A stretch of DNA of 64,000 bases from Spironucleus salmonicida (Eukaryota), in assembly GCF_000497125.1 (NCBI RefSeq), contig NC_090600.1:1075197-1139196 (forward strand). Reading direction: 5' to 3'. A program made the translations under genes and the position numbers. Below, in pieces: positions 1 to 64,000 of this stretch (its first letter is position 1; each line of letters begins with the position of its first letter). A model generated the notes under the pieces. That model ran no database searches. It was not told where the DNA came from and worked only from the letters and a program-made list of their open reading frames with translations.

Positions 1-632
1 AATACTTCTTTAAAGTGGATATCTTTAGTCTCTCTAGGTTTAGTATCTGGAATGAAGAATAAGGTTATAAATGCTAATGTAGGCCATATAAGAGAGGATG
101 CGAAAGTCATCCACCAACAATTATATGATGTTTCAAACATACGAATAAGATATAGAACTATTGTTGCCAGCAAAATACCTAAACAAACTTATACTTAGAA
201 CATAACTCCGAGTAGACCTCTTTGGTGTGTTTCTGCATGTTCACCAACAAGGACGACTATAGTATTTGCCATAACTTAAGATCCATAACCTGTTAAAATT
301 CGCATTACTAAAAGATAATATTCATTAACAGCAACACATCCTGCAGCATAAAATATAACGCAAATTGCAGATCCAACAAATGCAGTTTTCTTATATCCAA
401 TAACCTTAATCCAAATAGAAACTGTTAAAGAACCCAATAAGAATCCTACTACAAACCCGATCGAAAGAATGGATAAAAATTTCTAAATTAAGTCGTTATT
501 TGATTCAAATGTACCACCGTATACAGCTTGATAATATAGTGTCATAATATCAGTTGAGAAATTTCCAATAGTGAATCCTACTGTTTATCCAGCCCATGTT
601 TAAAGCATGAACAGTAACCCAAAAGCTACCAT
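1..632 (-). CDS. MFS sugar/hexose transporter-like protein (5' part; runs off window edge)
   Basis: Table-6 translation from ATG 632: MVAFGLLFMLQTWAGQTVGFTIG...GFVVGFLLGSLTVSIWIKVIGYKKT...MRILTGYGSQ...VLVGEHAETHQRGLLGVMFQVQVCLGILL...WWMTF...FFIPDT. Multiple TM helices and sugar-porter-like motifs (R-x-x-x-G-x-G, E...RG, PES/T-like). Confidence 0.85.
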
Positions 633-1670
633 TATGTGAAAATAAATGTAAACTATTAAATGTGTATAGAATATTGTAAAACAGTATTCAAATTTTTAAT
701 TTCTAAATACTATACAATAAAAAGTATCACATAAATATACTGTGGAAGAGATAATCTTTAATAAGTTTGTGTTTTACATAAAGTTTAATTTAATATAATA
801 AACTTTATTATTATAAATTATATAATTGTAGTGTGATATATTTCTATATTTACTCATTATTTTGTACTAAATTCACATTATATTAAAAAAAACATATAAT
901 ATAAATTAAAGTTTATCAAACTGTTTATAATTGCCGTCATTAAGATACTGATACATTACTAGGCAAATAATTTAAATATTATCCGAACTATAAATAATGT
1001 ATAAAATATATATTATAGTTATTAAAATATATGTACCTTTATTTAAATCTACTTAGTATATTATTATTTATCTAGTGGAGTAATAAGTTAAATTTAGCTC
1101 AATAATAATTGTTATTTTATTACTAGCATAACAAAAAATCTGCTATAGTTTAAATATGTATTAACAGTATCTATAATTATAAGATGAAATTAAAGGGAAT
1201 CAACATGTTTACTGAGTACACTGAAATTTTACACCCTACAATTTTATACTAGAAATTTTATATACAAAAATATGGGATATTTAATTTAATACTAGTTAAC
1301 TGTGTAAAATTGTTGATTTCAGAACCATAGATATATTATTAAGACAAGTGTTACTTTATAAACTAGTCGTCTGTGACGTTAAATATATTGTAAAGAATAT
1401 CTGAAGTTCAGGATTATTGAATTTTTCTGAATTTATTTTGTATAAACGAGTTTATCTTAATAATTATAAGTCGTAAACTATAAATTATGATTTTTCGTAA
1501 ATAGATCTGCTTTAAAAGAATATTAAATATCAGACCTTACTAAAATTTAAGTAAAATTATTAACACTTCTATCTCCATAGTTTTAATTTTTTTCTTGCAT
1601 TTTTACCAATCAAAACAAATCGAAAATAGTATACATCACTTTATTATAAACTAATTTAGCAATTGAATGA

Positions 1671-3529
1671 TCAAATTACTTATCGATATTTAAGATACAG
1701 GGATAAGCTACCAACTACCATCACAGCTCCTATAGTACCAGCTTTCGTCTTCTGTTCCCTTATTCTCTCGGTAAAATCGTCTGAATCGCCTTTGTTCACT
1801 CATCTTGGAGTGTGACTCTTCTGAATATCTCACATAGTTGTTAGAGGTACTGTTCCGAGACCATAAATGTGCACACCGCATTTCACTTTAGATGCGTCGC
1901 ATATGGCTCAGTTTCAAGCGATAAAGCATCTGTATATGGAGGCAATCATTATGGTGTTATATACCTTAAATGCTTACTGTCCAGCTTTTTCCTCGCGGGC
2001 GCTCAATTTGGAAAGCACAGAGAGTAGCATGGCTTCTTGATGTTGTATAAATACCCCAGATTACAGGGGATTCAGTGTTATTGTAGTAAACTCGTGCACC
2101 CTGCATTGTTTCCTTCATCGGAATATGACCTCCAGACACTAGGAACCTAACCAATTTTGGAACTCAAGAAACCACAGATTCAGCGAAATCGGTGGCGAAG
2201 CCCCAACTAACACAGGCGCTGAAGCAAATTATAGTTTTCCGGATCATTTTCTATTAGACCAGCATTTTACATACTCTACGAGGTACCAACCCTCATATTC
2301 GCTACATTTCCCTAACTGCATTTTCTGTGTGGTAAGTATTTATTGCACTCATTTTCCGCTACTCTGCAAGACACACAATCAACCACGCCCTGAATTTACA
2401 TTCAAATGCTAGGCATTCTACAAGAGCTTTGAATCGCTGTCTTCACAGTAATTATCAGCTTTAATACTTTAACATTTTTGGTACATTAACAGAGATAGTA
2501 GTATTTTATCATATTCATAACATGCTGTGTAAATACTAGCAGATATACGATCTGCACACTAGTTTGTGCGCAATTTACTTCTGCTTGTTACTGTCTAACA
2601 GGAGTCTCACATGATGCTCCCCACTTATCGTTGGACTTGAAATCACAGACATACAAGTTGGTTTTGGTATTTACTGGATATTCATCCTCACATTTATTGT
2701 ATTACCCTTTATCACTACAAGGTTCACACTCGCCAACACAGCATTCACAAAAGGTGACAGTACCTAAAATCGTGTGTTTTATACACTTGGCGCATTCACC
2801 ACCGGCGCATTAATACTAAGCTGATATGTGAGTGTGATCTTCACAATACCAACCGCTATAGAAGGCTATATTTTCAGAGCAAGGCAAAAGCCTACCTGAA
2901 ACCTGCTGGTGCATTAACAGTAATACCTAATGTTGTATAGTAAAACCTCTGCTGAGCAGACACTGCCTTCTGCCATTCACACTTTGGGGATCTGGTAATT
3001 CCTACTGATTAAGTATTTTTTTTCATATTAGTAATTTTGCAACTAAACCTGCGAGATATCCATGATACTGGAGTATACCACGTGTGGGTATTTTTAGTTT
3101 TTGCGATGATACTAATTTGTGCGGAGCATCCCAATTGTTTAATACACCACTCTGTCTCAAAAGCACTTTCTTTCTATTCTGTCGGCACCCAGTTTCTTCG
3201 TTTTATTTTAGGTGAAACTGGGTAGGATGCTCGCAAGAGTTTTCTGTTTCGTATGCCTGGCTAAATCGACGCCAACACTGGGTCCGGAAACTGCATTCAG
3301 GCTGGTGCATCACGTTAGGAGCCTTTAGAGACTGATAGATGCATCCTTTACAAATCGCGTTAGGGATTCTGAGCAAAGCGGCTATGAACTTCGCGGACGT
3401 TAAGGCATCAGATAGATCTCGGAGATGACATGAGCAGAAAGAAAGTAACATCTAGTATGGATCAGTAGGAGGACAAATCACCCATAGCAAATCATTCTTA
3501 ATACCAAACATAATTAAATCGAATTTCAT
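1671..3529 (-). pseudogene. Decayed cysteine-rich membrane protein (CRMP-like) gene, left copy
   Basis: CxxC-rich segments (e.g. CAGGECAKC...CECCVGECEPCSDKG) spread over several frames with in-frame TGA. Ends in a hydrophobic remnant KAGTIGAVMVVGSLSLYL. Boundaries approximate. Confidence 0.65.
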
Positions 3530-5101
3530 GTATTAGCTGATGGGTATTTATCAGAATATTAGCTAATATAAGAGCAGGAGACTCAAGTTGGCAGATTATA
3601 ATTATTTTCTTTAAACATATATTATATCGTCCACTACGTTGATCTATATGTATTTGCCTTTTCTTTATCGAGATACTAACTCTTATTTATTTACATATAT
3701 TTGCTTCTAATATCATATTACAAAAATAAACCATATCAGCATACAAATATACAAAATAACAATTTTTCTGCATCGCATTGATTATCAAATTAACTTTGAC
3801 TTATTAAAATATAATAAGTGGAATGGGATTTGAAATAAAATTAATGGACACAACTTCCACAATCTACTCAAACCACCAACTCTATATTTTATCACTACTC
3901 ATATCTTATTTAACATTTATACTATAAGCAGGAGAAAACACAATACAGTCCCTGGTTATTCTAATAAACTAAACAAAACACAAGAAACTGTGTAAAACTA
4001 TATCTTAAATATGTAATTAAATCGAAAAAATTATATCTTCAGAATTTGCTTGAAACCTATAAAGTTGAATAGATACATTTTATTCTTAGCGAAAAAATTC
4101 CCAGTATGCAAACTTATGGTGGTCATCTAAATTAAAATTTATCCCATACATTATAAAATGGAGAGGAAATAATTGTGGTCTGCTGTTTAGACAAGGATTT
4201 CTTAGTTGCTAATCTTGAAATTTAAATTTAAGATCATTTATGGAAAGGCATGAATTGACATAGGCTTGTGTGATAATAAATTATAGAAAATTAAATTATA
4301 AGATTTAGACTACCTTAGGTTGTTTATGTACATTTTCTGAAGTTATAGTCGCAGTGTTGAGTTAATGCATTTCGGATTTTGGTACTTTATTTTACATTAA
4401 TATGTAATAACTATATGATATATAATGCGAAAGAATGAGTGCCTCGATAATGTATATTATGATTGTAGGGATATTCTGTTGTTGTATGGCATAAATGTAG
4501 AATTTGAAGTATGAGTATATACTTAATTCCAGCTTTATGGTAATATTTAAGCAGAGTTCAGTATCAGTGATATTTTGATATACTAGCTCACCTGAGAAGT
4601 AAACACTTTACATTTACTAAAAATTTATAATCGCCAAGCGTGCAGGCAAGAGTACTGCTGGAAATTATGAGCGTATTTTCATGAAATTTGTAGTTTTCGA
4701 TGGTTCAGGATATTGATCTGATAGCTGATTGAAAGTCTTATGATACAAGGAAGCTAGCAGTTAAATTATTATAAGTTCCTAGAACTGGTAACTGAAAGCT
4801 AAATTTGGTATTGCTGACGTAGTTCGAAGAGTATACCATTGTTGAGTAAAAGAGAACAGGGTAGTGCGTCTGTGAATGACACGGCAGGATTGGTAGTATT
4901 TTATACTATAATTCAGTTTGTATTGGAGGCTATTTAGCACGCTAATCTGCTCAACAGGACCACCCCCGAGTACTTTGTCTGTAGGTATTATTTCATAATA
5001 AATATAGTATTATATACAATACTACCAGTTTATATGCTATATAGCTGAAATTGCAATTCATTGTACTTTACCATATTTAAGGGCATGGGGTTTCACTCTA
5101 A

Positions 5102-8100
5102 ATGTAAAAACTGTTATCTATAGATTTCATAGTACACTAATATACCATTTTTAATGGAAAAATAAAGGTGGATGGTAAGAAATAAAAGATACTCACATTT
5201 ACCATAGAAGGCAGCGAGATCAGATAGTCTAGGTAGTTGGATGTAAGTTCCATGTACCTATTCAAAACCACTATTACTACCACGGAGCAGCTATGCGCGG
5301 TCTAGGTCGTTCTACTCTACAAGAAGCTGGGGAAAATTGCTTAGAATGTGCGATTTTAGATATCATAGTTTGAAGATATAATTAAATTCCGATATTCAAA
5401 TTTTTGGGACAATATCGGCCTTGTCGCAGCCCAAATGGGCCTAGATGTACTATCTGTATAATCGGCCTGTGAATCTTATTGTACTTAATTTGCCAAGAGC
5501 ATTGAAAATCATGATTTGTAATACTTTTCGCTTTACAATAGCTTTGACACAAAAAAAATTCTCTAGCCTAAAAATATATCGTATTTTAGCTTCCATGAGA
5601 ACCAAGTTCTGTTGTAACTAGCAGCAATAAAGTATTAAAAGGAAGGAAACTATCCTCTAATTCTGCCATTAATTCTTGGTTACTCGGCATTCAGGTTGTA
5701 TGAGACTTAATTTAACACGAAATATAAAGAAAATGATTAGTAGATGGAAAATTTAAAACTACTTAAAGATACATTTGAGGAATCGAATAAGATTTACTCT
5801 GACGCGCAATTACTAAAAAACGGAACTATAGAACTCAATACGTTTCCAATTATCAACCTGTTCGAGCTTCCTATCCACTTTAATGAGACTAGCATTTGCT
5901 TATTAATGTTCTAGCAGCTCTGCCACGTATCCTACCTGTTCAAGGCAGAGTATTTCGCAATATTCTCCTTGATTGAAAATAAATTAGGCGATACTATTAC
6001 TAATGCTGTTATAAGCCAGAGTTCCAGATCTGGCAAAAGTGTCGCCTTGTACACGCAGTACTTTTTCCACCTGCTGATAGGAAATATTCCAATATTGTTT
6101 AATAAGGAAGGATCTGAGGATCAGCCACTGTACTAATATAAATCTGGGTCATTCCACTCGTAGCTGGAGAGATAATACTAGAATACACTCGAACTGCAAG
6201 ATTTCGAAAACTTAAGAGAAACCGTATTATATGATGTCTGCATCTTCCATGCCTTTCAACTGGAAAGTTTGAATCATCTAGAGTTTCTTTATCGCAAGAT
6301 GCATATTTTTATTGAAAATTTATAAAGTAGCACCAGAACAATTAATGGGGTTGGTGGACTCGATCTCATAAAGAATTTGAGATTTGATAGCTCGATAAAA
6401 CAACAGTTCAATTTGTTAAAATAGTATTCATTTTTTATCTATGAGGGTGATGTTGACACCAGCGGTATAATGGATGCGTAAGTGTTGTAATATAGTTTAA
6501 AACGTATGAATAATTAACGGCCTATGATGCTAGTTGACGAGTGCCTAGACTCATAAAAGTAAAATTACCAAAAATGTATAGCACTTTGCGAGGTTATTTT
6601 TGGAGAATCCCTATAGAGGTTTGTGCCACTGGGCAGATAGCAGTACGGAACTGTACTCAATATTCTAAAAAATGAGCAATTTGAATCGTTTTCCAATGAG
6701 TATATAGCTAGATACAATACTAAACATATTTTCGCCTGCCGTGTTCTTTCGCAGCTTCTGCACCCTGACTTGCTCTCAGTACTAAAAATGGAGCTAGACG
6801 AAATCAGTGCCTCAGAATAGCATCGGAGCTTGAACCTAGATTGCTACCATAAACTACAAATTATTATGACAAATATATTATCTTTAAGAAATAATAAATA
6901 AGTTGCAGAACCAGAAATAAACAAGCAGATATGTGAGAACTGGCATCTATTAACAATATATTTCAGCCTTCTCGAAGCAATACTGACTGATGTGGAGTAT
7001 ATTATTATGGCAACAGAGTATCTGCGGCTCTAGACTGAGGAATACGACATCCTGGATGAGCTTATAGTCTACTCACCGCAAATACTGAATGTTAGAAGCA
7101 GGAAAAAGTTTAAAAACAAATTTTTCTTAGGGTTACCGAAAAATTGCTTAAGCTAACAAAAATACAAAGAAGAGTTCGATTTGTACTTTTTTAGGTTCAT
7201 AGTTTCTTTGTTCGACCCGAGGGCGGTGGAGACTCTCTTCTGGAAGACGTTTTAGTTTATTAGTTTTGAACACATATATATAGAATAAAAGTCGGAGCTT
7301 AGGAGAGATTCTAAATATTGGTATTAAGTTGTTGCAAAATTTTGGATATATTCCGTAAATGACTAATTTGCATCTTATTTTAATTTCAAAACTCTCCCCA
7401 TCCGGTTTGAAGATTAACTACAGTCAATAATTACTAAAAGTAGCAGACAGTTGGAAAATCTAATTCACACTACGCATGCTAAAGTGCATGAGAGCTATCA
7501 CGCCTGTACATTTTCAGTTATAATAGTAGGGCCAGATATAGATATAATAAATGAGTCATCAATTGACAAGTTTAGTTATGAAACTTGTGAACGAGACTAT
7601 TCTTATCATTATGCTGCTAGCATTATTGGTTACGTCTAGCCGCACCCATCTCTGGTGCACAGTGCCCAATACGACAAGCGCAGCATGTTGGCCAACCAGG
7701 ATGATATGGGTGGAATACTGGATGGCATCCCCAAAACACTAAAAAGTTATTTAGACAGCTCTTCTAGTCTAGTCGAATTATTAAATTCTATGTTAGGCGA
7801 GAGTTCTGCTAGAATGCAGCTAATATGCCCTTTCATCTGCCATTAACTATGGTATGTGGATACAAAGTATTAACCTCAAGCTTGTAATTTTAACGCGGTT
7901 GAGAAGCATACGATTTAGGTCAACGGCAATAAAAGTATAGTCTACTAGTTCAGCAGTCTTACCAAAATAGTAAATTATATTGATATTAGTACAATCTGCA
8001 ATCGGGACAGTGGATTTAAAATTAACAGCTAAAGCTAAAATATTAATTTGCAAGAAAATGATCGTCGTTACAACTTGAGATGCATTGCTTCAGCTACCCT

Positions 8101-10204
8101 GAACTAAGAGGTGGTTGCAGTTCTGAGTTATTCTCTGATGTGTTAATTTATCCAAACGTATTCCATGGTTCAGCTTACAGCGATGGATGCATAACGAGAG
8201 TTCTGCAGCTTGTCCAGGTTATTCAAGCGGAGCATCCTAATAAATCATCTCAATATCATCTTGTTCATGATGATCATGACACAACAACCAGAGATGGCGA
8301 TTAAGAATACCTAACTGGTTATCCAGCAAGGGGAGAGCGGGGACATAGGATACTAGTACTTATATAAAGGCAGTATTATTACTAAGAATAGCGTGGAACT
8401 GATGAGATCCATACATCTCATACCAGGAAAACACGAGGTTATGGTCTTGGCTCCCACCTTCGACTTTGCGTTCCACGATTAGAATAATTGGAGGAAAAGA
8501 TTTACCCAGGCGGAGATATGGAACCAGGTGCTGAAAGATTCAATTGAATCTGCTGCGGAAGCTTTCGATATCCTGAAGGGGTAGAAAATCGTCACTGAAA
8601 GATTGATCATCGCAATCTGCTTCAATAAGAGCATGAGCCTATCACCGATATTAGAAGCATCGGAAATGCCATTCGACTTCATGCTCACCTTCCACGGCTA
8701 CAGTGGCCTGCGACTAGAGAATCTGCACGGCTATCAGATTTTGCCGGTATAGTGTGGCCACCACATCAAGGAAGTGATAGAGAAGATGGCAGCTCCGTTT
8801 GGACTAAGGAATGTGGTCCAGATAGGCCAGGATTAACATGAGGCATTGCCGCTAGTTAGGATGGAAAACTTAGCGGATACGATAGTTACGCAGCAGCAGA
8901 CGGAGGAGAGGGACGCCTACACGGAAGAGCAGAAAAATATTGGCGATAATTAAATAACTTCATATATTTATTAAATATAGAACTTATGTGACGACTTTCA
9001 GCGAAATATAAAAGCACTGCAGAGAGATCACAGATTATTCAAAGTCATAAGGCACGACCGTTAGCACTATATCTAGTTTATAACAAAAGCAAATGATAAA
9101 GACACAGTAATAGCGGATTTACGAAACATTAAGATTACGCTGATTCCTGACCAAGTCCCACTCTACGACTTTGCGGCACTATGTAATTCACCCAGCTGCA
9201 AAACTCAATTAAATTTTAAATATTCACGAGAGAATAAACATTTGGACGAAGTAATCCTGGACCTTGTACTAGTTCCGAAGTTTTCTCAGCTGAATGCCAA
9301 GCTGTGTGAATTGGAACATATGGTTAAATTTATAGAGTTACATGATACTAAGATTTTGATTATATTCCTTTAAAATATAAAATTATTATAACTGCTTCAC
9401 ATTCTCGAATTGTAGCTAGTATCGGTGTATAACAAAGTTTACGATTCCGCATTAACTGTTATTGTCCAGTAGACGGAAAATATAGATTCAATGATAATAA
9501 TAGAATTTAATGAAAATAAAACTTATTTCTATACTTATCGGAAAAGGCTATATGAGTCCAACTAAATAAATATGAGATTGCTCCAGATTGATATCGCGTA
9601 TTAGGCTGAGTTATCAGATAAGAAGATATATCCACCAATTACTGAGGATTCTAAAAAGCTCAACCTTAGTGTGCTGTACCTTAATCAGAAGATACAAATT
9701 TTGACTAGTTACAAGAGTTTGGTTTCAGAAATTTAAAACTATTAGAGTGTCATCTACAAAATTGAGAATGGCGTTATTCATCTGACGAATGAGAATGAGT
9801 ACATAGGATACATTGTTGATGCTAATAGGAAAATATTAACATTCATGGAGGAATATGAAATAGAATATGGTTACCTAATAATAAATCTCATCAAATGTGG
9901 TAAAGTTACTCTTGATAACAAGTTTTTGTTTGGATAATCGTTTGAGGTGTAATTTAGTATTATTCGTGGATTGTTTTAAAAAATAAATGACAGCTCAAAT
10001 GAATCATATTAGTGCTAGGTGGAGGTGCACGGTTAACTATTCACTGATGAATAGAGAAGTTATATTAAAGGCAAGTAGCTTGCGATAAGATAATATCCTT
10101 TAGGGGTAACTATAAATAATCTGTTTAGTCAAACCAAAGTGGTAGCGACAGGCATTAGACATGAAGAAAATAGAGATATACTGCAATTGGTAGCCATTGA
10201 GTGA
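5102..10204 (+). CDS. ~1700-aa hypothetical protein with putative P-loop NTPase motifs
   Basis: No in-frame TGA from 4880 to 10202 under table 6. First ATG is 5102 (alternatives 5252, 5435, 5744). Ends GAG-TGA (AGTGA). Walker-A-like NAVISQSSRSGKS (GKS at 6032-6040) and Walker-B-like PMMLVDE (6521-6541). Track ORFs at 7451 and 7655 are pieces of this frame. Confidence 0.8.
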
Positions 10205-12799
10205 TCTACCATTATTTTGTAATTTTCGCATCGAATAGGTATCAGTAGTCATATTTCACAAACTTATGAATTATTCATTCTTTCAAAAATCGGAAGAGAA
10301 TGTTTATGTATTTGACGTGTATTAGCAATATATCATTATTGTTTATATTCTAAAATACCCACTACAGGTTGCTACTCCCAAATAATCTGCAGTTAAGTAG
10401 CAACTAGTTATTAACATATTTAATGGAATATAAGTTACTTACGAACACGAAATCGCACTGCGCGACCAGTCCAGCAAATTTGCAGTTTTGTTGACTCCAG
10501 AGAAGCAATTTCTAAATCCTGCTTCCAACACATAAATTGAGCGCATTATTTCTTCTGGCACTCCGCTTCTCTGCCTTTATTAAACTCAACTAGTATAAAA
10601 TAACTTACTTAAAGCGAGGAAAAATATACTTTTGATAATTTTGCAGCTCTAATATTTTACAGCAAGCATCACTTTCTAGGCTCACGTAAACTTGAATACT
10701 AAATGCATTTTTATACTTCGGCAAATGCTGGTGCAGCAAACGTGTCTATAAGGCATTCGGAAAAACGGTAGCGAGCCTTTATAAATGGTAGGACTTAGGG
10801 GAAATCACAAAATCAACTGAAATATGGAAAGTGAGGATTTTATAGTGGTATAGTAAAACGTATGCTAGGAAGAGTTTCTATGGGGAGTTTCAGAAATCTG
10901 GAACTGAGAAGCATTCTGTCAAATGGCGTGATTCAATTATGTGTTGTAAATGTTTTCCGAGAGCTAGAACAGTGAGGCATATTCTACCATATACTGCATT
11001 AGAGATTGTGCAATTTATTACGGAAAAGAAACATTACACTGTGGACTACTCAGATAATAGAGTTGGTAATTCATTTGTATGAGTATACAAATTATTGGTA
11101 ATTCTGCTATGTTGTATTTAAATAATATAGAACTTAGGGAATTGGGTAGAGTTTGAATTATGCATTATCTAAAATAATGGAATTTGAAAGCTGCTAATTT
11201 CTATATTCACTAATTTAATTTGTCAACGGGTTAAAGATTAACTTCTAGATGCACTAGATCCTGTATTTGTCGGATTTAATGAAAATTCAAAATTTTAAAA
11301 AGCTGCCTAGATGCCTTTTATTCAGAAATATCTGTCTTTACTTAAGACATTCGTCAGACACTATCGATAAGGCAATTGTTTTGCAGCCAATGCTGGAATT
11401 CTTAAGTGGTGAGGAGAACATTAAATTTTAAACTAGTTTATATTAATAGTAGACTCTTTATAATTAATCACCGATGAAAGACTTGATTGGGTTAATAATT
11501 TAATGATTGAAAAATATAAGCCGTAGAGGACCTTGTTATTCGTAAATTAAGAGATATACGATGGATATGTTTTGGTAGGATTATTCATAAGATAGATAGA
11601 AACTAATATAAAAACAGCTGAGAATATCCGAAATTGCGTTGGAAAAATAAAAAGACACTGTTATATAAAAGCAAAGGCTAATATACAAGCTATATATCAA
11701 AAAATATTATTTTAAGATAAAAACAGGGTAACAGTTCCTAAACAGGTATAATATTGTATGCAAAAGGTTAAGAAAATAGACTTATTATATATTTATATTT
11801 GTTAACGAATAATAACTTTATATGAATAATAACGAATGATTATTAGTACACAATTATATTTATATTAAAAAATTATGAAAGGTAAAGACATTACAACGTA
11901 CCGCCGCTAAAGTAAATATAAATAATGTAGTACAAGAAGGCTGTGATAATAATTACTTATAAACTGCATTATTGGATATAGCTTTCAAATTTAATTCTCT
12001 AAATAATTATATCAATACAAAACAAATAGTATCAGACTATTGTAATTATGCATAAAGTACATACTTAGTTTATATTGAAATAGAATAGTTGACTGTAGGT
12101 CACTAACTTATCAACTACGGGATAATATTCTTCCAATAATTTTATTAAACTTAAACTACTGATAATTCAGGTTCTATCAATGTATATTCCAAAATAATAG
12201 TGTTAATTAACTATAACTAAATATTACCAATAAAGACTTATTATATACTCAAATTTTAATAAGATACATTTTATATAATGACTTTCTTTGTGTATTCTTT
12301 TATCTCATCTTGCTATAGGAATTCCTCGTCTTACTTTTGCATGTTATGATATTCAAGTTATTATTTATCAAAAAAGTAGACTCAGAAGTAAATTTTTTAC
12401 AAATATTATTATTCTCTGCCAAATGATAGCCTTCAATGCTGATAATAAGTTTATACTTGTTCAGTTATTAGTACAGTATCGTTATCTTTAATAAATAACT
12501 GTACTAAATATCGAATCTATAATTTCTCTAAACAAGAATATTTATTACTAGATATTAGCTATTTTGCGGTGTTAGTTTCACGATTTGTTAATATGATAGT
12601 TAATTTTATCATGGTAATACTATGAGAATTATGTTGTTACAAATAAAACGCCTATTATAGTAAGATACTGATAATGAAACACAAAACCATAAAGCTAACT
12701 ATAAAATAATTATATAGTTAATAGATAATCATGTACAGTAAGCTACAATACTGTTTCATTTGATATATAACCAAATATTTATCTACGAAACTTTGTATA

Positions 12800-13450
12800 A
12801 AGTAGAAACCCAGCACCTCAGCATACAACACCTAGCCTCGTGAAAGTTCATTCTTGTATCTCTTGGTTTAAGATATTGCTAGGGAGTAAAGTACATTGTT
12901 TCATTGAAAATACAAATAATTACACCAATAATAACAATTAACAAGTTCCATAAGTCTAGCCAGTGTTAATATCAGCTATTAATCTAGCTACCACGCATTC
13001 ATCAACTGATATGAAATTCAATTTTAGAATTTGCAAGTTTATATATACTGTACACCAAATTCAGCACCCACATGATATTTATACCACCAAAATAGCACTC
13101 TGAACGGTTTAGTTAGCACAATTGCGACTTCAGCAGAGCCTTATAACAGATCAGCTAGTAAGACTTACAGTACCATTCCCAGGCCCCATTGACCCAGAAA
13201 AGCATGCAGCAGCTTTCCTCTTAAAAGTTTATCTACCATTACATCAGATATAGGAATTCTTAAAATACCGCAATAAAACCCCAAATACTTTTACTTGAGC
13301 TGAGAATCAGTAACATCCCACAGAGACAGGCTTGTCACCAGCGCCCAAAAATATAAAATAACCACCCCGCACCACCTATTATATCACCTGCTACAAATTT
13401 CACGCTGCACCACACATTGCGCCCAGACACCGGCCCGAAAATCGAAACTT
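12800..13450 (-). pseudogene. Possible decayed Cys-rich/TM gene remnant (mirror at ~34866-35516, +)
   Basis: Remnant VKFVAGDIIGGAGWLFYI resembles the CRMP TM segment, with scattered Cys codons nearby and no long open frame. Boundaries approximate. Confidence 0.3.
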
Positions 13451-16400
13451 CCATATCACGACGAAAACGAGAGATAGCGATTTGCGTGTGTGCTGATGCC
13501 GAAATTAGCGGAAAATGGTAAAAAATAGTATTGAGTGTGTGGATATCGGATAGGTTACAAATATATCGCACTGAAAATTAGCTTCAAAAATTGCAGGGAT
13601 GTGTGAAGCTGGTCATAAGGGCCATGATGGCAGCGTGTGCGGTAATGAGGGAGCTGGGGAACGTGGATGTGTTTCAGGTTAAGGGGAGATATAAATAATA
13701 GCGTGAATAAAAATTACCAGGAAATATGGATAATACGTTTAGCATGTGTAAAGTGAAATAGTACCGATATGCGCAAATACAACATATATTATTTAGATTA
13801 GAATGCTATATGGTCTATATAAACTGAAGAATGCTGAAACTAATTTTGAGATGATAAGTAAACTGATTAAATTATATGGGGGAACTGCTGATTAATAAAA
13901 AACAATTCAGTTCATGATAATTTTTCATGTTGTAATATAGGGAAATATCGCTAAAATAGATGCTAAACAAAGATCTTCATATGGTATTATTTTATTATAA
14001 GAATCCCTGGATCATAAAAGAGCATATAACTAAATTACAGGGGTTGTTAACGTATTATATTTCTTTCTTATTTTGATGGGTACAATGAGTTTTGTAATGC
14101 GGGGATGCCTATGTAGTAAGATGAATAGTTTAACCATTATTATATTAGATTCAGTCAATAACGTTAGTAATATGGGAGCATAAATTCTTCTGGAAATTTA
14201 TTTCATTGGTAAAATATCATATGGGGATATGTATTCTAGCCTAAGCAGGAGGCGCAGCTTCAGAATAATTTAAAATTTTAGATGCAAGGCATTGGCAAAG
14301 CAAATAAAATGTTCAACAAATACTGTGTAATAGAAAATAGAAGAGGCGCAACCTGAGTGACGGGGTTCTAGTTAAATGCGTAAATGCATGGTATTGGTAC
14401 AATATCCTGATGACTACAAGGTTCTAATTTATACTAGTTAGCCTTGAATCCTAGATCCTCTGAAAACAGATGCTGATATGCTACCATATTGATGGGTGAA
14501 TACTCAGTAGTACCAAAGCTAAACAACGATGATAAAGGAAATGGTACTATTCTACTTTCCTCGGCCGATAGAAGCTACCGTATATATCACCCAACGTATC
14601 ACTGATATTAGAATTCTACCTCTCATTTGGTGTATGCAAATCTTCAGAAGCATACGTAAATGCTAGTGCAGCATAAAATCCTATCTACAACACCCTGAAA
14701 GATAACTTATAGGAGGCCTAGCAGCCGTATTATGCATAGCTCTTAGCACATCATATATATGATACTAACGTATATTTATAGTAAATTGGCTGTGTTGCAT
14801 ACTTTCTGAGACTATCATTTCCTGAATTTTCTAACTAACTAAGAGCTGTAGATATTTTAACTTAAGCATCAAATTTATTTAGCACAACATATACTAATGA
14901 AAATTAGGCTGTAATAGGCTCTTGATATTTGCATAATTTAACAATGATACGATAATAGCAAATTTGGGGATTTACTACTGGCTGGCCTGGATGAAGTAAT
15001 CTATATTGAGTCTACAGGAAAACTATTAATACTTTGCCTATGCGAGGTTATCAAGCTAAATAAATTATGCTGGTCTCTGGTAAAATGTGGATATCATAGT
15101 TAAATATCAACAAGGTCGGTATTTGAATGAATGATTGATGATAATTAGTAAAATTGTAACCTGTTAAATAATATATGCAACCAGGCAAACATATGGAAAT
15201 TATTAATCTGCCTTAAATATATTTAAAGGTATTATAGTAATAGAACATTAACACTATGCAGTTTAGAGAATATACAGGCATGATGTAAACTAGTACATAA
15301 AATGATAAACGGTTATTATTCTTAAGATAGTAGCTTCGGGGGTATAAACTTCAATTCTTCATGATCATATATTAACGTTATATACTATTATATACTTTTA
15401 GGTTTGATAAGCCACTGAATCTACTTACATATGCATTCTGAGTATCTTAAAGGCAAAGTATCATTCTTAATAGCGTTGTGGATTATACTGTGTATATGCG
15501 TACATTAGATATTCTGGTAAAATATGATAAAACAAACTCGCGTATATGTTACTGAATTTATCTGCACAGTGTTTATGTTTCTGAGCAATCAGCATGATAG
15601 GGGAACTGTTATTAAAATATCCTTATACACTAATATTTTAAATAAAATATATCCGCCGTATTTAAAGATGTATATGCTTCTAACAGCAAATAAGAAATCC
15701 ATATTAAATAAATTTAGTTTCTATTTGAATATTTGGAATGAAAGTTTATATTATTGCGTATACCAGGTGAGTACTTGAATTATAAAATTTGCAAATATCG
15801 TGAGTATTACTTTTAGTTTTGATTATCCACAATGCAAAGTTTAAGTCCGTTAATCACAATAAATTTATATTTTGTTCACCCGAATTATCGTTATTTAGTA
15901 TAAATACAAGACAGTTTTATAAGCAAGAATACGGTTAATGATATTTAACATTATTCTTTAGTTGATCAATATAATAGAGCTTAATATTTTATTAATTAAT
16001 AACATAGCTTATCGAATTATGAGTATTTTATGTAAATCTATGCGTGGTCTTGTTATTATGTTTAAACAGATATATAAGATTATTATTGTAAAGTCTATGC
16101 AGTTATAAGCTATACTATTTTCAAGATTTCGCGAAAATATATGTTTATATAAGTAGCCAATTATGCTTATAGGAATACAAATTAATATGTCATAACTTGG
16201 AAAACTGCTGCGTCCTTTACCTATGCGATACACATATACTTATGCTAGTTAACACAGTATGCTAAAGGTTACAGGTTCTCATTACTGTAGTCTGATAATA
16301 ATATTCGGGTATCACTATATAACAACAAATTGAAACGAGTCTGCCAAATAAATAAAAGCGTTATACAGAATATTAAAGTACTCAAAACTTACTATATATC

Positions 16401-17879
16401 CTATATGCTAGGTTTTCATATTATTGCACATTTTTATGACATGTACTGTATATTTATATAACTAAAATCTCATAGAATGAATCTAATTTATCATTTATTC
16501 GGTTGGTGCGTCAGTAAATATTGTTTATACTCAGAATATAGCGGTGCTTATAGGAGATACTAAGCTAGTACATATTACTGAAAACCATTAATCCAATAAA
16601 GGTCACTAGCTTCGTATCCATAAACAGCGATTTGGTAATTTACAAGAGCTAAGCTTAGGGTAAAATCAAAAGAATGCGAAATTATACTAGATAAAATGGT
16701 AATAATTAGCCATCTTTTGCATTAAATTTTAACCTACAACAGAAATATATCGTAATATACACGATACGACGAAATTATATAGCGAATGTAAGGTGGTATA
16801 TTAATAGCATACAGTTTATTTATAAAAATATGTTACATACTACTAGATTTAGGTATTTTTATAATAATATCCCACAACAAAGATACTGCGGCCAAATACA
16901 ATATGAGGCTGCTATGGAGCAGGGCAAACTAATGAAAAAGTAAGACAGTAAAAGCTTAAAATTATAAATGGATATGTTAACTAGAGTAAGCATAATTTAG
17001 TTTAGACTTTTAATCGTGTTTGATGCATATGAAAATTTGTACATAAAATTATTTTTGTATTTCAGCTCCGATATTAATTAAAGTTTTCAGATAGAAAATG
17101 TATTGCAAGGACTTATCTCATTACGTATAAGAGAAAGCTTCGGTTACCAGTAAATTTTGATATTGTACCTTATTATTCTTGAGCAGTGTGGCACAAGATC
17201 GCATTTAGCGAGAAATGCTACAAAATAATAGTATCAGCAAAAGTTTAAAAATAAATAAGGACATTAATATAGCAAACAGTGAGTCTATGTTAGCATTCGC
17301 ATAGAAATATTACTAGTATTTAATTTGGGGTTAGAACCTAATCAAGCTGATGTGATAATTATGGATTATATTTCTGCTGGTAAACACTTAATATAGCCAT
17401 AAGAGTTTAGACGGGTTGAGAAGTTTGTCAATAAGCGTGGTAAATAGTTTCTAGGATTTGCTCGGTTCAGTGGGTGATGGAAATAATGCTAGCTCAGCTT
17501 TCACAATCCAGGGATATAGCAATAATAACCCAACTGGTCGAGAATAAGATTGTAGCTGTGCTAATTACGATTTGGTAAATTGTGGTGTGAGATACTCTGA
17601 ATTGATACTGTTAGGGCATATGTAGCATGGAGAGAGGTTTATGGATGCTGATGTGGGGGGCCAAAAGGTATCTAATTGATGACGGTAGTTTTAGCTCCTA
17701 CGTAGTGTAAAAGTGCTATTTGATAGATTTTGCAGTACTGGGCCGGATCAGGTATGGGCCGCATTGCACGACGCTCAGATTCTGGGTGCTTGGTAAAATT
17801 GTGTTTTAATATATAGTATTATTATATATTTAAAGGTAAAGGGGAAATATTCGTAAGAATAATATTTTTTAATATATAA

Positions 17880-18560
17880 AATGTAGTAAATGCTATTGTC
17901 ACGGCGAGCGTATTAAGAACTAGCGCTTATGTGCTAGCGAATACTGTTTGCATTGCATTGGTAAGAAAAGCCAAAAAAGATGAATGTGTGCTTAGCGAAT
18001 GCAATACAGACTCCTACTACAGCGCAGCAGATTTCTGTCCGAAGACGATTAATAGTTCAACAAGTGCGAATGTTGCGATGGCACCTGCAAATATTTCGCT
18101 GAAGCATCGAATTAGTGCACGAAGTGGTTCGCATGGAGCTACTGAACAAAATAAAGTGACTGTGAAACATTACCTGCAAGTGCATCTAAGACTAATCATT
18201 AGAAAGTGTTTCTGCATTTATAAGCACCAGGGATGGTCAATCTTCAATACTGCACCAAACTGCCTTTTAGATAATAGTTATGGCGGCTGTTCGCTGTGTT
18301 ATAATGAATATTTAGCTAAATCAAATAGTAAGTGTTGACCATGCTCCACATCGATGGCAATCGACTTAAAATTCAACTGCGGGCGTAAACTTTAAATCAA
18401 CTGCTAGAATGTAAAGCACATGACGAGAAACCCTGCCTGGAAGGCTTTAAACCGATTGACAGTAAGTGATGAAAATTACTGCCTTATGATGCAGAAGGCG
18501 GTACCAGTGGATTTTCTAGAAATGGAACACCTATTCCCATAATTCCCTCAGAAGCGCGAT
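17880..18560 (+). pseudogene. Decayed cysteine-rich protein gene
   Basis: KCSKCYC..., DECVLSECNTDSYYSAADFCP, NCLLDNSYGGCSLCYNEYLAKSNSKC*PCS and EKPCLEGFKP in shifting frames with TGA stops. Confidence 0.6.
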
Positions 18561-19315
18561 AAAAATGCATCAGCGGGTGAGGCGGAAGCTCAGTAGAGCA
18601 CATTACGAGATTGGGGCAATTTCTATTGAGCAGTACGCCCTAAAACTGCAAACTGTAGCAGTTTAGAGACACCACTTGATAGTACTGGCGAAAATCACCC
18701 AAAACTGTGCAGGCGAAATGCGCGAGGCTTGAATGCTGCTCGAACGTCGGAAGCACTCCACCTGAAACTGGCGAGGTCTGGACTTTTGAGGATAGGTGCC
18801 CGAAAACTGCAGATACCACGGATAGTAGTGGGAAGTAAGCGCCGAAAATAGCGTGATTTGCGCGCATGACAATGCCAGGTGCGTAATGGTGGTGGGTGGT
18901 AGCAGGTAGGCTATCATCATGGTGGGTCGTGGGACTGGAATTTGGGGTATAAAATATGCAAATAGGAAAAGAATCATAGGATGCTGGGATTCGACTGAAA
19001 TAAGGTAAGGAGAAGCAGTTAAAATAGGAGCAAATGGCGGGTTAAACGAGATATGAACGTGAGTATAATAAATCATCTAGATAGAAATAGCTTTAATTGG
19101 AATAGTATTGGGGGAAACTAGAAAAGCTGTAAGCAACTGAGTAAAATTATCGAAATAGGGTTAGTGTTTAGTTCAAGTCATATTAGGTGGTTTTAGTTTA
19201 CCATTTTTAGTATGTTCTGCTTAACTTCATTATTAGATATAATAAAATATATTATTCAAATTAAATGCTGACATCCCAAATTCAGAAGTTTTACTATATA
19301 CTTATAAATTAAATA

Positions 19316-20005
19316 TCACTTTTTACCCTTCTTGATAAAATAATAAGCAAGGCCGCCCGCAACGGCGCCAACGACAAGAACCACCCCGACGACAATTCCG
19401 GTCACTGCCCCACCACCTAGCTTGTTGCTGGCCGGGGCCTCGGGGTCCACCGGTTGCTCCGGTGGAACTGGCACATTTGGATCAACCGGTGGAACTGGCA
19501 CGTTTGGATCAACCGGGTCATCTGGGATATCTGGGTCTGATCCAACTTTCCAGCACATTCCAGTAATTAGTGTAAATCCTTAAGCACAATCCAGACAACG
19601 GCCATCCCTGTCCATCTTCATTCCTGTTAGGCAAGTGGCACATGTTGGTAAACCACTATCTTTGCAGGTCTTACAGTTACTTCTGTTTCCACATTTGCAC
19701 GATGACGTGGTAAAGTCTGTGCAAGTTTTAGCTTCTCCTTCACCACAAAATTAATCCTATATGAGATCCTTACAGATTGGAGTACATTAACCTGTTGTCG
19801 TCGTTACGTGAGTAGTAGGCTCACAGGAATTGCACGAAGCTGCAGACTAGCAGACAATGCAGTTTGCTTAGCATGGTTAACACGTGTGGGTATTTTTGTC
19901 GCAATAACCTTCATGTTTACTTGCGCAGTCGAAATGTCTAGTACACGTGGAAACTGCATCATTTACTTGCGTATTGGTATTATCTTGGGTCATTTTTAAA
20001 ACCAT
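19316..20005 (-). CDS. Cysteine-rich membrane protein, CRMP1 type (229 aa; CxxC ectodomain, Pro-rich stalk, TM, KKGKK tail)
   Basis: Table 6: [27 protein letters not shown]...[20 protein letters not shown]...[36 protein letters not shown]. The [KR][KR]x[KR][KR] tail is typical of Spironucleus CRMP1. Stop in AGTGA. Confidence 0.92.
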
Positions 20006-21540
20006 GGTATATATTATATTCTTCAATAAACAAAACACTATTTAACCTGTTTTTTAAAATCTCATAAATAAAGCTATTACTTAAATATCACAGTTTCTCA
20101 AAACCTAGAAAGTAATGGCTGTTCTAATATATTAATAAATACCTCTAACTATAAAATGTAATTTATCAAAGAATAATTAATTACAACAATATTATCACTA
20201 ATGTTATCGTAATGTAAAAAGAAGAAAATATTTTGAGAAGGAGTCCGTAATTTAAAGATTTCAGCTATCTGCAAATAATTACAATATATTTAATTTAATA
20301 TAAAATTGTGTAAAACAGAACTTTATATATTATATTGATTTTACTATTTTTCTAACACTATCCATGGAACATTAAACTACTGTTTTCACAAAATTTAGTA
20401 ACTTCTATTTGCAATAAACTAATTTCATCATAATTCGAAGTTAGAAGGTAGTAATTCTACTACTATTAACTAATTTCATACGATGAATAACAAATAAAGT
20501 ATAATATTATAGTGAACTAATTATTTAATATCTTAAATAATAGCTACAAGTAAGAAGGGAAACTAAGAAAAGAATTTAATATTTTTCTTGTTCAATTAAA
20601 TTCGACTATCCTTATATAATATACACTTTATATTGAAAATGCACTTATATGGATAAGAAATTTACGATACGAATTAGTCACCCTACAGTATTTGGCGATC
20701 GTGTCTCAAAGGGAGCCCGTAAATCTATGAATCAACACCAGTAAAATATTTCTGTGAATTTTATGTAGATTTATGCTATTTTGTTCCAAAGCGTTGATTA
20801 CTATCTAATACGTTCTTTTTGCTGCTAAAAAAGAACTTATCTGCACCTTTTCTGTGCAAATATCCCTCAAGTTTCATTATGTTTCGTTTCGTCTAAGATC
20901 TAGGGCTTTCTACGTTAGCATTGAATTAGTTCGATTCAGGTTATGATCGCACCTTTTTCTTCAGTATTGAGGTTTTCATACACGGCATAACTCCATTGAC
21001 CTCAGTTTCTAGCTCTTTTGCTTACCTCACATTCTTACTATGATACCAGTAAGAACTTCTGATATTAAAGTAGGTTAAACCAACAAAAACAGTGACTAAA
21101 GGAAAAGTTTAGCGAATAACATGAATGGGCGTACTGAGGTAATTAATATTTTACAAATAATAATCTTCTACCTCAACTATAAACTATGCCCAAATTGCTG
21201 ATGAGATTAAGTTTATCGAAAACTCAACTGCCGATATTCGCATCATTACTATAATATTGACAACGTTAATTAACATTTAGGTAAGCAAACTAGCGAAAGA
21301 TATGTCATACTAAAGAATAGAGTGAGTATTTCGCCAGGGCACAACAGTCCAACGAATGAATTAATGCCGAGAACTGAAAGTTAAATTTTAACAATACCGC
21401 AACCCTAACCCCGTTCTTCAAAAGTTGAGGCTAAAACATAATATTATAGACCACTTAATATTATAGGTAGAAGATCCATGCAGCGTTGCTATGCTTACCT
21501 GCCCCAATCATAGATTCCCAGCAAAGGAGAAAAAAGACAC

Positions 21541-21613
21541 GGGAGTATAGCTCAGGTGGTAGAGCAATCGCCTGCAAAGTGATCGGTCACGAGTTCAATT
21601 CTCGTTACTCCCT
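21541..21613 (+). tRNA. tRNA-Cys (GCA), left copy, no adjacent oligo-T terminator
   Basis: Acceptor stem GGGAGTA/TACTCCC, D-arm TAGCTCAGGTGGTAGAGC, anticodon arm ATCGC-CTGCAAA-GTGAT, T-loop GTTCAAT, discriminator U (Cys identity element). Confidence 0.95.
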
Positions 21614-22847
21614 ACTATCTTAGAAAACTATATAAGATAATATTAATTATATCTAATATTAATATGGTTATAAGTGATGTTATATTACAAATACCTATCT
21701 AAAACTTGATTCCTTTTAGTCATAAAATATTTACTGCATGAATAATAAACCATATTAATAGTAATTTTTTCATAAGAATATTGCTTATTACTTTCAAAAT
21801 AGACTAACAACGATAAAAGATACAAATATCATAATGAAATAATTGACAAAATGTATATTTTATTCAGTATACAATCTTAGAAACATAAATCAGTGATATG
21901 TATAATATTTTGAACTAAAACTATTACATACCTTATTAATTACTGTATCTTTACATAAAATGCTACTATGATCAGGAAATTACTTTAAAGTTATGCAACA
22001 TTAAGTTTCTAAATTATTTTTATAGTATAATTATAATATATAATAATTGTATTAATTTTTCTTCAAAATGGTGATATATTCTAAACTTATGACTGTTCTC
22101 CTATAGTTATTTTATTAAAATGTTATTACCTTGAGAAATAAAATAAATATTGTATTGTTATCTAAACTGATTTTGTTTAAATTGCTGAGTTTATCCTTGA
22201 TTTGAGAATATAAATAATATTTTTTTCATTAAATAAGTTGTTAGCCATAAATTACACATTAGGATTTTAATTTAGAGTAATAAAAATCTTAAAATTGGGC
22301 TTATTAGTGTTTGTATGATGCTTAAAGATCTAAATTCATGTATTAGTAATTATTTACAATGATAGACCACTAATAATTAATTTACTTTTGTAATATTTAT
22401 TTAAATTAGTGACATATGCAAAACAGCCAAAAGTTAGCAGCACTAGTTTAGCATACAGCTAAACTTCCTTTAAAAATGTATTTACATAAAACTAGGAATT
22501 ACATGAAAATATTAAAAATATAGTCTATAAATTTATAAAACTATTTTAAGCTATGAATATTGCTTTTATTTAATTATATATGAAAGTAGTTTAACAATAT
22601 TAATGAAGGTTATGTTATAATTAACTATCTACTTGTATCTATTTTTAATACATAGTTATTGTGTAAAAAGGATTTCATACAGTAATATAGCGATTTATAG
22701 CAGTATTTATTCTTAATTTTACCTATTATTATAAATATTTTTATAACATCAGTAGTATGTAATATGTACTACTACAAGTACTATCAAGTCTAGATAGAAA
22801 ACTTATTTTATTAATAATTTTTTTCTAATTTACGAATATTTAATAAA

Positions 22848-23744
22848 TCATTCAAAATCATTTCTTACTTATACCGGAGCAGTACTAACCTTCTTTTTCA
22901 TGAACCAAAATGTGGCGAAACAAAGTCCTCCCACAACTATCAGTACCCCTATTATTATTCCTGCGATCGCACCACCGCCCAACTTATTTACAACTGATGG
23001 ATCCTAATTTTCAGACAACCAGCACATTTTAGTACGTAATTCGTACCCGTCATCGCATTCTCCACATTCGCCACGTTAGTTAAATTTCATATGTGGCAAA
23101 CAAGTTTTGCACTTTTCGCCGGTTTCATCACAAGAAGCACAATTTGAAGCTTCTCCACATTTGCATTCTGATGTTAGGCTTTCACTGCAAGACTTTGAAA
23201 CACCATTTTCACAGTAATATCCGTTTTGAATATTTTCGCATTCCTCAGTACATTGTCCTTCTAGTGTAGTGACAAATCCAAAAAGGTCGCAGAGATCACA
23301 AGTTGTGGGTGAAGAGCAAAATAAGCAATTCTCCATGCAAAATTAGCATTTTGATGTATCTAGATCACAGAAACTTCCTTAGATGAACATGCAGTCGTCC
23401 TAAATTTTACAGGGAAATTCACATAGTGACGTCTATGGGTTCTTTTCGAAACCTTCGGAGCATGTAGTGCAAGAATCGGTACTTGCACAGTTATCGCAAC
23501 CAAAAGGACAGTCTAGACATTAATCATTTTATAAAAATGTGAAAGATACGCATTTAGAGCATTTATTCCCAGTACACTATTGGCAGTTGTCTATGGATTT
23601 GTTGTCTTCACAGTAACAACCTTAACCATAAACAATATCTTCAGAGCATGGATCACAATTTACGGTCGTTGAGTCGTCTGCAGGGCAGAAATATCCAGCC
23701 TTGCAGCTGAAAACTTCATCTGTGCATGTACCAGTTTCTGTCAT
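22848..23744 (-). CDS. Cysteine-rich membrane protein with longer cytoplasmic tail (CRMP2-like, 298 aa), single copy in spacer
   Basis: Table 6: MTETGTCTDEVFSCKAGYFCPADDSTTVNCDPCSEDI... dense CxxC ...NKLGGGAIAGIIIGVLIVVGGLCFATFWFMKKKVSTAPVQVRNDFE*. Track ORF 23076-23336 is an internal piece. Confidence 0.92.
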
Positions 23745-24979
23745 TTTGTGAAAATCGATATTCGAAATATTTTAGTTAACTTGATGTAAATGATGATGTG
23801 GATTTTAGTTTTTAAACAATAGTAATATTACATTAATGGTAGTAATATATAATTATTAAACCACAAATTTGATATACTTATATAAAATTAGATTATATTA
23901 ATATAAATGATTATATGTACAAATATTGAAATATTGCCAAAGCTACATAAATTAACTTACATCTATCTAATAAAGTATTCCCGTTTAAAAGAATTTTTAT
24001 TTAATGAATTGTTAGTTTATACATATAGGTAATATTAATTTTTAAAAATCTAATTGGTTGTTTGGTTTTGCAAGTATTATACACATCCGATAATTTAAAA
24101 TTGGTAACACTTACTTGAATTAAAATATTATATTTCGATGAATTATAAATAATAAAGCAATTGAATACATATTTGTGGAATAGTTTCTGGTACTTTGTTA
24201 TAATAAAACTCTTATTCAATAAAAATCTTTTACCAAATGACCTAAACGGTAAATTTTCTAATAATTGTAATAAATAGCTAAATTATATTCATTAAGAAAA
24301 AATAAATTACTTAAGATATAAATTTTATACTATATCTGAAATTAAATATCCACCAAAATTATTTCTTACTTATTTATGTTACATTTGGATGTAACTTGTT
24401 TATTCTTATGAATTTTATACGAATTAACGAGTTTTTAATATTTTATTAAATTTGCAGTATTAAATGACATAAATAAATAATTTAACACAAAATATTCTAG
24501 TACTAAATCATTGAAAAATAAATACATAATACCATTAACTAATAATATTGTATTTTATGATTTGTGTAATTATTATTTAGAATATTTATGAGAACAATTA
24601 ATAAATAACTTTAAGCTTTATTAGTAATTGAAGTCGTAAAACAAAATTATTTTAAATATATTAATTCTATTTTTTTAATATATTATCTGGAAACTTAGAA
24701 ATTGTTTGAACTTAAATCAATAAATAAAGTAAGGAATAGTATCTAATTTAAAATCAGTCATTCTTTCTTATTAAAGTATTTTCCTCCTTTAAAGTTTATC
24801 GATATTACTTATATTTACTATTAAATATTATGTTAAAATTTAATTTAGGTGCATATGTAAACAACTAGTTGCATATAGAACCTTAAAGAAAGCTATTGAT
24901 ACTCTATAGATTCCGTATTATTACCAGGAATTATATCAATTAATTTCTCAATAATCACAGCGTCACGAACATATTTGTT

Positions 24980-25800
24980 TGAAGAATCCTAATGTAAAAC
25001 ACTAATATAATGCCCTAGTTTTAAATCTACTACTCTTAATTGTTTCCCATGCTTAGAAAATATAGTTTTAAACACGGACTATGTTTGGAGCGACAACATA
25101 AATACGATCAACTGCAAGAACTGTGCTTAAAATAAGGACTCAGAAACCTATGAAGCACCTTTATCAGAGGCAATTCATGCCTCAGCGAACAAAATTATTC
25201 AAAATTATCGAATAGATATGTTATAAAGCCAAGAATTCAGACATGCTAACTTATCTGTACACCATACTCACAATACCAATTTAAAGAATAGGATTTTTGC
25301 TATATGTTCATACACGGATACTAGCATTCCAATGCAAACTGATTCACATGGTCTTCAGAAATACTTTGCCGCACGTAAAACGAGTTGTATTATATAACCA
25401 GAATGAAAGGTTCCTATAACTGAAATGCAGTGATCTTTAAAACTGGTAGAGCTGAAAAATTGCTAGAAATTGACTAGTAGTGAAAATATTACCACGAAAT
25501 ATAAATGCGTAGTTGCCGAAAGTCCTGCAACATTTAGGTTCCATGGGTAAGATTGTTTAACATGTTAGAAGAATAATTTCTAGGAGTAGTCAGGGCAGTG
25601 TAATTTGTCATATGAAGGACATAAAATTATTGATTAAAAATGCTGAACAGACTAGGGTAAAAGTATATAATTTGTATAAATACTAACTGGGGTGATATTC
25701 TTGGATTATTTTAGATGTTTTGGCGGTTGTTTTTGGATTTTTTGTGGGTCTATATTTTACTTTGTCATAGACTTTAAAAGGGAAATGAGTCTGATAATGC
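24980..25800 (+). pseudogene. Decayed paralogue of the 22848-23744 CRMP
   Basis: CPSFKSTTLNCFPCLENIVLNTDYVWSDNINTINCKNCAQNK aligns with CPADDSTTVNCDPCSEDIVYGQGCYCEDNKSIDNCQQCTGNK. Later DCLTC...GQCNLSYEGHKIIDQKC* and a TM-like remnant near 25690-25770. Internal TGAs and many lost Cys. Confidence 0.7.
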
Positions 25801-26694
25801 ATGAATCTATAAGAGATATTAAATTATTATTACCATTAATGTAAATAAAACTTGAAATTTCATAAATGTTGATTTTATTTATGAAAATGATGAAATAAGA
25901 AAAAATTAGAGAATTTTAAATTGTGACTATAACAGCTTGTTGTTTTTAGTAGAATATAGTATATGAATAAAAAATTACATAATAATAATTTATTTTGTGT
26001 GATTACGAAATTTAATTTTTAATTAAGATTAAGAAGAATTACAGTTTTACCATTGTAGATATTACATATAAGGTTAGACAGACTTAATTTATATATTAAA
26101 ATAATAATAAGTTTAAGTACTAAAATAATTAAATATAACTAAAAATTTAAAGTTTGAAAAGTTCAATAGATAAAATTATTATACTAGAACATATAATCCA
26201 ATTCTAGCATAATTAATGAAAGAAATCTACATGTAACAGGTGATTCATTCAAATAAAACAATATGTAAATATAAATTTAATTACTAAAATGTATATTATA
26301 ATTGTGTATATCTCGTTACTGTAACAATTAAAATATACAAATTAATGATATTATTACTTTATAATTAAAGCTTATAGTATTTCATTTATTACTATATTAG
26401 TAGTATCTGTTACTTTGATTTTAAAACTATTATTGGATTTAAATAATCGGCTAATTTCCTTGGATTCATTGAATATGAATTATGAATTCATTAAATATTA
26501 ATAATATTAATAAATAGATTCATCTAATTTATTAATAGAATATATGAATAATTAAATCTGTATTCTGCATTATATTATGATTTCAGGCCTGCACGAAAAT
26601 TATTTATAATATCAAAATTATACGTTTTATATCATCATATATATATACTACCTATCCTTACAATATTATAATCATAAAAGTATTATTATCTCAC

Positions 26695-26700
26695 AAAAAA
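26695..26700 (-). terminator. Oligo-T Pol III terminator of right tRNA-Cys
   Basis: AAAAAA on + (T6 on -), 2 nt after the discriminator base. Confidence 0.8.
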
Positions 26701-26702
26701 GT

Positions 26703-26775
26703 AGGGAGTAACGAGAATTGAACTCGTGACCGATCACTTTGCAGGCGATTGCTCTACCACCTGAGCTATACTCCC
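26703..26775 (-). tRNA. tRNA-Cys (GCA), right copy with Pol III terminator
   Basis: Exact reverse complement of 21541-21613, followed by AC-TTTTTT on the coding strand. Confidence 0.95.
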
Positions 26776-28310
26776 GTGTCTTTTTTCTCCTTTGCTGGGA
26801 ATCTATGATTGGGGCAGGTAAGCATAGCAACGCTGCATGGATCTTCTACCTATAATATTAAGTGGTCTATAATATTATGTTTTAGCCTCAACTTTTGAAG
26901 AACGGGGTTAGGGTTGCGGTATTGTTAAAATTTAACTTTCAGTTCTCGGCATTAATTCATTCGTTGGACTGTTGTGCCCTGGCGAAATACTCACTCTATT
27001 CTTTAGTATGACATATCTTTCGCTAGTTTGCTTACCTAAATGTTAATTAACGTTGTCAATATTATAGTAATGATGCGAATATCGGCAGTTGAGTTTTCGA
27101 TAAACTTAATCTCATCAGCAATTTGGGCATAGTTTATAGTTGAGGTAGAAGATTATTATTTGTAAAATATTAATTACCTCAGTACGCCCATTCATGTTAT
27201 TCGCTAAACTTTTCCTTTAGTCACTGTTTTTGTTGGTTTAACCTACTTTAATATCAGAAGTTCTTACTGGTATCATAGTAAGAATGTGAGGTAAGCAAAA
27301 GAGCTAGAAACTGAGGTCAATGGAGTTATGCCGTGTATGAAAACCTCAATACTGAAGAAAAAGGTGCGATCATAACCTGAATCGAACTAATTCAATGCTA
27401 ACGTAGAAAGCCCTAGATCTTAGACGAAACGAAACATAATGAAACTTGAGGGATATTTGCACAGAAAAGGTGCAGATAAGTTCTTTTTTAGCAGCAAAAA
27501 GAACGTATTAGATAGTAATCAACGCTTTGGAACAAAATAGCATAAATCTACATAAAATTCACAGAAATATTTTACTGGTGTTGATTCATAGATTTACGGG
27601 CTCCCTTTGAGACACGATCGCCAAATACTGTAGGGTGACTAATTCGTATCGTAAATTTCTTATCCATATAAGTGCATTTTCAATATAAAGTGTATATTAT
27701 ATAAGGATAGTCGAATTTAATTGAACAAGAAAAATATTAAATTCTTTTCTTAGTTTCCCTTCTTACTTGTAGCTATTATTTAAGATATTAAATAATTAGT
27801 TCACTATAATATTATACTTTATTTGTTATTCATCGTATGAAATTAGTTAATAGTAGTAGAATTACTACCTTCTAACTTCGAATTATGATGAAATTAGTTT
27901 ATTGCAAATAGAAGTTACTAAATTTTGTGAAAACAGTAGTTTAATGTTCCATGGATAGTGTTAGAAAAATAGTAAAATCAATATAATATATAAAGTTCTG
28001 TTTTACACAATTTTATATTAAATTAAATATATTGTAATTATTTGCAGATAGCTGAAATCTTTAAATTACGGACTCCTTCTCAAAATATTTTCTTCTTTTT
28101 ACATTACGATAACATTAGTGATAATATTGTTGTAATTAATTATTCTTTGATAAATTACATTTTATAGTTAGAGGTATTTATTAATATATTAGAACAGCCA
28201 TTACTTTCTAGGTTTTGAGAAACTGTGATATTTAAGTAATAGCTTTATTTATGAGATTTTAAAAAACAGGTTAAATAGTGTTTTGTTTATTGAAGAATAT
28301 AATATATACC

Positions 28311-29000
28311 ATGGTTTTAAAAATGACCCAAGATAATACCAATACGCAAGTAAATGATGCAGTTTCCACGTGTACTAGACATTTCGACTGCGCAAGTAAA
28401 CATGAAGGTTATTGCGACAAAAATACCCACACGTGTTAACCATGCTAAGCAAACTGCATTGTCTGCTAGTCTGCAGCTTCGTGCAATTCCTGTGAGCCTA
28501 CTACTCACGTAACGACGACAACAGGTTAATGTACTCCAATCTGTAAGGATCTCATATAGGATTAATTTTGTGGTGAAGGAGAAGCTAAAACTTGCACAGA
28601 CTTTACCACGTCATCGTGCAAATGTGGAAACAGAAGTAACTGTAAGACCTGCAAAGATAGTGGTTTACCAACATGTGCCACTTGCCTAACAGGAATGAAG
28701 ATGGACAGGGATGGCCGTTGTCTGGATTGTGCTTAAGGATTTACACTAATTACTGGAATGTGCTGGAAAGTTGGATCAGACCCAGATATCCCAGATGACC
28801 CGGTTGATCCAAACGTGCCAGTTCCACCGGTTGATCCAAATGTGCCAGTTCCACCGGAGCAACCGGTGGACCCCGAGGCCCCGGCCAGCAACAAGCTAGG
28901 TGGTGGGGCAGTGACCGGAATTGTCGTCGGGGTGGTTCTTGTCGTTGGCGCCGTTGCGGGCGGCCTTGCTTATTATTTTATCAAGAAGGGTAAAAAGTGA
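28311..29000 (+). CDS. Cysteine-rich membrane protein, CRMP1 type (229 aa), mirror copy
   Basis: ATG 28311 to AAG-TGA 29000; no differences seen from 19316-20005. Confidence 0.92.
28800..28853 (+). repeat. 2 x 27-bp tandem repeat encoding PVDPNVPVP in CRMP stalk (mirror 19463-19516)
   Basis: ccggttgatccaaaYgtgccagttcca twice, with degenerate PVDP units on either side. Confidence 0.85.
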
Positions 29001-29755
29001 TATTTAATTTATAAGTATATAGTAAAACTTCTGAATTTGGGATGTCAGCATTTAATTTGAATAATATATTTTATTATATCTAATAATGAAGTTAAGCAGA
29101 ACATACTAAAAATGGTAAACTAAAACCACCTAATATGACTTGAACTAAACACTAACCCTATTTCGATAATTTTACTCAGTTGCTTACAGCTTTTCTAGTT
29201 TCCCCCAATACTATTCCAATTAAAGCTATTTCTATCTAGATGATTTATTATACTCACGTTCATATCTCGTTTAACCCGCCATTTGCTCCTATTTTAACTG
29301 CTTCTCCTTACCTTATTTCAGTCGAATCCCAGCATCCTATGATTCTTTTCCTATTTGCATATTTTATACCCCAAATTCCAGTCCCACGACCCACCATGAT
29401 GATAGCCTACCTGCTACCACCCACCACCATTACGCACCTGGCATTGTCATGCGCGCAAATCACGCTATTTTCGGCGCTTACTTCCCACTACTATCCGTGG
29501 TATCTGCAGTTTTCGGGCACCTATCCTCAAAAGTCCAGACCTCGCCAGTTTCAGGTGGAGTGCTTCCGACGTTCGAGCAGCATTCAAGCCTCGCGCATTT
29601 CGCCTGCACAGTTTTGGGTGATTTTCGCCAGTACTATCAAGTGGTGTCTCTAAACTGCTACAGTTTGCAGTTTTAGGGCGTACTGCTCAATAGAAATTGC
29701 CCCAATCTCGTAATGTGCTCTACTGAGCTTCCGCCTCACCCGCTGATGCATTTTT

Positions 29756-30436
29756 ATCGCGCTTCTGAGGGAATTATGGGAATAGGTGTTCCATTTCTAG
29801 AAAATCCACTGGTACCGCCTTCTGCATCATAAGGCAGTAATTTTCATCACTTACTGTCAATCGGTTTAAAGCCTTCCAGGCAGGGTTTCTCGTCATGTGC
29901 TTTACATTCTAGCAGTTGATTTAAAGTTTACGCCCGCAGTTGAATTTTAAGTCGATTGCCATCGATGTGGAGCATGGTCAACACTTACTATTTGATTTAG
30001 CTAAATATTCATTATAACACAGCGAACAGCCGCCATAACTATTATCTAAAAGGCAGTTTGGTGCAGTATTGAAGATTGACCATCCCTGGTGCTTATAAAT
30101 GCAGAAACACTTTCTAATGATTAGTCTTAGATGCACTTGCAGGTAATGTTTCACAGTCACTTTATTTTGTTCAGTAGCTCCATGCGAACCACTTCGTGCA
30201 CTAATTCGATGCTTCAGCGAAATATTTGCAGGTGCCATCGCAACATTCGCACTTGTTGAACTATTAATCGTCTTCGGACAGAAATCTGCTGCGCTGTAGT
30301 AGGAGTCTGTATTGCATTCGCTAAGCACACATTCATCTTTTTTGGCTTTTCTTACCAATGCAATGCAAACAGTATTCGCTAGCACATAAGCGCTAGTTCT
30401 TAATACGCTCGCCGTGACAATAGCATTTACTACATT
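29756..30436 (-). pseudogene. Decayed cysteine-rich protein gene (mirror of 17880-18560)
   Basis: Mirror ORF 29978-30385 is identical to 17931-18338. Confidence 0.6.
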
Positions 30437-33400
30437 TTATATATTAAAAAATATTATTCTTACGAATATTTCCCCTTTACCTTTAAATATATAATAATAC
30501 TATATATTAAAACACAATTTTACCAAGCACCCAGAATCTGAGCGTCGTGCAATGCGGCCCATACCTGATCCGGCCCAGTACTGCAAAATCTATCAAATAG
30601 CACTTTTACACTACGTAGGAGCTAAAACTACCGTCATCAATTAGATACCTTTTGGCCCCCCACATCAGCATCCATAAACCTCTCTCCATGCTACATATGC
30701 CCTAACAGTATCAATTCAGAGTATCTCACACCACAATTTACCAAATCGTAATTAGCACAGCTACAATCTTATTCTCGACCAGTTGGGTTATTATTGCTAT
30801 ATCCCTGGATTGTGAAAGCTGAGCTAGCATTATTTCCATCACCCACTGAACCGAGCAAATCCTAGAAACTATTTACCACGCTTATTGACAAACTTCTCAA
30901 CCCGTCTAAACTCTTATGGCTATATTAAGTGTTTACCAGCAGAAATATAATCCATAATTATCACATCAGCTTGATTAGGTTCTAACCCCAAATTAAATAC
31001 TAGTAATATTTCTATGCGAATGCTAACATAGACTCACTGTTTGCTATATTAATGTCCTTATTTATTTTTAAACTTTTGCTGATACTATTATTTTGTAGCA
31101 TTTCTCGCTAAATGCGATCTTGTGCCACACTGCTCAAGAATAATAAGGTACAATATCAAAATTTACTGGTAACCGAAGCTTTCTCTTATACGTAATGAGA
31201 TAAGTCCTTGCAATACATTTTCTATCTGAAAACTTTAATTAATATCGGAGCTGAAATACAAAAATAATTTTATGTACAAATTTTCATATGCATCAAACAC
31301 GATTAAAAGTCTAAACTAAATTATGCTTACTCTAGTTAACATATCCATTTATAATTTTAAGCTTTTACTGTCTTACTTTTTCATTAGTTTGCCCTGCTCC
31401 ATAGCAGCCTCATATTGTATTTGGCCGCAGTATCTTTGTTGTGGGATATTATTATAAAAATACCTAAATCTAGTAGTATGTAACATATTTTTATAAATAA
31501 ACTGTATGCTATTAATATACCACCTTACATTCGCTATATAATTTCGTCGTATCGTGTATATTACGATATATTTCTGTTGTAGGTTAAAATTTAATGCAAA
31601 AGATGGCTAATTATTACCATTTTATCTAGTATAATTTCGCATTCTTTTGATTTTACCCTAAGCTTAGCTCTTGTAAATTACCAAATCGCTGTTTATGGAT
31701 ACGAAGCTAGTGACCTTTATTGGATTAATGGTTTTCAGTAATATGTACTAGCTTAGTATCTCCTATAAGCACCGCTATATTCTGAGTATAAACAATATTT
31801 ACTGATGCACCAACCGAATAAATGATAAATTAGATTCATTCTATGAGATTTTAGTTATATAAATATACAGTACATGTCATAAAAATGTGCAATAATATGA
31901 AAACCTAGCATATAGGATATATAGTAAGTTTTGAGTACTTTAATATTCTGTATAACGCTTTTATTTATTTGGCAGACTCGTTTCAATTTGTTGTTATATA
32001 GTGATACCCGAATATTATTGTCAGACTACAGTAATGAGAACCTGTAACCTTTAGCATACTGTGTTAACTAGCATAAGTATATGTGTATCGCATAGGTAAA
32101 GGACGCAGCAGTTTTCCAAGTTATGACATATTAATTTGTATTCCTATAAGCATAATTGGCTACTTATATAAACATATATTTTCGCGAAATCTTGAAAATA
32201 GTATAGCTTATAACTGCATAGACTTTACAATAATAATCTTATATATCTGTTTAAACATAATAACAAGACCACGCATAGATTTACATAAAATACTCATAAT
32301 TCGATAAGCTATGTTATTAATTAATCAAATATTAAGCTCTATTATATTGATCAACTAAAGAATAATGTTAAATATCATTAACCGTATTCTTGCTTATAAA
32401 ACTGTCTTGTATTTATACTAAATAACGATAATTCGGGTGAACAAAATATAAATTTATTGTGATTAACGGACTTAAACTTTGCATTGTGGATAATCAAAAC
32501 TAAAAGTAATACTCACGATATTTGCAAATTTTATAATTCAAGTACTCACCTGGTATACGCAATAATATAAACTTTCATTGCAAATATTCAAATAGAAACT
32601 AAATTTATTTAATATGGATTTCTTATTTGCTGTTAGAAGCATATACATCTTTAAATACGGCGGATATATTTTATTTAAAATATTAGTGTATAAGGATATT
32701 TTAATAACAGTTCCCCTATCATGCTGATTGCTCAGAAACATAAACACTGTGCAGATAAATTCAGTAACATATACGCGAGTTTGTTTTATCATATTTTACC
32801 AGAATATCTAATGTACGCATATACACAGTATAATCCACAACGCTATTAAGAATGATACTTTGCCTTTAAGATACTCAGAATGCATATGTAAGTAGATTCA
32901 GTGGCTTATCAAACCTAAAAGTATATAATAGTATATAACGTTAATATATGATCATGAAGAATTGAAGTTTATACCCCCGAAGCTACTATCTTAAGAATAA
33001 TAACCGTTTATCATTTTATGTACTAGTTTACATCATGCCTGTATATTCTCTAAACTGCATAGTGTTAATGTTCTATTACTATAATACCTTTAAATATATT
33101 TAAGGCAGATTAATAATTTCCATATGTTTGCCTGGTTGCATATATTATTTAACAGGTTACAATTTTACTAATTATCATCAATCATTCATTCAAATACCGA
33201 CCTTGTTGATATTTAACTATGATATCCACATTTTACCAGAGACCAGCATAATTTATTTAGCTTGATAACCTCGCATAGGCAAAGTATTAATAGTTTTCCT
33301 GTAGACTCAATATAGATTACTTCATCCAGGCCAGCCAGTAGTAAATCCCCAAATTTGCTATTATCGTATCATTGTTAAATTATGCAAATATCAAGAGCCT

Positions 33401-36400
33401 ATTACAGCCTAATTTTCATTAGTATATGTTGTGCTAAATAAATTTGATGCTTAAGTTAAAATATCTACAGCTCTTAGTTAGTTAGAAAATTCAGGAAATG
33501 ATAGTCTCAGAAAGTATGCAACACAGCCAATTTACTATAAATATACGTTAGTATCATATATATGATGTGCTAAGAGCTATGCATAATACGGCTGCTAGGC
33601 CTCCTATAAGTTATCTTTCAGGGTGTTGTAGATAGGATTTTATGCTGCACTAGCATTTACGTATGCTTCTGAAGATTTGCATACACCAAATGAGAGGTAG
33701 AATTCTAATATCAGTGATACGTTGGGTGATATATACAGTAGCTTCTATCGGCCGAGAAAAGTAGAATAGTACCATTTCCTTTATCATCCTTGTTTAGCTT
33801 TGGTACTACTGAGTATTCACCCATCAATATGGTAGCATATCAGCATCTGTTTTCAGAGGATCTAGGATTCAAGGCTAACTAGTATAAATTAGAACCTTGT
33901 AGTCATCAGGATATTGTACCAATACCATGCATTTACGCATTTAACTAGAACCCCGTCACTCAGGTTGCGCCTCTTCTATTTTCTATTACACAGTATTTGT
34001 TGAACATTTTATTTGCTTTGCCAATGCCTTGCATCTAAAATTTTAAATTATTCTGAAGCTGCGCCTCCTGCTTAGGCTAGAATACATATCCCCATATGAT
34101 ATTTTACCAATGAAATAAATTTCCAGAAGAATTTATGCTCCCATATTACTAACGTTATTGACTGAATCTAATATAATAATGGTTAAACTATTCATCTTAC
34201 TACATAGGCATCCCCGCATTACAAAACTCATTGTACCCATCAAAATAAGAAAGAAATATAATACGTTAACAACCCCTGTAATTTAGTTATATGCTCTTTT
34301 ATGATCCAGGGATTCTTATAATAAAATAATACCATATGAAGATCTTTGTTTAGCATCTATTTTAGCGATATTTCCCTATATTACAACATGAAAAATTATC
34401 ATGAACTGAATTGTTTTTTATTAATCAGCAGTTCCCCCATATAATTTAATCAGTTTACTTATCATCTCAAAATTAGTTTCAGCATTCTTCAGTTTATATA
34501 GACCATATAGCATTCTAATCTAAATAATATATGTTGTATTTGCGCATATCGGTACTATTTCACTTTACACATGCTAAACGTATTATCCATATTTCCTGGT
34601 AATTTTTATTCACGCTATTATTTATATCTCCCCTTAACCTGAAACACATCCACGTTCCCCAGCTCCCTCATTACCGCACACGCTGCCATCATGGCCCTTA
34701 TGACCAGCTTCACACATCCCTGCAATTTTTGAAGCTAATTTTCAGTGCGATATATTTGTAACCTATCCGATATCCACACACTCAATACTATTTTTTACCA
34801 TTTTCCGCTAATTTCGGCATCAGCACACACGCAAATCGCTATCTCTCGTTTTCGTCGTGATATGGAAGTTTCGATTTTCGGGCCGGTGTCTGGGCGCAAT
34901 GTGTGGTGCAGCGTGAAATTTGTAGCAGGTGATATAATAGGTGGTGCGGGGTGGTTATTTTATATTTTAGGGCGCTGGTGGCAAGCCTGTCTCTGTGGGA
35001 TGTTACTGATTCTCAGCTCAAGTAAAAGTATTTGGGGTTTTATTGCGGTATTTTAAGAATTCCTATATCTGATGTAATGGTAGATAAACTTTTAAGAGGA
35101 AAGCTGCTGCATGCTTTTCTGGGTCAATGGGGTCTGAGAATGGTACTGTAAGTATTACTAGCTGATCTGTTATAAGGCTCTGCTGAAGTAGCAATTGCGG
35201 TAACTAAACCGTTCAGAGTGCTATTTTGGTGGTATAAATATCATGTGGGTGCTGAATTTGGTGTACAGTATATATAAACTTGCAAATTCTAAAATTGAAT
35301 TTCATATCAGTTGATGAATGCGTGGTAGCTAGATTAATAGCTGATATTAACACTGGCTAGACTTATGGAACTTGTTAATTGTTATTATTGGTGTAATTAT
35401 TTGTATTTTCAATGAAACAATGTACTTTACTCCCTAGCAATATCTTAAACCAAGAGATACAAGAATGAACTTTCACGAGGCTAGGTGTTGTATGCTGAGG
35501 TGCTGGGTTTCTACTTTATACAAAGTTTCGTAGATAAATATTTGGTTATATATCAAATGAAACAGTATTGTAGCTTACTGTACATGATTATCTATTAACT
35601 ATATAATTATTTTATAGTTAGCTTTATGGTTTTGTGTTTCATTATCAGTATCTTACTATAATAGGCGTTTTATTTGTAACAACATAATTCTCATAGTATT
35701 ACCATGATAAAATTAACTATCATATTAACAAATCGTGAAACTAACACCGCAAAATAGCTAATATCTAGTAATAAATATTCTTGTTTAGAGAAATTATAGA
35801 TTCGATATTTAGTACAGTTATTTATTAAAGATAACGATACTGTACTAATAACTGAACAAGTATAAACTTATTATCAGCATTGAAGGCTATCATTTGGCAG
35901 AGAATAATAATATTTGTAAAAAATTTACTTCTGAGTCTACTTTTTTGATAAATAATAACTTGAATATCATAACATGCAAAAGTAAGACGAGGAATTCCTA
36001 TAGCAAGATGAGATAAAAGAATACACAAAGAAAGTCATTATATAAAATGTATCTTATTAAAATTTGAGTATATAATAAGTCTTTATTGGTAATATTTAGT
36101 TATAGTTAATTAACACTATTATTTTGGAATATACATTGATAGAACCTGAATTATCAGTAGTTTAAGTTTAATAAAATTATTGGAAGAATATTATCCCGTA
36201 GTTGATAAGTTAGTGACCTACAGTCAACTATTCTATTTCAATATAAACTAAGTATGTACTTTATGCATAATTACAATAGTCTGATACTATTTGTTTTGTA
36301 TTGATATAATTATTTAGAGAATTAAATTTGAAAGCTATATCCAATAATGCAGTTTATAAGTAATTATTATCACAGCCTTCTTGTACTACATTATTTATAT

Positions 36401-38111
36401 TTACTTTAGCGGCGGTACGTTGTAATGTCTTTACCTTTCATAATTTTTTAATATAAATATAATTGTGTACTAATAATCATTCGTTATTATTCATATAAAG
36501 TTATTATTCGTTAACAAATATAAATATATAATAAGTCTATTTTCTTAACCTTTTGCAGACAATATTATACCTGTTTAGGAACTGTTACCCTGTTTTTATC
36601 TTAAAATAATATTTTTTGATATATAGCTTGTATATTAGCCTTTGCTTTTATATAACAGTGTCTTTTTATTTTTCCAACGCAATTTCGGATATTCTCAGCT
36701 GTTTTTATATCAGTTTCTATCTATCTTATGAATAATCCTACCAAAACATATCCATCGTATATCTCTTAATTTACGAATAACAAGGTCCTCTACGGCTTAT
36801 ATTTTTCAATCATTGAATTATTAACCCAATCAAGTTTTTCATCAGTGATTAATTATAAAAAGTCTACTATTAATATAAACTAGTTTAAAATTTAATGTTC
36901 TCCTCACCACTTAAGAATTCCAGCATTGGCTGCAAAACAATTGCCTTATCGATAGTGTCTGACGAATGTCTTAAGTAAAGACAGATATTTCTGAATAAAA
37001 GGCATCTAGGCAGCTTTTTAAAATTTTGAATTTTCATTAAATCCGACAAATACAGGATCTAGTGCATCTAGAAGTTAATCTTTAACCCGTTGACAAATTA
37101 AATTAGTGAATATAGAAATTAGCAGCTTTCAAATTCCATTATTTTAGATAATGCATAATTCAAACTCTACCCAATTCCCTAAGTTCTATATTATTTAAAT
37201 ACAACATAGCAGAATTACCAATAATTTGTATACTCATACAAATGAATTACCAACTCTATTATCTGAGTAGTCCACAGTGTAATGTTTCTTTTCCGTAATA
37301 AATTGCACAATCTCTAATGCAGTATATGGTAGAATATGCCTCACTGTTCTAGCTCTCGGAAAACATGTACAACACATAATTGAATCACGCCATTTGACAG
37401 AATGCTTCTCAGTTCCAGATTTCTGAATCGCCCCATTGAAACTCTTCCTAGCATATGTTTTACTATACCACTATAAAATCCTCACTTTCCATATTTCAGT
37501 TGATTTTGTGATTTCCCCTAAGTCCTACCATTTATAAAGGCTCGCTACCATTTTCCCGAATGCCTTATAGACACGTTTGCTGCACCAGCATTTGCCGAAG
37601 TATAAAAATGCATTTAGTCTTCAAGTTTACGTGACCCTAGAAAGTGATGTTTGCTGTAAAATGTTAGAGCTGCAAAACTATCAAAAGTATATTTTTCCTC
37701 GTTTTAAGAAATATATTTTATACTAGTTGAGTTTAATAAAGGCAGAGAAGCGGAGTGCCAGAAGAAATAATGCGCTCAATCTATGTGTTGGAAGCAGGAT
37801 TTCGAAATTGCTTCTCTGGAGTCAACAAAACTGCAAATTTGCTGGGCTGGTCGCGCAGTGCGATTTCGTGTTCATAAGTAAGTTATATTCCATTAAATAT
37901 GTAAATAACTAGTTGCTACTTAACTGCAGATTATTTGGGCGTAGCAACCTGTAGTGGGTATTTTAGAATGCAAACAATAATGATATATTGCTAATACAGG
38001 TCAAATACATAAACATTCTCTTCCGATTTTTGAAAGAATGAATAATTCATAAATTTGTGAAATATGACAACTGATACCTATGCGATGCGAAAATTACAAA
38101 ATAATAGTAGA

Positions 38112-41100
38112 TCACTCAATAGCTATCAATTGCAGTATATCTCTATTTTCTTCATGTCTAATGCCTGTCGCTACCACTTTGGTTTGACTAAACAGATTAT
38201 TTATAGTTACCCCTAAAGGATATTATCTTATCGCAAGCTACTTGCCTTTAACATAACTTCTCTATTCATCAGTGAATAGTTATCCGTGCACCTCCACCTA
38301 GCACTAATATTATTTATTTGAACTGTCATTTATTTTTTAAAACAATCCACGAATAATACTAAATTACACCTCAAACGATTATCCAAACAAAAACTTGTTA
38401 TCAAGAGTAACTTTACCACATTTGATGAGATTTATTATTAGGTAACCATATTCTATTTCATATTCCTCCATGAATGTTAATATTTTCCTATTAGCATCAA
38501 CAATGTATCCTATGTACTCATTCTCATTCGTCAGATGAATAACGCCATTCTCAATTTTGTAGATGACACTCTAATAGTCTTAAATTTCTGAAACCAAACT
38601 CTTGTAACTAATCAAAATTTGTATCTTCTGATTAAGGTACAGCACACTAAGGTTGAGCTTTTTAGAATCCTCAGTAATTGGTGGATATATCTTCTTATCT
38701 GATAACTCAGCCTAATACGCGATATCAATCTGGAGCAATCTCATATTTATTTAGTTGGACTCATATAGCCTTTTCCGATAAGTATAGAAATAAGTTTTAT
38801 TTTCATTAAATTCTATTATTATCATTGAATCTATATTTTCCGTCTACTGGACAATAACAGTTAATGCGGAATCGTAAACTTTGTTATACACCGATACTAG
38901 CTACAATTCGAGAATGTGAAGCAGTTATAATAATTTTATATTTTAAAGGAATATAATCAAAATCTTAGTATCATGTAACTCTATAAATTTAACCATATGT
39001 TCCAATTCACACAGCTTGGCATTCAGCTGAGAAAACTTCGGAACTAGTACAAGGTCCAGGATTACTTCGTCCAAATGTTTATTCTCTCGTGAATATTTAA
39101 AATTTAATTGAGTTTTGCAGCTGGGTGAATTACATAGTGCCGCAAAGTCGTAGAGTGGGACTTGGTCAGGAATCAGCGTAATCTTAATGTTTCGTAAATC
39201 CGCTATTACTGTGTCTTTATCATTTGCTTTTGTTATAAACTAGATATAGTGCTAACGGTCGTGCCTTATGACTTTGAATAATCTGTGATCTCTCTGCAGT
39301 GCTTTTATATTTCGCTGAAAGTCGTCACATAAGTTCTATATTTAATAAATATATGAAGTTATTTAATTATCGCCAATATTTTTCTGCTCTTCCGTGTAGG
39401 CGTCCCTCTCCTCCGTCTGCTGCTGCGTAACTATCGTATCCGCTAAGTTTTCCATCCTAACTAGCGGCAATGCCTCATGTTAATCCTGGCCTATCTGGAC
39501 CACATTCCTTAGTCCAAACGGAGCTGCCATCTTCTCTATCACTTCCTTGATGTGGTGGCCACACTATACCGGCAAAATCTGATAGCCGTGCAGATTCTCT
39601 AGTCGCAGGCCACTGTAGCCGTGGAAGGTGAGCATGAAGTCGAATGGCATTTCCGATGCTTCTAATATCGGTGATAGGCTCATGCTCTTATTGAAGCAGA
39701 TTGCGATGATCAATCTTTCAGTGACGATTTTCTACCCCTTCAGGATATCGAAAGCTTCCGCAGCAGATTCAATTGAATCTTTCAGCACCTGGTTCCATAT
39801 CTCCGCCTGGGTAAATCTTTTCCTCCAATTATTCTAATCGTGGAACGCAAAGTCGAAGGTGGGAGCCAAGACCATAACCTCGTGTTTTCCTGGTATGAGA
39901 TGTATGGATCTCATCAGTTCCACGCTATTCTTAGTAATAATACTGCCTTTATATAAGTACTAGTATCCTATGTCCCCGCTCTCCCCTTGCTGGATAACCA
40001 GTTAGGTATTCTTAATCGCCATCTCTGATTATTGTGTCATGATCATCATGAACAAGATGATATTGAGATGATTTATTAGGCTGCTCCGCTTGAATAACCT
40101 GACAAGCTGCAGAACTCTCGTTATGCATCCATCGTTGTAAGCTGAACCATGGAATACGTTTGGATAAATTAACACATCAGAGAATAACTCAGAACTGCAA
40201 CCACCTCTTAGTTCAGGGTAGCTGAAGCAATGCATCTCAAGTTGTAACGACGATCATTTTCTTGCAAATTAATATTTTAGCTTTAGCTGTTAATTTTAAA
40301 TCCACTGTCCCGATTGCAGATTGTACTAATATCAATATAATTTACTATTTTGGTAAGACTGCTGAACTAGTAGACTATACTTTTATTGCCGTTGACCTAA
40401 ATCGTATGCTTCTCAACCGCGTTAAAATTACAAGCTTGAGGTTAATACTTTGTATCCACATACCATAGTTAATGGCAGATGAAAGGGCATATTAGCTGCA
40501 TTCTAGCAGAACTCTCGCCTAACATAGAATTTAATAATTCGACTAGACTAGAAGAGCTGTCTAAATAACTTTTTAGTGTTTTGGGGATGCCATCCAGTAT
40601 TCCACCCATATCATCCTGGTTGGCCAACATGCTGCGCTTGTCGTATTGGGCACTGTGCACCAGAGATGGGTGCGGCTAGACGTAACCAATAATGCTAGCA
40701 GCATAATGATAAGAATAGTCTCGTTCACAAGTTTCATAACTAAACTTGTCAATTGATGACTCATTTATTATATCTATATCTGGCCCTACTATTATAACTG
40801 AAAATGTACAGGCGTGATAGCTCTCATGCACTTTAGCATGCGTAGTGTGAATTAGATTTTCCAACTGTCTGCTACTTTTAGTAATTATTGACTGTAGTTA
40901 ATCTTCAAACCGGATGGGGAGAGTTTTGAAATTAAAATAAGATGCAAATTAGTCATTTACGGAATATATCCAAAATTTTGCAACAACTTAATACCAATAT
41001 TTAGAATCTCTCCTAAGCTCCGACTTTTATTCTATATATATGTGTTCAAAACTAATAAACTAAAACGTCTTCCAGAAGAGAGTCTCCACCGCCCTCGGGT

Positions 41101-43213
41101 CGAACAAAGAAACTATGAACCTAAAAAAGTACAAATCGAACTCTTCTTTGTATTTTTGTTAGCTTAAGCAATTTTTCGGTAACCCTAAGAAAAATTTGTT
41201 TTTAAACTTTTTCCTGCTTCTAACATTCAGTATTTGCGGTGAGTACACCATAAGCTCATCCAGGATGTCGTATTCCTCAGTCTAGAGCCGCAGATACTCT
41301 GTTGCCATAATAATATACTCCACATCAGTCATTATTGCTTCAAGAAGGCTGAAATATATTGTTAATAGATACCAGTTCTCACATATCTGCTTGTTTATTT
41401 CTGTTTCTGCAACTTATTTATTATTTCTTAAAGATAATATATTTGTCATAATAATTTGTAGTTTATGATAGCAATCTAGGTTCAAGCTCCGATGCTATTC
41501 TGAGGCACTGATTTCGTCTAGCTCCATTTTTAGTACTGAGAGCAAGTCAGGGTGCAGAAGCTGCGAAAGAACACGGCAGGCGAAAATATGTGTAGTATTG
41601 TATCTAGCTGTATACTCATTGGGAAACGATTCAAATTGCTCATTTTTTAGAATATTGAGTACAGTTCCGTACTGCTATCTGCCCAGTGGCACAAACCTCT
41701 ATAGGGATTCTCCAAAAATAACCTCGCAAAGTGCTATACATTTTTGGTAATTTTACTTTTATGAGTCTAGGCACTCGTCAACTAGCATTATAGGCCGTTA
41801 ATTATTCATACGTTTTAAACTATATTACAACACTTACGCATCCATTATACCGCTGGTGTCAACATCACCCTCATAGATAAAAAATGAATACTATTTTAAT
41901 AAATCGAACTGTTGTTTTATCGAGCTATCAAATCTCAAATTCTTTATGAGATCGAGTCCACCCACCCCATTAATTGTTCTGGTGCTACTTTATAAATTTT
42001 CAATAAAAATATGCATCTTGCGATAAAGATACTCTAGATGATTCAAACTTTCCAGTTGAAAGGCATGGAAGATGCAGACATCATATAATACGGTTTCTCT
42101 TAAGTTTTCGAAATCTTGCAGTTCGAGTGTATTTTAGTATTATCTCTCCAGCTACGAGTGGAATGACCCAGATTTATAGTAGTACAGTGGCTGATCCTCA
42201 GATCCTTCCTTATTAAACAATATTGGAATATTTCCTATCAGCAGGTGGAAAAAGTACTGCGTGTACAAGGCGACACTTTTGCCAGATCTGGAACTCTGGC
42301 TTATAACAGCATTAGTAATAGTATCGCCTAATTTATTTTTAACCAACGAGAATAATGCGAAATACTCTGCCTTGAACAGGTAGGATACGTGGAAGAGCTG
42401 CTAGAAAATTAATAAGCAAATGCTAGTCTCATTAAAGTGGATAGGAAGCTCGAACAGGTTGATAATTGGAAACGTATTGAGTTTTAGATTTCCGTTTGTT
42501 AGTAATTTAGCGTCAGAGTAAGTCTTATTCGATGCATCAAATGTATCTTTAAGTAGTTTTAAATTTTCTATCTACTAATCATTTTCTTTATATTTCGTGT
42601 TAAATTTAGTCTCATACAACCTGAATGCCGAGTAACCAAGAATTAATGGCAGAATTAGAGGATAGTTTTCTTCCTTTTAATACTTTATTGCTGCTAGTTA
42701 CAACAGAACTTGGTTCTCATGGAAGCTAAAATACGATATATTTTTAGGCTAGAGAATTTTTTTTGTGTCAAAGCTATTGTAAAGCGAAAAGTATTACAAA
42801 TCATGATTTTCAATGCTCTTGGCAAATTAAGTACAATAAGATTCACAGGCCGATTATACAGATAGTACATCTAGGCCCATTTGGGCTGCGACAAGGCCGA
42901 TATTGTCCCAAAAATTTGAATATCGGAATTTAATTATATCTTCAAACTATGATATCTAAAATCGCACATTCTAAGCAATTTTCCCCAGCTTCTTGTAGAG
43001 TAGAACGACCTAGACCGCGCATAGCTGCTCCGTGGTAGTAATAGTGGTTTTGAATAGGTACATGGAACTTACATCCAACTACCTAGACTATCTGATCTCG
43101 CTGCCTTCTATGGTAAATGTGAGTATCTTTTATTTCTTACCATCCACCTTTATTTTTCCATTAAAAATGGTATATTAGTGTACTATGAAATCTATAGATA
43201 ACAGTTTTTACAT
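38112..43213 (-). pseudogene. Frameshifted copy of the ~1700-aa putative NTPase gene (truncated to ~1055 aa)
   Basis: Mirror of 5102-10204. One C is missing near 40101 (ttgtccagg left vs ttgtcagg right), giving TGA at 40046-40048. The internal ATG at 5744 is ATA here. A sequencing error cannot be excluded. Confidence 0.7.
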
Positions 43214-44785
43214 TTAGAGTGAAACCCCATGCCCTTAAATATGGTAAAGTACAATGAATTGCAATTTCAGCTATATAGCATATAAACTGGTAGTATTGTA
43301 TATAATACTATATTTATTATGAAATAATACCTACAGACAAAGTACTCGGGGGTGGTCCTGTTGAGCAGATTAGCGTGCTAAATAGCCTCCAATACAAACT
43401 GAATTATAGTATAAAATACTACCAATCCTGCCGTGTCATTCACAGACGCACTACCCTGTTCTCTTTTACTCAACAATGGTATACTCTTCGAACTACGTCA
43501 GCAATACCAAATTTAGCTTTCAGTTACCAGTTCTAGGAACTTATAATAATTTAACTGCTAGCTTCCTTGTATCATAAGACTTTCAATCAGTTATCAGATT
43601 AATATCCTGAACCATGAAAACCTACAAATCTCACGAAAATACGCTCATAATTTCCAGCAGTACTCTTGCCTGCACGCTTGGCGATTATAAATTTTTAGTA
43701 AATGTAAAGTGTTGACTTCTCAGGTGAGCTAGTATATCAAAATATCACTGATACTGAACTCTGCTTAAATATTACCATAAAGCTGGAATTAAGTATATAC
43801 TCATACTTCAAATTCTACATTTATGCCATACAACAACAGAATATCCCTACAATCATAATATACATTATCGAGGCACTCATTCTTTCGCATTATATATCAT
43901 ATAGTTATTACATATTAATGTAAAATAAAGTACCAAAATCCGAAATGCATTAACTCAACACTGCGACTATAACTTCAGAAAATGTACATAAACAACCTAA
44001 GGTAGTCTAAATCTTATAATTTAATTTTCTATAATTTATTATCACACAAGCCTATGTCAATTCATGCCTTTCCATAAATGATCTTAAATTTAAATTTCAA
44101 GATTAGCAACTAAGAAATCCTTGTCTAAACAGCAGACCACAATTATTTCCTCTCCATTTTATAATGTATGGGATAAATTTTAATTTAGATGACCACCATA
44201 AGTTTGCATACTGGGAATTTTTTCGCTAAGAATAAAATGTATCTATTCAACTTTATAGGTTTCAAGCAAATTCTGAAGATATAATTTTTTCGATTTAATT
44301 ACATATTTAAGATATAGTTTTACACAGTTTCTTGTGTTTTGTTTAGTTTATTAGAATAACCAGGGACTGTATTGTGTTTTCTCCTGCTTATAGTATAAAT
44401 GTTAAATAAGATATGAGTAGTGATAAAATATAGAGTTGGAGGTTTGAGTAGATTGTGGAAGTTGTGTCCATTAATTTTATTTCAAATCCCATTCCACTTA
44501 TTATATTTTAATAAGTCAAAGTTAATTTGATAATCAATGCGATGCAGAAAAATTGCTATTTTGTATATTTGTATGCTGATATGGTTTATTTTTGTAATAT
44601 GATATTAGAAGACAATATATGTAAATAAATAAGAGTTAGTATCTCGATAAAGAAAAGGCAAATACATATAGATCAACGTAGTGGAGGATATAATATATGT
44701 TTAAAGAAAATAATTATAATCTGCCAACTTGAGTCTCCTGCTCTTATATTAGCTAATATTCTGATAAATACCCATCAGCTAATAC

Positions 44786-46746
44786 ATGAAATTCGATTTA
44801 ATTATGTTTGGTATTAAGAATGATTTGCTATGGGTGATTTGTGTTCCTACTGATCCATAATGGATGCTACTTTCTTTCTGCTCATGTCATCTCCGAGATC
44901 TATCTGATGCCTTAACGTCCACGAAGTTCATAGCCGCTTTGCTCAGAATCCCTAACGTGACTTGTAAAGGATGCATATATCAGTCTCTAAAGGCTCCTAA
45001 CGTGATGCACCAGCCTGAATTCAGTTTCTGGACCCAGTGTTGGCGTCGATTTAGCCAGGCATACGAAACTGAAAACTCTTGCGAGCATCCTGCCCAGTTT
45101 CACCTAAAATAAAACGAAGAAACTGGGTGCCGACAGCATAGAAAGAAAGTGCTTTTGAGGCAGAGTGGGGTATTAAACAATTGGGATGCTCCGCACAAGT
45201 TAGTATCATCACAAAAACTAAAAATACCCACACGTGGTATACTCCAGTATCATGGATATCTCGCAGGTTTAGTTGCAAAATTACTAATATGAAAAAAAAT
45301 ACTTAATCAGTAGGAATTACCAGATCCCCAAAGTGTGAATGGCAGAAGGCAGTGTCTGCTCAGCAGAGGTTTTACTATACAACATTAGGTATTACTGTTA
45401 ATGCACCAGCAGGTTTCAGGTAGGCTTTTGCCTTGCTCTGAAAATATAGCCTTCTATAGCGGTTGGTATTGTGAAGATCACACTCACATATCAGCTTAGT
45501 ATTAATGCGCCGGTGGTGAATGCGCCAAGTGTATAAAACACACGATTTTAGGTACTGTCACCTTTTGTGAATGCTGTGTTGGCGAGTGTGAACCTTGTAG
45601 TGATAAAGGGTAATACAATAAATGTGAGGATGAATATCCAGTAAATACCAAAACCAACTTGTATGTCTGTGATTTCAAGTCCAACGATAAGTGGGGAGCA
45701 TCATGTGAGACTCCTGTTAGACAGTAACAAGCAGAAGTAAATTGCGCACAAACTAGTGTGCAGATCGTATATCTGCTAGTATTTACACAGCATGTTATGA
45801 ATATGATAAAATACTACTATCTCTGTTAATGTACCAAAAATGTTAAAGTATTAAAGCTGATAATTACTGTGAAGACAGCGATTCAAAGCTCTTGTAGAAT
45901 GCCTAGCATTTGAATGTAAATTCAGGGCGTGGTTGATTGTGTGTCTTGCAGAGTAGCGGAAAATGAGTGCAATAAATACTTACCACACAGAAAATGCAGT
46001 TAGGGAAATGTAGCGAATATGAGGGTTGGTACCTCGTAGAGTATGTAAAATGCTGGTCTAATAGAAAATGATCCGGAAAACTATAATTTGCTTCAGCGCC
46101 TGTGTTAGTTGGGGCTTCGCCACCGATTTCGCTGAATCTGTGGTTTCTTGAGTTCCAAAATTGGTTAGGTTCCTAGTGTCTGGAGGTCATATTCCGATGA
46201 AGGAAACAATGCAGGGTGCACGAGTTTACTACAATAACACTGAATCCCCTGTAATCTGGGGTATTTATACAACATCAAGAAGCCATGCTACTCTCTGTGC
46301 TTTCCAAATTGAGCGCCCGCGAGGACAAAGCTGGACAGTAAGGATTTAAGGTATATAACACCGTAATGATTGCCTCCATATACAGATGCTTTATCGCTTG
46401 AAACTTAACCGTATGTGACGCCTCTAAAGTGAAATGCGGTGTGCACATTTCTGGTCTCGGAACAGTACCTCTAACAACTATGTGAGATATTCAGAAGAGT
46501 CAAACTCCAGGGCGAGTGAACAAAGGCGATTCAGACGATTTGGCAGATGAGGGAAGTAAACTATCAGGGAATGTACCTTGTATTATAGTATCTATGATGG
46601 TTGCAATTGGCTGTATTGATGGTTGGTTGTGTATTACGTTCTTTACAAATCTCAGCGAAGAGATTATCCATTTTAAAATTACTATTAATATTATCAATTT
46701 ATACTCCGCAAATACAAACTACAAGAGGAATTATATGTACTAATGA
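44786..46746 (+). pseudogene. Decayed CRMP-like gene, right copy with a different 3' end
   Basis: Mirror of 1774-3529 up to 46541, then continues in frame as LADEGSKLSGNVPCIIVSMMVAIGCIDGWLCITFF, a degenerate KLxGG-TM segment. Confidence 0.65.
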
Positions 46747-47475
46747 CGTCATAAGACCTCCTTTATATTATTATTAATCTTATATAATGTCAACTAAATA
46801 TAATATTCCACTTATTAACTCTATTTGACCAATTATTTTTTCAATAGTATCTGATTGTGAAAATTATACTGATTTAGGCATGTATAAAATATCCATTATT
46901 CTTTTTGCTAACTTAAAAAATATTACTAGTAAAAATGTTATACCATTAACAGTATCAATCATTTGAAAATCAATTAAAGTAAATATATTTACAACCTAAA
47001 ACAGCAAACTACCATACCGTTAATACACTAAATCAATAATAACCTAAAACAAATTTCAATATTAGTTTTTACATATACAAAACAAATCTATAAATTAGTA
47101 CACACTAAAAATTCACAAATATTTAAATAAAATGAGATATCTAAACCTCAAAATATTATACTACCATAATAAATATGCGTATTAACAACAGATCAATATC
47201 TCACCCGCTATAAACAAACCCGACAATATGAAAATAGAAGCTCTCTAACTGCTATTTTTTACAGCAGAATTAACGTAATAAAAATACACATATCTTCATT
47301 TCCATCTTCTTCACCCACTAATAACAAATATTTATAACTTCACCAGTATTAACATTACTATTACACATATACACCCTTTTTAATGCACTAAGCATACTCA
47401 CCGTAATCTTTATTTTCTATTCCTTCATAGACCCCTTAAACTACAAATGAGTACTTTTACCCCCTTCATATCCCC

Positions 47476-48414
47476 TCACTACCTTGTTAAACTGTACCCA
47501 ATTGCCCAATCTATCACTGCCATAACATTCTGCACCGGTTTCGGTTCCGTCAAATATACGACCTATTCCTTCCGAATGTTGCGCTACCACTTTATCAGCG
47601 ACAGATACTTGAACACTCCGCTATCGAATCCGAAAATCAAATCCACTGCCTTCCTTTACTGCTCCAGGCACTCCATCATCTTCTTTTCCATCAGATTTGC
47701 GTTGCTTTTCATTATGCTATTCGAGCTGTCAAACTACAGATAGACCTCAAAATTCTCCAAATCTCGCGCCAAAATGATGCCTTTCAGCTCCTTTTTCTCG
47801 CAGCGGAAGACCTTGAAAATCGCGTGCTTTCGCTCGTCGAACGTGAAGCGGTAAGACTCCTTGTGCGTTGTTTGGAACTGCGAATCTGTCAATGTCTTGT
47901 AGTAGCAGGAGTTACGCGTTTCGGTCGTAGGGCGATATTTTGGGAAGATAGTGTTATTCTGTGCGACTGAGTCGATTTTGATCTAGGAACCGAATAGCGA
48001 CGCATGTGAAATTTTGAGCCTATTTAGAGGATTAAGAGTATTTACACTGTTATTATTTTGATTAGGTTAGAGCGGTTATACAGATTACTGCTTCGCTGGA
48101 CAGTCGAAAATGTCTAAATCTATATCTGATCCTGATACTGAAAATGAGTTCTAAATTTATGCAAACGATGTGTTGAATGTTGTTTTTGGCAGTAGTTGGG
48201 TCGATTTTCGCGATATTACGGGAACGAATAGTTATGGTTATGGATTTTTTATTTGTTGTTTTTTGACAGATTTGATAATTGCGGTTTAGAAATCAATCGA
48301 CGAAAAGTCCGCGAGTGATTTAGTAAGTGATTAATGGGGCTATAATATCGGAAAGGATCGCCGTGGAGAATGGGCGCGAAGTGTTTTTGGCTAAAGAATG
48401 TTGTGAAACTTCAT
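47476..48414 (-). CDS. Hypothetical protein (312 aa)
   Basis: AAA-ATG at 48414, open under table 6 (MKFHNILQPKTLRAHSPRRSFP...) to TAG-TGA (AGTGA) at 47476. No motif recognised. Confidence 0.75.
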
Positions 48415-49715
48415 TTTAGAAAGTACTATTATCGTAAAACTATTAATTGTAACATAATTTTATAAATATTTGGTAATATGTAAAGTAATGTTATTGCATG
48501 TTAATTGTGAATAAAACTGTAAATAAATAAAAATGAATACAAATATTAAACTTCAAACATATATAGTAAATATATATATTAAAATTTTAGTAATTATTTA
48601 TAGTATAGTGGAGTGTAACTTTTGTTATTAAAGTTATTATCTATAATTACGTTAATGAGATTAAAACCATAATAAAATTAATTTGCCTTTATATATAATA
48701 AATTCTTTATTAATAAACTTACAATATCTTAAATTTTGTTTATTTAGTAAAATGTTGTAAATACAAATATATAACTAATATTTTCATTATTTTAATAAAT
48801 CCTATTCCCATCGTTACTAAAGTACTAATTCCTTAAAATATTTAATTTCATTTTATTTGTCTCTATTTTTATAATAAATACTCTAATTACATCTTAGATC
48901 ACATATTGTAACTTACTTATAAAAGTATTATTTAAATCAGTAATGATAATGATTATATTCTTATTAAAATGAAATATCACTAGAATATCGTCAGATTTGA
49001 TGCTTGGTCAATGAAAACATAAAATTAATAATAGTTAGTATGCGGATAACAGTTTTATCTTTAAATATTAAGAATAAATTAATAAAAGCTAAGTTTCATT
49101 TTGTATTTCATCTAATATTTTATCAAGATTAATTATTAATATTATTTTTATACAGTATAATGTTATTTAAGTATTAGGAGTAAATATCAATATTTATTAC
49201 TCTAAATTACCCTTAAAAATTTTGCTAAAATATATTAATATACTTTGAATTATTTACATTAATATAATTTTGAATATTTACATCAATTAACATTTTTTAA
49301 TAATAAATCCGATTTGATTAGAGCATTTTGTGTTAAATTTATAATAAAACAACTAGTTTAGAATTAATGAGGATATTATGATTATTTTTGCTTCAAGTAA
49401 AATTTCCATAATTCTACTATAGTGCAATATTTTATATTTGATTATTTATTTTGAAATTAGCCCCAGTTTAAACTTCTTAAAATACTGTAAAAAACTTGCG
49501 AGTTATTTAATAAAAATTTGATAATATTGTAATAAATTATTCATTAAAAATTATATTAACTATGATTTTATTTTGATTTTATAACTATTTTTTCTATGGT
49601 TACAAGTACTTCGTTACTAAACAAATAATACTAACGATTAATATAGAGAGCAAATATTCTACGACAAGTAATACCTATTTATTTATAATTATAAAAACTT
49701 AGTGTATATTAAAAT

Positions 49716-51317
49716 ATGTATCAGCGATGAACCATCAAAATCGTTCAAAGCTAAGTAGTCCACATCAACATCATTCACCTTATTATCTTAAATGATGTGG
49801 GCTTCCTTATTATCGCTACCCTCACTTGTCTAAAAGTTAGGTTTACCCGCAGTTATTGTGTTGTATATATTTTCTATAATTTTTACTTTATGGATATATG
49901 ATTCATTCGTCGACGCTGCCTATTATACGTAAGCAAGATCTTATAGGCAAATGATTCTTAAAATATTAGGGAAAAAAGCATCAATTGTTCTTGATGTATC
50001 TATTATAGTGAACTACTATGGTGTTACTACTGCCTATATGGTTATCGCTTCGTAGAACTATATTTCATTTTTAAAATAAGTAGCAGATTTTGACGCCAAC
50101 CCGTATATAACAAAGGTTGTCATAGCTTGCATTATTTTTTGCCTGTGCTTGCTCAGGAATTTGAAGCAACTAGGAAAAATAGCGTCAATAGCGTTATTGA
50201 CTATTTTTATCTTCTCTTTCACTCTAATTGCATATTTTTTCATTGGTCTTAAAAGTAAGCAGCTGTGTCCTGCTGCATCGTCGTATGGTATCGTTATTTC
50301 ACCAAAGGTTGGTGGATTAATGACATTTGTTAACTTTTTAGCTTATTTACCCGCTACTTAAGGTGCATTTACTGCTCATATCATGATTCCTACAATGCTA
50401 TCTGAAATGGAAGGTCCCAATATTATTAAGAAAAAAGTTTTAAAGATATCATTACTAATTGCATGTGTGTCAGCTTTCTGTTTGTACATGTTATCTGGTA
50501 TTATGGGTGCTACGATATTTGGGTCAGCAATTGCTGATAACGTCCTTGTTTCCTTTTAGCCTTGTAAATTCGTCTGGATTTATATTATGTAATTTTGCTA
50601 TGGGCTAGTTATTATTATAGTGTATCCTTTGATCATTTATCCAATTAAAGTTTCATTTGTTAGCTACTTACCTTAATTTAAAGAATGGAAGGTCCACTTA
50701 ACAGTTTCTGTTGTTGTAGTGGTAGCAACAATGGCGTTAGCAATGGTATTTGAATCAATATTAACCACATTTGTATGTTCTCATCTATTCCAGTATTCTT
50801 CTCTTATTATATTTCCCAATTAGAATTTATGAAATTTTACATAGACTAAAAATTTAATATATTGAAGATTAGTAAGCGATACCTGATTCTGTTGCTGCTG
50901 TCATCCCAACGATGGTAAATTCTTGGAATACTTCTGAAAATATGACTAGAACTAGTACTTTACGTCATAATTCTACGATATCTAACGATTCTCAAGATTA
51001 AGGAATTCCAACAATTTCAAAAAACCTTTTTATATAAATGGAAATGTCGAAAAAGATAATAATCATAATGAATAGGGCAATGAAGATGAAATAATTCATG
51101 AAATCACAGGAGAAGAAGTAACATCATCTCATTGATGTGATGCTGAAGGAGTAAAAGTATAAAATTAATTAATGCAAAGTAGGAAATATACGTGTATCAA
51201 AATTAAATGAAAAAGAGAGCTATTATTGGTTTAATATAAATGGAATGTAGTATTATTAGTTGTATTACGGTGGTAATTAACAATTCTATACATATTTTAA
51301 ATGTATTTAAACCATGA
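49716..51317 (+). pseudogene. Amino-acid transporter (AAAP/Aa_trans family), apparently frameshifted; longest intact frame 49792-50832
   Basis: SFTLLSQMMWASLLSLP...LG, SY...ILGK, LCLLRNLKQLGKIAS, FTAHIMIPTMLSEM, LYMLSGIMGATIFGSAIADNVL and VYPLIIYP are typical AAAP segments. No in-frame ATG before TM1. Frame breaks near 50770-50815; a last TM-like segment lies in another frame, ending at 51317. Confidence 0.75.
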
Positions 51318-51970
51318 GCATTATTTATCAATAATCTATATTTTAATATAATAATAACTCTAAACTTATAATTCTAAAATATTTTAAACAATTTATAGTT
51401 AGTCAAATATTTTTCTAACCTAATCAGGAATTAAAAATAGAATCCTAAGAATATTAAAATAATACTCATAACATAATTAACTTCCTATAATTTATAGTTG
51501 CTTAAAATAAGTTACAGCTGGACTTTATCAGATTTTAAAAAATATATAAATAGAATAATAATTAATGAGTAGCTCATCTTATCAGGAATAAATCTAAAAT
51601 AGTATCCAATTTGCAAATAAATAGCAAGTTTATTCTTTTTAAATATGAAGGTATGACAAATTATTTCACTGATATTTAAGTAATTATAATACTTAGAAAT
51701 AAAATAATTTACTTTATTTAAACGTTGAAAGGATAAATATCATTATATATTATAATGCAGATTGCATTTTTTACATTATAACATTATAATAGTAGCTATA
51801 ATTTGACCAATATGTTTATTATCCCATACCTTTTTATGTTTTTAAATACCAAAATCAAGCATTCCACTGCAATAAAATTCTAAGAATTATACTATTCATC
51901 TAAACCTCTTAATCCAATTTTCACTAAACCCCCACACCATCTCATTTACCCCAAAATTCCACATTTCCCG

Positions 51971-52702
51971 TCAGCAATATTCCTCTTCTTCCTCCTCACC
52001 CTTTACCGCAATGCTAGCAGCCACCAAAGCGTCATCCTCTACTAGTTACAGCAGAGCCATTATATCAGGTTCACTGTGAATTTTGAACTTGATATTTCCC
52101 CCTTCTACAAGTCGCAAAACCGCAAGCTGAACCTGCCGTACGATAAACCGCACAGCATATCCAAACCTTTCTGTACCGTAAAGCTCCGCTGCGAGGCACT
52201 GCGCGTACTGAATTGTGCTAGAAACTAGCATACTCTCTACAGGTAGCTATACGTCTTCGAAAATTGTAGAATTCTGCTCTACAAAGCAAATCGCATCATC
52301 GAATACGATCTAAATCTGATCTGCGAACTCTTTGAGCCCGTTTAATTTTTCAAATTTGCGCCCTGCTACCTTGCCACCTTGCACAGCAATAGCCTGCAAG
52401 TAGCCCTCCGCGAAGTAGCAGAGCTGCACCCACGGGCCTTTTGTTACCCGCGAGAACATGGTCGCGAACCTGGACGCGTCAACATCCAGCGCTGCAAAGA
52501 AACCAGCTGGCACAATTTCGGCGTGCAGAAGGATCGCACGAGGGTCGTTTAGCAGCACCATTTCGAAATCCAGGTCTAAAAATGCTATTTGGTCCCCCAG
52601 TGGCAGGGATGCAAATCTGTTCACGAAAATCAGCGATTTGTGTATCATAGGCGGCAATGATAGGCATTCTGAGTTCGAGTCCGCGGACGGTGAATCTGTC
52701 AT
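51971..52702 (-). CDS. Hypothetical protein (243 aa) with acidic C-terminus
   Basis: Track ORFs 52310-52702 and 52046-52231 join under table 6 and end ...VKGEEEEEEYC* at 51971. AAAA precedes the ATG. Confidence 0.8.
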
Positions 52703-53357
52703 TTTTCTAAAACGTAAAGGCTCGCAGGTTTGGAAAAAATAGATATTTTAGATATAGAGTAAGTAGTTGACATGATAAAGTACATAAAGTTTTTTTGTGG
52801 GGTTAGAAAGTTGTGCGGGGATTGATTTTCAAAATTTATGAAAACACAAATGATGATTAATGAGTTTAAACATACATACTACTAGTTAGGAATCAGGAAA
52901 TTTTAATTGGAATAAGTAACAAAAGTGCGGTGAAGTTGAAATGGGTGGCTAATGCGTTGATGCAATAATTTGATAAATTACGAAAAAATATGTTCTGCTA
53001 ATAACGCTAAATTTTGGTAAGTTTGTAAAGATTATATGACGTCAATCTCAAGAGGTTATGGAATTGGGATAAATTGGAGTATTGATTATAGGTATTTAAG
53101 TCCGAGATGTATATTTTTCATGTAAAATTACAGTATTATTGGTTGATAAAAACTGTTAAATATCATTAATTTTAGTAATATAATATTAGCTTTAATAAAA
53201 TTAACAAATTTTACCCATACGAGGTTTTACATTGCCAATAGCTGATATTGATAATATGTTATGAAAGATAAAAGGTCTTTTGCCTATAATTTCAAAATAC
53301 AAATGTAATTGTTTAATGGTAACTAAATATGCTTAAATAAAATGATAAATATTTACG

Positions 53358-56300
53358 TCAATCACTGTAATCGTATACGTCTTCCTCTGATTCATCTTCT
53401 TTGAAACTAGCTTCGCTGCCATCGTAATATTCATCGTATATGTCTTCTGGATCATCACTAGCAACGATACTATCTCCCCACTAGTTATTAACGACATTTT
53501 CTTCAGTTTAACTACGACTTTCAGCGTCATTGATGTCAATTTTGCAACACCTTTCAATATCTTATGCATCTTTTCCAAAAACAAACTACAAAATAGAGTT
53601 TAGTTCTTCTAAAATATCTTCTTAAAGGTTTGATGCTTATTGTACATAAACTTCATCTGTATTTGCATTAAACACATCACTGTTACCAACCATCACATTC
53701 AAATCGTTAATAAGCTATCTATAACTACCATAGTAACCTGAGTTAACTCTTTAGTAAAGCAAATTTATCCAAACTGGGGTAGGAATAAATTAACAATAAT
53801 TCTCAATCTATTAAGGGGAATTGAAGTAATTTTGAATATGATGAGGTTGTTTTCTTCTTACAACAGAACTTTATAATGCTCTAGTTAGACTAAATAGAAG
53901 CAATGAGCGATTAAAATATTGCCGACAAAAATGAGCATTTTTAAGGATTTTTGAAGATTAGAAAGCATTATTTTCAATCTACTAAAACTCTGACATTCCA
54001 GGTGAAAATTCAAGTAAAAATCTATCTTAAATTTTATACTCTGTAAGTTATTAAAGATTTTTAAATTTAAAAATTGTTTAAATCTCTTGCATTTCCTCTG
54101 CATTTACTACATGAATAGATGGTATTTCTTGCTAAATCTAGTTGTTTAATTTTTTATTTTCTTATAATGACTGAGTATAAAGAATAGATAACTGATCTTA
54201 AAGTAGTTTTTTAATTTAATTATTATAGGATTTTATCTCAGATTGGCGCAAAAATGATGATAACTACGCTAGTTTTACGGTATCATAAAATGAAGAAAGG
54301 AAGTTAATTAATGCTTCGTTATTGAAAAACCTTAAGGTATCTTATTAAGTTAAAATTTCTACAATTGAAAAGAACGCAGTTGATGCGAGGAGCGGGGGAT
54401 TTAACATTGGGATGTCTATGTCTTCAGGCTTGAATATTTCTAAATATTCTATAAGTTCATGTTTAACCTATTTAGATATCAATTAAGAGAGCTCTGATAC
54501 TTATTATTATGGTGATTCTAACAGCTTAGATATTTTCTTAAAACCTCCGTCTTTTTTAATTATAAAAGCTCCAGGATAAAGTTAATGCTCTTCGGCTTTA
54601 ATACTTTCTATTAGATCTTAAGAAGGTGTAGTCATAAGATAATAATCAATAAATTTTCTTTCTTTTGGATTTTTATACATTACAGAAAATTTATCAATTT
54701 CTCGCATTGCTTATAACTAAATTAAATGCTCTAAATCTGCTTTTTCATCATCATTAAAAGCTTTAACAATAGAAAGCTATAAAGTTAGTGGTAATATCTC
54801 TTAATCTATTTTAATATCTTAAAATTCCATTGCTTTTCTTATCATTTCTAAATTATAAATTCCTGCTGAAAAGTGAATATTATCAGTTGGAATTGAATTA
54901 GATAATGGAATTATTGGAATAGTTAGTGTTTAACTAGGTACGATAAGTTATTTGAACCATTCAGATAACTATTGATCGTAGTACAAATCCGCATTTGAAG
55001 TGAAGAATGGATCGTGATCTAATTAATCGTCAAAAGGTTCAAGAATCAAATCTTAAACACATATTTTGCATGTTGGCCAACTAATTTTTCTATTTTAGTA
55101 AGACTTTTCAATATGATCTTCAAAACGAGTATAAATAGATTAAATAACATATATCCCTTATTACTAACTATTAATGTCTTACTGACACTTCTTAAACATA
55201 GATTTTGCAGAGGGGTTTAATAATGCTAGATATTACGACACAGTCTCGATATACTGAGATGGGTTAAAGTATATAATATCTCCAGCTTAGAGAACCGATA
55301 TTGACTACAAATCTTTATTAAACATCTCAGGGGATGAAGAATTAAACGATTAGATATAATTCCAATTATATTCCCTAAGTTTTTAAAACTATGTTTTTTC
55401 TTTGGGTTTTGATTCCACTACTGACTATCGTTTAGATGCCAATTATTTATTTTCAATTTATTCTGATGCAGACATAGTTGTTGATGAACTTTCTGTCTCA
55501 GTGTCTGCATTATCTGAAACGATAATAACCTTATTGTGTTTTTCTACCTCGTCTGAAAAGCTTAACAGATCATCTTCATCATCTATATCATCATCGTCAT
55601 CTATTGTTAAAATCACATTTCTTGATCTTCCAACTCTTTCTACCTCTTGAACTACTTATTCAGATTGATCACTTTCTTCAGCAAGAAGGCTACTTTCATC
55701 AATCAAGTCATCCGTGCTCATATCATTATCTTTTGAATGCTTGAATGTGGTAATTTCCTTTTCTTAATATCCTTCATTACCAAATTATATATTTTTGTTT
55801 AAAAATTATGGAAATTTTGGGTCTATTTTAATAAGTTAATAAAGCTCATCCTCGTCTTTATTTTTATAATTTACTCCCTCTTTCAAAACATATTCAGCAT
55901 TATCTTAATCAATCAAAAACTCACATGACGTTTCTAAAAATAATAAACCATGTTATCTAATTTGCTTAGGATTCAAATAGTGAGATTTCTAAGAGGGTAA
56001 CTCTTCAAACGAATTATCTTATTTACATGACTACCAAAAATCTAATTAAACATTTTCCTAAAGTCTACTAAATTCTTTAATCTTATCTTATGCATCCAAA
56101 TTAAATGGCTTATTTAGCATGCTAACTAAAGTAAAAGGAGATACTCCAGAAGTGATAGTATTAATAGTCTCATAAAAGTAACTATTATGATGTAAATTTT
56201 ATTAATTTAAAAATTTAAATCCTAAATAATAATCTTAAGTATTCTCTTATACTTTATATTATTTAAGCAATAAATGAAGCAAAAATTTTAAAATATTAAG

Positions 56301-58190
56301 TCTAATACCATAAAACTAATATCCAGAACAATCAACACTCCAATTTTTTCTATATTCATCTTAAACCTTATAAAAAATAACTAGATTGAAAGACCTGCAA
56401 TTCGACAATAATTCTAATTAATTATCCAGCAAGGTGCATTTTTTGATATCTATCTTTCCAGGAATTTCAGCAGTATCAATGCTAGATGCCTAAAATCTTT
56501 AGTTTCTGAATGCTGGTAGCTCGATCAAAAAGAACTGCTCCTATGGTTATATTTCAGCAATATTTTCGCTTCCAATGACCATTATCTGCCCGCCAGCGTT
56601 ACTTACAAAGCAAACATCATTTCCTGTCTAAATATCGCAAAAAATCATAGCAGACTCATCTTAGCCATTTGGAATGTGGCAACAGCTATAGCTTTCTCCC
56701 AAATCTTTGCGCAGCAGATAAACGAATGTATCCCTAGCGCCGAGCTCAATATTTTCGATTCGGTCCTTATTCGTATTTTCAGCGTCTGATACGACCCAGA
56801 ACCAGTCGACTTCATTTTTATAAAAATTAACTGCAATACCGCTTCCAGTACCCTGTAGAACACATCTTGAAATGAGCCTCAGACTCGATATTTCGAACAG
56901 CAGTAAATAGCTTTTATCGAATTTCTTACCATCCACCTTCAGCTGACATAACAGGAAATTGTCGTAAAAAAGACAGTTTGTGACCGTGAAAATGGGATTC
57001 TCGGCACGCAGGCCTGCCGGAACGTGCATGTTGTCGAAGGTCAAAACCTGCGGTTCGAGCATTAAATCGATGAACGAAAAATCGATTTTCGAGTAGTTCC
57101 TGGGCTCTAAAACCGGAGGCTTGTAAAGCAGTACCGCGCTGCAATTCGATAGCGTGAGTGCCAATACCCCACCATCTTACCGAAATTGGATCACCTCCGG
57201 GAGCACCGGCTGTTGCTGGTTGTGGAAGACCTGTTGGAATTGTACACTTGAAAAGTACACCTAACCTGCCCCGATATCCCCCGAACATACCTCGCTTTCC
57301 GAGTAGAAAACGTGATAAGGGTCGCCAGAAATTCTCTCTAACGAAACAAAACCGAGAAAGATCGTGCTGCGGATGAAAAAGGCGAAGGCTAGCATCTGCG
57401 TCGCCTCGCTGTAGGCAGCCCATGTGATCTTCTGTCTGTCCTCCCGTTCAAACCATCCTATGCGGAAAATGGATCGTTGCGAACCATCCATGGAGAGCAG
57501 GTAGATGGAGGATGCAGTTTAGGCGATCAGGTGAGTTTCGGAAGCAACTTTGGCGAAGTAAAGCTGGTCAGCGACGTCTTTGACGTCGATTTTTATGTTT
57601 TTAGAATTACGTTTTTTCACTCCGTAATTGAGTTGGAACTCGACGGTCGAAAAAAGGTAGTTTTGGGTCTGCAGTTAATTGATGTCCCAAATTGCGACAA
57701 TAGAGCCCCACGCCACTGATATGAAGTCGGCGTCGACGCAGATGTTTGTGATTTGGCGTTTGTGCGAGAGCTTGCAAATCAGGAGAGCCCTAAGAGCCAG
57801 GGAGCCGCGAATATAATCCCAGAGCTTCACCGTGCCGTCGTCAGATGCCGTTATAACGTAATTCTTAATTAGGCGAATTGCAGTAAACGAGTCGTGTAGC
57901 TGGTGGCATTACGTTAGGGAAATGGGGTGGAAGAGTTGCGAAAATTTTTGATGGTTTGGGGTCAAATTGAGTGATTTTGGGAACACCTGTGATGATAAAA
58001 TTTTTGGGTAGAGATCCAATAAAGAAGACAGGTCCGGGCGCGCTTTGAGGAACTTTTAGAACCATGAAAGAATCAGCTGCTTGTTTAGAGAGAAATCGGT
58101 AGTAAGCCTATCTAATGTCTACATTACTTCTGCAATATTTTTGCTTTTCTCATATAAAGAAGCTAGATAAATTGCAGTTTACTCTTCCAT
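53358..58190 (-). CDS. WD40-repeat and bromodomain protein (BRWD/PHIP-like, 1610 aa)
   Basis: N-terminal WD40 (VITASDDGTVKLWD; VAIWD), acidic middle, C-terminal bromodomain (NYCQFIPTPVWINLLYQRVNSGYYGSYRQLINDLNVMVGNSDVFN) and acidic tail. Start, stop and track ORF 56661-57164 share one frame; the middle was not checked codon by codon. Confidence 0.85.
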
Positions 58191-58194
58191 ATTT

Positions 58195-58205
58195 GTGGAG
58201 TGGGG
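58195..58205 (-). promoter_or_regulatory. C-rich motif (CCCCACTCCAC) just upstream of the BRWD-like start
   Basis: 4 nt upstream of ATG 58190; similar motifs precede two other nearby starts. Confidence 0.5.
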
Positions 58206-58351
58206 GAGAGGATGTTCATTTATGATGAGAATGTGATCAAAATATAAAGATATATCTTAATATTATATAATATTTTTAATATTTATATCATTAAATCGAT
58301 TTTAATATATAGTATTTATATGAAATCTAGTTAGATACTTTTTTGTCTTAA

Positions 58352-59599
58352 ATGAATGATTTAAAAATATGTTAAGTCACTCATGAAGCTTCGTATATTA
58401 ACGAGAAGCTTAAGCACTAATCATTTTAGCTACATGCTATTTTTACCTAAAATTCAAACTTTATGTTTATTATACCAATAACTAAAGAGAATGACAAAAT
58501 TTTCAACAAATAGAATCTTGAAAGCTCAGATATATACAAAATCTACAGATCTTAAAATTTTAGCTAGTATCATTTAAATGAAATAGAGTATTTCTTTTAA
58601 ACGCCAAAAATTTCTATTATTAATATATTAAATCTGCGTGGTATCCAATTGATAAACAATCAACTACTTATAACCTTATAAGGACCTAAAAATTAAAAAA
58701 GTATACTAATAAATGATAATAATTACTATAAATTTCTTATGGAGACACAGCTTTATGTTTCATAGGCATAATATCATCTACCTAAGTAACTTACAAATTT
58801 TTCTAATATAGCTGCCATACCCTATAGCTAGTCGGAACATTAGTATATTTTAAGATAACTATTAGATAATCTAGATGCAAAGAATGATGATACTTCTAGT
58901 AATTTAATGTTCAGACTCATTGGTTTCCAATCAGAGAAACCTTCTTCTGATTTTCGTGCTAGTGGAGTGCTTGGAGCTATTTTTTTAGTATATTTTTCAA
59001 ATTTTAATAAAAAATTAATGAAAACGGCATCTTTTAAGAGTATGACTGATGAAAATATAGACTAATTTTTGGATGGATAAAATTTTGACCAGTAATTCCG
59101 TTATCCATTTAGCATAAGCCTGATCACGGTAGTTTCACGCGTGCTGGGGCTTGACCTGGAATTTCTATAGAATGAGATGGTCCTACAGTTCTTCCGACTG
59201 GGGCAGGTTAGGATAAAGCTGCAACACGAGGTGCAGCCAGATTAACTGCTGTTCCTGGAGTGTACGCCGTTACCTTCTGTGTTGGAGGCCTACACTGAGA
59301 GCCTGCGTGGGGAGGTGCACCCGCGCTTCAACCCGCGCGGCGAGAAGATTGCTCCCTTAACTGGATTTTCAGCCCACCGTCTGGATGGTATGCACCCAAG
59401 CCTCTGTGGTTGTGTGTTCAGACTAGCCTGTGAGGTGGCATAGGTGGTTCACGGGGAGCTTGGGAGGCTTGCTGATGATCAGGTGTATATGGGATACAAC
59501 GCAGTGCTGGAGCGCGTGTTTCGCCGTCTAGAGGGCATTCTGGGTGCAGGCGACCTTTTGGGCGTTGATGACTGCGTGGCGCGGCTGCGCGAAGAGTGA
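58352..59599 (+). CDS. ELMO/CED-12 domain protein (ELMOD-like, 415 aa)
   Basis: FRLIGFQSEKPSSDFRASGVLGAIFLVYF...YPFSISLI is the ELMO-domain signature. Open from ATG 58352 to GAG-TGA 59599. Confidence 0.88.
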
Positions 59600-59608
59600 G
59601 ATGCACGG

Positions 59609-59806
59609 TCACTAGAGCATTCTAGGCCGCGATGCCTCCAAGTCTGGAGTATTCGTGAGCCTCCGTGACCTACGGGGAGCGGCCCTCAGTGGGAGCACAG
59701 GTTACACCGGTACCGCAGCTGCAGGTGCCTTGGGACGTCCGGGACGTCCGGGACTACGTATCATCGCGGGGTCCGAGAGGCTGTATTTGAGGGCGCTGAC
59801 CCGCAT
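59609..59806 (-). CDS. Putative 65-aa basic, Pro/Arg-rich microprotein (GRPGRPK)
   Basis: AAAATG at 59806: MRVSALKYSLSDPAMIRSPGRPGRPKAPAAAVPVQPVLPLRAAPRRSRRLTNTPDLEASRPRMLQ*, ending in AGTGA. Fills the gap between its neighbours. Confidence 0.5.
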
Positions 59807-59914
59807 TTTGAAGAATGCAGTAATATTCCCTCCTAAGGCGTATCCGGGCTCGTTCTCACATAGGTAACTATTGCCGCAGAATATGCTTTGCACGTTTCTG
59901 GGTTCTGCTAGATT

Positions 59915-59923
59915 CCCACTCCA
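59915..59923 (+). promoter_or_regulatory. C-rich motif (CCCACTCCA) before ATG 59926
   Basis: Same core as the motif before ATG 58190. Confidence 0.5.
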
Positions 59924-59925
59924 AA

Positions 59926-60189
59926 ATGCAGAACGCAGAGTTCCGGCACCAGGTGGAGGCATAGTGGGCGGTGCTATAGGCAGAGCTCGTGGAGCTCGTG
60001 CGAGACATTAAGTACAACGAGCGCTGCATTGGTAAATACGGTGAATCGGCTGCAACCTTTGTGGCAGTTCTGCAGACCCTCAAGGACCAGAAGCTGAAGC
60101 GGCTCATCAAGTTACGTGATGCCGCCATGAAAGTCAACATCACTCTCGAGCAGGTCGAGGTCCTCACCAAGGAGCTGTTCTAAGAGTGA
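59926..60189 (+). CDS. Small helical/coiled-coil hypothetical protein (87 aa)
   Basis: MQNAEFRHQVEAQWAVLQAELVELVRDIKYNERC...EVLTKELFQE*, with GC3-rich codons and a stop in AGTGA. Confidence 0.75.
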
Positions 60190-60313
60190 TAGATTATAGT
60201 TAAGCTTAATTAAAAATATAATTAATGAAATTTATGAAGTAAAAGTTTACTATATCATAAATATTATTTTATACTCAACATAAATGTATAAAATAAAATA
60301 CTATGATACCTCA

Positions 60314-60904
60314 TCACTTAACAACCTTCATACCCACACCTGCATTGATATTTTATAGCTCTTTCATTTAAACTTCTTAAATAAGTCTTTAGACTTACTC
60401 GTCAACCATTTTATCCATGTTCTAATCCTCGTTTTCTGTACTAAAAACATCTTCAAGAAGTTCATCCATCATCTCTTGTCTATCAGTCATTTTATCCATA
60501 TTCTTCATGAATCCTTACATTTGCTTACTCATACCTTAAATGTCAATATTATTAAGCATCGTATCCATCATCTTATCAGTAGCACTGATAGCACCAGTCA
60601 TGACTTGCATAGACTGCATTTGCAACATTCTTAAGTTAAGGCAAGATAGATGAGCTTTTTATACATGGAATTATTCTACGGCTTTTTGGTTTCTAATTTA
60701 TTATTTTGCATGAATTTTGAGAACATCAAGCTAGTTGGCTTTGAGGGATTATTGGATTTTAAAATTTAACTAAGTATTTTCAAACTCCAATCTCATTATT
60801 TCTTTATCAAGTTATTTGATAGCTTCTTTTACTACATCTTTGTTTTTCTTCATTTTCTCGGCTAAGTCTTCAGGTTTAACTTTCTTTCCAAAAAGAGCTG
60901 TCAT
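60314..60904 (-). CDS. ESCRT-III Snf7-family subunit, Vps2/CHMP2-like (196 aa)
   Basis: MTALFGKKVKPEDLAEKMKKNKDVVKEAIKQLDKEIMRLE...LKIHAKQQIRNQK...MQSMQVMTGAISATDKMM...QEMMDELLEDVF: basic N-half, acidic Met-rich C-half. Stop AAG-TGA. Confidence 0.85.
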
Positions 60905-60910
60905 TGATAT

Positions 60911-60920
60911 GTGGAAGGGG
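60911..60920 (-). promoter_or_regulatory. C-rich motif (CCCCTTCCAC) upstream of the Vps2-like start
   Basis: 6 nt upstream of ATG 60904; one mismatch from the core of the motif at 58195-58205. Confidence 0.5.
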
Positions 60921-61619
60921 TTTTCATGTTATGACATTTATTTTGTATAATAATAGTATTTCAAAGAATATAAAAATAAAGAGACACCATTTAATATTAT
61001 ATATTAAATTATAAATAATAATTAATAATAAAGTGAATCTTTACAATAATTAGCAAAAAGATAAATAAAATATTATTACTATTTGACAATATTAAATGAA
61101 CGATAATGAAATTATTACATCGCTTCATGATTTATTCAATACAAATTCAAATATTTAACTTTATACTAAATTAAAATAATTAAAATAAAGTAATAGCGCA
61201 CAAATATCTTTTAATGAGAATGCGGCAGAATTAAATAACTAATTAGAGTAAGTTAAAATAGAATATAATTAATAAATAGATATTTTAAGGAATGAATAAC
61301 TAGAGTTATAATTAAGCTCAATATACAGTACAGATACAGAAGTAAATCTTCTTGTCTCATCATTAAAAATTTAATTAGCTTAGGTTTAAGAAAAAGAAAA
61401 TTACACTCAAAAGTATTATCATACAACTTTACTAAAATATAAACTATTTATCATTAATATATTAGAATAGAATAAAGAATTTATTCCCATAAATAAATTA
61501 AAACATTTAATTGAATCATTTATTGAGTTAACATCTAAATAACAAATTAAAAAATATCTGTAATCTGACTTACGAAATTAGTGATTTATATATATTTATT
61601 TACAAATTTCAATCCAGAA

Positions 61620-62453
61620 ATGGGTGCTGGAATTATCGATAAATATGCTTTCCCAAAGAATATACCTAAAAATGATTATAGAGAAATGTTAGGAGATCGC
61701 TTACACCAGATAACACTAAATATTAGTAAGTCTCCAAAGATTTACCTTGCTGTTTATGATCCACCTTGCCCACCAAAGTTAACAATAATATATTCACATG
61801 CCAATGCAGAAACTCTCTACTTTATTAACTACTATATTTAATATATTGCATCCACATTCAAATCTTAAGTAATCGCCTTTGATTGGGAGGGATATGGTCT
61901 TTCAGATGGAACTTCTGGAGAAAAGTAGCTATTACGAGGTTCAGACGCTGTTTATGATTATGTTATAGCCAATTTCTAGCCAGATCCTTCCAAAATATTA
62001 TTTTGGGGTCGATCCATTGGTACAGTGTCTAGTACATATTTAGCATAAATGCACCCTAGCTCTTTTGGTGTAATATTATAATCACCATTAGCTAGTGCTT
62101 TTCATACTGTGTTTAAAAAAGTAATTTGTTCATCTTGTGATGGGCTAGATTCAAATTAGCGCATTAAAAAAGTAAATATACCAGTTTTTATAATTCATGG
62201 AATAAAAGATTAAATAGTAGATTATAATAATGCCTAAATTTTATTTTAAAGTTATATTGATGTTCATGACTAATAAGAAGGAGATATTTAGAAGCAAGAT
62301 GACTGGTTTACTGGAGTAAATTTCTTGAAGTTCGGTGACTGTGAATTATATTCTATTAAAAATGCTGGACATAATGATATAGATAGTATATTTAGGCGGC
62401 AAATGTGCTTTATTGTCAAACGAATCATTTCTCAAAGTTAAGAATGGGAGTGA
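61620..62453 (+). CDS. Alpha/beta hydrolase, ABHD17-like (277 aa)
   Basis: IIYSHANAE, AFDWEGYGLSDG, nucleophile elbow WGRSIGT, GVILQSPLAS, PVFIIHGIKDQIV and NAGHNDI give a full Ser-Asp-His triad. Stop GAG-TGA. Confidence 0.9.
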
Positions 62454-62458
62454 GGTAT

Positions 62459-63793
62459 TCATTCACTAATTCGTACTAATAAATCATCAATATCAATAAT
62501 ATCTGATTGCTCTAAGGCTTGCTTAACTTTATCAATGACAATATTTAACTAAGTATTAAAGCATAAATAAACATCATCATTTGTATAATTTTTGGATATT
62601 TAGTTATCAATAAATATTACTAATTTTGAAATTAGCTTAAATACTCCACCTCCAAGTTATGGATGCATTCCACTTAACTATATCCCATGAATATAAATAT
62701 TCCTTAGTGGACAAAATTAAATTGGAAATTAACATAATTCTAGTTTATTCACAACAGTAACATAACTATTAACTAGATTGGTTTTAGATGTTACTTCTGA
62801 CTAACCTAATAATTATGATATTGGATAGATTAAATTTTCTTATTCCATAATAAACTTTTTGATAACGTTTTAGTTCTCACTAATTATCTCAAGTTCCTTA
62901 ATATAATCATTAACCAAGCAATTATGCAATTTATCTACCACACCTGGTTGCATGACCTAATGTGTAACATTGATGATTGAAATAGATATTGGGTATCTAT
63001 AAACCCCTTCTGCATTATCCATGAAATTAACAAATTCTTATTGTTAAATTATTTCTTCCTTATATGATCCATTTAGGAGGAATAATGGATCATAAAATGA
63101 GAAATATACAATCGCTAATAGACCCAAAACTCCTGAAGCGCGAAAATCAGAAGCTGGTCGGTTTCCTTGAAACCCAATTCGTCGCCATATTTAGCTATCT
63201 GTAACACAATTTTGAAAATATTTCTAGATATTCATCTTTGATCCTGGAAAATTTTCTACCAATGTACCCATATTTCCAACTATTATTTCCATTAAAGTAT
63301 TACACTTTTCCGTATCAAAAGCTATATTTTATAGCTATTAAAATATTTTTAGATAATGCTTAACAAACTTGCCAGCACTTGCAGAATAAACTTAGAGTGT
63401 TAAAAATTCATTATATAGTTTATTATTAAAAATGAGCTTTTTTAAAATAATATTCTGAGTCTAAATTATAATCAAAAGAGCTGGCTGGGTTTATTGTGTT
63501 TATTAATGGTAAGCAATAATAGGAGTAATCGAAGATATTTGAAATATATCAACTTTAAGTACCTTTTTAGCTAGAAAAAAAGGTATTTTATATAAATTAA
63601 ATCCTCTAAATTTATTATATTAGTGAGTACAAAGGGCGTTAGACGTGTGACTATGTGGATGAAAATCAGTTGATATAAAATATATTTAAGACATTGCACC
63701 ATAGAATAATTGTGTTTCCTATTTATTTTTATAGTAAATGAATGCCCCATCGTATTAATCAACATCGGCTATATAAGTTAATGTTTGTTTCAT
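62459..63793 (-). CDS. ELMO/CED-12 domain protein, paralogue 2 (444 aa)
   Basis: IWRRIGFQGNRPASDFRASGVLGLLAIVYF...RYPISISII...GMHPQLGGGVF; ATG 63793 in frame with TGA 62459-62461. Confidence 0.88.
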
Positions 63794-64000
63794 TTAACGG
63801 AAATCTTTGATAATACATTAAATTATATATAAGATAATTAAAAAATATATAATTTACTAATTAAAAATGTTGAGCTCTTCTAAGTCACAAGGTAATTTTG
63901 TGATAAGATAATAAGTTCATAATAGTATTATCGTATTATTTTTTTAAATGTGTATATATCTAATATGTTTAATATTATTATATTATTTATGAAAAATATT

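What the first reader, a model, noticed from the sequence alone, without database searches (positions are those of the whole stretch)
1774..46541. 45-kb palindrome of surface-antigen genes enclosing a potentially invertible 5-kb CRMP cassette
Seen: two ~19.8-kb inverted arms flank a unique 5,083-bp spacer. The spacer holds an intact CRMP (-) and a decayed paralogue (+) head-to-head, and the arms carry further CRMP genes and pseudogenes. Established: recombination between inverted repeats flips the spacer and lets arms convert each other; CRMPs are the Spironucleus counterparts of Giardia VSP surface antigens. Inference: this could be a recombination-driven surface-antigen amplification/diversification locus (flip-flop isomers, arm-to-arm conversion). 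I do not know of this being described for diplomonad CRMPs.
Basis: partly seen in the sequence, partly recalled or inferred. Interest (0 to 1): 0.8.

Follow-up and report, generated by a model that had tools for sequence, protein, structure and literature searches.

The report
45-kb palindrome hinged on tRNA genes
This is a 45-kb mirror-image duplication in the salmon parasite Spironucleus salmonicida, hinged on two tRNA-Cys genes and kept nearly identical by copying between its arms; it carries only a few cysteine-rich membrane protein genes and looks like an enlarged relative of the inverted gene pairs known in Giardia, not a new antigen switch.

Summary
Arms 1774-21616 and 26700-46541 (19,843 and 19,842 nt) are 99.28% identical in inverted orientation around a unique 5,083-bp spacer. 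The DNA is Spironucleus salmonicida, read with TAA/TAG as Gln.

The title overstates the cargo. CRMP-related sequence is 1,924 of 19,843 nt per arm: one intact CRMP-1 and one pseudogene. The largest gene is a 1,700-aa orphan.

Three things were not in the finding:
- The inner junction lies 3 nt past a tRNA-Cys gene in each arm.
- The outer junction lies inside the CRMP pseudogene.
- The 143 arm differences form a mosaic: 137 sit in ten islands covering 21% of the arm, and the 5.1 kb next to the spacer has none. This fits arm-to-arm gene conversion.

Proteins from the independent 2014 assembly match both arm variants, which argues against an artefact.

Spacer flipping is plausible but would change nothing locally. 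The duplicated CRMP-1 copies are identical, so they are homogenised, not diversified. Giardia's identical inverted vsp pairs are the closest precedent.

Verdict: real, partly supported, a new member of a known kind, of modest interest.

The parts
1774..21616 (.). Left arm of the palindrome (19,843 nt)
   Evidence: 99.28% identical to the reverse complement of 26700-46541
26700..46541 (.). Right arm of the palindrome (19,842 nt)
21617..26699 (.). Unique spacer, 5,083 bp, 24.7% GC
21541..21613 (+). tRNA-Cys(GCA), left hinge; arm identity ends 3 nt past its 3' end; no T4 run until +101
   Evidence: (67.2 bits)
26703..26775 (-). tRNA-Cys(GCA), right hinge; followed at once by a T6 run
16511..21616 (.). 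Inner tract with no difference between the arms (mirror 26700-31805)
   Evidence: longest identical run is 5,106 nt; the maximum in 10,000 uniform simulations was 1,956
22848..23744 (-). Intact CRMP-2-type gene in the spacer: 298 aa, 41 Cys, 12 CXXC, C-terminal TM, no KKXKK tail
   Evidence: (57-62% identity to proteins named Cysteine-rich membrane protein 2)
24954..25766 (+). Decayed CRMP relic, head-to-head with the intact spacer gene
   Evidence: HSPs in two frames, 20-39% identity
19316..19993 (-). CRMP-1 gene, left copy: 225 aa, 6 CXXC, TM, tail KKGKK
   Evidence: nearest other protein 66% identical, named CRMP 1
28323..29000 (+). CRMP-1 gene, right copy, 100% identical; head-to-head with the left copy, starts 8.3 kb apart
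1640..3022 (-). CRMP pseudogene (in-frame TGA, frame change, lost Cys); the outer junction at 1774 falls just 5' of its TM-coding tail
45293..46660 (+). Mirror CRMP pseudogene; beyond the junction at 46541 it continues into a different, weakly CRMP-like TM segment
   Evidence: E 0.003-0.005 in a 1.1-kb database
5102..10204 (+). 1,700-aa orphan gene, intact copy; member of a family found only in S. salmonicida
38112..43213 (-). Right-arm copy of the 1,700-aa gene, split by a 1-bp deletion at 40101/40102 (CC to C); deposited as 1,055-aa and 642-aa proteins
13072..13827 (+). 251-aa hypothetical, present in NCBI protein sets (mirror 34489-35244 -)
   Evidence: no Pfam match
18397..19230 (-). 277-aa hypothetical in the GC-richer part of the arm (mirror 29086-29919 +)
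   Evidence: no Pfam match

Best explanation
This is a genuine interstitial inverted segmental duplication (a palindrome) on a 1.73-Mb chromosome-scale contig of Spironucleus salmonicida. SHOWN: two 19.84-kb arms flank a 5,083-bp unique spacer. The inner junction of each arm lies 3 nt past the 3' end of a tRNA-Cys(GCA) gene. The outer junctions lie inside a CRMP pseudogene, just before its transmembrane-coding tail. The arms differ at 143 sites arranged as a mosaic of islands (mean 3.3% divergence) separated by long identical tracts. Divergence falls from 1.25% in the outer third to 0.06% in the inner third. INFERRED: (1) Origin was a replication- or repair-based inverted duplication, by fold-back or template switch, or by break-induced replication. 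Either it was primed by a pre-existing inverted pair of tRNA-Cys genes 5 kb apart, or it broke at one tRNA gene acting as a fork barrier. It was resolved at the far end through homology between two oppositely oriented CRMP paralogues. (2) The duplication is old enough to have reached about 3% divergence. Arm-to-arm gene conversion has since erased differences over about 79% of the length, most efficiently next to the spacer, where homologous positions lie closest on the chromosome. (3) Consequences: one CRMP-1 gene is held as an identical head-to-head pair, and a second copy of a 1,700-aa orphan gene is decaying (frameshift; pN/pS 0.80). Crossing-over between the arms may flip the spacer, but that would be locally silent.
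For: Structure. Hinge at the tRNA genes. A random point lies within 3 nt of one of the 324 ends of the 162 tRNA genes in 14.7 Mb with probability about 1.5e-4 (gene count and genome size from Table 1 of PMC9509377). Outer junction in the CRMP pseudogene. The outermost 188 nt holding differences are 6.9% divergent, as expected at the edge of a homology-driven event. Mosaic: variance/mean of differences per 250-nt bin is 6.1, against a maximum of 1.74 in 10,000 uniform simulations. 51 of 80 bins are empty (simulated maximum 24). The longest identical run is 5,106 nt (simulated maximum 1,956). 137 of 143 differences lie in ten islands spanning 4,161 of 19,843 nt. Constraint does not explain the identical tracts. 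Inside the 1,700-aa coding sequence, tracts of 1.1 and 1.4 kb have no difference while pN/pS across the gene is 0.80, and the stretch 14580-18396, which holds no deposited gene, has only 4 differences. The islands are not tandem repeats. The differences are substitutions, 76 transitions and 64 transversions, not the indels typical of long-read error. Independent support for two real copies comes from proteins of the 2014 454/Illumina assembly. P0006 equals the left arm at 523 of 523 residues. P0004 equals the right arm at 210 of 210. P0005 (EST41886.1) carries the right-arm residue at 27 of 27 discriminating positions. Context: 19.2% of this assembly lies in duplications of at least 2 kb and 95% identity, some multigene and up to 64 kb, and its authors suggest gene conversion around CRMPs (PMC9509377, main text read). 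Precedents for the mechanism: fold-back inverted duplications with spacers of 766-70,466 bp and junctions in inverted repeats (PMC3907307, passages); tRNA genes at rearrangement breakpoints and as fork-pausing sites (PMC2817429, passages).
Against: No reads, depth or optical-map data could be examined here, so both junctions rest on the published assembly. The arms (19.8 kb) are longer than the read N50 (14.6 kb), and the authors report manual checks only for their two largest duplications. Conversion is inferred from one genome. The classical test, arms more alike within a lineage than orthologous arms between lineages, could not be run. GC content of identical tracts (33.7%) is not higher than that of islands (35.5%), so there is no sign of GC-biased conversion. 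The two spacer ends share no perfect inverted microhomology beyond the shared ACT. The left tRNA copy lacks a nearby T-run, which fits a single ancestral tRNA gene better than a pre-existing pair, so the exact origin stays open. The left flank beyond the outer junction is CRMP-TM-like only by eye and gave no tblastn hit at E <= 0.05.
Confidence: 0.7

Rival explanations
1. Assembly artefact: a false inverted duplication created by chimeric long reads, or two haplotypes joined head-to-head.
For: Arms exceed the read N50 of 14.6 kb. The authors describe manual checks only for the two largest duplications. No reads could be inspected here.
Against: The structure is interstitial, with different unique flanks on each side and a unique 5.1-kb spacer. 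Missed-adapter chimeras give spacer-less perfect palindromes (recalled, not from a call). The arms differ by 140 substitutions, and both variants occur in proteins of the independent 2014 assembly. Allelic heterozygosity is 0.09-0.15%, far below the 3.3% seen in islands. The largest gap between discriminating sites is 5.1 kb, well within read length.
Confidence: 0.07
2. A duplication whose differences reflect only mutation and uneven selective constraint, with no gene conversion.
For: Constraint and mutation rate do vary along genomes, and only one genome is available.
Against: Over-dispersion is far beyond every uniform simulation. Identical tracts cover both coding DNA and the 14580-18396 stretch that holds no deposited gene, while pN/pS in the one large gene is 0.80. 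Divergence falls monotonically towards the spacer: 1.25%, 0.85%, 0.06% by thirds.
Confidence: 0.08
3. A programmed invertible switch or diversification device for surface antigens; this is the first reader's functional reading.
For: Long inverted repeats flank a CRMP cassette. How CRMP expression is regulated is unknown, and no Dicer, Argonaute or RdRP was found in this genome (PMC3916229, passage).
Against: The flanks of the spacer are mirror-identical for 5,106 nt, so a flip alters no local promoter-gene link. Each CRMP has its own AAAatg context. No recombinase domain appeared among the 24 + 68 + 12 ORFs scanned against Pfam. The duplicated CRMP-1 copies are identical. CRMP-related DNA is under 10% of each arm.
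Confidence: 0.04
4. The arms are the long terminal inverted repeats, or the cargo, of a large mobile or virus-derived element, with the multicopy 1,700-aa protein as its enzyme.
For: The 1,700-aa protein belongs to a family of at least 20 paralogues on several chromosomes and on small unplaced contigs. The family has conserved SRSGKS and LVDEC motifs that resemble Walker A and B boxes; that is my reading, not a tested match.
Against: Paralogues are only 34-66% identical, unlike a recently active element. The family gave no Pfam match, no PDB sequence match (best E 0.21) and no fold match (0 of at least 500 matches at E <= 0.001, TM 0.13 or below). No integrase, transposase or reverse-transcriptase domain turned up anywhere in the palindrome. 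The junctions lie in a tRNA gene and a CRMP pseudogene, not in terminal repeats of an element.
Confidence: 0.04

Closest known systems
Identical inverted vsp gene pairs of Giardia lamblia WB (Adam et al. 2010, PMC2996952, passages read) and of G. muris (Xu et al. 2020, PMC7641422, passages read)
   Same: Also a diplomonad. Two identical ORFs of a cysteine-rich membrane protein family lie head-to-head or tail-to-tail around a few kb of intervening DNA. Flanks are identical up to an abrupt divergence point. In G. lamblia no identical vsp genes were found outside this arrangement. Here too the nearest other CRMP-1 found is only 66% identical. In G. muris the intervening DNA also holds genes or pseudogenes.
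   Different: Giardia pairs have 2.2-3.8 kb between the ORFs, and identity stops 139-729 bp beyond the coding regions. Here the ORFs are 8.3 kb apart, and identity runs 1.6 kb inward and 17.5 kb outward, covering several unrelated genes. The family is CRMP-1 (KKGKK tail), not VSP (CRGKA). tRNA genes sit at the hinge.
Large palindromes of primate X and Y chromosomes maintained by arm-to-arm gene conversion (seen as listing abstracts only, PMC8327919, PMC8600007, PMC8981503)
   Same: Arms over 99% identical, a unique spacer, multicopy gene families in the arms, and conversion proposed as the homogenising force.
   Different: The primate palindromes are conserved across species, which proves concerted evolution, and show GC-biased conversion. 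Here only one genome is available and no GC excess was found in identical tracts. The host here is a mitotically propagated protist.
Fold-back inverted duplications with a disomic spacer (Hermetz et al. 2014, PMC3907307, passages read) and template switching at short inverted repeats, ODIRA (PMC11790251, passages read)
   Same: An inverted copy is separated from the original by a few-kb single-copy spacer (human median 3,428 bp; here 5,083 bp). The junction lies at a repeated element present in inverted orientation, or at microhomology.
   Different: The human cases are terminal, with deletions, translocations or rings, and ODIRA typically gives a triplication. This structure is interstitial with exactly two copies, so a second homology-guided junction in the CRMP pseudogene has to be postulated.
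tRNA genes at evolutionary breakpoints and inversions in yeasts (Di Rienzi et al. 2009, PMC2817429, passages read)
   Same: A rearrangement junction coincides with a tRNA gene. tRNA genes pause replication forks and provide dispersed identical repeats.
   Different: That evidence is statistical and comes from budding yeasts. Nothing is known about fork pausing or tRNA-mediated recombination in diplomonads.

Membership tests
Large palindrome (inverted segmental duplication with spacer) homogenised by gene conversion | Two arms in inverted orientation with very high identity | tested here: met
   99.28% identity over 19,844 alignment columns
Large palindrome (inverted segmental duplication with spacer) homogenised by gene conversion | Single-copy spacer between the arms | tested here: met
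   5,083 bp, unique within the window and without internal inverted symmetry. Uniqueness in the whole genome was not testable.
Large palindrome (inverted segmental duplication with spacer) homogenised by gene conversion | Concerted evolution: arms more alike than orthologous arms of related lineages | not testable with these tools
   No other Spironucleus genome is reachable. Only an indirect signal is available: mosaic with variance/mean 6.1, a 5.1-kb identical inner tract, and a gradient towards the spacer.
Large palindrome (inverted segmental duplication with spacer) homogenised by gene conversion | Physical confirmation by spanning reads, clones or maps | not testable with these tools
   Indirect only: both arm variants occur in proteins of the independent 2014 assembly. 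The predicted mirrored NheI pattern is given.
Diplomonad identical inverted pairs of cysteine-rich surface protein genes (Giardia vsp type) | Two identical ORFs head-to-head or tail-to-tail | tested here: met
   The CRMP-1 copies at 19319-19993 (-) and 28323-28997 (+) are 100% identical and head-to-head.
Diplomonad identical inverted pairs of cysteine-rich surface protein genes (Giardia vsp type) | 2-4 kb of intervening non-coding DNA | tested here: not met
   8.3 kb lies between the start codons, holding two tRNA genes, an intact CRMP-2 and a relic.
Diplomonad identical inverted pairs of cysteine-rich surface protein genes (Giardia vsp type) | Identity ends abruptly within 139-729 bp of the ORFs | tested here: not met
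   The ends are abrupt, but they lie 1.6 kb inward and 17.5 kb outward of the ORF.
Diplomonad identical inverted pairs of cysteine-rich surface protein genes (Giardia vsp type) | VSP family membership (CRGKA tail; Pfam VSP above its cut-off) | tested here: not met
   The tail is KKGKK. Pfam VSP scores only 18.6 and 17.7 bits against a cut-off of 31.4.
CRMP-1 (Xu et al. 2014 definition) | [quoted passage not shown] | tested here: met
   The arm gene ends ...[13 protein letters not shown] and has 6 CXXC and 1 CXC. All 8 of 8 non-self hits are named CRMP 1. The TM domain was judged from the hydrophobic stretch and the Pfam VSP tail match, not by a TM predictor.
CRMP-2 (Xu et al. 2014 definition) | Three or more CXXC/CXC motifs, a C-terminal TM domain, and no KKXKK motif | tested here: met
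   The spacer gene has 12 CXXC and 2 CXC, and its tail is ...FWFMKKKVSTAPVQVRNDFE. The three closest hits (57-62% identity) are named CRMP 2.
Invertible DNA switch (flip-flop that changes expression) | Inverted repeats flank the invertible segment | tested here: met
Invertible DNA switch (flip-flop that changes expression) | Inversion changes which promoter or context a gene sees | tested here: not met
   Both flanks are mirror-identical for 5,106 nt. The genes carry their own start contexts.
Invertible DNA switch (flip-flop that changes expression) | Both orientations present in a population | not testable with these tools
   This needs long reads spanning the spacer plus more than 5.1 kb of an arm.

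The most novel reading that the evidence does not exclude
The locus may be an actively recombining palindrome that exists as two interconverting isomers in S. salmonicida populations. The same intrachromosomal process (inverted duplication seeded at short dispersed repeats such as tRNA genes, then continual arm-to-arm conversion) may be a shared diplomonad way of holding cysteine-rich surface protein genes as identical inverted pairs. That would link Giardia's vsp pairs and Spironucleus CRMPs despite their independent family expansions. A bolder variant is that the two convergent tRNA-Cys genes act as boundary elements delimiting the CRMP-2 cassette.
Probability: 0.2. Interest if true: 0.55.

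Novelty: new member of a known kind. Interest (0 to 1): 0.3.

Why it matters
If the junctions are confirmed, this would be a cleanly resolved protist palindrome in which the origin (a tRNA hinge and an outer junction guided by paralogue homology) and the maintenance (a conversion mosaic with a gradient towards the spacer) can both be read from the sequence. It extends the 'identical inverted pair' arrangement of Giardia surface-protein genes to Spironucleus CRMPs at about ten times the scale. It also gives a concrete locus where mitotic gene conversion and inversion rates could be measured in a diplomonad, a group in which sex and recombination are debated. It does not by itself reveal an antigen-switching mechanism.

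Tried and rejected
- **Coding-potential scan.** A codon log-likelihood scan trained on six confident genes separated coding from non-coding DNA poorly and was not used.
- **Pfam on the arms and spacer.** I scanned 68 of the 122 stop-to-stop ORFs of at least 90 codons between 10.2 and 26.7 kb. Only two hits appeared, both below cut-off (Hex_IIIa E 0.0058, Collagen E 0.0089), and I treat them as noise. The GC-richer stretch 17.5-19.3 kb gave no CRMP hit with 3 + 12 CRMP queries.
- **Deposited gene models.** Exact look-up of ten first-ATG ORFs found 2 of 10 in public protein sets. The other eight may be unannotated or may start elsewhere.
- **The 1,700-aa family.** The ESM Atlas gave no usable hit. 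A PDB profile search gave one hit at E 0.21. Pfam on 13 family members gave nothing below E 0.017. Distant relatives showed only sub-threshold coiled-coil matches. The AlphaFold model of residues 1-1200 was poor (pLDDT 47.2) and was not searched. The model of residues 230-720 was moderate (pLDDT 70.8, pTM 0.61), but Foldseek against the PDB gave 0 matches at E <= 0.001. My Walker A/B reading of two conserved motifs therefore remains unsupported.
- **Other checks on the palindrome.** The spacer has no residual inverted symmetry. The window holds no further relics of the 1,700-aa family (75 HSPs, 0 outside the two copies). The divergent islands contain no tandem repeats. Identical tracts show no GC excess.
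- **Not run or not possible.**
  - Complex prediction, search_dna_similar and the genome-contig scan were not run.
The rest of the S. salmonicida genome therefore could not be searched for other palindromes.
  - No supplementary files were opened. Table S4 and Figure S7 of PMC3916229 and Additional file 1 of PMC2996952 may bear on CRMP and vsp classification.

Full report
**Observation.** The window contains a 44.8-kb palindrome at exactly the coordinates given.
- The repeat finder reports two abutting inverted pairs, 8215-21621/26695-40101 and 1774-8214/40101-46541. They are split only by a 1-bp indel.
- blastn of the left arm against the reverse complement of the right gives a single alignment of 19,844 columns. 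It is 99.279% identical, with 140 mismatches and 3 one-base gaps.
- Uninterrupted identity ends at 21616 and 26700.
- The window has no other repeat of 60 nt or more. The spacer has no match elsewhere in the window and no internal inverted symmetry.

**Organism and genetic code.**
- Under the standard code the window has one ORF of 150 codons or more. With TAA/TAG read as Gln it has 104, including ORFs of 1,700 and 1,610 codons.
- Exact look-up places six of seven tested proteins in public sets, on a contig of 1,732,135 bp. Named cluster mates come from Spironucleus salmonicida.
- This corresponds to the PacBio and optical-map assembly of Xu et al. 2022 (PMC9509377; I read the main text).
  - That paper reports 19.2% of the genome in duplications of at least 2 kb and 95% identity, and multigene duplications up to 64 kb.
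  - It also reports 138 CRMP1 and 248 CRMP2 genes, gene-poor GC-richer surroundings of CRMPs, and a suggestion of gene conversion.
  - It does not mention palindromes.
- A search for Spironucleus plus palindrom* found three papers, none relevant by title.

**Gene content.**
- CRMP-like sequence occurs at only four places, plus their mirror images. I searched with three local CRMP sequences and with all 12 non-self homologues from the database.
  - The spacer holds an intact 298-aa gene (22851-23744, minus strand). Its three closest relatives, at 57-62% identity, are named CRMP 2.
  - Head-to-head with it lies a decayed relic at 24954-25766.
  - Each arm holds an intact 225-aa gene with the KKGKK tail that defines CRMP-1 (definition from PMC3916229; motif counts). 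All 8 of 8 non-self hits are named CRMP 1, the nearest at 66% identity.
  - At the outer end of each arm lies a CRMP pseudogene with an in-frame TGA, a frame change and lost cysteines.
- Together these cover 1,924 of 19,843 nt per arm.
- The largest arm gene is a 1,700-aa protein (5102-10204).
  - Its right-arm copy carries a 1-bp deletion and is deposited as two proteins.
  - It belongs to a family found only in S. salmonicida. All 20 named hits of a word-indexed search come from this species.
  - Sequence, profile and fold searches all left it unexplained.
- Two further ORFs, of 251 and 277 aa, are deposited proteins without Pfam matches.
- About 9 kb of each arm (10.2-19.3 kb) shows no recognisable gene.
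- The flanks carry ordinary genes: an MFS transporter, an amino-acid transporter, a bromodomain/WD protein, two ELMO-domain proteins, Snf7 and a hydrolase.
- 'Palindrome of surface-antigen genes' therefore overstates the content.

**Junctions.**
- Rfam and ARAGORN find exactly two tRNA genes in the window. Both are tRNA-Cys(GCA), at 21541-21613 (+) and 26703-26775 (-).
- Arm identity stops 3 nt after the 3' end of each.
- The genome has 162 tRNA genes in 14.7 Mb. The chance that a random point falls this close to a tRNA end is about 1.5e-4.
- The right copy is followed at once by T6. The left copy has no T4 run for 100 nt.
- The outer junction is sharp at nucleotide level. It sits inside the CRMP pseudogene, just after a shared '...NKGDSDD' and before the hydrophobic tail, and the tails differ on the two sides.
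  - The right tail is weakly CRMP-TM-like (E 0.003-0.005 in a tiny database).
  - The left tail is CRMP-TM-like only by eye.
- The outermost 188 nt that hold differences are the most divergent part of the arms, at 6.9%.

**Pattern of differences.**
- The 143 differences comprise 76 transitions, 64 transversions and 3 indels. They are far from evenly spread.
  - The variance/mean ratio per 250-nt bin is 6.1, against a maximum of 1.74 in 10,000 uniform simulations.
  - 51 of 80 bins are empty, against a simulated maximum of 24.
  - The 5,106 nt next to the spacer have no difference, against a simulated maximum run of 1,956.
- 137 of the 143 differences lie in ten islands covering 21% of the arm, at a mean divergence of 3.3%. 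By thirds, from outer to inner, divergence is 1.25%, 0.85% and 0.06%.
- Selective constraint does not explain this.
  - Within the 1,700-aa gene, pN/pS is 0.80 (12 synonymous and 36 non-synonymous differences), yet tracts of 1.1 and 1.4 kb are identical.
  - The stretch 14580-18396, which holds no deposited gene, has four differences.
- The islands are not tandem repeats.

**Artefact check.**
- I could not see reads.
- Against an artefact:
  - The structure is interstitial, with distinct flanks and a unique spacer.
  - The differences are substitutions.
  - Island divergence far exceeds the reported heterozygosity of 0.09-0.15%.
  - No gap between discriminating sites exceeds 5.1 kb, well below the read N50 of 14.6 kb.
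  - Proteins of the independent 2014 assembly reproduce both variants. P0006 matches the left arm at 523 of 523 residues. P0004 matches the right arm at 210 of 210. P0005 carries the right-arm residue at 27 of 27 discriminating positions before an old-assembly frameshift.

**Most likely history and working (inference).**
- An inverted duplication arose by fold-back, template switching or break-induced replication.
- For the inner junction there are two options. Either two tRNA-Cys genes already lay in inverted orientation 5 kb apart and supplied the homology, or a single tRNA gene was the break or stall site.
  - The first option explains why identity stops where the tRNA ends.
  - The second fits the missing terminator at the left copy.
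- The far end was resolved through homology between two oppositely oriented CRMP paralogues, which left hybrid pseudogenes with different tails.
- Both elements have precedents.
  - Human fold-back duplications have single-copy spacers of 766-70,466 bp, and their junctions lie in inverted Alu or LINE copies (3 of 21) or in 2-8 bp of microhomology (13 of 21) (PMC3907307, passages).
  - Yeast breakpoints and inversions cluster at tRNA genes, which pause replication forks (PMC2817429, passages).
- The arms diverged to roughly 3%. Repeated arm-to-arm conversion then erased most differences, most efficiently near the spacer.
- Crossing-over between the arms could also invert the spacer. Because both sides of the spacer are mirror-identical for 5.1 kb and each CRMP has its own AAAatg context, a flip would be locally silent.

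**Comparison with what is known.**
- The nearest precedent is in the sister lineage.
  - Giardia lamblia WB has 14 pairs of identical vsp genes, head-to-head or tail-to-tail, with 2.2-3.8 kb between them and identity ending abruptly 139-729 bp beyond the ORFs. No identical vsp genes were found outside such pairs (PMC2996952, passages).
  - G. muris has seven such pairs, with genes or pseudogenes in between (PMC7641422, passages).
- The identical head-to-head CRMP-1 pair here works like these. It fails three defining features of that class: the spacing, the extent of identity and the gene family. I therefore treat it as a larger analogue, not a member.
- It also resembles the sex-chromosome palindromes of primates, which I saw only as abstracts in a search listing. 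The test that defines those, concerted evolution across species, cannot be run here.
- CRMPs as antigens remain a hypothesis. One of three tagged CRMP-1 proteins localised like a VSP, and no RNAi machinery was found in this genome (PMC3916229, passages).

**Verdict.**
- It is a new member of a known kind, and interest is modest.
- The useful additions are the tRNA-Cys hinge, the junction inside the CRMP pseudogene and the conversion gradient.

Noticed in passing
window 59201-60000: A sharp GC island of 57-58% GC sits among 24-36% surroundings. It covers the 3' end of the ELMO-domain gene 58352-59599 (+). By eye, the C-terminal ~110 residues of that gene are encoded GC-richly yet still resemble the AT-rich paralogue 62459-63793 (-). 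This may be local GC-biased conversion or a foreign patch.
   Followed up: partly
window 5102-10204 and 38112-43213: The 1,700-aa orphan belongs to a family found so far only in S. salmonicida, with 20 or more paralogues at 34-66% identity on several chromosomes and on small unplaced contigs. The N-terminal ~1,240 residues are strongly conserved, including SRSGKS and LVDEC motifs. No Pfam, PDB or fold match was found. UniRef names one distant relative 'Dynein heavy chain', while NCBI calls it hypothetical.
   Followed up: yes
window 49723-51222: The amino-acid transporter gene here is deposited as 293 aa (346 aa in older sets). A 536-aa paralogue (KAH0573135.1) aligns across 49723-51222 at 71.5% identity with gaps. 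The window copy may therefore be truncated, or its gene model too short.
   Followed up: partly
window 21614-21720 versus 26596-26702: The right tRNA-Cys copy has a T6 run directly after the shared ACT. The left copy has no T4 run for 100 nt. The left copy may lack a normal RNA polymerase III terminator, which hints that the right arm holds the original context.
   Followed up: partly
window 19459-19525 (mirror in the right arm): A 27-nt tandem repeat of about 2.5 copies encodes the proline-rich 'DPNVPVPPV' stalk of the CRMP-1 just before its transmembrane segment.
   Followed up: no
whole window, confident genes: In six confident genes, Gln is encoded more often by the reassigned stop codons (TAA 157, TAG 81) than by CAA (62) or CAG (58). 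With TGA as the only stop, spurious ORFs of 200-400 codons abound on both strands, so ORF length alone is weak evidence for a gene here.
   Followed up: partly

Follow-up and report, generated by a model that had tools for sequence, protein, structure and literature searches.

The DNA analysed here is a 64,000-nucleotide stretch of the Spironucleus salmonicida genome (hereafter the window), which contains a large palindrome with one copy of a giant gene in each arm. Its features, numbered from the first nucleotide of the window, are as follows.

1774..21621, no strand assigned: left palindrome arm, carrying copy 1 of the gene.
26695..46541, no strand assigned: right palindrome arm, carrying copy 2.
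5102..10204, plus strand: intact 1,700-codon gene (copy 1), with TAA and TAG as Gln and a TGA stop at 10202-10204; its start and end match full-length paralogues.
5102..5551, plus strand: N-terminal alpha/beta domain (AlphaFold), residues 1-150, conserved in the family.
6002..6091, plus strand: Walker A-type block, residues 301-330 (NAVISQSSRSGKSVALYTQYFFHLLIGNIP), with the core QSSRSGKS at 6017-6040.
6521..6541, plus strand: Walker B-type motif PMMLVDE, residues 474-480, marked by the conservation of D479 and E480.
6596..7228, plus strand: all-helical domain, residues 499-709 (pLDDT mostly 60-89 in both models).
7499..8851, plus strand: conserved core, second half, residues 800-1250.
8852..10201, plus strand: variable C-terminal module, residues 1251-1700.
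38112..43213, minus strand: mirror copy (copy 2), in which a 1-nt deletion leaves two separate frames, one of 1,055 aa and one of 707 aa.

Copy 1 is a real and intact gene of this salmon parasite. Translation with table 6 (the Hexamita/ciliate code) yields a single frame of 1,717 codons from a TTG (5051-10204); from the first ATG it runs from 5102 to 10204 and encodes 1,700 aa, with 79 TAA or TAG codons read as glutamine. This confirms the original prediction of a 5.1-kb TGA-free frame that the standard code misses: under table 11, no ORF of at least 100 aa overlaps positions 4000-11500, and gene callers that use the standard code overlook such a frame completely. TGA accounts for 0.0169 of the trinucleotides in the window, so that a TGA-free run of 1,717 codons would arise by chance with P of about 10^-12.7 per start; the remaining five frames contain 19-66 TGA across the same stretch. 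Both ends of the protein are backed by paralogues. At the start, MQKLLSIDF aligns with MTNPLSVDF and MPVPLRISF, at the C-terminus LQLVAIE aligns with LQLIAIE and LQLIAVE, and the alignment between them is colinear over the full length. The gene had also been called hidden, which is true in part: the search of the public protein collection did not return the 1,700-aa product itself, but it did return P0003, the mirror copy's truncated product of 1,055 aa. The window protein has no transmembrane segment besides one marginal window, and no signal-like or hydrophobic stretch at its N-terminus.

Four public runs from a single study contain contigs that carry the gene from about 5200 to 10214, and contigs of the same runs include variants of both copies at 9964-10094. 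These contigs are of unrecorded kind, with no RNA run listed among them. They break at 5192-5200, where their loose ends are unlike one another. Contig depth is 0-12 at 4600-5000 and 10312-10700, compared with 20-120 across the gene. This pattern would fit a transcript; stretches left uncovered by these contig runs count as no evidence.

The palindrome arms are 19.8 kb long and 99.3% identical, and are separated by a 5,073-nt spacer (21622-26694). Copy 2 has a single C at 40101 where copy 1 has CC (8214-8215), a deletion seen too in 2,789-nt contigs from the four public runs. One of the two local copies, the frameshifted mirror copy, is a pseudogene. The 19.8-kb inverted duplication, with the local gene in one arm, would be young, and the mirror copy appears to be decaying. 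Sections of the genome paper retrieved by a term search (PMC9509377) mention neither palindromes nor the giant-gene family. One alternative is a mobile or selfish element copying itself across the genome, with the gene as its cargo or enzyme. Copies are indeed many, some of them apparently near contig ends, the local one lies within a duplicated segment, and paralogue similarity extends beyond the coding region, P0023 matching some 200 nt ahead of the start codon (4904-5101). However, the sole close copy here is accounted for by the palindrome, which also duplicates genes unrelated to the giant-gene family, and the 64-kb window holds no family copy besides the palindrome pair. With 34-66% identity in the clade of the window's gene, the paralogues are an old, varied set rather than near-identical bursts, and Pfam detected no domain of the transposase, integrase, reverse transcriptase or Rep type in 17 members. 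We consider a mobile element very improbable.

The gene is one of a superfamily whose distinct proteins number at least 29 and are 1,000-2,400 aa long. An initial protein search returned 21 matches (20 named S. salmonicida proteins and the window's own). A second clade (clade B) adds eight clusters, and P0031 is a divergent singleton; identity between clades is about 20%. A search of 1.84 billion representatives gave only 12 matches and nothing outside the superfamily. All named members are from S. salmonicida, a statement that covers named members only, the 12 matches including the short P0023, P0024, P0026, P0028 and P0029. To judge from these sequences, the superfamily appears to be a multigene family restricted to S. 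salmonicida. The description of the protein as an orphan therefore holds outside the species and fails within it, where relatives are many. That the family is uncharacterised stands as well: literature searches found no description of it. About half of S. salmonicida genes are given as ‘hypothetical’ in part of a published account (PMC6397501), and this superfamily, with its dozens of ∼5-kb genes, ranks with the largest blocks of such genes. Each member keeps the same few catalytic-looking residues while exchanging tails.

Conservation divides these proteins into a core and a tail. Mean column identity is 0.66-0.87 in the core versus 0.37-0.49 in residues 1251-1700. P0016 and P0019 are 99% identical in the core and 24% in the tail; conversely, P0014 and P0019 share 64% in the core and 95% in the tail, and P0008 and P0009 share 69% and 98%. 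Tail-type groups are rejected on the core tree by the AU test (p 1.4e-9 and 8e-42). These comparisons indicate that the last ∼450 residues have been swapped between paralogues by recombination. The variable header that had been proposed is in fact conserved (mean column identity 0.66-0.72 over residues 1-200), and the variable part is the tail.

Within the core, two Walker-type motifs lie where they had been placed. The Walker A-like loop, AVISQSSRSGKS, occupies residues 302-313, and PMMLVDE lies at residues 474-480, with the predicted 167 residues from K312 to D479. Both motifs are real and are the most constrained features of the family. Residues 301-330 are its most conserved 30-residue stretch (0.965), with S310, G311 and K312 present in all 29 aligned members. 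Every sequence in the 21-member alignment has D479 and E480, as do 28 of 29 members superfamily-wide; the 29th, P0031, has LLSDEAL by pattern search. The spacing from SGK[ST] to hhhhDE is 158-235 residues across the family. The first Walker A position is Gln in clade B and in the clade of the window's gene, and Ala in P0031, which has the orthodox AxxxxGKS form (AAPSKSGKST). For the window's clade, Gln in place of the first glycine is unusual and counts against an NTPase.

We compared a profile of residues 285-520 by hhalign with reference profiles that we built from E. coli K-12 genes. The ABC profile gave 75.5% (E 2.4e-5) over 26 columns on the Walker A loop, and SF1, SF2 and AAA gave 13%, 7% and 5%; the SMC/AAA_21 class yielded only RecF- and RecN-type matches over the cut-off in E. 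coli K-12, too few for a profile. True cross-family P-loop pairs, as positive controls, reached 59-93%, and the negative controls (the reversed region and three other family regions) at most 0.21%. Scores were 25-42 on genuine Walker A loops versus 9-15 for the four negative controls. The SGKS block thus appears to align with true Walker A loops at the level of the motif. Because just 26 columns are covered (21-29 across the P-loop profiles), the match concerns the motif and its flanks, not a domain.

Structural prediction was less informative. AlphaFold, run with 21 and then 34 family sequences, gave pLDDT 25-50 over residues 224-395, with the motifs among the poorly modelled parts. Canonical P-loop cores are usually modelled with ease. 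Both models place a helix straight after GKS (residues 312-325, pLDDT <50), and model 1 has a strand at 475-478, just before DE. The stretch between the two motifs has few predicted strands. With AlphaFold so unsure of the motif regions, a P-loop fold could not be demonstrated, and neither Foldseek nor VIA found one. P-loop, helicase and ATPase Pfam models had no match in 17 members (E up to 10). The original prediction was to fall if profile and structure searches found no P-loop fold; with a motif-level profile match but no fold, that objection therefore applies by half.

These results leave room for the motifs to be relics, and for the protein to have a scaffolding or structural role without enzyme activity, as a pseudo-NTPase whose family expanded for reasons unrelated to nucleotide turnover. 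No match at the level of fold or family supports an NTPase, the protein is largely helical, and two of three clades have Gln for the first Walker A glycine. Against this, between clades that are about 20% identical the block is conserved above all others, which a relic would not be, and all the residues that Mg-NTP chemistry requires (Lys, Ser/Thr, Asp and Glu) are retained. We judge a pseudo-NTPase unlikely, if worth keeping in mind.

A second alternative accepts the motifs and assigns them to a divergent superfamily-2 (DEAD/DExH/ResIII-like) helicase or translocase, the family then paralleling the ‘telomere-linked helicase’ genes at fungal chromosome ends. SF2 motif I is APTGSGKT. The APSKSGKS of P0031 resembles it, DECL or DEAL stands at the DExH/D place, and the spacing of 158-235 residues fits. 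Residues 300-640 of P0031 gave DEAD, ResIII and SecA_DEAD only among the named ESM Atlas matches (0.78-0.81), which calibration makes a lead only; P0002 gave no usable match. Locus-tag numbers and contig sizes further suggest that some members may adjoin contig ends (SS50377_20001 and _20005; _24558 and _24564, on two different contigs). On the other side, the SF2 profile match falls below that to ABC, DEAD, ResIII and Helicase_C have no match in 17 members (E up to 10), motifs III-VI and a second RecA-like domain are not recognisable, and a helical domain of ∼230 residues directly follows DE. The window's copy itself is flanked by ordinary genes, without chromosome-end features. In our view an SF2 enzyme is quite unlikely.

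The other parts of the core form recognisable blocks of generic fold. Residues 1-150 are modelled at pLDDT 62-86 save one 10-residue block at 50, and fold searches gave only weak, unspecific matches for them (ThDP-enzyme modules at Z about 5, APOBEC at Z 3.5-4.2). An APOBEC-like identity for residues 1-153 was considered and dropped: the rows are weak (Foldseek E about 0.1), ThDP-enzyme modules score equally, and no HxE/PCxxC-type zinc site is visible by eye in residues 1-200. We treat this domain as a generic alpha/beta sandwich. The helical domain, whose fold matches were all of a generic helical kind (Z at most 6.9), ends in the superfamily-invariant P706-R707-x-x-E710-x-x-F713-W714. Residues 800-1250 contain the invariants G810-x-D812, G843-x-x-Q846-x-H848-x-S850 and D1121, with TFHGY (1196-1200) and CGHH (1218-1221) conserved within the window's clade; an alpha/beta domain is modelled at residues 1009-1239 (pLDDT about 60-82), and residues 706-1009 fall below 50.

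Database searches gave no family assignment. The whole protein matched nothing in Pfam, PDB sequences or PDB profiles, the family profile found one unrelated match only among PDB sequences (E 0.2), and PADLOC, NCBIfam and PHROGs gave nothing relevant in eight members. Fold searches with model 1 (Foldseek PDB, VIA wide and VIA second look) and model 2 (Foldseek PDB, VIA wide and BFVD) found nothing above background, the top Z of 6.9 being on helical parts. These searches bear on the original proposal of a Crinkler/RHS-type (CR) NTPase-nuclease effector or a STAND-type NTPase. The layout of a domain, an NTPase-like site and a long tail in a multigene family is what suggested it. Yet no Pfam model of Crinkler or RHS, no NACHT or NB-ARC domain, and no WD40, TPR, LRR or ANK repeat of the sensor type matched in 17 members (E up to 10). 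The N-terminus is neither signal-like nor hydrophobic and the header is conserved rather than variable. No nuclease-like match came from Pfam, PADLOC or fold searches with models that lacked the tail (residues 1251-1700). Such an effector is hardly credible here. What survives of the earlier interpretation is the motifs and the uncharacterised family; the header proved conserved, and these searches gave no support to the Crinkler/RHS/STAND assignment or to a nuclease.

We instead favour, at slightly better than even confidence, a protein putatively driven by NTP, with a specificity tail that can be exchanged and an organisation like that of trypanosome RHS proteins. The frame would be a working gene for a soluble, intracellular protein of 1,700 residues. 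Every member has a conserved core of ∼1,250 residues followed by a fast-evolving tail of ∼450. Along the core come the N-terminal alpha/beta domain, the putative Walker-type nucleotide site, the helical domain and the second conserved region with its invariant polar residues. The predicted layout of the nucleotide site is a strand, xxxxSGK[ST], a helix and then, 158-235 residues on, hhhhDE. We infer that the core may be an NTP-binding, probably NTP-hydrolysing engine, and that the tail may set what each paralogue recognises. The organisation is RHS-like, though ancestry is not detectably shared.

Were the core to function as an NTPase, the family would amount to a molecular machine peculiar to this lineage, with diversity built into it, and would lend itself to tagging and knock-down in a diplomonad that can be transfected. 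Such a pattern is otherwise seen in trypanosome RHS proteins and immune receptors. A role in conflict or mobility is speculation. One specific form of it, which we hold to be distinctly improbable, is that these are diplomonad-specific, NTP-switched intracellular sensors, a functional counterpart of NLR/STAND or ABC-ATPase-based immune receptors, in which a conserved nucleotide-driven core and a hypervariable, shuffled C-terminal recognition module guard against viruses, mobile DNA or genomic conflict. To our knowledge, no innate immune receptors are known in the diplomonad lineage.

Like CR and STAND proteins, the Spironucleus proteins are modular giants with an NTPase-like site in an expanded family; they differ in their conserved header and in the family models, nuclease and repeat sensor that searches failed to find. 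With SF2 helicases they share motif I- and II-like sequences, their spacing and the ESM neighbours, but not the profile score (7%), the helicase Pfam domains or a recognised second RecA-like domain. Subtelomeric telomere-linked helicase families, multicopy at chromosome ends, exist in fungi, and the Spironucleus family may resemble them in being multicopy and partly distributed at contig ends. ABC-type ATPases provide the best profile match to the SGKS block and the short strand-turn-strand before it, and the Spironucleus proteins likewise have an hhhhDE preceded by a Pro six residues upstream, and a variable helical insert between the two motifs. However, the signature motif LSGGQ is not conserved, there is no H-loop or conserved His after Walker B, and no ABC_tran or SMC_N Pfam model matches, only 26 columns aligning confidently. 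A DTSGI 25 residues before D479 occurs in the window's gene and some paralogues only, and is absent in others, P0016 and clade B among them.

RHS proteins are about half the length of the Spironucleus proteins. There is no detectable sequence relationship between the two, and because no Pfam family matched in 17 members (E up to 10) we do not assign RHS membership. A retroelement insertion site is known for RHS, whereas none is known in the Spironucleus family, and a nuclear location with a role in chromatin or transcription has been proposed for RHS. As described in part of one published account (PMC7563717), RHS proteins combine a highly conserved N-terminal part, which carries an ATP/GTP-binding motif, with a highly variable C-terminal region by which subfamilies are defined, and they form a large lineage-restricted multigene family of recombinant mosaics with many pseudogenes, part of it at chromosome ends. 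The Spironucleus family is likewise a lineage-restricted multigene family with a conserved N-terminal part that bears a nucleotide motif, a variable C-terminal part and mosaic members; some of its genes may likewise lie at chromosome ends, and it too has a pseudogene in the frameshifted copy 2.

When TAA and TAG are translated as glutamine, 5051–10204 (+) is one open frame of 1,717 codons, and from its first ATG at 5102 it encodes a protein of 1,700 residues (copy 1) with 79 TAA/TAG codons and a TGA stop. TGA makes up 1.69% of the window's trinucleotides, so a TGA-free run of this length has a chance probability of ∼10^−12.7 per start; the remaining five frames of the stretch contain 19–66 TGA each. 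No ORFs of ≥100 aa overlap 4000–11500 under the standard bacterial table (table 11). The gene model is fixed by full-length paralogues that share its start and stop points. The ∼200 nt before the start codon (4904–5101) resemble residues 49–114 of the family protein P0023, and paralogues therefore have upstream sequence in common besides the coding region. Both motifs lie where they were first placed: the Walker A-like AVISQSSRSGKS at residues 302–313 and PMMLVDE at 474–480, with K312 and D479 167 residues apart. Both the gene (copy 1) and its motifs are genuine, and the gene belongs to a large family whose named members, within the protein collections searched, all come from S. salmonicida.

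Among 5.8 billion proteins, a word-seeded search found 21 matches to the copy 1 protein. Twenty are named as ‘uncharacterized’ or ‘hypothetical’ Spironucleus salmonicida proteins (1,033–1,824 aa, 34–66% identity), and the last, P0003, is the product of copy 2, the mirror copy within the window, which holds no third family copy. A profile covering positions 1–1,184, scored against 1.84 billion representatives, retrieved only 12 proteins. More distant relatives, where named by follow-up searches, are also from S. salmonicida; they include a second clade of eight clusters (P0027, P0032–P0036, P0025, and P0030; 17–26% identity to the window protein) and a singleton, P0031 (SS50377_27878). With so many paralogues, the protein is not the orphan it was first taken for. 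Members carry locus tags SS50377_20001 and _20005 on one contig and _24558 and _24564 on two different contigs; if tags are consecutive, this gives some support for members lying a few genes from contig ends. The window's copy has no obvious nearness to a contig end. Outside the window, the second-clade protein P0025 (UniRef V6LLP0) bears the source name ‘Dynein heavy chain’, which looks like a mis-annotation; its Pfam-like matches are only to coiled-coil models (Tropomyosin, ATG16), below cut-off and in a repetitive insert. P0031, also outside the window, is equally long but highly divergent; it keeps the GTD, QxHPS, and TFHG motifs and may most resemble the family's ancestral, non-expanded form.

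Column identity in a 16-member alignment is 0.66–0.87 over most of residues 1–1250 (the core), with dips to ∼0.5 at 201–250, 401–450, and 751–800, and falls to 0.37–0.49 beyond residue 1250 (the tail). The N-terminal part is therefore conserved and the tail variable, the opposite of the ‘variable header’ originally proposed. No other 30-residue stretch of the protein is as conserved as the SGKS block (301–330; 0.965); 263–292 comes next, and the DE block ranks eighth. Among the most informative new facts is that the motif residues are conserved across all three clades: S310, G311, and K312 are present in 29 of 29 aligned members, and D479 and E480 in 28, the exception being P0031, which is misaligned and carries LLSDEAL. 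P0031 also has an orthodox Walker A, AAPSKSGKST (AxxxxGKS). The motif-to-motif distance ranges from 158 to 235 residues across the family because a helical, partly low-complexity insert varies in length. All three clades further keep P706-R707-x-x-E710-x-x-F713-W714, G810-x-D812, G843-x-x-Q846-x-H848-x-S850, and D1121. The copy 1 protein has no signal-like N-terminus by sequence and hydrophobicity, and transmembrane prediction gave no segment beyond one marginal window.

Another of these facts is a motif-level profile match backed by controls. Residues 285–520 from a 34-sequence alignment were compared using hhalign with profiles built from E. coli K-12 genes that Pfam models had identified (14 SF2, 14 ABC, 11 AAA, and 5 SF1).

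hhalign probabilities, for family residues 285–520 unless stated otherwise; each alignment of this region takes in the SGKS loop with its preceding strand and following helix, over only 21–29 columns
ABC: 75.5% (E 2.4e-5)
SF1: 13%
SF2: 7%
AAA: 5%
Negative controls (reversed region; residues 500–715, 795–1010, 1009–1245): ≤0.21%
Positive controls (genuine cross-family P-loop pairs): 59–93%

Two AlphaFold models, of residues 1–795 (21 sequences) and 240–1250 (34 sequences), reached mean pLDDT of 58.3 and 49.9 and left residues 224–395 at 25–50. Both place a helix straight after GKS (motif region pLDDT 25–50), and the first places a strand before DE. Fold searches with the confidently modelled parts (residues 1–150, ∼499–709, and ∼1009–1239) gave background-level matches only (best Z 6.9), the family profile search yielded no relevant PDB chains, and no P-loop, helicase, or ATPase family was found by Pfam in 17 members at E up to 10. 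Given residues 300–640 of P0031, a feature search in the ESM Atlas returned only DEAD/ResIII/SecA_DEAD clusters (0.78–0.81), a lead by the tool's own rating. The predicted P-loop is thus matched at the level of the motif, and its fold was not found in the Pfam, PDB, or AlphaFold-based searches. Conservation pattern, local secondary structure, and the profile test together support a P-loop reading, and an NTPase core is plausible, short of fold-level proof. Nucleotide binding and turnover by the core are predicted with somewhat better than even confidence; its class may be ABC-like, SF2-like, or another ASCE type.

The suggested CR, STAND, and nuclease affiliations found no support. Across 17 members, Pfam models at E up to 10 gave no match to Crinkler, RHS, or NACHT/NB-ARC, to nucleases, or to transposases, integrases, and reverse transcriptases. 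PADLOC defence models matched none of 8 members. The structure models covered residues 1–1250, and the tail beyond them may still hold a nuclease.

Copy 1 and copy 2 lie in opposite arms of a palindrome that also carries cysteine-rich, VSP-tail-like ORFs in its arms and spacer; its outer neighbours are ordinary genes.

1774–21621, palindrome left arm, carrying copy 1
26695–46541, palindrome right arm
5,073 nt, palindrome spacer
38112–43213 (−), copy 2
19316–20065 (−), cysteine-rich ORF, mirrored at 28251–29000 (+)
22848–24170 (−), cysteine-rich ORF in the spacer
Outside neighbour, MFS sugar transporter
Outside neighbour, amino-acid transporter
Outside neighbour, WD/bromodomain protein
Outside neighbours, two ELMO-domain proteins
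Outside neighbour, hydrolase

Over 19.85 kb the arms show 80 + 65 differing positions and one indel (99.3% identity), which rules out a perfect fold-back of the assembly-artefact kind. Differences cluster (e.g., 5646–7069 and 9994–10949) and are absent from the innermost 5.1 kb by the spacer (16511–21616) and several kilobase stretches elsewhere, a pattern suggestive of patchy conversion between the arms or of uneven age. Copy 2 has a single C where copy 1 has CC (8214–8215), a deletion that breaks the gene into two frames, 1,055 and 707 aa long. Of the 48 codons that differ between the copies, 36 are nonsynonymous and 12 synonymous, a roughly neutral ratio. Copy 2 deviates at the family-invariant residues M269I, C274F, and L628M. 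At 287, 291, 292, 475, and 1063 it is copy 1 that differs from most of the family and copy 2 that agrees with it. Copy 2 is apparently a young pseudogene, and patchy conversion between the copies may also have occurred. This pairing of intact gene and pseudogene within a palindrome is also among the most informative new facts. In a single study, contigs (kind not on record) of four public runs contain the gene as well: a 2,789-nt contig over 7204–9993 carries copy 2 variants including the deletion, and variants of both copies appear at 9964–10094 (depths 34–52 and 52–70). Both versions therefore exist in read data beyond the window, although the runs may derive from the very sample that was assembled and their support is not necessarily independent.

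The cysteine-rich ORFs have a C-terminal transmembrane helix and short basic tail and match a Giardia VSP model weakly, below the cut-off (E 5e-4 and 1e-3). Probably they are genes, or remnants of genes, for CRMP-type surface proteins. Elsewhere, two divergent genes with ELMO/CED-12 domains occupy opposite strands with 3 kb between them (58352–59599 (+) and 62459–63793 (−)). A second very long table-6 frame at 53358–58190 (−) (1,610 aa, 94 TAA/TAG) encodes a protein that begins with a WD/beta-propeller-like stretch, has a bromodomain at its C-terminus, and is unrelated to the family.

Core and tail (residues 1251–1700) identities are sharply at odds between paralogues.

Identity of paralogue pairs in core and tail
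P0016 / P0019: core 99%, tail 24%
P0014 / P0019: core 64%, tail 95%
P0008 / P0009: core 69%, tail 98%
P0012 / P0015: core 63%, tail 94%

On a core tree of 16 sequences (residues 251–1150), the AU test of tail-type groups rejects {P0014, P0019, P0021} (p 1.4e-9) and {P0008, P0009} (p 8e-42) as clades. Tails have been swapped between paralogues by exchange, and this formal evidence is likewise among the most informative new facts. Tail-type labels of P0011 and P0013 rest on fewer residues because their tails are shortened; core and tail are congruent in the subclade that the window's protein forms with P0002 and P0007. Trypanosome RHS proteins, as described in PMC7563717, have a conserved nucleotide-motif core and recombining variable C-termini that define subfamilies. 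The S. salmonicida family has no detectable homology to them but shares a likeness of design, joining a nucleotide-motif core to recombining variable tails.

Follow-up and report, generated by a model that had tools for sequence, protein, structure and literature searches.

An inverted duplication of 19.8 kb in Spironucleus salmonicida with its inner edges at the 3' ends of two convergent tRNA-Cys genes

Fold-back inverted duplications have been described in humans, where, according to the main text of PMC3907307, all have a single-copy spacer between the two copies (766-70,466 bp, median 3,428), with inverted homology at the spacer edge that in 3 of 21 consists of an opposed interspersed repeat of about 300 bp. 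For yeast, PMC10164571 describes fold-back of single-stranded DNA between inverted repeats as much as 30 kb from each other, the tail being removed. In the diplomonad Giardia, variant surface protein genes occur as identical inverted pairs, head-to-head or tail-to-tail, 2-4 kb apart and with abrupt divergence, the origin of which is termed cryptic by the authors (main text of PMC2996952); a look-up of the term "tRNA" in the text of that paper gave no occurrence. In the main texts of the literature searched, no description was found of tRNA-edged inverted duplications or of diplomonad Pol III terminators. Genes for tRNAs are sites of replication-fork pausing as well as integration targets for mobile elements.

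The window analysed here, meaning the whole stretch of 64,000 nucleotides from S. salmonicida contig NC_090600.1, holds a large inverted duplication with the following parts (positions are those of the window):

1774-21616, no strand: left arm of the inverted duplication, 19,843 nt (BLAST against the reverse complement of the right side; contig depth)
16511-21616, no strand: inner zone without arm differences, its partner being 26700-31805 (0 differences, against 140 in the outer 14.7 kb)
21617-26699, no strand: unique spacer, 5,083 nt, 25% G+C, the loop of the proposed fold-back (contig cover; sequence)
26700-46541, no strand: right arm of the inverted duplication, 19,842 nt, without one C at the position matching left 8214 (BLAST)

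BLAST aligns the two arms along 19,844 columns at 99.28% identity (99.279%), counting 140 mismatches and 3 gaps; the arms fall short of full identity, and at 19.8 kb each they extend far beyond the span of the original finding. No second copy of the spacer was found within the 64-kb window. The inverted duplication is interstitial: the flanks on either side are unique and carry genes (a sugar transporter in 1-1773, several genes in 46542-64000), and there is no sign of a terminal deletion or of dicentric resolution beside it. It resembles the human and yeast fold-backs (PMC3907307 and PMC10164571), in which fold-back is followed by tail removal and synthesis, in having inverted copies around a unique spacer of a few kb and, if the tRNA genes pre-date the event, inverted homology at the border, but these are terminal, with deletion, a dicentric chromosome and telomere healing. 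The repeat here would be a tRNA gene instead of an Alu or LINE, and, unlike the arms of the fold-back cases, those in S. salmonicida have since diverged by 0.7% and been partly re-homogenised. There is also a likeness to ODIRA, in which template switching at short inverted repeats in replication gives inverted copies; ODIRA, however, yields an inverted triplication with the middle copy inverted and two inverted junctions, whereas here there are two arms, one spacer and about twice the depth.

Two copies really exist. In read-derived contigs the depth of the arms and of the spacer, respectively, is 330-404 and 149 in run X1, and 16-29 (about 23.7) and 10.6 in X2; with the arms at 2.2-2.6 times the spacer depth, the duplication is real. 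The X1 spacer contig (21587-26729, depth 148.9) has tRNA 3' ends at both ends, and that of X2 (21585-26674, depth 10.6) at the left only, ending 25 nt short of the right junction. Contigs built at k=31 give no phasing of which tRNA copy joins which flank, the spacer contig having 30 letters on the arm side where 31 are required to count as bridging. Both arm variants of the substitutions occur among the contigs of the runs, and those of X5, from a second study, mix left-type and right-type letters, depending on the position.

Base-by-base comparison places the end of exact arm identity at 21616/26700, 3 nt (ACT) past the tRNA discriminator at 21613/26703, just where an earlier, sequence-only reading of this DNA had put it. 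The first mismatches beyond are at 21617/26699 and then 21619/26697; the edge given by the repeat finder, 21621/26695, is a product of its mismatch tolerance and lies past the true end of identity. As that reading had also supposed, no homology was found beyond the inner junctions, the best local score of the 400 nt on each inner side being reached by 90 of 300 shuffles. Divergence between the arms is patchy, from 0 to 36 differences per kb, and the inner 5.1 kb has none, against an expectation of about 48 from the outer rate, so that arm-to-arm conversion has been active. At the outer ends, blastn comparison of the flanks gave no homology and tblastx nothing above noise; a 25-nt stretch of 80% identity lies at nearly equal offsets just beyond both outer junctions (5 of 2,000 shuffles match it). 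The outer edge may also fall within a repeated gene family, and a Pfam search of the right membrane-like tail at the outer flank gave no match. A codon-bias gene map was tried as a guide to ORFs crossing the outer junctions, where a truncated gene would point to the derived arm, and was set aside because its signal was too weak.

Genetic code 6 opens long ORFs in the window, while tables 11 and 4 leave almost none. A ciliate as the source was considered and rejected, on the names of the matching proteins and on the oligo-T loose end behind the arm gene described below. Genes for cysteine-rich membrane proteins of the S. salmonicida type are present in both arms and in the spacer, and are listed here with a large ORF of the arms:

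5102-10204, + strand: 1,700-aa ORF (code 6), intact in the left arm (ORF list; 1-nt gap at left 8214)
19316-20065, - strand: cysteine-rich membrane protein 1 family gene, left copy (66% identity to proteins named Cysteine-rich membrane protein 1 of Spironucleus salmonicida)
22848-23744, - strand: cysteine-rich membrane protein paralogue in the spacer, 298 aa from the first ATG (Pfam VSP C-terminal; similarity to the arm gene)
28251-29000, + strand: cysteine-rich membrane protein 1 family gene, right copy, identical to the left (arm comparison)

The two arm copies of the cysteine-rich gene lie head to head, 8.2 kb apart. Contig depth over 19316-20065 is high in X5 and X6, runs guessed to be RNA, and a loose end with adaptor and oligo-T lies before 19305, 14 nt past the stop codon of this gene. 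The spacer gene matches Pfam VSP C-terminal with an E of 0.0018, which does not reach the curated cut-off, and is 36% identical to the arm gene (E 1e-29); contigs of low depth from X5 and X6, again RNA only by guess, lie over it at 22875-23813. No Pfam family matched the 1,700-aa ORF, the right-arm copy of which is split by an apparent 1-nt deletion at 40101 into 38112-40235 and 40046-43213 (- strand). Like the Giardia pairs, the arm copies of the cysteine-rich gene are identical inverted genes for cysteine-rich surface proteins of a diplomonad, a few kb apart and with abrupt edges; in the main text of PMC2996952, however, the Giardia arms comprise a single gene with 139-729 bp of flanking sequence, and the DNA between them is given as non-coding, whereas the S. 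salmonicida arms are 19.8 kb long with several genes and their spacer carries a paralogous gene. As in tRNA-targeted integration, the breakpoint is at a tRNA 3' end. Unlike the mobile elements that integrate in this way, the duplicated unit is ordinary chromosomal DNA and the spacer flanks are inverted rather than direct; a target-site duplication is absent, as are integrase, reverse transcriptase and transposase (Pfam) from 66 translated ORFs taken from both flanks, the left arm and the spacer and from 16 further right-flank ORFs.

ARAGORN and Rfam agree on exactly two tRNA genes in the 64-kb window, both tRNA-Cys(GCA) and convergent across the 5,083-nt spacer:

21541-21613, + strand: left tRNA-Cys(GCA), 73 nt, discriminator T at 21613 (ARAGORN; Rfam RF00005, 67.2 bits against a gathering score of 29)
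21614-21616, + strand: common trailer ACT, end of the identical bases of the left arm, with partner 26700-26702 (base-by-base comparison)
21617-21713, + strand: left trailer without any T4, the first TTTT being at 21714-21717 (sequence scan)
26695-26700, - strand: T6 run right behind the right tRNA-Cys (read from the sequence)
26703-26775, - strand: right tRNA-Cys(GCA), identical to the left copy (ARAGORN; Rfam; base-by-base comparison)

The trailer of the right copy is ACTTTTTTGTGAG; its T6, which we take to be a canonical Pol III terminator, begins with the T of the common ACT, and this copy has both the cloverleaf and the close T-run of a eukaryotic nuclear Pol III gene. The trailer of the left copy is ACTATCTTAGAAAAC, with the nearest TTTT 101 nt downstream and no T-run shortly after the gene. 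Reading and scanning of the sequence thus confirm the asymmetry pointed out earlier, with the right copy running into T6 and the left into unrelated sequence. TTTT is also absent from 29% of 100-nt spacer windows, which makes its absence behind the left copy less telling. The left flank resembles unselected DNA without a T-run, as a fresh junction would, an observation in favour of the sequence-only reading. The contigs of X5 and X6, candidate RNA runs by guess, leave 21592-22874 uncovered, a blank that is evidence neither way on the left trailer.

A 74-nt contig of X2 covers only 21541-21614, at a depth of 41.9, compared with 10.6 in the spacer and 16-29 in the arm contigs. This depth makes the tRNA-Cys gene multi-copy, at about four copies, with upstream flanks that diverge from the first tRNA base. 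A further locus, or possibly an alternative allele, seen as a loose end of X2 before 26695, has the same ACT and T6 trailer as the right copy and then differs; ACT therefore looks like a feature of the tRNA-Cys family rather than a mark of the duplication, and need not signal its end. At 8 of the 11 positions that follow ACT the left trailer has the same base as this locus, a level matched by 1.4% of random spacer pieces; as a weak, post hoc hint, the left flank may thus be an old tRNA-Cys flank with a decayed T-run. In the 30 nt after these the agreement is at chance level, with 35% of random pieces scoring as high. Since the copies share 76 nt anyway, the breakpoint can be placed only to within that common stretch, which is the signature of a homology-mediated event. 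With 162 tRNAs in 14.7 Mb (main text of PMC9509377), simple arithmetic from the tRNA count gives a probability of about 8e-5 for a random breakpoint to lie at most 3 nt to either side of a tRNA 3' end. The coincidence of edge and tRNA is too exact for chance, so that tRNA-Cys was probably involved in the duplication. To that extent the tRNA-anchored mechanism put forward earlier stands, the inner edges being at the tRNA 3' end; its further suggestion, that copying was templated up to the terminator, is unlikely.

Our tentative preference is for two convergent tRNA-Cys genes that were present beforehand and provided the short inverted repeat on which a fold-back or template-switch duplication took place, its loop being the spacer. 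The order of events and the mechanism, as we infer them, would be as follows. The starting locus would have contained two separate tRNA-Cys(GCA) genes from a small dispersed family, convergent and some 5 kb from one another, with a cysteine-rich membrane protein gene in between. A break or stalled fork beside one of them would expose a strand, which could pair with the other copy via the 76-nt inverted match (tRNA plus ACT); the non-matching tail would be trimmed, and synthesis would then copy the upstream region of the other side in reverse. The product would be a large inverted duplication with the 5.1-kb spacer as loop and with inner edges that are, by construction, the ends of the tRNA match; arm-to-arm gene conversion would later have kept the inner 5.1 kb identical. 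Under such a scheme the edge must fall at the end of the old repeat, in line with the loss of identity 3 nt past the tRNA in both arms and with the lack of homology further in, and each tRNA would keep its own 3' flank, so that the right T6 and the T-less left trailer would never have been within the duplication. The scheme is further favoured by a tRNA-Cys that is a dispersed repeat, with ACT and T6 at a further locus, by the weak likeness of the left trailer to that locus, by the reality of the two copies, by the human and yeast precedents and by an outer edge that may also fall in a repeated gene family. Several observations weigh against a pre-existing pair. The missing T-run of the left copy argues against its having been there before: no T4 for 100 nt is unusual for a long-working tRNA gene and fits a fresh junction, and the likeness of the left trailer to the further locus stops short, with the next 30 nt at chance level. 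Identical inverted tRNAs within 10 kb are rare a priori, about 0.15 pairs per genome by our own estimate from the 162 tRNAs in 14.7 Mb given in the main text of PMC9509377. Classical fold-back is terminal, with deletion, while this event is interstitial with unique flanks on both sides, so that fold-back would need a second switch or joining step.

A widened form of the sequence-only reading, which we consider unlikely, starts from a single tRNA-Cys, the right one with its T6. A template switch by microhomology, possibly ACT, would land or stop at the 3' end of this gene because of a lesion there linked to replication or to Pol III, and the left tRNA would be a copy that breaks off after one base of the terminator and continues in unrelated DNA. 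This would account for a left flank that, like unselected spacer DNA, lacks a T-run while the right copy and the further locus both have T6. That copy-number change can arise from forks stalled at tRNA genes is accepted, as cited in the main text of PMC11790251, and only 2-8 bp of microhomology is often used at fold-back junctions (main text of PMC3907307). The stall zone is broad, however, and an edge at most 3 nt from the mature 3' end would require an extra, unexplained precision step; ACT follows the tRNA at another locus too, and the left trailer is weakly like the trailer there (p about 0.014). The accompanying claim that the right arm is ancestral is weakened by a multi-copy tRNA, ACT at that further locus and possible flipping of the spacer; that the right, terminator-bearing arm has the broken 1,700-aa ORF is neutral at best for a single-tRNA origin. 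Arms of 19.8 kb and 99.3% identity, with 5.1 kb identical beside the spacer, may well be able to recombine and flip it; which arm adjoins the T6 end would then say little on ancestry, and any signal of it would be erased.

It is more doubtful still that the palindrome is an old one whose present edges are gene-conversion edges, a selected, invariant tRNA pinning the last homology while that beyond has decayed. The patchy divergence, with none in the inner 5.1 kb and conversion active, and the short remnant of similarity just past the outer edge are in keeping with this, but no such remnant is found inside the spacer ends, and so abrupt a fall, with 100% identity lost inside a single base, looks more like the edge of the original event than one left by decay. 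That the edge of a duplication came to lie beside a tRNA gene by chance is very unlikely. With 19.2% of the genome duplicated (main text of PMC9509377) there are many edges, and the scan covers many windows, but at about 8e-5 per breakpoint several hundred duplicated segments would still give at most about 0.1 expected per genome. Least probable of all is an inverted copy made by a chimeric or misjoined long-read contig. Inverted chimeras are known in long-read data, and X1 and X2, which contain the stretch, may be the assembly's own source and hence not independent evidence; against this stand the 140 substitutions between the arms, with both variants in read-derived contigs, the raised arm depth, the tRNA 3' ends on both sides of the X1 spacer contig, the mixture of left-type and right-type letters in X5, and the verification of the published assembly against optical maps (PMC9509377).

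The rearrangement is of a known kind and by itself is no new mechanism. One lesson from it is that retention of a terminator in one copy is no guide to ancestry in a palindrome with recombining arms. If the tRNA pair was the seed, the locus would be a clean natural case of a dispersed gene family member acting as a fold-back inverted repeat in a deep-branching eukaryote. Surface-protein genes of a fish parasite are part of what was duplicated, so that the locus bears on the growth and uniformity of their repertoire. That dispersed identical tRNA genes repeatedly seed large palindromic duplications in diplomonads, multiplying and homogenising cysteine-rich surface-protein genes, is a long shot; if true, tRNA seeding would explain how the "cryptic" inverted pairs of Giardia, and some of the 19% of this genome that is duplicated, arose, and it supplies a checkable hypothesis for those Giardia gene pairs, whose origin is unexplained.

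The two arms of the inverted duplication align over 19,844 columns at 99.279% identity, with 140 mismatches and three one-base gaps; two of these, at 4693 and 4699, cancel each other out, and the third (8214 / 40101) is one C absent in the right arm. Using ARAGORN, exactly two tRNA genes were identified in the window, both tRNA-Cys(GCA) (67.2 bits with Rfam). They have the same sequence, are convergent, and form the innermost elements of the duplication, on either side of a spacer of which no second copy occurs elsewhere in the window.

Features of the inverted duplication (window coordinates)
1774-21616, no strand, left arm, from alignment to the inverted right arm
19316-20065, - strand, arm cysteine-rich membrane protein gene, 66% identity to Cysteine-rich membrane protein 1
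21541-21613, + strand, left tRNA-Cys(GCA), from ARAGORN and Rfam
21617-26699, no strand, spacer of 5,083 nt between the arms
22848-23744, - strand, spacer gene, a paralogue of the arm gene (36% identity, E 1e-29)
26703-26775, - strand, right tRNA-Cys(GCA), from ARAGORN and Rfam
26700-46541, no strand, right arm, from alignment to the inverted left arm

The junctions were described correctly by the sequence-only reading, which had arm identity ending 3 nt past the discriminator. In a base-by-base comparison the last match (21616/26700) closes an ACT following the discriminator T, and mismatches begin at 21617, then 21619; no homology continues past that point, the best local score being equalled by 90 of 300 shuffles. 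The right trailer is ACTTTTTTGTGAG, with T6 at 26695-26700, and the left trailer is ACTATCTTAGAAAAC, with no TTTT before 21714. Two things temper this contrast: the opening T of T6 belongs to the shared ACT, and since TTTT is absent from 29% of 100-nt spacer windows, the left flank looks like mere unselected DNA.

Read-derived contigs of four coded sequencing runs were compared with the region 13000-27000. In run X1 a single contig of depth 148.9 spans 21587-26729, and the arm contigs lie at 330-404; in X2 the depth is 10.6 for the spacer contig (21585-26674) and 16-29 for the arm contigs, though these two runs may be the assembly's own source data. Both variants of the arm substitutions are found among the runs: 13116 carries the right-arm letter in X1 and the left-arm letter in X2, and X5, from a separate study, has right-type letters at 13116-13126 in one contig and left-type letters at 13179-13347 in another. 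With both variants present and arm depth about 2.2-2.6 times that of the spacer, it is very unlikely that the duplication is an assembly artefact; the excess over two may come from composition bias, the spacer being 25% G+C. Both ends of the X1 spacer contig lie 30 letters into the tRNA 3' end, where the bridging rule asks one letter more, and that of X2 enters the tRNA at its left end only; short contigs of this kind cannot assign a tRNA copy to its flank. Ending 30 letters into a repeat is how a k=31 graph behaves at a repeat edge.

The tRNA itself is a dispersed repeat. A 74-nt X2 contig confined to 21541-21614 has a depth of 41.9, about four spacer-equivalents, so other loci must share this tRNA from its first base and diverge immediately upstream. 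Another X2 contig, with a loose end, starts to match at 26695 and runs into the tRNA, with 255 or more unrelated letters ahead of the match; it represents a separate tRNA-Cys locus or else a different allele at the right junction. It has ACT and T6 after the tRNA and then diverges from the right copy. ACT is thus common to at least three tRNA-Cys flanks and is not usable as the duplication's last bases. After ACT, the left trailer matches this further locus at 8 of 11 bases (equalled by 1.4% of random spacer pieces), and over the following 30 nt similarity is at chance level; taken post hoc, the match hints weakly at an old tRNA-Cys flank on the left, its T-run altered by two substitutions.

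Inverted duplications made by fold-back or template switching have this anatomy: two arms in opposite orientation enclose a single-copy spacer a few kb long, and they end sharply at an element that borders the spacer, inverted, on both sides. The best reading, held at a little under even chances, is that a pre-existing convergent tRNA-Cys pair seeded it. The spacer gene would already have been flanked by the two tRNA genes; at a stalled fork or break outside one of them the 76-nt copies would have paired, and synthesis would then have replaced the upstream region on that side with an inverted copy of the opposite side. Each tRNA would retain its own 3' flank, so that T6 on only one needs no "templating up to the terminator". 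Against this seeding by a pre-existing pair stand the rarity a priori of identical inverted tRNA pairs within 10 kb (about 0.15 per genome, our own estimate using figures from PMC9509377) and the left copy's lack of the T-run expected in a long-standing working tRNA gene. That same lack favours the sequence-only reading, in which the right arm is ancestral and duplication was templated up to its Pol III terminator; widened, this makes the left tRNA a copy joined to unrelated DNA by a fold-back that was primed by microhomology and landed at a lesion linked to Pol III. It is unlikely; against it, a stall zone is not expected to put the edge as close as 3 nt to the mature tRNA end. The ancestry argument itself fails: the right arm holds a broken 1,700-aa ORF, and recombination between 19.8-kb arms that are 99.3% identical can invert the spacer.

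Arm differences are uneven, from 0 to 36 per kb (36 in 10000-10999, 0 in 12000-12999), and the inner 5.1 kb (16511-21616 / 26700-31805) has none, against about 48 expected at the outer rate. Gene-conversion tracts, densest beside the spacer, would give such a mosaic; arm-to-arm conversion has therefore been active, and the duplication is older than a 0.7% divergence implies. An old palindrome in which the tRNA only pins the conversion edge is nevertheless improbable, since the spacer ends show no residual similarity at all. Pure coincidence of the edge with a tRNA, at a chance of about 8e-5 per breakpoint, is more improbable again.

Because the event is interstitial, the outer edge needs a further step, either another switch or a joining. 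Just outside the outer junctions, 1717-1742 and 46573-46598 match over 25 nt at 80% identity and near-equal offsets (reached by 5 of 2,000 shuffles), in frames resembling membrane-spanning tails. On this thin evidence the edge may lie inside decayed paralogous cysteine-rich membrane protein genes, or the stretch may be what is left of a second pair of paralogous sequences; a Pfam search of the right tail and a tblastx comparison of the outer flanks gave nothing.

Genetic code tables 11 and 4 give hardly any long ORFs, and table 6 yields ORFs of 1,774 and 1,672 codons, the latter with a bromodomain. The arm gene product shows 66% identity to Spironucleus salmonicida proteins named Cysteine-rich membrane protein 1 by their source, and 100% to one unnamed entry; with the spacer paralogue, this makes the locus a small diplomonad group of surface-protein-type genes. 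In X5 and X6, both guessed to be RNA, the contigs cover the arm gene (19305-19915) very deeply, at up to 1,635, and an adaptor and oligo-T loose end before 19305, about 14 nt past the stop codon, indicates a very short 3' UTR. Inside the gene, a tandem 27-nt unit at 19459-19537 codes for a proline-rich stretch (a 10-residue unit, twice); the repeat finder listed it between the arms as two offset inverted pairs, I2 and I3. X5 contigs at depth 33-48 also cover 20614-21591, a stretch that leads up to the tRNA and takes in its opening 51 nt; the contigs are strandless, the region has no convincing ORF, and the signal may come from a long 5' leader or from antisense or read-through transcription.

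The C deletion at 40101 breaks the 1,700-aa ORF, whole in the left arm (5102-10204, +), into 38112-40235 and 40046-43213 (both -), either a young pseudogene or an assembly base error; its protein matches no Pfam family. In both arms a single in-frame TGA (3023-3025) interrupts a cysteine-rich frame at 2405-3550 (-), mirrored at 44765-45910 (+); the frame is a pseudogene or, less likely, uses a selenocysteine codon; a Sec tRNA is reported for S. salmonicida (PMC1805757). In the right flank, two opposed ELMO/CED-12 domain genes 3 kb apart (58352-59599, +; 62459-63793, -), with a Snf7 gene and an alpha/beta hydrolase gene between them, are an older, diverged inverted pair.

In human fold-back duplications, all junctions of 21 sequenced cases have a spacer (766-70,466 bp, median 3,428), and in 3 of the 21 the spacer edges carry interspersed repeats about 300 bp long and in opposed orientation (PMC3907307). 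In yeast, single-stranded DNA folds back between inverted repeats separated by as much as 30 kb, and the non-homologous tail is removed (PMC10164571). ODIRA, a known route to inverted triplication, does not fit, its copy number being three and that here two; no mobile-element proteins were detected among the ORFs scanned. The published S. salmonicida assembly has 162 tRNAs in 14.7 Mb, 19.2% of it duplicated, and its paper reports "more duplicated copies of tRNAs", with zero occurrences of "inverted" or "palindrom" in the text (PMC9509377). In the literature searched, inverted duplications edged by tRNA genes were not found described for diplomonads. The closest biological relatives are the 14 identical inverted variant surface protein gene pairs of Giardia, 2-4 kb apart with abrupt divergence and called "cryptic" by their authors (PMC2996952). 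The arms of the present duplication have about ten times the length, and its spacer contains a paralogue. There is a slim chance that tRNA pairs repeatedly seed such palindromes, and so would multiply surface-protein genes in diplomonads.
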